This document shows, one piece after another, positions 1 through 28,609 of a DNA stretch of 28,609 nt (positions are counted from its first letter, which is position 1; each line of letters begins with the position of its first letter). Source of the DNA: an uncultured Erysipelotrichaceae bacterium. Lineage in GTDB: Bacteria > Bacillota_I > Bacilli_A > RF39 > UBA660. The stretch is from contig CADBNY010000151.1 of the NCBI GenBank assembly GCA_902796215.1, positions 1 to 28,609 on the forward strand, given 5' to 3'. The position numbers and the translations under genes were made by a program. The notes beneath the pieces were generated by a model. It was not told where the DNA came from. It made no database searches and saw only the letters and a list, made by a program, of their open reading frames with translations.

Positions 1-115
1 ATTATATCGACAATTTTTTATAAAAGCAATACATAAATTTTACTTTACATCATTTTTTTACAATTAACAAAATAGTGTATTTAAAAAGAAAAATATACAA
101 TAATAATAATTATTA

Positions 116-124
116 TGTTAAAAT
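116..124 (+). promoter_or_regulatory. Possible extended -10 promoter (TG-T-TAAAAT) for the plus-strand SipW-substrate gene
   Basis: tgttaaaat at 116-124, followed by RBS aaggtg (131-136) and ATG at 142. No good -35, and the context is very AT-rich. Confidence 0.3.
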
Positions 125-141
125 AATAATAAGGTGATAGA

Positions 142-729
142 ATGAAGAAAAAAAAAGATATTCAATTTATAATAATATTTACATTCATAGTCACAATATC
201 TCTTCTATATTTATCAAAAGTTTCATATGCAAAGTATCGAAAACAAGTAGAAGCAAACACAGCTGCAACTGTAGCTAGTTGGAATATTAAAGTAAATAAT
301 GAATCTATTAATAATAAATCCATTCTTACAAATTATATAACTCCCACTTTTGATACAAATCAATATGTAAAATCTGGAGTTTTAGCACCTGGATCAACTG
401 GATATTTTGATATTGTAATTGATGCTTTATTAGTAGATGTTGATTTTTCCTATGAAATATCAGGAAGTATTCATGAAGATACTCCCTTAAACGATCTAAT
501 TATTACTCAGTACGAACAAAACGGAATTCAATCAATCTATAATGATACTGACAAAATAACTGGAGAAGTTCAAAAAAACACTGCCAACACTTCTATTAGA
601 GTTTTCTTCAAATGGAATGATGATGAAACTGAAACAATGAATAATCAACAAGATACAGCCTATGCTACCAATCCAAATAATCAGCAAACAAAAATAAAAG
701 TCAATATTAAATTCAATCAAAAACAATAA
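142..729 (+). CDS. SipW-class signal peptide protein (pilin/TasA-like fibre subunit candidate), 195 aa
   Basis: Basic N-terminus and hydrophobic helix, then VSYA|KY, then ATVASWNIKVN. The body is beta-rich (LAPGSTGYFDIVID). Paralogous to 750..1499 (ATVASWDVQF) and 7460..8077 (ISPGSSGTIDLEID). RBS aaggtg. Confidence 0.75.
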   Translation: MKKKKDIQFIIIFTFIVTISLLYLSKVSYAKYRKQVEANTAATVASWNIKVNNESINNKSILTNYITPTFDTNQYVKSGVLAPGSTGYFDIVIDALLVDVDFSYEISGSIHEDTPLNDLIITQYEQNGIQSIYNDTDKITGEVQKNTANTSIRVFFKWNDDETETMNNQQDTAYATNPNNQQTKIKVNIKFNQKQ

Positions 730-751
730 GCAAACACTTATTGTTCTTTTT
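719..751. terminator. Bidirectional rho-independent terminator between convergent genes
   Basis: Perfect 9-bp stem AACAATAAG (722-730) / CTTATTGTT (737-745) with a 6-nt loop, and T-rich tracts on both strands. Confidence 0.75.
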
Positions 752-1499
752 ATGTATTTCTTTGTCTCACTAATAATTTAAGTGTTAAAGATAAACAAGC
801 TTTTCCTGTACTTTCTTCATATTCATGACACTTCATTCCAAAATAACTATCGGCATCATCTTTTTCCAGATATAAATTAGACTTTAAACTATTATAAATA
901 CTAGAAGTAACATTAGTTAAAGTATAAATTCCATTACTAAACTGATAATATGGAAAAGAAGAATCAAATTGATAAACATCATCTTGCTTATAATAAATAG
1001 GAGTACTACTTTCATATGGCCAAACCAATCCAATATCAAAATCTACTGTATCAGAAGGATTTAAAACTGATTTACTAGCAGTAAAAGAAACACTAAATGG
1101 ATAATTTGATTGTAAATAATTTATCATAGTTGTCTGATCATTAATTTGAATTGTATGGCCCAATAATTGAAATTCAGAAATTTCATATATAAAATCAGCT
1201 GTAACATCACTATGATTATGAGCAGAAATTGTTTTACTATAATTATTCATTCCCGGCTTCATCTTCGTAATATCAATAACAAAAATTTTAGAATCATCTC
1301 CAGAATCATCTCTAAATTGAACATCCCAAGATGCTACCGTAGCATCCAAACCAACTTGTGCTGTCGTTGAAAAAACAAACCAAGCAAAAATATTAATTCC
1401 CAAAGTAAAAAGTGCTAAAAAGATACTATAATATTTTCTCTTTAACAATGCCTTTTTTAATAAAATAATTTTTTCATCCCTTATTTGTTTCTTCTTCAT
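750..1499 (-). CDS. SipW-class signal peptide protein (fibre subunit candidate), 249 aa
   Basis: Hydrophobic helix then NIFA|WF, a TasA/CalY-like cleavage site, then DATVASWDVQF. C-terminal Cys pair. Lies directly downstream of sipW. Confidence 0.75.
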   Translation of the reverse strand: MKKKQIRDEKIILLKKALLKRKYYSIFLALFTLGINIFAWFVFSTTAQVGLDATVASWDVQFRDDSGDDSKIFVIDITKMKPGMNNYSKTISAHNHSDVTADFIYEISEFQLLGHTIQINDQTTMINYLQSNYPFSVSFTASKSVLNPSDTVDFDIGLVWPYESSTPIYYKQDDVYQFDSSFPYYQFSNGIYTLTNVTSSIYNSLKSNLYLEKDDADSYFGMKCHEYEESTGKACLSLTLKLLVRQRNT

Positions 1500-1513
1500 A
1501 CAAATTCCTATAA

Positions 1514-2101
1514 TTATTCTTGTTCTTCATTCTTTTCTATTCTTCTTATTTCATTCTTTTCTATTTTTATATCTGTAATTGTCTGCAACACTTCTAAAAC
1601 AATGACCAATACTAAAGGAATAAAAATAAGCAAGAAAAAGCCAACTTGACTTTTTACAACATGATTAATTGTTGAAATAATAGGTAAAATTCCTATCACT
1701 TTTCCAAGTATTTGTGCCTCATCAATACTAGGATCTTCCACTTGAGAAGCAACACCCTTTGTCGTATAAATATATTTTCCATCAGATTTTTCTTCCATTT
1801 TTATAATTCTATGTGTAACTAATTTTCCTTGCAAGTCTCCCCTTATTCCCTGATATGCTATATCATCTCCAACCTTTAAACTTTTTGTATCACAATCCTT
1901 TACGATAATAACATCATTAATATCATATACTCCAGCCATTGAACCAGTAGCAACAGTAAATAACCGATATCCAAAAATACTTTTATTACCAGATAAACGT
2001 TGAAGCATAATAAATGATAAGTATAAAACAACCATCAAAATAAAACATATTTTAATTGTCATATAAACATTTCTAAAAATCTTATTATTAAAAATTTTCA
2101 T
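1514..2101 (-). CDS. sipW: Signal peptidase I, SipW/ER-type (S26B), 195 aa
   Basis: N-terminal TM, catalytic Ser box FTVATGSM, GDDIAY, His box VTHRII, KGxxxxxxD, and a C-terminal TM. Confidence 0.92.
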   Translation of the reverse strand: MKIFNNKIFRNVYMTIKICFILMVVLYLSFIMLQRLSGNKSIFGYRLFTVATGSMAGVYDINDVIIVKDCDTKSLKVGDDIAYQGIRGDLQGKLVTHRIIKMEEKSDGKYIYTTKGVASQVEDPSIDEAQILGKVIGILPIISTINHVVKSQVGFFLLIFIPLVLVIVLEVLQTITDIKIEKNEIRRIEKNEEQE

Positions 2102-3212
2102 TATCTAAAACACCCTCTTTAAACAAATCCAATAGTTCATTTATTTTATTATTCTCTCGCATTAAGCGATCTTTAAAAATATTATAAATACTATCTTCTC
2201 TTTCTTTATTCTTAGCTTTAATAGATTTAATTTGTTTATTGAAAATATCTTGTAACTTATCTTCTGTAATATTAGGATCCGTATCTAACAAATTATCTAC
2301 TAAACGCTGTATCATTTGATTAATAACAGAACTTTCATTAGCCCTATCACTGCTATTAATATAATTTTTATTTGCAATAAAAGCCATTAAAAAAGCTTGA
2401 TCGTATTCATTTTTTAAAACACCTTTATCAAAAAAATCACGCTTTTCTTTTTCTTTCTTATCTTTACTTTCAAATGACTGAATATAATTCCATAATTCCT
2501 CAGCTTTCCTAAAATTTGGATTTTTTAAAATAACATTTGTTTTTCGAATAGGACTACGAACAGGAGGAACATGTAATCTTGATAAAGTAAGCATTAACTC
2601 AGTACCAAAAAAACCATCTATTTGCATTTTTGCTTTTTGAATTCTCTCATCAAAAGAAAGATCATTTTTATCGCCACTACCTTCTTGAATTTTTTTAGAA
2701 ACATCACTTAAATCTAAAGAAATTTTTAACTCTTCTCCAAAAACACTTGTATTTGCAACATATTGAAGTTTATTTTTATCTTGACAATATGAAGTTCCAG
2801 AAGTTTCTGAAGTCCTTTTTTCAAAAAAATTACGTAAATTATTTAACAAAGTATGAATAAAACGGTTCTCATATGTATCTAAACTTTCATCTTTATTAAT
2901 ATTTAATATTTTAGACGGTTTAACATCTCCATTATCTTCAATCTTCTGTATTAAATTAGTATGTTGTGTCAAATGAATAACGGATTCTACAGTTACTTTT
3001 CGTGCTAACTCAACTTTAACGATTTCTTCATCATTAATAATAAATCTTTTAGGGTTACGCAAAATATTATCAATATATGGTAAAACATCTTCGATTTTAT
3101 CCAACCATTCATAATTAAACTCTTTTAACTCATAATCTCGCTTAATAAATAATGTAGAATTCAAATTACTAATAAAGGCTTCATTTCTATCAAATTCTTC
3201 ATCATTATTCAT
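2088..3212 (-). CDS. DUF2357-type McrC-like protein lacking the PD-(D/E)xK nuclease domain, ~374 aa (alternative start 3227)
   Basis: DUF2357-like motifs LRNPKRFI, DTYENRFI and TNVILKNPNFRKAEELW. The remaining ~130 aa are helical and charged, with no PD...(D/E)xK. ATG at 3212 has RBS GGAG. The 3' end overlaps the sipW start by 14 bp. Confidence 0.75.
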   Translation of the reverse strand: MNNDEEFDRNEAFISNLNSTLFIKRDYELKEFNYEWLDKIEDVLPYIDNILRNPKRFIINDEEIVKVELARKVTVESVIHLTQHTNLIQKIEDNGDVKPSKILNINKDESLDTYENRFIHTLLNNLRNFFEKRTSETSGTSYCQDKNKLQYVANTSVFGEELKISLDLSDVSKKIQEGSGDKNDLSFDERIQKAKMQIDGFFGTELMLTLSRLHVPPVRSPIRKTNVILKNPNFRKAEELWNYIQSFESKDKKEKEKRDFFDKGVLKNEYDQAFLMAFIANKNYINSSDRANESSVINQMIQRLVDNLLDTDPNITEDKLQDIFNKQIKSIKAKNKEREDSIYNIFKDRLMRENNKINELLDLFKEGVLDNENF

Positions 3213-3226
3213 TCTACCATCTCCCA

Positions 3227-4780
3227 TTAAATCATTTTCTTAAGTCTTAGTAAATACTCCTTACATTCATTAAAGTTTTGCTTTCCAAAGCTCTTATCCA
3301 AAAATTCAATAAATGGATCAATATCATCTCGAATATAAGCTAAGTTTAATTGTTCAAATTTACGAAGTATTTTTCTTGCTATATAATAATCTACACCATC
3401 AACTTCTGTACCACCACACGCAACATATGTTGCAACAAAATCTCTCATTTGCTTAACAATACGATTACCAAAAGCAATACGGAAATGTTGAATAACATAA
3501 TCATCCATATCACTGATTTTTTGTTCCATTTCAGCAGTTAACGGATTATTTTTCTTAGCTTCAGCAAATAACCCTTCTAAATAAGAACTATTAATATTCA
3601 TAGCATCAGTATCAACAGGTTCAAAAACTTGCCCTTTATCATTAATATCAATTGGCATAGCACGGTCATATACTTTATCAGTAACAGCAAAAGTAGAATC
3701 ATCATTATTAATCGTACCAATATACCACATATTACCTGGAATTTTTAATTTACCAGCTTGAAGTTTAACCGGATCATTATCCCAAGAGCTAGGTACTAAT
3801 TCAATAATCCATTCATCTCGTGAAGGCATTTCTAGAATTGACAACATTTCTGCAAAATAGTATTCAACACGAGCAATATTCATTTCATCAAGTACAGTAA
3901 CATAAACATCATCAGTATATCCAGCTAAATACATTCCTTTTAAGACATCAGTTTCATTAAACTTCTTTGTAAACTCATTAAAATAACCAAATAACTCAGT
4001 ACGATCTCTCCAGGAGGGTTGAACAGACGCTATAATTGCATCATTCTTAATAAATTTTCCCCAAGCATAAGCAAGAGAAGTTTTACCTGTACCAGAAATA
4101 CCCTGTAGAATAACTAATTTTGTTGCAGATAATCCAGAAATAAATAATCTTATCATATTAGTTGTATAATAAAGTTTCAATTTAGAAGCCGCAAAATTAC
4201 GAAATTCTTCTACCAATTCTTCTAATGTAAAACTATTTCCATAGTCTTGAATCTTATAATCCTTAAATTGAACATCAATAGAATGTAATTTAGAAAATCT
4301 AGCATTTGGATCATCATCAATAATTCCAACTTCACTACTGTTCTCTTCTTCACTATCACTAATAGTTTCTTCTTCAATTGTAGCCTCTTCCCCTGGTTTT
4401 AATCCTAATTGAGACACTTTCATTGCAAGTATTTTCTCTTTTTCTTGCACCAAATCAGCAACCTTATTATTTAGCATTCCAATCTCTTTTAGCATAGACT
4501 CTTGTTCCACTAGTGTTTTTCGAAATCGAATATATTTACGAACTAAAAAGACAATCGACAAAATAATTAATCCTAATATAACAATCATTACAATAATTGC
4601 TAATATTGCTAATACCCATTCTCCCCCAGAAAACTCCTTTTGATAAAGACCAATAATAGACAAATAATCTTGAATATTAAAAACTTGAATAAAACCATTT
4701 AAAATTCCACTTATCATAGTCCCAATACCATTAAAAAAAACGGACATAAATTCAAATAAAAAACGAAAATAAGTCTCCAT
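3227..4780 (-). CDS. Membrane-anchored McrB-like AAA+ GTPase, ~517 aa
   Basis: Walker A GISGTGKT, Walker B VLDEMNIARVEYYFA, McrB NxxD signature TINNDDST, and KVYDRA. The N-terminus has an amphipathic segment, a TM helix (WVLAILAIIVMIVILGLIILSIVFLV), RKYIRFRK, a coiled coil and an acidic linker. Start corrected to ATG 4780 (RBS GAGGAGG). Confidence 0.85.
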   Translation of the reverse strand: METYFRFLFEFMSVFFNGIGTMISGILNGFIQVFNIQDYLSIIGLYQKEFSGGEWVLAILAIIVMIVILGLIILSIVFLVRKYIRFRKTLVEQESMLKEIGMLNNKVADLVQEKEKILAMKVSQLGLKPGEEATIEEETISDSEEENSSEVGIIDDDPNARFSKLHSIDVQFKDYKIQDYGNSFTLEELVEEFRNFAASKLKLYYTTNMIRLFISGLSATKLVILQGISGTGKTSLAYAWGKFIKNDAIIASVQPSWRDRTELFGYFNEFTKKFNETDVLKGMYLAGYTDDVYVTVLDEMNIARVEYYFAEMLSILEMPSRDEWIIELVPSSWDNDPVKLQAGKLKIPGNMWYIGTINNDDSTFAVTDKVYDRAMPIDINDKGQVFEPVDTDAMNINSSYLEGLFAEAKKNNPLTAEMEQKISDMDDYVIQHFRIAFGNRIVKQMRDFVATYVACGGTEVDGVDYYIARKILRKFEQLNLAYIRDDIDPFIEFLDKSFGKQNFNECKEYLLRLKKMI

Positions 4781-4781
4781 C

Positions 4782-5834
4782 TTAATCCTCCTCAAAAAGC
4801 AATATTTTCAAAGTCTTTCCTTCATAATTAAGTAAATATTCCTTATCTTTATACTTATAATCGGAAAGAACTAAATAATCAAAAATTCCCTCTTTCTCAA
4901 TATTTTCAATCTTTTTATAAATATCATGAATATGAGAAAAATCCTGAATACATACAAAATGAAAATCTTCAGAAAAAGCATCTTTTTGATTCACATAAGT
5001 ATTATAAGTAACACCTAAATAAACATAATGACGAAATAAATGATTATCAATTAAAGAAAAAATATTAGAATCAATTTTTCCTCTTTTAATAAATGAATCA
5101 TCTAATTTAATAATAAAACGAGGGATTTTTTTATTTTCAACAATATTTTTTAAAATATATAAAGACAACTTCTGAATAAGACACTCTATCTTGTCCTTAA
5201 ATAATTCATCCTTAAAAAAAACTCTAGTAATCATCGTCTTCCTATAATTATTTAAGACATCAATATGATAATCAAGCTCAAAATATTTAACCTCATTACA
5301 TCCTTCGAAAGACTTCTCATTAAGACAATAATAATGATCTCGATAATTAAATAACTTATTTATTAAATTATAATTTTTTTGAACCATTTTAATAAACTTT
5401 GCTAATCTATTTTTTATATGTTCTTTATAAAAATAATTATTTTCAACAAATTCAATAACAGCTTCAGATAATTGCTCCTTATCATTTATTTTTAATTGAT
5501 CAATCTTTAAAACTTCTAAAGAAAAATCTTTTAAGCCTTTAATTGCTTGTACATGAAAAGAATATTCTTGATTACTCTCTTGTAATTCATATTGTCGATA
5601 ATCATCCAGCATTTCTATCATTGTCCCTTGAAATTCTTTACAAAGATTATCTAAACTGTAAATAGAATCATCAACCGTATAAAAAATATTATAATAGTAA
5701 TTATCAACATAAAGAGAAAAATAATCTTGAAATACTTTTCGAATAAAAGGTGAATCATCATCTAATAGAAAAACTCCATACTCAACAAGGTATTGTATCT
5801 TATAATTCATAAAAATACTAATTACATTATTCAT
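4782..5834 (-). CDS. Hypothetical protein with a possible degenerate EAL-like C-terminal domain, ~350 aa (alternative GTG start 5846)
   Basis: The order and spacing of RFIIKLDDSF / YVYLGVTYN / FVCIQDFS / IFDYLVLSD resemble EAL motifs ISVNLS / LEITES / IAIDDFG / FDYIKID, with the catalytic residues replaced. The stop lies 1 bp from the next ATG. Confidence 0.45.
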   Translation of the reverse strand: MNNVISIFMNYKIQYLVEYGVFLLDDDSPFIRKVFQDYFSLYVDNYYYNIFYTVDDSIYSLDNLCKEFQGTMIEMLDDYRQYELQESNQEYSFHVQAIKGLKDFSLEVLKIDQLKINDKEQLSEAVIEFVENNYFYKEHIKNRLAKFIKMVQKNYNLINKLFNYRDHYYCLNEKSFEGCNEVKYFELDYHIDVLNNYRKTMITRVFFKDELFKDKIECLIQKLSLYILKNIVENKKIPRFIIKLDDSFIKRGKIDSNIFSLIDNHLFRHYVYLGVTYNTYVNQKDAFSEDFHFVCIQDFSHIHDIYKKIENIEKEGIFDYLVLSDYKYKDKEYLLNYEGKTLKILLFEED

Positions 5835-5861
5835 AGAATTCACCAACCTTACTCAATTAAA

Positions 5862-5870
5862 ATTATAACA
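5862..5870 (-). promoter_or_regulatory. Internal extended -10 promoter (TGTTATAAT) upstream of the EAL-like / McrB / DUF2357 / sipW sub-operon
   Basis: Plus-strand attataaca at 5862-5870 within the 46-bp intergenic gap. No -35 at canonical spacing. Confidence 0.5.
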
Positions 5871-5892
5871 TAAATATCATTCAATTACTCAT

Positions 5893-6825
5893 CTAATTTG
5901 CTGTATTAACAGAAACTTGAATAATTGAAGTTGGATTAACAACCGGATAAGTATAATCCCTAGTAATATCATCTTTATAAAATATTATTTCACTACTAGA
6001 ACTAGCATTAACTTTAAAAGAAAATTTCGAAACATACTGATATCCATTAATTGTTTGTTCTTGATAATTATCAGAAAGACGATGAAGATACAAACTATTC
6101 ATCATATCAACAAATAATTTTTCTGGATTATACTGAAGTGTTACAATAGCAGAAAAACACTTATTTTTATTTTCATCTGTTAAATCATTATAATCATCTA
6201 AACTAATTTGATCACCAACATGATAATTCAAAAAAGGCTCCTCTACCTGATAATAGGAAATAGAATTTAAAAAACGAATTGTTAAATACTTCGAATTAAC
6301 GCTATCTTCTATTTCATAAGAAAAATTGCTTTTTTCAACTCCTATTGTATAAGCAGCACTCATTGTTTTATGATAAGGAAGATTAGAAGAAACAGAAGTT
6401 TCTACTAAAACAGTATCATTTGCATAAAAATTTTGTAATGGTGTAACACTAATTTGATAAGAATCTGTTTCATCATCTGCTCGAATAATTCCACTATTTT
6501 TACTCAAAGTACAACTAACAGTACTAGGACAATTAACATTAATGGTATAACTAATATCTGTTCTAGTAACTCTTTCAGCATTTTTACGATTATTTAAATC
6601 AATTGTTAATGTATAAGTATTAACACCATCCCAGTTATTTATATTATAATTTTTGCCATTAACATTTAAAATACTACTATTAAAATAAAAACCCTTAGTT
6701 TCTAATAAATATTGTGAAATAATATTATGAATATAACGACCAAAAGCAAAAGAAATAAATAAGAAAAACACTAATAAACATAAAATAATAATACTTCTTC
6801 TTTTATATTTTCGAATATATTTCAT
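5893..6825 (-). CDS. SipW-class signal peptide protein (fibre subunit or minor component), 310 aa
   Basis: Basic N-terminus, hydrophobic helix, FAFG|RY, then a beta-rich body with Cys residues. No C-terminal anchor. Confidence 0.7.
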   Translation of the reverse strand: MKYIRKYKRRSIIILCLLVFFLFISFAFGRYIHNIISQYLLETKGFYFNSSILNVNGKNYNINNWDGVNTYTLTIDLNNRKNAERVTRTDISYTINVNCPSTVSCTLSKNSGIIRADDETDSYQISVTPLQNFYANDTVLVETSVSSNLPYHKTMSAAYTIGVEKSNFSYEIEDSVNSKYLTIRFLNSISYYQVEEPFLNYHVGDQISLDDYNDLTDENKNKCFSAIVTLQYNPEKLFVDMMNSLYLHRLSDNYQEQTINGYQYVSKFSFKVNASSSSEIIFYKDDITRDYTYPVVNPTSIIQVSVNTAN

Positions 6826-6839
6826 AGTACCCTCCTATA

Positions 6840-7451
6840 TCATATAATTTGTTGAGACTCCAATATAACTTCAATACTTTCTAAATAATCCGCATAAACA
6901 CTGTTTGCAGAATAAAGAGAGGGAAATTGTATAACTATTGTATAAATATCTGTTACATCATTTTCATAACTCATTTGATAATTACTAATGGCACTATACT
7001 CTCTATACCACGCCCCATCTACATCTTGTTTTGAACTAGATCCTTGAAAAAGATTAACTGCCCCACTAGCATCTGGTAATTCATTACAATACATTGAAAT
7101 AGTAATTGGTAAATTGGTCGTTGTTCGAACCTTAACTCGATAAGAAATATCCACATCACTGTGTTTACTAGCATTATAATTAGATACACTAAAACGATAT
7201 ACATAAGCCTCATCTTGAGGAATGATTCCTTCTGATTCTAAATTAAAAGACATTTTCCCATCTTCAAAAATATATAAGGCTTTATCAATATTAGCATTAA
7301 CTTTAGCACGTATTTCATATCTTGAATAAGTATATTGTAATAATCGAAATGCTAAAAATAAAATCAACAACAAAAAGAATCCGAATAATATTAATCTTTT
7401 TTTTTCCTCAAAAAAAGATATATTCTTAATTTTATTAATTAATAAATTCAC
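6840..7451 (-). CDS. SipW-class signal peptide protein (fibre subunit candidate), 203 aa, GTG start
   Basis: Hydrophobic helix then YTYS|RY. Beta-rich body (IIPQDEAYVYRFSVSN...DVDISY). RBS AGGTG. Confidence 0.72.
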   Translation of the reverse strand: MNLLINKIKNISFFEEKKRLILFGFFLLLILFLAFRLLQYTYSRYEIRAKVNANIDKALYIFEDGKMSFNLESEGIIPQDEAYVYRFSVSNYNASKHSDVDISYRVKVRTTTNLPITISMYCNELPDASGAVNLFQGSSSKQDVDGAWYREYSAISNYQMSYENDVTDIYTIVIQFPSLYSANSVYADYLESIEVILESQQII

Positions 7452-7459
7452 ATTATCAC

Positions 7460-8077
7460 CTACGGTTCTACATATTCTTGAATAGTCTCTCCTCGATATT
7501 GAACAGCATGAAAATGAATTTCAAAAAAATCATCTAATATTTGATTATCTTCTGTTATCCCTTCAATATCAACTAAATAATCAAAATAAAAATTAGCACT
7601 AAGATGAAATTTTCTATTATTTGCTATATCATCTAAAGTTATAATTCCAGTATAAGTATCTTGACTTGTTCGAATAATTCCATCATTTGAAATTATCTCA
7701 GAAAAAGTCAAAAGTTTATCATCATCTATTTTTTTATCAACAAAACGAAATTCATATAATATAGCAACATCACTACCACTAGGATCAATTTCCAAATCAA
7801 TTGTACCAGAACTACCTGGAGATATTTTTTCTTCTCGAGTATGAGTAGATACCCAAGTTGTATTATCTAAAATAACTCGATTATCTAACGTACCATCATT
7901 ATTAGCAACCGCATCTACTCCATTTATTTTCAAACTTATTCCAGCAATTGAATTTGTTACTGCACCTTCAATAATAGACTCATAAGCAGTATAAGTAAAT
8001 CTAGCATTATAATACAAAAAACAGCCACCTACAATAACAATTAAAAAAAACATCAATATCTTTTTATTGTTTCTCAT
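7460..8077 (-). CDS. SipW-class signal peptide protein (fibre subunit candidate), 205 aa
   Basis: Hydrophobic helix then FTYT|AY. The ISPGSSGTIDLEID motif is shared with 142..729. Confidence 0.72.
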   Translation of the reverse strand: MRNNKKILMFFLIVIVGGCFLYYNARFTYTAYESIIEGAVTNSIAGISLKINGVDAVANNDGTLDNRVILDNTTWVSTHTREEKISPGSSGTIDLEIDPSGSDVAILYEFRFVDKKIDDDKLLTFSEIISNDGIIRTSQDTYTGIITLDDIANNRKFHLSANFYFDYLVDIEGITEDNQILDDFFEIHFHAVQYRGETIQEYVEP

Positions 8078-8097
8078 ATCTACTCCTTATAATAATA

Positions 8098-8126
8098 ATT
8101 ATAGCAAAACAAAACTTTTTAGTAAA
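8098..8126 (-). promoter_or_regulatory. Sigma-A type promoter TTTACT-N17-TATAAT with extended TG
   Basis: -10 at 8098-8103 preceded by TGC, -35 at 8121-8126. Sits upstream of the 8077 start and just downstream of a terminator. Confidence 0.7.
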
Positions 8127-8141
8127 CTTCAAATGCAAATG

Positions 8142-8180
8142 AAAAAAAGAAAATTAAATTGATTACCAATTTAACTTTCT
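8142..8180 (-). terminator. Rho-independent terminator after the dead SipW paralogue
   Basis: Minus strand AGAAAGTTAAATTG-gtaat-CAATTTAATTTTCT (14-bp stem with one G-U pair) followed by a T tract. Confidence 0.7.
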
Positions 8181-8203
8181 AAAAAGCTCTTATATAATAC
8201 AAC

Positions 8204-8848
8204 TTACAATATCTCAATATTATCTTCTGTTTTTTTATCTTCTAATGACTCTTTCTTAATATTTTCTTCTTCATTTTTCCCTTTTTTTGATTCACTATTT
8301 TCATCACCAGAAGAATCCATAGTAAGTTCAACTTTTTCATAACGAACAATCATAATAAATTCATATACATGGTAAATAAAGACAATAAGGATTGGTAATA
8401 ATACACAAAATAAGAAACCAATTCTACTCTCTAAAAAATTCAAAATAGACCCAAGTTTATGATAAGTATGAGAATATTTTCCTAATACTCTAGTACCAAC
8501 AATACTAGTTGGTCCAGAATCATCAACTGTATATAAATAACTATAATCATCATTTTTTATGCTCATTACAGGAGAGCTTTTAATAATATAATCATCATTA
8601 TATACAGCATAATAATAAATCAAATCACCCTCATTAATGTCATTACTATTTTTGACAACTAATAAATCACCTTTTTTAGTATTATCAATATTTTTTTCAG
8701 CAAACAAATCAATATTTGTAAAAGTATAATCTCCAAATTGAGTATATCCATACTTATTTCTACACAATAAGAAACAAGTTAGAACAATAACATAAACAAT
8801 AATAATAAATTCTACTACAAACCAAATTCCCCTTAAAAACTTCTTCAT
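8204..8848 (-). CDS. Catalytically inactive SipW-like protein (pseudopeptidase), 214 aa
   Basis: Colinear with SipW: TM, FGDYTFT, GDLLVVK, EGDLIYY, VLGK, and a C-terminal TM GFLFCVLLP. The Ser box TGSM, His box THR and KGD are all replaced. Confidence 0.7.
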   Translation of the reverse strand: MKKFLRGIWFVVEFIIIVYVIVLTCFLLCRNKYGYTQFGDYTFTNIDLFAEKNIDNTKKGDLLVVKNSNDINEGDLIYYYAVYNDDYIIKSSPVMSIKNDDYSYLYTVDDSGPTSIVGTRVLGKYSHTYHKLGSILNFLESRIGFLFCVLLPILIVFIYHVYEFIMIVRYEKVELTMDSSGDENSESKKGKNEEENIKKESLEDKKTEDNIEIL

Positions 8849-8912
8849 ATAATATCACCATCCTAATCGTATCACAAATATCTTTTAATTTCAAATATTA
8901 TATTCATTTTTT

Positions 8913-11900
8913 CTACGATGTTTTTTTATGAATAATAATATACTTTGTTTCACTATCAATTAATTGATTATTATCATATAATTTAAAGACTATTCGATAA
9001 GTTCCACTCGTTAAAGATGTCTGTAAATTAAAGTCCAAATTCCTTTCTGTTAAACCGTTCATATCTAGATACATTTCATTTCCACTAGCAGGAATAAAAG
9101 CATTACTAAATACAGACCTAAATGGTATTGAAGTAAATTGAGTAGAATCAATAGAATCAATATCGCGTTTAAATAATTCTACTCTAAGATTTGGATTAGT
9201 AAGTTGGGAATTATACTTAATATGATAAGTATTAGTAGTTCTACCATTCATATTTTTCCCTGTTTCTCCATCAATAATCTTATCCTTATCATCACCATCT
9301 ACAATAATAGAATTATCAGCACTTACAACATAAACAGTAAATTCTTGAGTAATAGAATTTTCATAAATAGAATTATGCAAGCCATCATCAGAAGCAAATA
9401 ATGTATATCGAATTTTATATTCGCCTGGAGGTAAATCTTTTGTAACAGTAATTTTCGGTAACTTATCCAAATTAGATACTTTATTTGCTAACTTAATTCT
9501 AAAAATTCCATCCCCATCAGCAAAATATTCATGATTATCTAACATGATACTAGTACCAGTTAACATACTAGAACTAACAGAAACTCCCTCTTTATCAAAT
9601 AACGAAACATTAAGCCCCATACTACTTGATTCATAATTAGTATCAATTACAGATTGTCTATTTTCTGTTTCATTATATTGAATTCTAGTAGAATAATTAA
9701 ATTCATCAGCTACATTGTAATATAAATAAGAATCATTATTGGCAAAAGTCTGATTTAAGACAATATTACTGCTATCATAAGTATTATAAACCATTAAAGA
9801 TTCTCGAATACCTAAAACATTAAAAACAGTACGATCTTCATGATTACGAAGTTCAAATAACATAGAATTACCTAAATGTTCACCAGTAGTACCTGTTTCT
9901 TTAAAATCAAAAATAAACATAAATTCTTCATCAACTAAACCAACCTCATCATCATAATAAGCATGATTAGCTACCCTATCATCGTAAGTATTATTATTAC
10001 TAGTACTGCCCATTTTAATAAAATTATGAAGTGGATAAACAATTTCATTATATAAAGATAATTGCTCTAAAGAATCATTGTATATATCTTGAGTTACCGT
10101 AAAATAGTAATAATCTGGTCGATTAGGATTTGCTCCATAATCAAGCATAGTAATCATTGTATTAACTGGTAATGGATGATTCGTAGTTAAAACATGATAA
10201 TTTTGATTATTATTTCCATATACACTTTCAAATCTATCATTCCAAGCAGTTAATGAATAATATGTACTAAATTGACTCTGATTTGTAATATTAACTAAAG
10301 TTGATGAAGGCATTTCATACCTTTTATCATATGTGATAGAAGCATCATAACTATCTGCATCATCATATTTTCTAGAAACTAAATTAATAGTAACCGTAAT
10401 AAATTTAATATCATATTCAATAGCATTCTTAGGAATATCCGCCCTTAAAGTTAAAACTACAGTACCAAGTCTTCCCTGGCTATTAATATTTTTAGCATGA
10501 TACAAGTAAAACATCAAAGATGGAGGAAGTTTTCTACTATCTGTTTTATAATTCTTATCACCTGTCAAAGCTCCCCCATTTTGACTCAATAATTTAGTCA
10601 CACCATAACCGGTCCATTCTTGCGTTTCAGCCTTCATTGAAAGACCTAAAATATTATTTGCTTGTTCTTCTGTTCGACCAACCCTAGGAACATTATTCGA
10701 ATCCACTAATTGAATTTCACTATTTAATCCACTACTATCAAATCCAATAGCACTAAAGTTTGTATTACCATCAGCAAAATCAATCAATTGCAATTCATAA
10801 GTACCTAAAGAAGAATACTTAGAAGCAGTCAAAGTAAATTCATAATTAATAGCTTCAAAACCAATAATCCAACGATAACCAGTTTCACCAATTGGACTAG
10901 GATCAATATAAGCAACCTTAACTTCTGTATAATCATCATTTAAATAATTTGAATAAAAACCATCTTTTGTAATATCATGATCAACATTATGAAGACCAAT
11001 AACATAACTACCTCCAACAATTTCTAATCCAGCATTACCAGTATCACCATAACTTAAATCATCATCATATAAACCATAACGATAAGTACCATTATCATAA
11101 CCAGTATACATTCCAAAGAAAGTCATACCAGTTACTCTACCATAAGCAGTAGCAGCTTGATTAATTGTAACATTCAAATTTTGACCAGGTAGCATATAAA
11201 TCCGATTATCAACGTTTTTAGTAACACTTCCACTATCATCATCAATATCAACAATCGCTGGTACTAATGTACCATTAGAGTCAACTCCACTATATAATTC
11301 TTTTAATAAATTTGCATTATGTTGAAGTAATAAAACACTATCATTTTTCAATATTAATTTATCAATAATATTAAATGAATATAAAATATCAGAATACTCA
11401 TTTGTTCTATCCGTTGTACCTTCAAGCTCAATAACAGAATGATCAATAATCAAATTATTAGCTCTTTGAATAGAAATGCTTTTATTAGGAGCTTCTCTAG
11501 AACCTAAATTTTTAATAGTAATATTAGAAGTTCCTGAAGAACTAGAAGCATTTCCAGAACCAAAAACACTACCATTTATAATAAAATCATGATTATTATT
11601 TATATATCCTGTACCATTAATATCAACATCAATTCCTCGGGTAACGGAGATAAATGTCCAGTCATAAGTCTCACTACCACTAGCATTACTCTCTCCTCCA
11701 CCAAAAACTGTTCCACTAATATGAATATCATCTTCATGAAGTCCATTGACAGATACAGAACTAGTACCAATGTTAGTATCAGTTGTTCCATAAACAATAG
11801 CCATTTTAGGTCCGCCATAAACATTTCCATGAATAATTCCTCCTACAAGATTAACAGTAGCAATAGAATTACCCACACTTTGAAGTCCAGTACTTGCAGC

Positions 11901-14900
11901 ATTCCCGGAACCAAACACACACCCTGCATTAGGAGCTTCACTAGAAGATGTTCCAATTTCTGATTCACCATCAATAGTAATTGTTGAATTTGTATGAACT
12001 ATCGCAGTACTACCATTACCTCCCGCAAAAGCATTACCTAAAATATGCGCATCAGTTACAAAAACACTAGTACTACCTTCAACAACTCCTTCACATCCAC
12101 CACCATAAATATTATTAGAAACAGTAGAACCATCAATATCTAAAATAGTATTACCCGTAACACCAGCAGCATTACCACCACCATAGATATCAACAGCTGT
12201 AATAGAACCAACTATTACATTCGAAGAGCCAACACTAGCCTCGTTTCCTCCACCATAAATAGTGTGAACATCACCTTCATTTGCCGTAACATTAGCAACA
12301 CTTGTAATACCTCCATGATTATTTCCCCCATAAACAGTTTGAACTCTAATATTAGAGTTTGGAATATTATTACCTAACTGAACATTAGATGTTCCAACAT
12401 TACCAGATTCGTTAGAACCTCCAAATAAATTTGTAATTGTACCACTTTCAACTAATACATTTGTATTTGTAACTCCGGCTTCATTCCCTCCGCCATAAAC
12501 ATTTGTTATATTACCACTATGAATATTAACTTGACTTATTAAAGAAGAAGCATTGTCTCCTCCACCAAACAAATTCGTAATAGAAGAAGATGTAGTATCA
12601 ATATTAGCATTAGTCGTTTGTCCACCTTGATTATTCCCACCATATGCACTTGTTATAATAGAATTGACAATATAAACATTACCTGTACCTACAGTTCCAG
12701 AAACATTAGAACCACCAAAGACAGAGTGAAGAGTATCATTTTGAATACTTATATTAGTAGCCGTAAGACCAGCTTTTCGTCCTCCACCATAAACATCTTG
12801 TAAAGAATCAATATACCCAGAAACAGTAACATTACTAGTACCAGAAGAAGCTTCATTTCCTCCACCATAAATATCCCCACTAATATCGGCCCCAACAATT
12901 GAAACATTAGTAATACCTGTCGAACCATCTATATTATTACCACCATAAATATCTGTGACAGAACCGCTAGTTACTGTAACATGAGACTCTGTAACTGTTC
13001 CTAATAAATTAGAGCCACCATATAAATTGCCCGTAATAGTAGAACCCTGTAAATAAATATTAGTGCTATCTTGATTAACTTCATTTCCTCCACCAAAGGC
13101 ATTACCAATCGAGCCAGCGTTTAAATAAACAACATCTCCACTACTAGGCTTTCCAGAGGCATCAAAACCACCAAAAACTTTACCAATAGAGCCACCATTA
13201 ATATTAACAGTAATATTTCCCAATACATAAGGAGTAGCAGAATCACTTCCTTGAGCTCCACCAAATACACTGCCATGAATAATACCATTAGAAACAGTAA
13301 CATTAGTATTTCCACTAGCTGTTCCACTTATTGATGTTGCATTAACAGTTCCATAAGCACTACCACCATAAACAGAACCATTTATTACAGGATGATTAGA
13401 TACAGTATTACCAATAGACACATTAATATTTGAATTAACAAATGTATTATTTCCTCGTCCACCACCATAAACATTATGTGTAATATTTCCATCATAAACA
13501 TTTACATTTACTGAACCATAGACAAGTCCTTCATTATCAGAACCACCATATATATTTCCGATTGTTCCGCCATATATATTAATATTAATAGCACTAGATG
13601 AAGAATAATTAGATTGACCAAATCCAGCTGATTTAGAACCACCATATATATTTCCGATTGTTCCATCTAAAACGTCAATGCTAGAAGAGGATGTATTAGC
13701 ATATTGTGTACCAGCAGAGCCATAATTACCTCCCCCATAAACACTCTTATTAATCGTTGCTCCATTAACAATAATACGTGAATTATAAACAGTTCCTTTA
13801 GATGTAGAACTAGTATTACCTCCACCAGCTCCAAAAACAGAACCAGATTCTACTCCATACAAAGAATCTATCTCATCACCAATAACTGCATCTCCACCAA
13901 TATAAATAAGAGTAGAACCTTGGACAATTCCATCAGTAGTATCGGAAGAACTATAACTATCAGAACCACCAAGAACACTATAATGAACTTTACCACCTGT
14001 AACATTTATAATACGGTTCCCTTGCGTAGTAGAATGACCAGCTCCTCCATATATTTGCCGAACCTCTCCTCCAGACATTCCAATAAAAGAAGAATTAGAA
14101 TTCACTCCACCATTAAAACCATAGCCACCTAAAGCAATATTAATATATCCACCTTCAATTTTTACACCTGTAATGGATTCTACATTTTTTGCATTCCATC
14201 CACCAATATATAAGCCGGTAGTACCATCAGTATTAGCAGTACCATTTGTATTAAAACCATAAGTACCACTTTTCAAAGTTGTAAAAGATAAAAACAAACT
14301 ATTACTTCCTGCTATATTAGAACCACTATTGGAATAACCATCAAGACCAATTAAAAACCATAAATTATCATTATTATTATTAATTCGATCATAATCATTA
14401 CCTAATATATTTTCCTCATTGAAAGTTGATGTATAACTTCCACTATCTGCACCACAACGATATGAATAATATCTTCCAGTTTCAATAATAACCTTAAAAG
14501 AACCACTAGCACCATTAGTAACGCCACCATAAATTCGATTTGCTATCAAATAATTATTACCTCTACTGCTAGTTACATTTCGCCCAATTTTGAAATTATT
14601 AGAATTTGCATAAATTGCATAAGTTGTTGGTTCATCACCCATAGAATAATTATTTGAACCAGTACCACTAGGACCATAAAATTTAATATTTTCAATAACC
14701 AAGTCATTTCGAACAGTCAAGTTATTTGCAACATTAAGAATTCCTGTAGGATTAGTTGCATTAATATCCGTACCCGTTACAGTAAAAGGTCTATTCACTG
14801 AAATATTAGAAATAGTTAAAGCTGTAGTACTAGTATATCTAAAAATATTAGTATCCCTAGTAACTAAATAAAAATATTTATTAGAATCAACAATTTCTCC

Positions 14901-17240
14901 ATTATATTCTTCAACTATTGATATCGAATTACCTCGTGAATTTAAAATTGAATCATTATACCTAATCATTTTATAGGCTGTAGTACAATCACTAGCATTA
15001 GTACATAAAGTACCATCACCAGTATAATATTCTTTAGTACTAATCATATCAATAGTTGGATTACTTACTTGATAAAATAAGCCTACTGTACTTTGTCCAG
15101 CTAATAAAGTAGTTGTATAATGTGGAATTTGTACAGTATCCCAATAACTACCATTAGAATCAGCAATAAGATTCATATAATTAGAACTGTAATAATATAT
15201 TGTTGTCTCTGTATTATCCCCTGTCGAATCAAAATCCGGTATAAATGTATAATTACCACCAGTATATTCAGTACCACCAACAATACCACTTGTATTTGCT
15301 CTATATGCATAACAAGTACTATATCTAGGGCATCTTGTCCTAGTACCACCAACATAAGTATAAGTAGTGCCAGACTGATTTGTCTTATACCAAATTCCTT
15401 GTGGCATATACCCATCATTCCGCACATAAGAACGAGTATATTCCATTATTGCATAATTCTGTTTCCAATAAGCTCTTCCTTGTATATTTTCCTGTGTATA
15501 ATGAGAAAATGTACTCATAGATTGCATGGACATAGAATTAAAATCACTAATATCACTAGCACTAGTCACAACATCAGCTTTAATCCAACTAGCATTTAAA
15601 TGAACAATAATCTGACTTCCACCATCCACAGGAATATCCATATATCTGGTATAATTATTCTTTTGAAATCCAATTATTGAACTCTCACATATAGAATCAC
15701 TAGAATCACTATTTTGATTGCACACCCATCCATTAAATCCATATTCAGAATTATTAATGTAAGGTCTCTTAGAAAAAGGATTATCAATAAGTTCAATATG
15801 AATATAATGATTACCATTATTATCAGTTAATAAATTACCATTAGAATCTCTCTCTAATCCATAATATTTATAATAAACAAACTTATTAATAGCGTTTTCC
15901 CCATTTATAGGAGACATAAATCCTACTAAAGAACTATTATTAATATCAACACCATCATAAATCATTTGTACTTTTACCAAATATTGATCATCATAATATC
16001 CAGAATTAGTACTAGGTAAAGAAGTATTTTGAACCTCTGTATAATTTAAACCCTTTAAATAATTATAATCACTATCAAGATCATTAACATAAAAAGTATT
16101 TCCTGATAAACCAGATTCATGAGTAATAATATTACTAGCACCCCTAGTTTTAATAGAAAAAGAAAAATTACTAGGTTTATTATCAATAATATTACTTGTT
16201 TTTATTTCTTCTTGCTTAACATATTTTTTCAAAACAAATTGATTTTCTTCATAATCCCAATAATAATCACTACTATTATCATTAAATTCAGAAAGTAACA
16301 TTTCATTAGAAATTTCCTCTCCATCTAAATATATTTTTCCATCTTTCACAATATAATGATTTTTAATTTTCTCATTAGAAAAATTAATATCATTCATATT
16401 TTCCAATGAAATATTACTAATAACTTTATATACTTCTCCATCTATATTATCCGATATAATACCAATTTTATTATTATTATCATTTCCTCTAATTCTTCCT
16501 ATAAAGGATAAATTATACAAATAACTATTAGAAGAAACACTTTTAGTAAATACACCAATATAATTATCACTACTTTTTATATCAGCATAATCAATGTCAA
16601 AATCAATAAATGATAAATTTACAAATTGGCTTAATACAGTTTCTTCATTTATATTCTCATCTTTACTGTTTGTTAAAACTTCTCCAATAAATCCTACAAT
16701 ATTATTATATTCATGCTCATTTTCATTTACTTTTATTTTAAAAGACCTCATTATAAGATTTTCAATACTAGCATTTTCAACTTTAGTAAATAAAGAATAA
16801 TATGAAACATTATCTACAACAACATCTTGATCTATTTTTAAATTATAAATAGAATGTCCCCTACCATCAAAATGTCCTTTAAATATTTTATCCTCTTCCG
16901 AAGTAATAATACCAATACTAGAAAAGCTCTTATCTCCAAAATTTAAATCACCATCTAAAGCATAATATTTATCTTGATAAGATTGATAATTATCTCCTTC
17001 TATTAAATTTTTAAAATAAACAAATTCCTCTGGACTTCTAATAATATATGGATTTTCACTTGTTCCATTTCCAGATTCAAATTGAGTTGCTACTGAAACT
17101 CCATCCCATGGTTGCTCCAACGAACCAAAAGTAAGTTTACCCGTTAAAAGTAAATAAATAAAAAAAGAAAAAGAAAGCACAATAAAAGCAATGAAAAAAG
17201 AAATAAAGGTTTTTTTATAAATTTCATTTCTTATTTTCAC
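8913..17240 (-). CDS. Giant surface protein / adhesin, ~2,775 aa: N-terminal TM or SipW-class signal, GLUG-like region, (Y/F)GG beta-solenoid repeats, C-terminal Ig-like domains
   Basis: Start probably GTG 17240 (RBS GGTGG; the ORF track starts at 17249). LTFG|SL follows the TM. GNGTSENPYII and FKGHFDGRGHSIYNL are GLUG-type adhesin motifs. There are about 30 xx(Y/F)GG repeats. C-terminal LPPGEYKIRY and LTSGTYRIVF. No LPxTG or C-terminal TM. Confidence 0.8.
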   Translation of the reverse strand: MKIRNEIYKKTFISFFIAFIVLSFSFFIYLLLTGKLTFGSLEQPWDGVSVATQFESGNGTSENPYIIRSPEEFVYFKNLIEGDNYQSYQDKYYALDGDLNFGDKSFSSIGIITSEEDKIFKGHFDGRGHSIYNLKIDQDVVVDNVSYYSLFTKVENASIENLIMRSFKIKVNENEHEYNNIVGFIGEVLTNSKDENINEETVLSQFVNLSFIDFDIDYADIKSSDNYIGVFTKSVSSNSYLYNLSFIGRIRGNDNNNKIGIISDNIDGEVYKVISNISLENMNDINFSNEKIKNHYIVKDGKIYLDGEEISNEMLLSEFNDNSSDYYWDYEENQFVLKKYVKQEEIKTSNIIDNKPSNFSFSIKTRGASNIITHESGLSGNTFYVNDLDSDYNYLKGLNYTEVQNTSLPSTNSGYYDDQYLVKVQMIYDGVDINNSSLVGFMSPINGENAINKFVYYKYYGLERDSNGNLLTDNNGNHYIHIELIDNPFSKRPYINNSEYGFNGWVCNQNSDSSDSICESSIIGFQKNNYTRYMDIPVDGGSQIIVHLNASWIKADVVTSASDISDFNSMSMQSMSTFSHYTQENIQGRAYWKQNYAIMEYTRSYVRNDGYMPQGIWYKTNQSGTTYTYVGGTRTRCPRYSTCYAYRANTSGIVGGTEYTGGNYTFIPDFDSTGDNTETTIYYYSSNYMNLIADSNGSYWDTVQIPHYTTTLLAGQSTVGLFYQVSNPTIDMISTKEYYTGDGTLCTNASDCTTAYKMIRYNDSILNSRGNSISIVEEYNGEIVDSNKYFYLVTRDTNIFRYTSTTALTISNISVNRPFTVTGTDINATNPTGILNVANNLTVRNDLVIENIKFYGPSGTGSNNYSMGDEPTTYAIYANSNNFKIGRNVTSSRGNNYLIANRIYGGVTNGASGSFKVIIETGRYYSYRCGADSGSYTSTFNEENILGNDYDRINNNNDNLWFLIGLDGYSNSGSNIAGSNSLFLSFTTLKSGTYGFNTNGTANTDGTTGLYIGGWNAKNVESITGVKIEGGYINIALGGYGFNGGVNSNSSFIGMSGGEVRQIYGGAGHSTTQGNRIINVTGGKVHYSVLGGSDSYSSSDTTDGIVQGSTLIYIGGDAVIGDEIDSLYGVESGSVFGAGGGNTSSTSKGTVYNSRIIVNGATINKSVYGGGNYGSAGTQYANTSSSSIDVLDGTIGNIYGGSKSAGFGQSNYSSSSAININIYGGTIGNIYGGSDNEGLVYGSVNVNVYDGNITHNVYGGGRGNNTFVNSNINVSIGNTVSNHPVINGSVYGGSAYGTVNATSISGTASGNTNVTVSNGIIHGSVFGGAQGSDSATPYVLGNITVNINGGSIGKVFGGFDASGKPSSGDVVYLNAGSIGNAFGGGNEVNQDSTNIYLQGSTITGNLYGGSNLLGTVTESHVTVTSGSVTDIYGGNNIDGSTGITNVSIVGADISGDIYGGGNEASSGTSNVTVSGYIDSLQDVYGGGRKAGLTATNISIQNDTLHSVFGGSNVSGTVGTGNVYIVNSIITSAYGGNNQGGQTTNANIDTTSSSITNLFGGGDNASSLISQVNIHSGNITNVYGGGNEAGVTNTNVLVESGTITNLFGGSNESGNVGTSNVQLGNNIPNSNIRVQTVYGGNNHGGITSVANVTANEGDVHTIYGGGNEASVGSSNVIVGSITAVDIYGGGNAAGVTGNTILDIDGSTVSNNIYGGGCEGVVEGSTSVFVTDAHILGNAFAGGNGSTAIVHTNSTITIDGESEIGTSSSEAPNAGCVFGSGNAASTGLQSVGNSIATVNLVGGIIHGNVYGGPKMAIVYGTTDTNIGTSSVSVNGLHEDDIHISGTVFGGGESNASGSETYDWTFISVTRGIDVDINGTGYINNNHDFIINGSVFGSGNASSSSGTSNITIKNLGSREAPNKSISIQRANNLIIDHSVIELEGTTDRTNEYSDILYSFNIIDKLILKNDSVLLLQHNANLLKELYSGVDSNGTLVPAIVDIDDDSGSVTKNVDNRIYMLPGQNLNVTINQAATAYGRVTGMTFFGMYTGYDNGTYRYGLYDDDLSYGDTGNAGLEIVGGSYVIGLHNVDHDITKDGFYSNYLNDDYTEVKVAYIDPSPIGETGYRWIIGFEAINYEFTLTASKYSSLGTYELQLIDFADGNTNFSAIGFDSSGLNSEIQLVDSNNVPRVGRTEEQANNILGLSMKAETQEWTGYGVTKLLSQNGGALTGDKNYKTDSRKLPPSLMFYLYHAKNINSQGRLGTVVLTLRADIPKNAIEYDIKFITVTINLVSRKYDDADSYDASITYDKRYEMPSSTLVNITNQSQFSTYYSLTAWNDRFESVYGNNNQNYHVLTTNHPLPVNTMITMLDYGANPNRPDYYYFTVTQDIYNDSLEQLSLYNEIVYPLHNFIKMGSTSNNNTYDDRVANHAYYDDEVGLVDEEFMFIFDFKETGTTGEHLGNSMLFELRNHEDRTVFNVLGIRESLMVYNTYDSSNIVLNQTFANNDSYLYYNVADEFNYSTRIQYNETENRQSVIDTNYESSSMGLNVSLFDKEGVSVSSSMLTGTSIMLDNHEYFADGDGIFRIKLANKVSNLDKLPKITVTKDLPPGEYKIRYTLFASDDGLHNSIYENSITQEFTVYVVSADNSIIVDGDDKDKIIDGETGKNMNGRTTNTYHIKYNSQLTNPNLRVELFKRDIDSIDSTQFTSIPFRSVFSNAFIPASGNEMYLDMNGLTERNLDFNLQTSLTSGTYRIVFKLYDNNQLIDSETKYIIIHKKTS
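11550..14540 (-). repeat. About 30 degenerate protein repeats of roughly 25-30 aa, consensus I.xx(V/I)(Y/F)GG(G/S)N.x.V.G.T.V.I.xG
   Basis: Read from the translation: NIYGGSK, NIYGGSD, NVYGGGR, SVYGGSA, SVFGGAQ, NAFGGGN, DIYGGNN, NLFGGGD, TIYGGGN and others. Confidence 0.9.
13539..13664. repeat. Exact 30-bp direct repeat pair within the adhesin gene
   Basis: agaaccaccatatatatttccgattgttcc at 13539-13568 and 13635-13664, encoding GTIGNIYGGS twice. Confidence 0.9.
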
Positions 17241-17254
17241 TGCTACCACCCACT

Positions 17255-18493
17255 TTAATAATTATGTATTTTTACAATACGTTCAATTTTATCTAATTCA
17301 AATACTTTCTTATTATCAAACTTATTTGATATTTTTTGCATAAAAGTAATTTGATTTTTTATCTGTTTGATAGCATATTTATCAGAAGTAGATATTTTTT
17401 TAAAATAATTACCTTGATCTACCAACACTTTATATTTTAATATTTTATAAATACCATCAAACATTTCTTGATCATTATAAAGAATAGAATACGTTAATAA
17501 TTGTAAAAAGATATAAACAGGCATATGATATATACGATTACGTACAATTTCTGTCAATCCAACTCTTTCTAAATCATAATCATATAATTCTTGAAATGGT
17601 GGATTATTTATTTCTTCAACAAAATATTTAGTATCTGAAACAAGTAAAATATTACAAAGTTTATAGATATATTGATATTTTTGTAACCATTTTTTAGTCA
17701 TTCTAATTTTAAAAACTTGAGCTTTTTTACATTTTAAAATTGAAGTAACTATATCAATTGTTTCCTTCTCTTTAAGATGATCATTACCTGATACATTTTC
17801 ATGAAGTGAAGATTCAATATCATCTAAAATCTCTATATCAGATGTTTTTTCTAATTCTTTCTCATGATTTTTTTCTAAAGTTTCAATTTCTTGTAATGGA
17901 ATTGTTACTGTTAAACCAGATGGTGCTTCCTCTTTTCGATTACTAGGTGATAAGAATATATCATCAGGTACTTTCTTTTGCTCATCCTTTTCTGTTTTTT
18001 TCGTATCTTTTTCCTTCATAATAAACTTACGAACAATACCATCAAAATTAACTAACGCTAAAAGAATAAAAATAATTAAGAAAACAGCAATAGATTTCAA
18101 AATAAAACTTGGAGAAATAGAGCAACAAACCCTACCTATTATTTGATCTTTCGATATTGCCTCATCTACTGAATTATTTACATCACCTTTAGCAATATAA
18201 TCTTCATTATTGATTTGAATTAAACGATGGGTAATAATTTCTCCATCCTTACTCTTATAAGTAATAATATCATTTAAATGAACATCTTTTGTTAATCGAA
18301 TAAAAATAATATCATCAACTTCTATACTACCTGACATAGAACCAGATGCCACTACAAAATAAGTATGTCCAAAAATATTAACATAATCTTTTTTCATAAT
18401 ATCCGTAACAATAAAGGTATATATACATAAAGTCACTAAAAGAACCAAAAAAATAGATGCAACATATTTAAATATGTTCTTAACTTTAGTCAT
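17255..18493 (-). CDS. sipW: SipW-type signal peptidase I with a ~260-aa C-terminal cytoplasmic extension, 412 aa
   Basis: VVASGSMS, DIITY, ITHRLI and KGDVNNSVD are intact. A second TM is followed by a charged/acidic linker and an unrecognised helical domain. Confidence 0.85.
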   Translation of the reverse strand: MTKVKNIFKYVASIFLVLLVTLCIYTFIVTDIMKKDYVNIFGHTYFVVASGSMSGSIEVDDIIFIRLTKDVHLNDIITYKSKDGEIITHRLIQINNEDYIAKGDVNNSVDEAISKDQIIGRVCCSISPSFILKSIAVFLIIFILLALVNFDGIVRKFIMKEKDTKKTEKDEQKKVPDDIFLSPSNRKEEAPSGLTVTIPLQEIETLEKNHEKELEKTSDIEILDDIESSLHENVSGNDHLKEKETIDIVTSILKCKKAQVFKIRMTKKWLQKYQYIYKLCNILLVSDTKYFVEEINNPPFQELYDYDLERVGLTEIVRNRIYHMPVYIFLQLLTYSILYNDQEMFDGIYKILKYKVLVDQGNYFKKISTSDKYAIKQIKNQITFMQKISNKFDNKKVFELDKIERIVKIHNY

Positions 18494-18525
18494 ACAACCA
18501 CCACCTTTACTATTCTTACTATATC

Positions 18526-18534
18526 ATTATAACA
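18526..18534 (-). promoter_or_regulatory. Extended -10 promoter (TGTTATAAT) of the sipW-adhesin-pseudo-sipW operon
   Basis: Plus-strand attataaca at 18526-18534, upstream of RBS AAGGTGG and ATG 18493. Poor -35. Confidence 0.65.
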
Positions 18535-18564
18535 TAGGAAAAAAAATCATAAAAGTGTTTTTAT

Positions 18565-18600
18565 AAAAAAAAACAGTCAATGCATAATACACTGACTGTT
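18565..18600 (-). terminator. Rho-independent terminator closing the T7SS operon
   Basis: Minus strand AACAGTCAGTGTA-TTA-TGCATTGACTGTT running into a long T tract. Confidence 0.85.
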
Positions 18601-18706
18601 AGAAAAATTATCACTTACATGGTCTACACATTATTTGACAATTATCCTTAATATATTTTTATATTATCATGAAAAGATTTATACTTTACACAAAATTATT
18701 TACATA

Positions 18707-19153
18707 CTAGGGATGATTTTGTACTCCACCATTTCCTCCACCAGTACTAAATCCAACTTTAGTATCTGCGTTAAGATCAGCTTCAAGATTTTCATCTTGA
18801 GTCTTGTAAGCAGTTTCAACAGAATTAATAATATCCTGTTCTGCTGCTGTTAAAGCTGCATTAAGATTATTAGCAGTTTCTATAATTCCATCAATAAAAG
18901 TACCAATACCAGCCTGAACTTTTTCACCTTTAATAGCAGCATCATTTTGCGTATTTTGAATTTCTTTAACCTTATTGTCAATATTTGTTTTTAATTCCTC
19001 AATTTTACTAGTAACATTTGTAGCAAATGTTGGTGTAATACCTACACTTCCACCATTATCCGGAAAAGGATTCGTAAAAGATATTATATCCATAGTTTTA
19101 TAAGAATCACGTTTTTCACTAGTAACAGCAGTTCCTTTCATTTGTATCGGCAT
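18707..19153 (-). CDS. WXG100-like T7SS substrate with N-terminal extension, 148 aa
   Basis: Helix-IKG-helix pattern, C-terminal VETAYKTQDENL (YxxxD signal) and a Gly-rich tail. RBS AAGGAGG. Confidence 0.65.
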   Translation of the reverse strand: MPIQMKGTAVTSEKRDSYKTMDIISFTNPFPDNGGSVGITPTFATNVTSKIEELKTNIDNKVKEIQNTQNDAAIKGEKVQAGIGTFIDGIIETANNLNAALTAAEQDIINSVETAYKTQDENLEADLNADTKVGFSTGGGNGGVQNHP

Positions 19154-19181
19154 AAAAATCCTCCTTAACTTATATTATTTT

Positions 19182-19508
19182 TTAACCATCTAGTTCAATC
19201 ATACCAGCATCATTAGCTTTCATACTTCCTTGAACAGCACTTAATTCATTAACAAGATTCTGATACAAAGCCTCACAAGCTGCCATGAATTGATCAAAGT
19301 CTTTATTCAAGTTAGAAATAAAATTATTCTTGGCAACTCCAGACCATTCTGCTTCACAAACAGTATTTATGTCATTAAAACCTGTTTGTAATACTTGTTG
19401 CATTTCAGTAAAAACTTTTGCTTTTATTGTGTTATCTAAATAATCACCTAACTTCGCACTATCATAACCATACTCCATTTCATCTACAGATGGACCAACC
19501 TCAGCCAT
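19182..19508 (-). CDS. WXG100 family protein (EsxA-like), 108 aa
   Basis: Central EWSGVAKNNF WxG motif, ~100-aa helical hairpin, C-terminal MKAND. RBS GGAGGTG. Confidence 0.85.
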   Translation of the reverse strand: MAEVGPSVDEMEYGYDSAKLGDYLDNTIKAKVFTEMQQVLQTGFNDINTVCEAEWSGVAKNNFISNLNKDFDQFMAACEALYQNLVNELSAVQGSMKANDAGMIELDG

Positions 19509-19525
19509 AATAACACCTCCAATCT

Positions 19526-19840
19526 TTAAATATTATCATCAATTTTACTGACACTTTGTGTAGTTACTAAGGCTAAATCACTATCTTGTTGAGCATAACT
19601 AGCTTCAACTTTTCCAAGAATATCAATGTAAGAATTAATAATTTTTGCCGTTTTTGCCCACTCTTTTCTTATAGCCGTAAACTTATTAATTATCTCATTT
19701 CTGCAAGATCCTCCAAGAGAACTTTGTAAAACATTATAATAACCATCTAATCGAAGAGATAAAGCATTGATTTCTTCAACATATCCTAGCAAACTTACTT
19801 TTACACCATTAATTTTTTCAAGATTAATTCCTGTAGCCAT
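19526..19840 (-). CDS. WXG100-like protein, 104 aa
   Basis: Central SLGGSCR (WxG variant) and C-terminal VEASYAQQDSDL (YxxxD). RBS GGAGG. Confidence 0.75.
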   Translation of the reverse strand: MATGINLEKINGVKVSLLGYVEEINALSLRLDGYYNVLQSSLGGSCRNEIINKFTAIRKEWAKTAKIINSYIDILGKVEASYAQQDSDLALVTTQSVSKIDDNI

Positions 19841-19871
19841 TAGCCTCCACCTACCTAAATATCATAATTCA

Positions 19872-19900
19872 ATACTATCACATTAATTTAAAACAAACAA
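19872..19900 (-). promoter_or_regulatory. Possible internal promoter TTGTTT-N17-TAGTAT with extended TG, upstream of the last three WXG100 genes
   Basis: -10 at 19872-19877 preceded by TGA, -35 at 19895-19900, in the 80-bp gap. Confidence 0.45.
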
Positions 19901-19920
19901 GAACAATCAATTATTTGACA

Positions 19921-20226
19921 CTATTTTACAATAATATTCTGCATCTTTATTTCTTCTATTACCAACTTACTTAAATCATCACTAGTATTCTTAGTTGCAG
20001 CCTCTGTAAGTCTTTTTATTTCCTTAATCCAAATCAAATAGTTATCAAGTTTATCAGAACAATCACTAATATTATTAACAATATCACTCCAGCTATAAGG
20101 ACAATTATAAGGTAAATTTACCCCCCCAGCTTTTTCTAAAGCAGAAAATACTGAAGACTTTAATTTTCCAATATCTGGTATTAAATTATTTGATATTTTA
20201 TCAGTGTTAATCATCACTATTGCCAT
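19921..20226 (-). CDS. Small helical T7SS-associated protein (WXG/LXG-like hairpin), 101 aa
   Basis: Size, helical heptad pattern, central LPYNCPYSW turn and strong RBS GGAGGA. Lies in the essC operon. Confidence 0.55.
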   Translation of the reverse strand: MAIVMINTDKISNNLIPDIGKLKSSVFSALEKAGGVNLPYNCPYSWSDIVNNISDCSDKLDNYLIWIKEIKRLTEAATKNTSDDLSKLVIEEIKMQNIIVK

Positions 20227-20530
20227 ATTTTCCTCCTAAATAACTATTATCTGCTATTGTAGACATACTATTAGTATAATCTATTATTTTACTTCCAAAA
20301 GAATCAATAGTAGTAGCCAAATTTAACAAATTAGCTTTATCTTTTAATGCTACCGTAATAAATAAATTCACAGATGCATCACTTTGATCACTAACCCAAG
20401 CTCCATCTTTGGAAATATTACTAACTTTAGTATACAAGCTATTAATAACAAAATTATAATTCCTAGCAAAAGATTGCAAATCTTCTCCAACTTGCTTTAG
20501 CTTGTCAATATCCATTTTTATTTTAGCCAT
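20207..20530 (-). CDS. WXG100-like protein, 107 aa
   Basis: N-terminal IKMDIDKLKQVGEDL (EsxA-like start) and central GAWVSD (WxG variant). RBS GGAGG. Overlaps the next gene by 20 bp. Confidence 0.7.
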   Translation of the reverse strand: MAKIKMDIDKLKQVGEDLQSFARNYNFVINSLYTKVSNISKDGAWVSDQSDASVNLFITVALKDKANLLNLATTIDSFGSKIIDYTNSMSTIADNSYLGGKYGNSDD

Positions 20531-20559
20531 AAAATAACCTCCACTTACTTTTTTCCTTT

Positions 20560-20829
20560 TTATTCTGTAATACTATCATACATTTCATTCAAATCATTAT
20601 CAAGCCAAGGAAGAATATCATTAACAATTTTATCATATGAATCTTTCAAATTAGAGCTTACATTATTAAAAAAATCGTTACTATTATTTTTCTCATCAAC
20701 TTGAAAAGATTGAATTTCTGTAGAAGACAAAGCATTAGCTTTGTCTAAAGCATCCTTTAATGCATTCCTAACCGCCTTAACTTGTCTAATAATATCATTT
20801 TTTACTTCCAAATCATCAGTTTCAGACAT
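20560..20829 (-). CDS. Small helical T7SS-associated protein, 89 aa
   Basis: Helical hairpin with central FQVD and RBS GAGGTG. Directly after esaB. Confidence 0.55.
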   Translation of the reverse strand: MSETDDLEVKNDIIRQVKAVRNALKDALDKANALSSTEIQSFQVDEKNNSNDFFNNVSSNLKDSYDKIVNDILPWLDNDLNEMYDSITE

Positions 20830-20838
20830 CTTATCACC

Positions 20839-21093
20839 TCACATTAATATAATTTTACTACCATTTCTAATATCAGTATTTATGATTAAAATATCAATAG
20901 CATACATATCACCACTATCTCCACTATACAAAGAATTCTTCTCATTTGCAACAAAATATCCACCAGACAAATCAGAAACTAGTTTTGATAATAACTCAAT
21001 TACATTTCCAACCTTACGATTTATTGGAATAAAAACATCATAACTTTCCTCTAAAACAGGAACAACTAAGTTAACTAAAACTTTATTATTCAT
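20839..21093 (-). CDS. esaB: EsaB/YukD ubiquitin-like T7SS protein, 84 aa
   Basis: True start is ATG 21093 (MNNKVLVNLVVP...YDVFIP...IRNGSKIILM), overlapping the essC stop by 8 bp. The C-terminal I(R)NGxxxxL is typical of YukD. The ORF-track extension to 21195 lies inside essC. Confidence 0.85.
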   Translation of the reverse strand: MNNKVLVNLVVPVLEESYDVFIPINRKVGNVIELLSKLVSDLSGGYFVANEKNSLYSGDSGDMYAIDILIINTDIRNGSKIILM

Positions 21094-24000
21094 CTTTTTT
21101 ATCAACTCCATCAACAACATATTTAATAACCATATGATTTCCTTGATATACAGGATACCCAATACAAGGGAACACATTTTGTCGATCTTCCACACTTAAT
21201 GACATAACACCAAGTGCAACTTGAACACCTATATCTTCACCTAACCATATACCAAATGTATTATTAATATTATCACGATACCAACTTTCAAGTTGAATTT
21301 CTTTATAAGAATCAGAATCATCAAAAAACAAGAAAGAATTATTTTCACATTTAGAAACCTGAATAAATAATGATTCGAATTCCTTAGTATATTTCACCAT
21401 TTTCTTTTTAAATTCTGAAATACCTAAAATGAAATATATATGTTTCTCTGACAATTTTGAATCATTAACGACATTCTGATATGCCATTAAAAAAGCTTTT
21501 TCTAAATTATTACTATATAAATCAATTCCTTCATAGTTTCCACGATAAATACTTAACGCATCAATAACATGAATCTTAACATTATTAATTTTAAGCATCT
21601 GCCTCAATAAAGCATAAATGAAATAAATATGATTCTTTATAGATTTAGCAGCTATTAAATTAATTTTAAATTCTAAAAAATCATAAACATATACTTCTAA
21701 ACTATTTTTTTCAATTCCAATAGGAACACAAGTTAAATCTTTTAATTCAAATAAAACATCTTCAACATAAACAATATCAGGAAGAACAGGAATCTTCTTC
21801 GCTTCTTTATTTTTATACTTCTGTTTTAAATAATCAGAATATTCCCTAAAAAACTGTGTTCTTTTTTCTCTCTCACAAACATCTGCAGTTTGAAACTCAT
21901 AGATTTCATCACCATCAATTGAAATAATTCCCCTTCCAAAATTTTCAACGGGAACCATCCCACGTGGAGCCCCTAACAGATCTCTATAATCAGAATCATT
22001 AGGCATTTTCATACAAATCTTATTCATAAAATTTTGAGCTAATCTTAATCTAATTGAACTCTGCTGTGTAGTTGTTAAAATGAAAGAAATACCATATTTC
22101 AACCCATCACGAATAAAAGAATTAAATGCATCTACCATACGGGGATAATTTTCTAAATAATTTTCATAATTATTCAAAACCACAACAATAAAAGAGTCTT
22201 TTTTTCCTGACAGCTTTAAATACTCTAAATAATTTCCTCCATAGTCAGAATAATCTTTTTTTCGTCTTTCAAGCTCCTTATCTATCATTTGCAAGAAATT
22301 CATAATCTTTTCTTTTTCATCAGTAACAAAAACATCTCCAACATGTGGAATTTTAGATAATATTTTTAAAGTTTCAGAGCCAAAATCTCCCAAATAAAAA
22401 TTAATATCATCAACAGATAATATACTAGTTAGATAATAAATCAAAGTAGTAACAAAATTTTCCTTCCCACTACCAGAAGAACCATATATTAAAATATTTC
22501 CTTGCTCAATCATATTTATTTTTAACAAACCTTGTTCCTGTTTTGCTGGAGCATCATATTCACCAACTACAGCAAAAACATGTAAACCTTGATCACTTTT
22601 TTCAATAGAATAATTATATTTTTTTATCAAATCATTTAAATAAATTTTTTTCTCTAAAGCAGGTAACCAAAGTTTTTTAGGAATAACACCATCATCTTTT
22701 GATATTTTATCAAGATATTTAACAATATTAGTCAATTGATCACCATTATCCTCTTTAACAGTTTCTTGTTTCTGCATTTCAATAGAACGTTTAATAACAT
22801 TACCAATGTTATCAACAAAAACAATTGAATCATCAACCCTTTTTATAATTCTCTCCAAAGGAACATACTTTTCCCCAGCCCAAGCTGATTGACCAATGTC
22901 AAAATATTCATCATATCCTACTTGAAGATAAAATCTTCCAGCTTCTTTTAAACTTGCAGCTTCTGGCCTCTTTAGCATTTCCATACTATCAGATCTAGTA
23001 GCAACTTTTAAACAAACTTTAAATTTAGAATTTGACCAAATTTGATCATTTACAACCCCACTTGGTTTCTGTGTTGCTAAAATAAGATGTACACCCAAGG
23101 AACGTCCAATACGAGCAGTAGAGACAAGTTGTGCCATAAAATCTGGTTGTTGTGCTTTTAACTCAGCAAACTCATCAGAAATGATAAATAAATGTGAAAC
23201 AGGTTCATCAATTAAACCCTCACGATACAATCGCTGATACTTATAGATATCCATTGTACTTTCACCAGTTTCATCTTTAACTTTATTAAATTGTATTTGT
23301 CTTCTCTTTAACTCACTTTCAATAGATACTAAAGTACGATTCATTTCAGCAGTATCCAAATTTGTTATAGTTCCAGCGAGATGCGGTATAGAAATATTTG
23401 CATCACGATTTTCAAAAGCTCCAGCCAATCCTCCACCTTTATAATCAATTAATACAAATTGCACCTCTCTAGGATCATAATTTAATGCCATAGACAAAAT
23501 ATAAGTAATAATAAACTCTGATTTTCCTGAACCAGTAGAACCAGCAATTAATCCATGTGGACCATCATATCTCTCATGTAAATCCAAATTAAACAAATCA
23601 CCACTCGTATGAACACCTATCGGTGCAGAAAGAGTACTCATCGGATCACTCATCTTCCAACGATTACGAATATTTAATTGTTCTATTTTTCCAACATTAT
23701 ACATTTGTAAAAACGATAATGAAGTAGGTAATTGACTCTCAACGTCTTTCCCTTGCACTGGAATATTTGAAACAAGTCTTCCAATTTTGCTCATATCTAA
23801 ATTCGTTGCAAATTCAGCACGAAATTTGATAGTACCACTCTCATTAACTTTATCACTAAACATTCCACTCTCATTATCATCAATAACCAAAAATTTATTA
23901 CACTCATTAGGAATATTTTTCATATCTTTATCAACAATAAGTAATGAAAAACCATAATTATATTGGCTTTCTAACATATCTTGAAAAAACTTAAAATTAC

Positions 24001-25729
24001 GTATTCCTTTATAATTATCAGTAACAACTAAATAATAAGTTTCATATAATTCATATTCTTCAACCTTCTCCTTATTTAAAGCTTGACTTTCTTTCTCTTT
24101 AGCAGCTTTTCTTTCTTTCCTATCTAAATACTCTGTATCCAAAAATTGGCACAAAGACTTTGCATCATCCTGAGTAACAGCATAAAACCGAGTAACATGA
24201 TCATCACTCCAATTATGACTAGTATACTTCAAGTAGTTCCAACGATAACTATTAGAGAAGTCTGTAAAAACAACAATTTTTAAATCTAAAGGACTATGAA
24301 ATGTTAATAATTGTAACATAATACCATTTATAAAGTCATTCGTTCCCTTTGACAACATAATCAAAGAAGTAACAATTCTATCTTTTAAACCAACTGTAAT
24401 AGGAACATTATTTAATTTATCATATTTTTTTCCAAGAGCAATAACTGCATTTAATAAATTATCATCATCCAAAGAAAATTTTTCTTTTGGAGCAGATACT
24501 TCAATTAAAGAAGGCCTATCCCCAATTCCCAAACGAACTTCCAAAAAATCATCATCTTTTATAGTCCTATTCCACAAAAATCTAGTTCTATTTTTTAAAA
24601 TTTGAATACATGTTGATAAATCTACATTATTATCGATAATAATCTGTTCTTGCTTTTTCTTCTTTGCATCAATTTCTTTTTCTTTTTCTTGCAAATATTC
24701 ACTGTACTTTTCTTGTCTTTTTTTCTCTCTCTTTTTTGCAAATGATTTTTGCCATCTAGAAGTTAAAATTGGCATTAAAAGAGAACCAATTATCATGGTA
24801 ATTATCATAACAATCTGAGGCAAAAAATCTATAACATCTTTTTCTCCAGAAGATAATCCATCCCACAAATTAAAAGCATTAATAAACATCATCCCAAGTA
24901 TTGTAAAACTAGAACCCAAGCTTAGTAAAACAGGTATATCATTATCTGCATCTTGCTTTTGAGGAGGAGGATCTACAGAAACTTTTTCAAGTTCTAAAAC
25001 ACTTCTAATTCTGGGGGTATGAGAAAGATAATCATTTTCAGTAAAAAGAGATATATTATTATCAGCCTCAGAAACTGGAGTATAATTTTTGTTACTCATT
25101 ATATTCAAATTATTTAAAATTTGTAAATTTTTGACTCTAAAAAAATTATTGTTCATAGGAATAATAAGTGTTTTAGTCATCCAAATAATTCTTAAACCAT
25201 TCGTAAAGATAATATCTCCAGCAAAAATAGGTGTAGCAGCAAATATCCTGTGATTATTAACATAAATAAATATATCAGAATTATTAGCAACAGGAGAAAT
25301 AAACCAATTGTTATTCTCAAACTTAATTAAAACTTGCTGATCCAGCATCATATTCTGTGGATAAATAATATTATTATTTTCACTTTTTCCAATAAGAATA
25401 GAAGTTAAACCATTAAAACCATAACAAAACTGATGTTCTTCAATAGAAGGTAAACAAAAAATATAAGCATAATTCTGAATTCCAGAAACTGAAACAGGAA
25501 TACACATATAGTCAGATAATAAAATTTCAGAAATAATATTATTATTAGAGTCAATAATATTTACATTACCATTACTTTTTAAAACCCAATTATTATCCCT
25601 AGAATCAATGTTAATTGAATTTTCAAGACCAGTAATACTACTTTTAAATGAAAATAATAAAGAACCATCAACCTTAGAAGGTAAATTAAATTTTAAAAGA
25701 TTATTGTTCTCCTGCACATAAATTCTCAT
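21086..25729 (-). CDS. essC: Type VII secretion ATPase EssC/YukB, 1,547 aa
   Basis: N-terminal tandem FHA-like region, two TMs after DPPP, a DUF/D0 domain, and FtsK domain GPHGLIAGSTGSGKS...SDEFAEL...GRSLGVHLILATQKP. Second domain GSSGSGKE. Third domain degenerate. Confidence 0.95.
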   Translation of the reverse strand: MRIYVQENNNLLKFNLPSKVDGSLLFSFKSSITGLENSINIDSRDNNWVLKSNGNVNIIDSNNNIISEILLSDYMCIPVSVSGIQNYAYIFCLPSIEEHQFCYGFNGLTSILIGKSENNNIIYPQNMMLDQQVLIKFENNNWFISPVANNSDIFIYVNNHRIFAATPIFAGDIIFTNGLRIIWMTKTLIIPMNNNFFRVKNLQILNNLNIMSNKNYTPVSEADNNISLFTENDYLSHTPRIRSVLELEKVSVDPPPQKQDADNDIPVLLSLGSSFTILGMMFINAFNLWDGLSSGEKDVIDFLPQIVMIITMIIGSLLMPILTSRWQKSFAKKREKKRQEKYSEYLQEKEKEIDAKKKKQEQIIIDNNVDLSTCIQILKNRTRFLWNRTIKDDDFLEVRLGIGDRPSLIEVSAPKEKFSLDDDNLLNAVIALGKKYDKLNNVPITVGLKDRIVTSLIMLSKGTNDFINGIMLQLLTFHSPLDLKIVVFTDFSNSYRWNYLKYTSHNWSDDHVTRFYAVTQDDAKSLCQFLDTEYLDRKERKAAKEKESQALNKEKVEEYELYETYYLVVTDNYKGIRNFKFFQDMLESQYNYGFSLLIVDKDMKNIPNECNKFLVIDDNESGMFSDKVNESGTIKFRAEFATNLDMSKIGRLVSNIPVQGKDVESQLPTSLSFLQMYNVGKIEQLNIRNRWKMSDPMSTLSAPIGVHTSGDLFNLDLHERYDGPHGLIAGSTGSGKSEFIITYILSMALNYDPREVQFVLIDYKGGGLAGAFENRDANISIPHLAGTITNLDTAEMNRTLVSIESELKRRQIQFNKVKDETGESTMDIYKYQRLYREGLIDEPVSHLFIISDEFAELKAQQPDFMAQLVSTARIGRSLGVHLILATQKPSGVVNDQIWSNSKFKVCLKVATRSDSMEMLKRPEAASLKEAGRFYLQVGYDEYFDIGQSAWAGEKYVPLERIIKRVDDSIVFVDNIGNVIKRSIEMQKQETVKEDNGDQLTNIVKYLDKISKDDGVIPKKLWLPALEKKIYLNDLIKKYNYSIEKSDQGLHVFAVVGEYDAPAKQEQGLLKINMIEQGNILIYGSSGSGKENFVTTLIYYLTSILSVDDINFYLGDFGSETLKILSKIPHVGDVFVTDEKEKIMNFLQMIDKELERRKKDYSDYGGNYLEYLKLSGKKDSFIVVVLNNYENYLENYPRMVDAFNSFIRDGLKYGISFILTTTQQSSIRLRLAQNFMNKICMKMPNDSDYRDLLGAPRGMVPVENFGRGIISIDGDEIYEFQTADVCEREKRTQFFREYSDYLKQKYKNKEAKKIPVLPDIVYVEDVLFELKDLTCVPIGIEKNSLEVYVYDFLEFKINLIAAKSIKNHIYFIYALLRQMLKINNVKIHVIDALSIYRGNYEGIDLYSNNLEKAFLMAYQNVVNDSKLSEKHIYFILGISEFKKKMVKYTKEFESLFIQVSKCENNSFLFFDDSDSYKEIQLESWYRDNINNTFGIWLGEDIGVQVALGVMSLSVEDRQNVFPCIGYPVYQGNHMVIKYVVDGVDKKDE

Positions 25730-25754
25730 ACTATCACACTCTCTATTCTATATA

Positions 25755-25783
25755 AGTATAGCAAAAAAGAAAGTAAAAGTCAT
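25755..25783 (-). promoter_or_regulatory. Promoter of the T7SS operon, ATGACT-N17-TATACT with extended TG
   Basis: -10 at 25755-25760 preceded by TGC, -35 at 25778-25783. Confidence 0.65.
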
Positions 25784-25901
25784 TACATTTATAAAAACTT
25801 ATTAATTAAAAAAGTATATTTCACTTTATTATATCAATCAAAAACATTAACTAGAATGTTAATCTGCAAAAAAATATTAATATTTTATAAAAGGCACATA
25901 T

Positions 25902-26546
25902 TTAATACGAAAAATATAAATATGGAATTCCCTTTGATTTATAAAATGTAGATGCCTTAGGTATAGGAAAATATTTATAAAACATAAAATTGTAGGCATT
26001 ATCAACAAAAAAAACACTAAATAAAAAAATAGAAATAATTAGCAATTGCTTACCAGCCACCTCTTTTGCTATTCTAATAGAAAATGGTAACATCCCATAA
26101 ATTAGTATTAATCCACTAATTCCAAATACAGTAATACTTCTTAAACAAACATAACCATCAATATTACCAAAATTCAATATTTCTTGATTATAATCCCAGC
26201 ATTTAATCCAACCCAATTTTCCATAAATGATATATCCAGTAAAATACTCCAAAATGCCAGTGGAAATCATACTAATTAATAATACCAAGAATGGTCTTTT
26301 TCGAAAACGATACGTTAAAAAAATAATTAAGAAAGCTCCATATGCATAAATATTAATCCATGGTAAATAATTAGCTCCTCTCCAATAAAAAGTTTGAAAT
26401 CCACTATTCATCCAATAAAAGATAAATTCATATAACCATCCAAAGATTCCACCCATGACAAATATTAAACAAAATACTATAATTTTTTCTTTTTTAGTCA
26501 ATACAATATCTGTATTAACATATTTTTTAAAAAAACTTTGAAACAT
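25902..26546 (-). CDS. Putative ABC transporter permease-like membrane protein (CmpB/DUF1113 family), 214 aa
   Basis: GWLYE, PWINIYAYG, LEYFTG, WDY...NIDGYVCLRS motifs and multiple TMs. Confidence 0.85.
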   Translation of the reverse strand: MFQSFFKKYVNTDIVLTKKEKIIVFCLIFVMGGIFGWLYEFIFYWMNSGFQTFYWRGANYLPWINIYAYGAFLIIFLTYRFRKRPFLVLLISMISTGILEYFTGYIIYGKLGWIKCWDYNQEILNFGNIDGYVCLRSITVFGISGLILIYGMLPFSIRIAKEVAGKQLLIISIFLFSVFFVDNAYNFMFYKYFPIPKASTFYKSKGIPYLYFSY

Positions 26547-26570
26547 ACATACTACCTCTATTCTAAAAAA

Positions 26571-26579
26571 AGTATATCA
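26571..26579 (-). promoter_or_regulatory. Extended -10 promoter (TGATATACT)
   Basis: Plus-strand agtatatca at 26571-26579, upstream of the 26546 start. Confidence 0.5.
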
Positions 26580-26616
26580 TAATATTATTCCTTTTATTAA
26601 CAAAAAATATTAAATC

Positions 26617-26662
26617 ATATAAAAAGCACAAGATTTAATTTCAACTCTTGTGTTTTTTATAT
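26617..26662 (-). terminator. Rho-independent terminator after the YitT gene
   Basis: 17-bp inverted repeat ATATAAAAAGCACAAGA / TCTTGTGTTTTTTATAT with one mismatch. Confidence 0.75.
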
Positions 26663-26664
26663 AA

Positions 26665-27543
26665 TCAAAATTTCTTTTCAAATTGCCCCTTTACTCCAAT
26701 GCCTTCACTCTTAACCATGAAAGTTTGAATATCAAAATTTTTCATATGTCTTTCCAATTTGATTAATTCATACTTTGTTAATACCGTATAAATAATATAT
26801 GTTTTAGAATCATCATATCCACCTTTTGCATGCCAATAAGTAAAATCTCTATTTAACTCATTTTTAATATAATCATTTATTTTTGTAGGATTTTCTTTAC
26901 AAAAAATAAAAGCCGTCGAGCAAATGTTTTGTTCATGCATTTTATCTAGCATCAAACTATCTACTGCTGAATAAATAATAGAATAAATCATAATCTCTAA
27001 ACCATATCTAACACCAGCTATTGCATAAATAATAGAATTAATAATCATACCCAACTTTCCAACAGAAAAATGATTATTCTTTTTAGCAAGTGCCAAACCA
27101 ACAATATCAGTACCACCAGTAGATGCTCCACTAGATAAAATCATCCCTACTCCAGCTCCCCCTAAAAGACCTCCCAAAATGACATTAGTTAAAAGATCAT
27201 CAACTATTTTATCATTAGGTAATATAGACAGCAAAAGAGTTTGAATAGACACTGAAAATAAAGTTCGATAGAAAAATGTTTTTCCAACATGACGATAAGC
27301 AATAACAAATAAAGGAATATTAATCAAATAATATAAAATACCACTAAAATCAAAAGAAATATTTAATCGAAAAACATCAACTACAATACTTCTTATCAAT
27401 TGAGATAACCCTAATACTCCACCTGTATATAAATGATTAGGAACAATAAAAAAATTTATTGCACAACAAAAAATCAGTGATCCAAATAAAGCTTTACCAA
27501 AATCTATTAAATTCCAATTAAAACATTTCTTAATTATCTTCAT
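26665..27543 (-). CDS. YitT family membrane protein (DUF161 + DUF2179), 292 aa
   Basis: LYTGGVLG, INIPLF, GASTGGTDI, and C-terminal TYWHAKGGY...IYTVLTKYE. Confidence 0.93.
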   Translation of the reverse strand: MKIIKKCFNWNLIDFGKALFGSLIFCCAINFFIVPNHLYTGGVLGLSQLIRSIVVDVFRLNISFDFSGILYYLINIPLFVIAYRHVGKTFFYRTLFSVSIQTLLLSILPNDKIVDDLLTNVILGGLLGGAGVGMILSSGASTGGTDIVGLALAKKNNHFSVGKLGMIINSIIYAIAGVRYGLEIMIYSIIYSAVDSLMLDKMHEQNICSTAFIFCKENPTKINDYIKNELNRDFTYWHAKGGYDDSKTYIIYTVLTKYELIKLERHMKNFDIQTFMVKSEGIGVKGQFEKKF

Positions 27544-27564
27544 AATTTCACCTCAACGATGACA

Positions 27565-27592
27565 ATTATAACACTTTAAAAATGAATGTAAA
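27565..27592 (-). promoter_or_regulatory. Promoter TTTACA-N16-TATAAT with extended TG
   Basis: -10 at 27565-27570 preceded by TGT, -35 at 27587-27592. Confidence 0.6.
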
Positions 27593-27655
27593 TACCCCAA
27601 TTTATTTTCTTTATCAAGACTTAATAATTAAAAGAAAAGAATAAATTAAACTAAT

Positions 27656-28609
27656 TTACTCTTCTTCAAAATAATTACAAATATATATTATTTTTTCTCC
27701 ATAACTAGTAGCTTCTATTTCTTTTTTGCAACTATAATTTTCTACCTCATAAGTAATTGTATCATCTAAAGCATTAAATTCTCCTCTTAATCCATTTTTA
27801 AAATATACTTTATCATCATGTACTTTAATATAAATTTGATTATCAATTCTTTCTTCCTCTACTAAATACAATTTCTTTTGGTTTTCTAGCAATTTACTAA
27901 TAGTAATTTCATTTGCTCTAATAATTAATGGATCATTACCATATTCACCAAATGTATATATTTTATTTTTCTTTAAATTTTTAATAAACAAATCATAAAA
28001 ACTTTTAACATTTCCATTATCACTTTGATTTATTTTCAACACTGGCATTTTATCCATTTCTATTTCAAAAGTATTCAATTTAAAGTATTTTTTGTCTACT
28101 TCTCTACTAGCTATTATTTTATTATCTTCTATACTATTATCAATAATATACTGATAAGTATTACTTAATCCTTCTCCATGAGATTGTAAAACCAAATTAT
28201 CTTTATAATCTATCTCAATAGTCTCAGTTTGTGGTTTAAATATACTTCCATCAGTAATGTATTCTATCTTACTAAACGTTACAGCTATCATTGCAATACT
28301 AACCCCAATAAGAACAATACTACATATAAATAGTATTAAATTAGCTTTAATATGAACTTTCTTATTAAAAATAAAACTAATTAATAATATAATAACTTGA
28401 ATAAATACAACCGCTGATGCTATGAATAATAATGTAATCCATAAAAATAAAATATGTACAGAAATATGAATTAAAAGTAAGACACTAGCTACAACTAGTC
28501 CAATAGTAGCACCAACCATACATATCAAAATAAAGAAAGCCATTATTTTGATAAAGATGATAACTATTTGTGCTAATGTTCCCAAAAATTCTACTGGTTT
28601 TTCATTATC
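27656..28609 (-). CDS. Membrane protein, 5'-truncated by the window edge (four TMs plus extracellular domain; PspC/DUF1700-like C-terminal half possible)
   Basis: The frame stays open past the TTG at 28585 to the window end (DNEKPVEFLGTLAQ...). Four hydrophobic helices, then a soluble domain. Confidence 0.6.
   Translation of the reverse strand, partial: DNEKPVEFLGTLAQIVIIFIKIMAFFILICMVGATIGLVVASVLLLIHISVHILFLWITLLFIASAVVFIQVIILLISFIFNKKVHIKANLILFICSIVLIGVSIAMIAVTFSKIEYITDGSIFKPQTETIEIDYKDNLVLQSHGEGLSNTYQYIIDNSIEDNKIIASREVDKKYFKLNTFEIEMDKMPVLKINQSDNGNVKSFYDLFIKNLKKNKIYTFGEYGNDPLIIRANEITISKLLENQKKLYLVEEERIDNQIYIKVHDDKVYFKNGLRGEFNALDDTITYEVENYSCKKEIEATSYGEKIIYICNYFEEE

Follow-up and report, generated by a model that had tools for sequence, protein, structure and literature searches.

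A predicted CoCoPALM locus of gut Bacilli combining SipW-type peptidases and TasA-like exported proteins with an embedded McrBC-like GTPase module

Introduction

The CoCoPALM systems, in which an McrBC-like GTPase is associated with signal-peptidase genes, were named by Bell et al. (eLife 2024) in one paragraph, with their analysis being deferred (PMC11090510), and no further use of the term was found in the later literature. In TasA, residues 28-38 constitute both the new N-terminus and the donor strand (PMC9674648), and the Bsa oligomers of Clostridium perfringens have been reported to be membrane-anchored and sortase-independent (PMC7395162, PMC11580942).

The locus described here lies in a stretch of 28,609 nucleotides (the window, i.e. 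the whole stretch of DNA that was analysed) from an uncultured cattle-gut member of the Bacilli with a small genome. Since its GTPase (E), its DUF2357 protein (D) and its EAL-fold protein (F) represent conserved core parts, the locus is placed in the published CoCoPALM class (PMC11090510) of McrBC-like GTPase and signal-peptidase systems, an assignment made on sequence grounds, and it provides a real further example of this named yet uncharacterised class.

Organisation of the locus

Twelve open reading frames between positions 142 and 18493, all verified at these coordinates, make up an operon of approximately 18 kb. Gene A alone is located on the + strand, convergent with B, while B to L occupy the - strand. 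The inventory comprises six exported proteins (A, B, G, H, I and K), three peptidase paralogues (C, J and L) and three cytoplasmic proteins (D, E and F), as listed below, where a slash marks the putative cleavage position.

A, 142..729, + strand: 195-aa protein with a predicted TasA-like beta-sandwich, signal-anchor ending in VSYA/KY
B, 750..1499, - strand: 249-aa paralogue, signal-anchor ending in NIFA/WF, AWF being invariant in orthologues
C, 1514..2101, - strand: 195-aa SipW/Sec11-type signal peptidase, two TM segments, Ser box GSM, His box THR
D, 2088..3227, - strand: 379-aa McrC N-terminal-domain (DUF2357) protein, cytoplasmic
E, 3227..4795, - strand: 522-aa McrB-family GTPase; where DNA-binding sequence is usual at the N-terminus, it has a hydrophobic, membrane-anchoring stretch and a helical linker rich in charges
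F, 4782..5846, - strand: cytoplasmic protein of 354 aa, made up of a helical domain at 8-166 and, at 169-354, a domain of degenerate EAL fold
G, 5893..6825, - strand: 310-aa exported protein, signal-anchor ending in FAFG/RY, then invariant FYFxS
H, 6840..7451, - strand: 203-aa paralogue, signal-anchor ending in YTYS/RY
I, 7460..8077, - strand: 205-aa close paralogue of A, signal-anchor ending in FTYT/AY
J, 8204..8848, - strand: 214-aa SipW-fold pseudo-peptidase, both TM segments kept (3-33, 135-169)
K, 8913..17249, - strand: 2778-aa exported protein, signal-anchor ending in LTFG/SL
L, 17255..18493, - strand: 412-aa SipW/Sec11-type peptidase with motifs SGSM, THR and KGDxNxxxD; first gene of the operon
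Upstream boundary, 18494..18600, - strand: the preceding T7SS unit closes with a terminator-like hairpin (18600-18572), which is followed by an extended -10-like site (TGTTATAAT), a ribosome-binding site and L

Scanning of all twelve sequences detected neither a C-terminal LPxTG nor a C-terminal hydrophobic anchor, and no sortase is encoded inside the window, as had been stated in the first-pass annotation; the six sortase-domain matches of the genome are all situated on other contigs. The two features that define a sortase-dependent Gram-positive pilus, i.e. subunits with an LPxTG signal and a locus-encoded pilus sortase, are thus absent.

A common motif closes the signal-anchors of the exported proteins

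In A, B, G, H, I and K a motif of the type [ST]-[YF]-[AGST]-x-[YF] closes the N-terminal hydrophobic helix, in each case directly after the sole N-terminal hydrophobic segment of the protein. That six secreted proteins combine such a helix with a common cleavage-type motif had been proposed at the outset; this was borne out by the translations and by orthologues of 25-60% identity, in which the motif is retained. Among 48 homologues of A, residues K31 and Y32 are invariant, with Y29 and A30 being present in at least 90%. When all 1031 open reading frames of at least 100 aa in the genome were scanned, only nine had the strict motif closing an N-terminal hydrophobic segment, and four of these nine belong to this locus (B and K carry looser variants than the strict pattern). 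The recurrence of the motif is beyond chance.

The motif had been compared with the SipW-class signal of TasA/CalY, and its likeness to the TasA site is supported by eye. The check suggested for this likeness, by means of the TIGR04088 and camelysin HMMs, matched no protein of the window: TIGR04088, a 34-position model of SipW-cognate signals, gave no match at E≤10 for either the full proteins or their N-terminal 60-70 residues. As a control, a neighbour protein in locus L026, which matches the TasA model at 7e-6, scored 18.2 bits with TIGR04088, just under the cut-off of 19.

The small exported proteins

Profile and sequence comparisons show that A, B, G, H and I are one paralogous family of small proteins. 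I is a close paralogue of A (blastp 6e-6; hhalign 99.6%, E 1.2e-23), and further hhalign matches join H and I (95.4%), B and H (93.9%), the N-terminal domain of G and H (93.2%, E 3e-7 over 135 columns), H and A (92.4%, E 5e-7), and B and the A family (89.5%, E 1.9e-6). Orthologues of B occur in 16 of the 21 compared loci, and relatives of A amount to 2480 cluster representatives at E≤1e-3.

The AlphaFold2 model of A, a candidate major subunit, reached a pLDDT of 90.1 and consists of a helix (residues 2-29), a stretch lacking regular structure (30-45) and a beta-sandwich (47-195). Its best PDB match was the TasA fibre (8aur, E 1.3e-4) and its best named match in the Atlas a camelysin/PF12389 cluster (TM 0.60), so that a TasA/camelysin-like fold was recovered from three structure libraries; archaeal AbpA and cannulae CanA (PDB 7ueg, 7uii) were also among the structural matches. 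An Atlas feature search with I likewise led to a cluster bearing PF12389. On the strength of the model of A, the five small paralogues are predicted to be beta-sandwich proteins of TasA/camelysin-like fold. Since residues 31-46 of A are unstructured in the model and the VIA alignment to 8aur begins only at model residue 42 (chain residue 39), the N-terminal extension of A, unstructured in the monomer, may be the equivalent of the TasA donor strand. The modelled A presents both the jelly-roll/beta-sandwich fold and a TasA-like N-terminal extension.

A bridge to TasA by sequence was sought and rejected. The A-family profile found nothing among PDB sequences, PF12389 (Peptidase_M73) gave no match for A, B, G, H or I at E≤0.1, none genome-wide and none in ten remote relatives of A, and the HMMs of A, B, G, H and I did not reach the TasA-like protein of L026. 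For a predicted homotrimer of mature A (31-195) the score was 0.38, the mark being 0.42 and the controls 0.00, which gives no reading either way.

The giant protein K

K is a beta-solenoid protein. Following its signal-anchor, it starts with a conserved WDG...G.GT..PY.I, and between residues ~900 and 1850 some 24 xYGG rungs recur roughly every 25 aa. No cell-wall anchor (neither LPxTG nor a C-terminal hydrophobic segment) was detected in K, nor did it match any Pfam or NCBIfam model or reveal, by hhalign, a domain related to the small proteins. Its orthologues measure 2626-3057 aa, or about 1080-1225 aa in a distant subtype.

Three signal peptidase paralogues, one of them predicted to be dead

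The presence of three peptidase paralogues and their SipW/Sec11 type, both part of the first-pass annotation, were upheld with a qualification as to activity. The TIGR02228 cut-off of 51.85 is exceeded by C (67.2 bits) and L (56.8 bits), in which the catalytic Ser and His are present; orthologues of C retain both residues and the catalytic motifs of L are conserved. Judged by these residues, C and L are predicted to be catalytically intact. Conversely, J falls short of the cut-off and has lost both residues: it resembles C (blastp 2.5e-7) and the SipW model only weakly so (E 0.002), and its Ser and His boxes are absent here and in 16 of 16 orthologues, which marks J as a conserved, presumably catalytically dead paralogue. 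The TM segments of L span residues 4-34 and 122-159 and are accompanied by a cytoplasmic tail of ~250 aa, for which hhalign found no relation to F and an Atlas search gave no lead on the fold. Because a LepB-type SPase I is encoded elsewhere in the genome (155.5 bits), C and L are considered to represent additional, dedicated peptidases.

The cytoplasmic module

Genes D, E and F, whose products have no signal peptides, are tightly packed, with F overlapping E and E abutting D. E matches McrB from the PDB (6hz4, E 2.8e-5) and the NCBIfam McrB model (2.7e-6). Its Walker A (GISGTGKT) and Walker B (LDEMN) motifs are invariant in 22 sequences, and GTINND is found in 22 orthologues, one of which has E replacing the second D, so that N-x-D is the constant part, as in the NxD clade to which the CoCoPALM GTPases belong. 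The FtsB-like TM and coiled-coil N-terminus of that class may have its counterpart in a hydrophobic segment of E (54-91) and a weak FtsL match (residues 69-121, E 0.026). Coiled coils, which the name of the class calls for, were sought in E, D, F and L by a crude test of heptad periodicity, in which none of the four exceeded the shuffled controls.

D corresponds to the adjoining DUF2357 McrC homologue of the class (PF09823, E 4.5e-11), which in the published definition mostly carries a coiled coil, and had no match among PDB sequences. An alignment of 22 sequences contained no conserved D...(D/E)xK motif of a PD-(D/E)xK nuclease, the C-terminal third being poorly conserved, and no other effector was recognised beside D. 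The hallmarks of McrBC type IV restriction, a nuclease McrC and a DNA-binding McrB N-terminus, are therefore not found in D and E. The EAL-fold domain of F combines no PF00563 match with conserved catalytic or metal residues, and no conserved catalytic or ligand residues were detected in it. Six loci encode, immediately upstream of E, SipW fusion proteins whose tail is a homologue of F (hhalign 99.2%, E 9e-20).

Distribution and boundaries of the locus

E was found in 63 of 199 sampled genomes and in 41 of the 98 genera of the family (small-genome gut Bacilli), some genomes carrying two copies, and matches in gut and rumen MAGs numbered more than 471. The order A to K is identical, at about 50% identity, in one NCBI MAG and in loci L017-L020, and the interleaved gene order is kept across genera at 30-80% identity. 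Among the 21 compared loci (20 fetched, plus L016), D adjoins E in all 21, and a SipW-type peptidase occurs in 16; together with the three paralogues present here, this agrees with the association of CoCoPALM with signal-peptidase genes. Since synteny keeps D, E and F in place, they are regarded as integral to the locus. Additionally, 4 to 5 of the 20 fetched loci contain a D-E(-F') module without any peptidase, once beside conjugation-like genes, and D-E(-F') thus appears able to work in other contexts.

An EssC (type VII secretion) operon is positioned directly upstream of L. In five relatives EssC is found on separate contigs or at a distance of hundreds of kb, and since it is not syntenic in these the T7SS was rejected as a part of the system. 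That the locus is a chance neighbourhood, in which a TasA-type operon is interrupted by an unrelated McrBC-like island or acts as partner of the adjoining type VII secretion operon, has a practically negligible probability: D, E and F without signal peptides do sit amid genes for exported proteins and EssC does lie next to L, but the conserved interleaved synteny already contradicts this reading, as do the SipW-F fusion in six loci, the distant EssC of the five relatives, and the terminator and promoter-like site that part the two units here.

Proposed mechanism and alternative explanations

By analogy with described fibres, it is moderately probable that the locus encodes a sortase-independent donor-strand fibre of TasA-like subunits, with K as adhesin cap, J as anchor and the peptidases tied to the cytoplasmic GTPase module. 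Cleavage by C and/or L would expose a new N-terminus that, like those of TasA or BsaA, would act as the donor strand and join the subunits in a surface fibre independent of sortase. K, which has a donor end and in which an acceptor domain is undetectable, would for this reason cap one end of the fibre as an adhesin; in G an acceptor domain is likewise not detectable, or is represented only by a partial relation to the small-protein family. The dead peptidase J may keep an uncleaved subunit as membrane anchor or assembly platform, and a complex of the GTPase, the McrC homologue and F, joined through the membrane to the peptidases, could gate or drive cleavage and assembly from inside. Several observations speak against this reading: the six exported proteins give no TIGR04088 or Peptidase_M73 match, an acceptor domain is missing or only partly related in K and G, some D-E(-F') modules occur without peptidases, the heptad test did not support coiled coils, and the EAL-fold domain of F lacks conserved catalytic or ligand residues. 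A multi-subunit, sortase-independent set of five pilins with a giant tip adhesin had been suggested for this locus, of which the five small paralogues, the TasA/camelysin-like fold of A and the lack of sortase signals stand, the polymer and the tip position of K being putative. The accompanying description as an elaborate tapA-sipW-tasA operon holds for the TasA-like subunits and SipW-type peptidases; it omitted the embedded GTPase, DUF2357 and EAL-fold genes D-F (2088-5846), which belong to the core.

The assembly of TasA-type fibres is generally held to need no energy source. A more specific and only tentative proposal is that assembly of the fibre is here gated or powered from the cytoplasm. 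A hexamer of the McrB-derived GTPase, together with the McrC-N activator, would act via the EAL-fold adaptor on the cytoplasmic tails of the SipW-type peptidases and set the moment at which each signal-anchored subunit is cleaved and passed on to the fibre, with the dead peptidase as membrane anchor.

A rather unlikely alternative is that the exported proteins form a membrane-tethered adhesin complex subject to regulated retention and release in the manner of LapD-LapG-LapA, from which the peptidases would release it under the control of F and the GTPase, J being a substrate-protecting decoy. Sister loci in which an F domain is fused, by way of a TM segment, with an extracellular SipW domain are consistent with such control, as are the giant adhesin K lacking a wall anchor, the conservation of the dead peptidase and the single GGDEF gene of the genome. 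However, five small paralogous subunits of TasA type, whose N-terminal extensions are conserved, are more readily reconciled with a heteropolymer than with a simple tether, conserved ligand-binding residues are lacking in F, and neither a c-di-GMP nor any other riboswitch was found in the window (Rfam, gathering threshold or E≤1) or in 14 related loci. Furthermore, LapG belongs to a protease family unrelated to SipW.

A role in conflict or defence, in which a membrane-sited McrBC-derived GTPase module is combined with surface proteins that sense or block phages or competitor cells, is held to be very doubtful. Restriction is the main role of the McrB family, to which E belongs (PMC11090510), the PADLOC candidate PDC-M26A is matched by E at 3.4e-34, and the patchy occurrence (63/199 genomes, two copies in some) and the peptidase-free D-E-F' module, once near conjugation-like genes, would suit such a role. 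Against this, the PADLOC match is limited to the AAA core (residues 206-328), D is without nuclease and no further effector was recognised, and D, F and the peptidases gave no convincing PADLOC match, the sole other hit being that of L to VakA (E 0.0021); moreover, genes for exported structural proteins account for most of the 18 kb.

The cassette takes up about 1.5% of the genome in its hosts, uncultured Bacilli of gut and rumen whose genomes measure only about 1 Mb, and it is likely to be central to attachment to surfaces, hosts or partner cells. The conserved, gene-fused link between a SipW-type peptidase and a restriction-derived GTPase suggests a new form of cytoplasmic control over extracellular assembly; if true, a defence motor would have been recruited into cell-surface biology. 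If the gating proposal were also correct, no NTP-coupled donor-strand pilus under inside-out control would have preceded this one in monoderm bacteria, and the McrBC machine would have found a use outside defence. As a complete member of its class, the locus offers a good template for heterologous reconstitution.

Comparison with known systems

With the Bacillus subtilis tapA-sipW-tasA operon (8aur; PMC9674648, PMC10151520) the locus shares a SipW-type peptidase beside its substrates, a beta-sandwich subunit, an aromatic-small-any-aromatic motif and the lack of a sortase signal. It differs in giving no Peptidase_M73/TIGR04088 match, in having five subunit paralogues in place of one plus TapA, and in possessing three peptidases, a 2778-aa adhesin and a GTPase module that is missing in Bacillus. 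The sipW-bsaA-bsaB-bsaC operon of C. perfringens (PMC7395162, PMC11580942) is similar in that SipW is accompanied by several paralogues of TasA type and by a large accessory protein, whereas BsaA forms isopeptide-locked oligomers, BsaC contains a vWA domain and an McrBC-like module is absent from the bsa operon. Archaeal bundling pili (AbpA) and cannulae (CanA; 7ueg, 7uii) resemble the proposed fibre as donor-strand fibres of a related jelly-roll fold.

As for the cytoplasmic module, the McrBC type IV restriction enzyme (6hz4, 6ut6) likewise joins a GTPase core to a DUF2357 activator partner; in contrast to McrBC, E has a membrane anchor in place of the DNA-reading N-terminal domain and D is without a conserved PD-(D/E)xK. 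LapD-LapG-LapA and FimX, with their degenerate EAL receptors (PDB 3pjt, 6pwk, 4f48), differ in that the protease is LapG, unrelated to the SipW type found here, and in that the present host is monoderm, GGDEF and HAMP domains are absent and the ligand residues of F are not conserved. With CoCoPALM (PMC11090510) the locus shares an NxD-type McrB-like GTPase, a putative FtsB/FtsL-like membrane anchor, an adjoining DUF2357 protein and close signal-peptidase association. To this class the locus adds a TasA-like substrate family with a common motif, a giant beta-solenoid, a dead peptidase, F together with the SipW-F fusion, and an apparently nuclease-less D.

Locus organisation

The locus is a complete CoCoPALM locus, and this is the correct frame in which to read it. 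The name was coined by Bell et al. (eLife 2024, PMC11090510) for a large clade in which McrB GTPases of the NxD type are joined to an FtsB-like segment (transmembrane plus coiled coil); of the CoCoPALM features, the window holds an NxD-type GTPase, a DUF2357 protein next to it and the association with peptidases. The source MAG (1.14 Mb, 80% complete, G+C ~26%) carries it on contig C151, where the following features were identified:

142-729, plus strand: gene A, small exported protein, converging on the eleven minus-strand genes
18493 down to 750, minus strand: eleven genes head to tail, encoding small exported proteins (B, G, H, I), a giant exported protein of 2778 aa (K), SipW/Sec11-type peptidase paralogues (C, J, L), a DUF2357 protein (D), an McrB-like GTPase (E) and an EAL-fold cytoplasmic protein (F)
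18600-18572: terminator-like hairpin closing the type VII secretion unit upstream of the operon
18707-25729: compact type VII secretion unit with EssC (TIGR03928, 923 bits), a possible YukD-like gene and six small WXG100-like genes
25902-26546: small polytopic membrane protein with a GGIFGW(I/L)YE motif, beyond the secretion unit

Gene L is preceded by a promoter-like TGTTATAAT and a ribosome-binding site, while no c-di-GMP riboswitch was found before the operon, either in the window or in 14 related loci. Hosts of the loci are uncultured gut and rumen Bacilli MAGs with varying labels (Bacilli, Mycoplasmatota, Erysipelotrichaceae, e.g. "Mycoplasma sp. CAG:877"), and the locus DNA is present in cattle-gut metagenomes from ~10 studies. 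EssA, EssB and EsaA were not recognised within the window. In five relatives EssC is on a different contig or separated by hundreds of kb, so that its adjacency to the locus here is incidental. A gene similar to that at 25902-26546 stands 2.5 kb from the CoCoPALM genes in a related locus of another genome (L024:11886-12452), a hint that the type VII secretion operon may have been inserted between the two in the present genome.

Exported proteins and peptidases

The first-pass annotation had proposed a SipW-dependent, sortase-independent pilus locus, and the observation underlying it is confirmed: A, B, G, H, I and K each have one hydrophobic segment, at the N-terminus, with the claimed motif at its end, and all six lack an LPxTG sequence and a C-terminal hydrophobic anchor. 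Six sortase matches occur in the genome, all on contigs other than that of the window. Across 48 homologues of A, K31 and Y32 never vary, and at least 90% conserve Y29 and A30. The pattern [ST]-[YF]-[AGST]-x-[YF] persists in orthologues of all six proteins (20 related genomes, 25-60% identity) as the flanking residues drift; a more distant subtype has TYAWF, TYSMF or TYSKY as its motif. Genome-wide, the strict pattern closes the N-terminal hydrophobic segment in nine of 1031 ORFs of at least 100 aa, four of the nine being within the locus. The motif thus goes beyond chance. The genes beyond A in relatives do not carry it. Elsewhere in the genome, classical SipW-type motifs follow an N-terminal hydrophobic helix in two ORFs (TSTYAWF, G000:C18:2071-3078; GTYAIY, G000:C9:9678-10220).

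The three peptidase paralogues were likewise borne out, C and L passing the TIGR02228 model (67.2 and 56.8 bits, respectively; curated cut-off 51.85) and J being a remote paralogue (C-J blastp 2.5e-7). C and L retain the catalytic Ser and His boxes, which J has lost both here and in 16 of 16 orthologues. A normal LepB-type peptidase is encoded elsewhere in the same genome, as are two further SipW-type genes (G000:C131:2072-2554, locus L001; G000:C52:7964-8362, locus L002). One of these adjoins two N-terminally anchored proteins of ~195 aa; in the other, the peptidase domain lies C-terminally in a polytopic membrane protein of 372 aa, which is encoded next to a secreted protein of 165 aa.

Family and fold of the small proteins

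Searches with TIGR04088 and camelysin HMMs, which the first-pass annotation had named as a check, were fruitless: Pfam and NCBIfam, Peptidase_M73 and TIGR04088 included, gave no match to the small proteins. The TIGR04088 model is functional, since it scored 18.2 bits (cut-off 19) on a control, the 377-aa product of L026:8311-9444 in another genome. This protein, encoded 3.5 kb from a D-E pair, matches the NCBIfam TasA model at 7e-6; no other TasA signal at the sequence level was found near these loci. Profile-profile comparison linked A, B, G, H and I into one group, and no domain akin to them was found in K, which carries ~24 xYGG rungs at a spacing of ~25 residues between residues 900 and 1850.

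Profile-profile comparisons among the small exported proteins (pair, probability, E value)
A-I, 99.6%, 1e-23
H-I, 95%, 2e-8
B-H, 94%, 1.6e-7
G-H, 93%, 3e-7
A-H, 92%, 5e-7
A-B, 89.5%, 1.9e-6

The A family is large (2480 representatives of 50%-identity clusters, E<=1e-3). The AlphaFold2 model of A (pLDDT 90.1) comprises a signal helix (residues 2-29), no regular structure to ~46, and then a beta-sandwich, for which the best Foldseek match in the PDB is the TasA fibre 8aur (E 1.3e-4); chaperone-usher pilins and the archaeal bundling pilus come next. AFDB clusters matching at ~1e-4 are named camelysin, spore coat-associated protein N, SipW-cognate signal peptide and alternate signal-mediated exported protein, and the best named ESM Atlas cluster is camelysin/PF12389 (TM 0.60, 165 residues). 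The fold of A is thus predicted to be TasA-like.

Cytoplasmic proteins D, E and F

The first-pass annotation left D, E and F aside. D contains DUF2357, the McrC N-terminal domain (E 4.5e-11), with no conserved PD-(D/E)xK motif. E matches McrB in the PDB (6hz4, 2.8e-5) and in NCBIfam, and its Walker A, Walker B and GTINND signature are invariant among 22 sequences; in place of the DNA-binding N-terminus it has a hydrophobic segment, together with a region that gives a weak FtsL-like match, coiled coils not being confirmed.

The order A-B-C-D-E-F-G-H-I-J-K is identical in an NCBI MAG at ~50% identity and the same in other genera. D adjoins E in each of the 21 loci compared, 16 of which also have SipW-type genes alongside. 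Six loci have, immediately upstream of E, a gene for a protein of 649-736 aa with a SipW-type peptidase at its N-terminus and an F homologue as its cytoplasmic C-terminus (hhalign against F 99.2%, E 9e-20, 283 columns). An inserted McrBC-like island was ruled out by this conserved order, the constant D-E adjacency, the SipW company and the SipW-F fusions; the fusions are the strongest evidence that peptidases and cytoplasmic module act jointly.

Sister CoCoPALM variants in other genomes (L027-L032, e.g. L029:12339-14510) carry fusions of SipW peptidase, TM segment and F-like cytoplasmic domain, additional paralogues with the TYAWF motif (359-433 aa) and a K-like protein that is shorter, at ~1200 aa. 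L033-L036 (e.g. L033:879-5954) have an F'-E-D module and a cytoplasmic protein of 421-558 aa with no SipW gene or motif protein nearby, an arrangement that may represent a different functional subtype; in L033 the module lies beside conjugation-like ATPase genes. A GGDEF domain is encoded by a single gene of the present genome (G000:C96:805-1236, 74.9 bits), and as the 80%-complete assembly yielded no canonical EAL domain, F may be its only EAL-like protein.

Proposed mechanism and alternatives

The fibre reading is partly supported, in that the motif, the peptidases and the TasA-like fold argue for it, while a fold alone is no proof of a fibre. Subunits would be exported by Sec and kept tethered through the signal-anchor until C and/or L cleave behind the small residue of the motif. 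The freed N-terminus, which has no regular structure in the monomer model and corresponds in position to TasA residues 28-38, would then insert into the sheet of the next subunit, as occurs in TasA (PMC9674648) and has been modelled for BsaA (PMC11580942). A is likely to be the shaft subunit, being monocistronic and found more widely than any other subunit; K, which could donate a strand and has no detectable acceptor domain, would form a cap at one end, the distal tip being the simplest choice, and J may anchor an uncut subunit. Beneath the membrane, a GTPase hexamer with D and F would govern the peptidases via their tails.

The main rival explanation takes the same parts and assigns the peptidases to the regulated release of a tethered adhesin complex, much as in the LapD-LapG-LapA system. 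A role in defence is less likely, since no nuclease or other effector is recognisable.

Bell et al. deferred a fuller treatment of CoCoPALM to a future paper (PMC11090510), and no later paper on it was found in the literature. To this system, already named and experimentally untouched, the window adds a further member.

Follow-up and report, generated by a model that had tools for sequence, protein, structure and literature searches.

In canonical McrBC (E. coli K-12; structures 6hz4 and 6ut6), McrB assembles into a hexamer and its GTP hydrolysis is stimulated by McrC. McrB has an N-terminal DNA-reader domain for modified bases and an AAA+ GTPase core with the signature NxxD, and McrC carries a PD-(D/E)xK nuclease. 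Surface fibres provide the other comparison. In tapA-sipW-tasA of B. subtilis and in the archaeal bundling pili, a dedicated ER/archaeal-type signal peptidase is encoded beside small signal-anchored beta-sandwich proteins, and no NTPase is present. To our knowledge, the TasA/SipW fibres of B. subtilis need no NTPase, and we know of no motor for them.

An architecture of the kind found here was named CoCoPALM, in one paragraph, by Bell et al. (2024, eLife, PMC11090510), who linked it to pilus assembly as a proposal. The NxD signature variant of McrB-like GTPases comes from the same paper (Bell et al. 2024).

The locus described here lies in a 28,609-nt stretch of DNA (the window, the whole stretch analysed, to which all coordinates refer) and encodes a McrB-like GTPase followed by a McrC-like protein. 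The pair resembles canonical McrBC in its Walker A/B AAA+ GTPase core with a sensor Asn, in a partner with a DUF2357 N-domain and a long hairpin, and in the gene order, B then C. It differs in having a transmembrane (TM) helix and coiled coil in place of the reader domain, a McrC-like protein with no nuclease, and the signature NxD[D/E]. The sequence similarity is remote (E ~1e-5), and the context is one of secretion and fibre genes. Because CoCoPALM was described in one paragraph, with no accessions in the available supplement text, the identity of the pair rests on the features described. By matching these features the pair is, as judged from sequence, a CoCoPALM-type derivative of McrBC, and no contradictory feature was found.

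The McrB-like GTPase and its relatives

The GTPase (517 aa; 3227..4780, minus strand) was delimited from the open reading frame list and supported by profile matches. Its start is the ATG at 4780, with an alternative TTG upstream at 4795. N-terminal hydrophobic segments and a TM helix are followed by a coiled coil, an acidic linker and a C-terminal AAA+ GTPase domain. The TM helix (residues 55-80; 4541..4618, minus strand) has a Kyte-Doolittle hydropathy of 3.59 and is preceded by a weaker hydrophobic segment. The basic patch RKYIRFRK (residues 81-88) lies directly C-terminal to it, then come a heptad-like helix at about residues 89-125 and the acidic linker at 131-157, with D or E at 11 of 31 residues. 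Given the basic patch after the TM helix, the positive-inside rule would place the GTPase domain in the cytoplasm. Residues 1-160 gave no domain match in Pfam or NCBIfam and hold the TM helix, coiled coil and acidic linker instead. A match to the FtsL family at residues 64-116 is weak (E 0.025). The FtsB-like TM segment and coiled coil of CoCoPALM are present as an architecture, the likeness to FtsB being architectural only.

Walker A is GISGTGKT (residues 227-234; 4079..4102, minus strand), with G227, G230, G232, K233 and T234 invariant in 28 homologues. Walker B is VLDEMN (residues 296-301, including D298/E299; 3878..3895, minus strand), with D298 and N301 invariant. The sensor and signature read N358-N-D360-D-S362-T363 (3692..3709, minus strand). 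In the same 28 homologues N358, D360, S362 and T363 are invariant while position 361 is D, E, Q or G, and the conserved signature is therefore NxD[D/E]ST. The pattern GTANxD[DE]ST recurs in 150 representatives. The HMM alignment to E. coli McrB is gapless, and either Asp could be the equivalent one.

Over its GTPase core the protein's profile finds structures of E. coli McrB (6hz4, E 1e-5), and the NCBIfam McrB model matches the protein at E 2.6e-6. Its nearest relatives are the GTPases of CoCoNuT (CnuB/CnuC with the CnuH helicase), which are 38-45% identical in the GTPase domain (E 1e-60 to 1e-78), have the NxD[D/E]ST motif in common with it and likewise have coiled coils fused to the GTPase. 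CoCoNuT GTPases are cytoplasmic, with no TM helix, and are found alongside UPF1-like helicases and tandem nucleases, whereas the GTPase here is TM-anchored. They form tree groups separate from the TM-type GTPases, which make up a single well-supported group (SH-aLRT 97). The two CoCoNuT-type neighbourhoods inspected yielded no SipW gene call. Profile and tree comparisons place the protein in the McrB family, in its NxD (CoCoNuT-like) branch, and the hydropathy analysis indicates that it is held at the membrane by its TM helix and coiled coil. Membership of the NxD branch, seen here in the signature of the 28 homologues, is also a trait of CoCoPALM.

An earlier note on this DNA, made from the sequence, had described intact Walker A and B motifs and, in the N-terminus, a TM helix with a basic patch behind it, a coiled coil and an acidic linker; all were recovered, the N-terminal features within residues 55-157. 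It had also assigned the McrB signature NxxD, which the local string NNDD fits, though the form invariant across the family is NxD[D/E]ST. Its reading of a disarmed McrBC that had lost its reader holds in that neither reader nor nuclease is present, but the nearest relatives are CoCoNuT-like NxD GTPases, not NxxD McrB proteins. Because these relatives are coiled-coil-fused and accompany UPF1-like helicases, the loss of a methyl-DNA reader does not describe the evolution of the protein best.

The same affinities bear on a role in conflict or defence. The pair would then be a membrane-tethered sensor derived from McrBC, with SipW or another neighbour as its effector, or a guard of a fibre serving as a phage receptor. 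The outcome would be abortive infection or receptor shedding and not the building of fibres. Cytoplasmic members of the CoCoNuT-like NxD branch stand with UPF1-like helicases in defence-type operons, and the PADLOC candidate model PDC-M26A matches the GTPase at 3e-34, both consistent with defence. The partner protein and the gene neighbourhood point the other way, as described below.

The McrC-like partner

The partner (379 aa; 2088..3227, minus strand) matches Pfam DUF2357 in its N-domain (42.9 bits against a cut-off of 23.3), and its AF2 model has a pLDDT of 83.5. The model contains a two-stranded long beta-hairpin (residues 145-184; 2676..2795, minus strand), with strands at 145-162 and 165-184 and a pLDDT of ~90, that is the probable counterpart of the McrC stalk entering the McrB ring. 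In an exhaustive VIA search the N-domain (residues 35-254) aligned to T. gammatolerans McrC (6ut5_G, Z 6.7) and to E. coli McrC (6hz4_M, Z 6.5), middling matches with Z below 7. A search of AFDB with the model matched DUF2357 proteins, and Foldseek of the model against the PDB gave nothing significant. A helical PDB match, returned when the family profile was searched against PDB sequences, was rejected as spurious.

The C-terminal region (residues 255-379; 2091..2465, minus strand), where McrC has its PD-(D/E)xK nuclease, is modelled as one strand and three helices. The last helix spans 56 residues (322-377) and has structural matches to coiled coils only. A coiled coil on the McrC homologue too is a further trait of CoCoPALM. 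No nuclease fold was found in this region in the AF2 model, the PDB searches or the AFDB search. No residue after W246 is invariant in the family, and no acidic residue or Lys is conserved there. For eleven longer variants Pfam yields DUF2357 or nothing, with no nuclease. Long acidic or helical tails are found on the longer variants. The modelling shows a protein that keeps the DUF2357 N-domain and the hairpin and in which a predicted helical, coiled-coil tail replaces the nuclease. The absence of an effector recognisable as a nuclease or otherwise argues against defence.

Residues 7-377 of the McrC-like protein align with an AFDB cluster that bears the annotation "Signal peptidase I" (993 aa). 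This annotation hints that a fusion of McrC and SipW may exist; none was found among 120 long McrC-like homologues.

Operon context and synteny with SipW genes

The GTPase stop and the McrC-like start have 1 nt in common, and the McrC-like gene overlaps sipW by 14 nt. sipW (1514..2101, minus strand) encodes a 195-aa SipW-type (ER/archaeal-type) signal peptidase I, with matches to TIGR02228 (67.2 bits against a cut-off of 51.85) and to SipW NF046067 (E 7e-21). The Ser (TGSM) and His (VTHR) boxes and the conserved EDP are all present in its product. It is translationally coupled to the McrC-like gene. The earlier note had likewise reported nearly gapless genes, a 14-bp overlap with the sipW start and a DUF2357 partner with no PD-(D/E)xK motif, and the ORFs, the Pfam match and the helical C-terminus of the model agree with it; a check of the DUF2357 C-terminus for a cryptic nuclease or effector fold (model, PDB, AFDB) found none.

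Several secreted proteins are encoded around the pair. Directly 3' of sipW is the gene for a signal-anchored protein of 249 aa (750..1499, minus strand), with homologues in 59 of the 80 species loci compared. Beyond it, a divergent gene (142..729, plus strand; homologues in 53 of 80 loci) encodes a signal-anchored beta-sandwich protein of 195 aa that resembles TasA and SipW-cognate proteins. Three more signal-anchored secreted proteins (310, 203 and 205 aa; 5893..8077, minus strand) belong to the same densely packed run. In a SipW paralogue of 214 aa (8204..8848, minus strand; homologues in 52 of 80 loci) neither the Ser box nor the His box is present, and this paralogue is probably a pseudo-peptidase. 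At higher coordinates are a giant protein of 2778 aa with an N-terminal TM or signal segment (8913..17249, minus strand), which has homologues no more than 10 kb from the pair in 46 of 80 loci, and a SipW paralogue of 412 aa (17255..18493, minus strand) in which box comparison identified the S/H/GD boxes and which has a cytoplasmic tail of ~260 aa. A separate LepB-type peptidase is encoded elsewhere in the genome. Unlike tapA-sipW-tasA, the locus includes the GTPase pair and a giant protein, along with up to three SipW paralogues and at least five small substrates.

The model of the 195-aa secreted protein (pLDDT 86) matches the TasA fibre 8aur at Z 6.0 and FimH at Z 6.8, so that its likeness to the TasA fold is no better than its likeness to chaperone-usher pilins. 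In AFDB it matches "SipW-cognate" and "spore coat-associated protein N" entries (E ~4e-4), and it has no Pfam or NCBIfam match. A TasA-like fold of the neighbouring secreted substrates is weakly suggested by the model. Promoter and terminator scans of the AT-rich window were uninformative (83 found against 73 expected). A link to a neighbouring T7SS was considered and dropped, with EssC on other contigs or ~170 kb away in five same-genus genomes.

On the other side of the pair, orf354 (4782..5846, minus strand) encodes a cytoplasmic protein of unknown family and ends 1 nt before the GTPase ATG. Members of its family are immediately 5' of the GTPase gene in 54 of 75 loci. This tight coupling of a conserved cytoplasmic protein to the GTPase is what a nucleotide-state switch might look like: in place of mechanical work, the pair, perhaps together with orf354, would detect GTP or some other signal and regulate SipW activity or fibre-gene expression. 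The tail of B. subtilis SipW has a non-proteolytic regulatory role, and SipW paralogues here have long cytoplasmic tails. A GGDEF protein is encoded in the genome, and the atlas gave a weak EAL lead for orf354 (score 0.90). The lead was not borne out, as none of 32 family members matches an EAL HMM and the PDB profile search was likewise free of EAL; orf354 itself has no Pfam, PDB or EAL match, and the EAL domain PF00563 has no match in the whole genome at E up to 10. An Rfam search of the window gave no match even at E up to 1, with no riboswitch for c-di-GMP or of any other kind. The invariant Walker A/B and sensor motifs and the McrC-like hairpin would suggest stimulated hydrolysis as in McrBC, and we regard a purely regulatory switch as unlikely.

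The DUF2357 gene is directly after the GTPase gene in 78 of the 80 loci, the other two being cut by contig ends. In 77 loci the distance from the pair to a SipW gene is at most 216 bp; 62 loci have TasA-like genes, and 51 have at least two SipW genes. Among loci from other Bacilli families, nine of ten have the order sipW-McrB-McrC-sipW. Association with the signal-peptidase family, a CoCoPALM trait, is thus seen in the sipW overlap and in both sets of loci. Adjacency of the pair and SipW is maintained in two gene orders and in two classes, Bacilli and Clostridia. Synteny firmly links the pair to signal peptidases of the SipW type and to TasA-like proteins with signal anchors.

A scan of the genome collection returned at least 593 matching stretches. 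In public sequencing runs, matches were to DNA runs from bovine gut, with none among RNA runs. The GTPase was detected in 18 of 24 genomes of the genus. Genomes with no match, including one that is 94% complete, have 3-7 SipW genes each. SipW paralogues are therefore common where the pair is absent, and the pair is dispensable.

This distribution also bears on defence. The TM-type homologues stand beside sipW and not in defence islands, as the earlier note's reading would predict. The 80 loci showed no RM, CRISPR or further defence genes near the pair, and no helicase or nuclease genes were seen in them or in the window (Pfam, NCBIfam); the flanks of the loci were compared with this window's proteins only. 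Between same-genus genomes the GTPase is 76-82% identical, a near-housekeeping level; for these pairs of genomes the figures are 84-90% for the SecA N-domain and ~41% for EssC. The locus keeps its synteny and position from species to species in Bacilli and Clostridia, in contrast to the turnover of islands. One distant homologue (L022) adjoins phage-like genes, with DUF859 and a holin, as a defence gene might. Taken together, these observations make a defensive role quite improbable.

Proposed role of the pair

The pair might also act on an unrelated cytoplasmic target and simply be co-regulated with SipW and the fibre genes. What ties the pair to SipW is gene context, in keeping with such an arrangement, and a 1:1 complex prediction for the McrB-like and McrC-like proteins scored 0.01, which counts neither way. 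Co-regulation would leave the start/stop overlap with sipW, the adjacency retained in two gene orders and two classes, the membrane anchor of the GTPase and the possible McrC-SipW fusion in the AFDB annotation without a ready reason, and we consider it very improbable.

We favour the reading that the pair works at the membrane as a GTP-driven motor or switch for the export or assembly of SipW-dependent fibres, probably with no part in DNA-cutting restriction. A repurposing of this kind had been suggested in the earlier note, and gene context is what speaks for it. By analogy with McrBC structures, the GTPase would form a cytoplasmic hexameric ring beneath the membrane, and the McrC-like hairpin would enter the ring and stimulate GTP hydrolysis. 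The gene context suggests that coiled coils and TM helices could relay the GTP cycle to the neighbouring SipW peptidase(s) or to their membrane-anchored substrates. There the cycle would gate or power the steps by which fibre subunits and the giant protein are cleaved, released or polymerised.

A more specific form of this proposal is possible but doubtful. The pair, a membrane-tethered hexameric GTPase driven, as in McrBC, by a McrC-like shaft, may be the energy-transducing core of an uncharacterised surface-fibre machine in monoderm bacteria, working on SipW and TasA-like substrates. The GTPase, together with the SipW peptidases, would extract, cleave and polymerise these substrates. A machine of this kind would stand apart from sortases, chaperone-usher systems and the ATPases of type IV pili.

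The class is widespread and has been published in outline (Bell et al. 2024), so it is not new as a discovery, and we infer its role from sequence. To the description of Bell et al. (2024) we add the absence of a nuclease in the model, the giant protein, the conserved orf354, the levels of conservation and the presence of several SipW paralogues, one of them apparently dead. If the favoured reading is correct, the motor of a restriction enzyme has been drawn into the cell envelope, where it would work with a dedicated signal peptidase on surface fibres in abundant, uncultured, small-genome bacteria of the gut and rumen. The TasA/SipW fibre pathway would then include an NTP-dependent step, and a defence module would clearly have been diverted to biogenesis of the cell surface.

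A CoCoPALM pair in a tightly packed gene run

ORF calling in the window revealed a tightly packed run of genes on the minus strand, with a 195-aa gene (142-729) on the plus strand. The run codes for sec205 (7460-8077, 205 aa), sec203 (6840-7451, 203 aa), sec310 (5893-6825, 310 aa), orf354 (4782-5846, 354 aa), the McrB-like GTPase (3227-4780, 517 aa), its McrC-like DUF2357 partner (2088-3227, 379 aa), SipW (1514-2101, 195 aa), and a 249-aa secreted protein (750-1499). Intergenic gaps from sec205 to this last gene are at most 46 bp. The GTPase stop and the DUF2357 start have one base in common, and the DUF2357 and sipW genes overlap by 14 bp, the latter in agreement with the earlier note.

Ahead of its one strong TM helix (residues 55-80) the McrB-like protein has a weaker hydrophobic segment, and after it come a basic patch (RKYIRFRK, 81-88), a heptad-like helix (about 89-125), and an acidic linker (131-157). 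Its P-loop domain carries a Walker A (GISGTGKT, 227-234), a Walker B (D298/E299), and the string N358-N-D-D. It matches NCBIfam McrB (E 2.6e-6), and its profile aligns with the GTPase core of E. coli McrB structures (6hz4, E 1e-5). The tether, linker, and Walker motifs read earlier from the sequence are all present. The NxxD signature proposed with them fits the string NNDD but not the conserved pattern. In an alignment of 28 homologues (32-57% identity), N358, D360, S362, and T363 are invariant and position 361 varies (D, E, Q, or G), so the conserved pattern is NxD[D/E]ST. This fits the "NxD" branch of Bell et al., in which the motif is "usually followed by a glutamate or a second aspartate" (PMC11090510), with the gapless HMM alignment to E. 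coli McrB leaving the structurally equivalent Asp unsettled.

Pfam DUF2357 matches the partner at residues 38-140 (42.9 bits, cut-off 23.3). An AlphaFold2 model (mean pLDDT 83.5, 41 homologues as input) has a mixed N-domain, a long helix (116-141), a 40-residue two-stranded beta-hairpin (145-184), and, past residue 255, one strand and three helices, the final one spanning 322-377. Foldseek found no match to the model in the PDB. In an exhaustive structural search, residues 35-254 aligned with McrC from T. gammatolerans (6ut5_G, Z 6.7) and from E. coli (6hz4_M, Z 6.5); these are middling scores, and both alignments end where the McrC nuclease domain would start. The tail matched only coiled coils, AFDB clusters placed DUF2357 proteins over the same N-terminal part of the model, and the McrC-like family has no invariant residue past W246. 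From the modeled tail, the structural matches, and this lack of invariance, we conclude that the protein has neither a PD-(D/E)xK core nor a conserved catalytic motif, as the earlier reading of a nuclease-less partner with a helical C-terminus had it.

Longer McrC-like variants in other lineages (600-900 aa) also carry DUF2357 alone in Pfam. The 1171-aa variant P0390 has as its tail about 550 aa of hyper-acidic tandem repeats (DLTDEELEAFAAIPEEELAELEEL), and one homologue is annotated SbcC/Rad50. In AFDB cluster A0A3D2N2X5, a 993-aa 'Signal peptidase I' aligns structurally to the McrC-like model across residues 7-377 (E 1e-20), which suggests a natural McrC-SipW fusion; none was found among 120 long McrC-like homologues.

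In 2024 Bell et al. gave the name CoCoPALM to systems with an NxD-type McrB-like GTPase fused to an FtsB-like TM/coiled-coil domain, an association with signal-peptidase-family genes, and coiled coils on both the McrB and McrC homologues, and left their analysis to a later paper (PMC11090510). All four features they describe are present in the window's pair, which we therefore file as a CoCoPALM member. We found no use of the name in later literature and nothing of substance on a SipW-McrB link. CoCoPALM is named in print and experimentally unstudied.

Relatives and conservation of the pair

The GTPase family is large, with more than 8000 near homologues and 757 matches at E <=1e-30 among 50%-identity representatives. 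Three architectures occur: 1-2 TM helices (about 500 aa), three or more (about 600-700 aa), and none (700-900 aa). A GTPase-domain tree puts the 1-2 TM proteins in a single well-supported group (SH-aLRT 97), apart from the multi-TM group (SH-aLRT 99) and from the no-TM proteins. The multi-TM clade comprises P0157, P0179, P0204, and 37 further representatives of about 600-700 aa with three to five TM helices at the N-terminus, and it has its own downstream partner of 464-663 aa (L023:2899-6741, L129:1190-4445). Neither of two contexts examined for this clade had a SipW, one had an ABC transporter, and we found no published description of it.

The relatives without a TM helix are found alongside UPF1-like helicases and DUF2357 partners in CoCoNuT-type operons. 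This ancestry, a PADLOC candidate match of the GTPase, and one homologue adjoining phage genes would be consistent with the pair being a defense system; with neither any effector nor island-like behavior, we regard that as quite improbable. The homologue in question, the distant TM-type P0137 (41% identity; L022:1-8695), has a 380-aa upstream and a 324-aa downstream partner, and the three together come immediately after the phage-like genes DUF859 and Phage_holin_1.

Within the genus, 18 of 24 genomes have the GTPase, and it is under strong purifying selection. No other gene of the locus is as conserved: the GTPase has 76-82% identity between genus genomes (DUF2357 53-71%, sipW 49-63%, substrates 30-63%), and identity over these genome pairs is 84-90% for the SecA N-domain and about 41% for EssC. 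The pair is not essential. A genus genome that is 94% complete lacks it and still has five SipW paralogues. The McrC-like family is present in 69 of 399 sampled genomes of the phylum, and these belong largely to a few families with small genomes.

SipW and putative fibre genes around the pair

One scan of species-representative genomes gave at least 593 matches and 80 loci, in gut and rumen MAGs labelled Bacilli, Erysipelotrichaceae, Mollicutes/Tenericutes, Clostridia, Acutalibacteraceae, Ruminococcus sp. CAG:488, and Oscillospiraceae. The DUF2357 gene follows the GTPase in 78 loci, contig ends cutting the other two. A SipW homologue lies within 216 bp of the pair in 77 (one of the three exceptions is contig-truncated), which bears out the expected co-occurrence of TM-McrB and DUF2357 with sipW. 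At least two SipW genes occur in 51 loci and TasA-like secreted proteins in 62. Like the window, some loci have the order McrB, McrC (about 375 aa), sipW, substrate gene; others have sipW, McrB, long McrC. SipW genes are on both sides of the pair in nine of ten loci from other Bacilli families. One sub-lineage has a sipW-McrB-McrC-sipW sandwich (L077:7748-9916, L097:7731-10001, L100:7749-10004, and similar). Here the SipW encoded directly upstream of the GTPase is about 720 aa long with a greatly extended cytoplasmic C-terminal domain, and its gene overlaps the GTPase start or lies within a few nt of it. In several other-family loci the upstream SipW has a C-terminal TM helix and cytoplasmic tail that match the GTPase TM/coiled-coil profile (positions 45-136; E 1e-6 to 3e-5; L114:10590-11522, L115:1043-1879, L118:5521-6294, L122:3-371), which may be a shared module or compositional likeness only.

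The window encodes three SipW paralogues. SipW195 passes TIGR02228 with Ser and His boxes and the conserved EDP kept, and sipW412 has canonical boxes and a long cytoplasmic tail. SipW214 (8204-8848) keeps both TM helices, lacks the Ser (GSM) and His boxes, and is probably a pseudo-peptidase; its homologues are in 52 of the 80 loci. The genome also codes for a LepB-type signal peptidase (contig C137:4959-5399), so the SipW genes code for dedicated enzymes. Modeled at pLDDT 86, the 195-aa secreted protein has a signal-anchor helix and a beta-sandwich no closer to the TasA fibre (8aur, Z 6.0) than to the chaperone-usher adhesin FimH (Z 6.8). Its AFDB matches (E about 4e-4) are named "SipW-cognate class signal peptide", "Spore coat-associated protein N", and "Alternate signal-mediated exported protein". 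On this fold and these names, secreted "TasA-like fibre subunits" are plausible but not proven.

The orf354 product, whose stop is 1 nt before the GTPase start, is cytoplasmic and has no match to a named family; in 54 of 75 loci one of its homologues is the gene immediately preceding the GTPase. An EAL identity was a weak atlas lead (score 0.90) that HMM and PDB-profile searches did not support. The window's genome (80% complete) has one GGDEF protein (G000:C96:805-1236), and a search of it for EAL up to E 10 found none. A giant 2778-aa protein (8913-17249) carries a TM or signal segment at its N-terminus, and Pfam gave no match for it up to E 0.01. Of the 80 loci, 46 have a homologue of this protein no more than 10 kb from the pair, in some of them (L058, L084, L101) as the next gene after the McrC-like one. 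No riboswitch was found in the window. A T7SS-like cluster (18707-25729) is directly upstream of the fibre locus, with a 1547-aa EssC-like ATPase, a YukD-like 118-aa protein, and six small helical proteins. Its linkage to CoCoPALM was rejected: the adjacency is not conserved, since in five same-genus genomes EssC homologues (about 41% identity) are on other contigs or about 170 kb away.

Possible role in fibre assembly

The domain architectures, the lack of a detectable nuclease, and the strict SipW synteny are established here. By analogy with solved McrBC complexes, the GTPase would form a hexameric ring with the McrC-like hairpin in its pore stimulating GTP hydrolysis. Going by context only, six TM/coiled-coil tethers might hang this ring under the membrane, and its GTP cycle might be passed to SipW or to signal-anchored substrates, gating or powering cleavage, release, or polymerization. 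The SipW-tail match to the GTPase profile (E about 1e-6, possibly compositional) and the signal peptidase cluster spanning the whole McrC-like model hint at direct coupling. The earlier note had proposed a repurposed McrBC at a fibre operon; the observation is confirmed, and the interpretation is partly supported and was already anticipated in print. A pure regulatory switch, taken separately as a rival with its own share of the fibre-machinery space, seems rather unlikely. With motor and switch counted together, we consider it fairly probable that the pair serves these bacteria as part of their fibre machinery.
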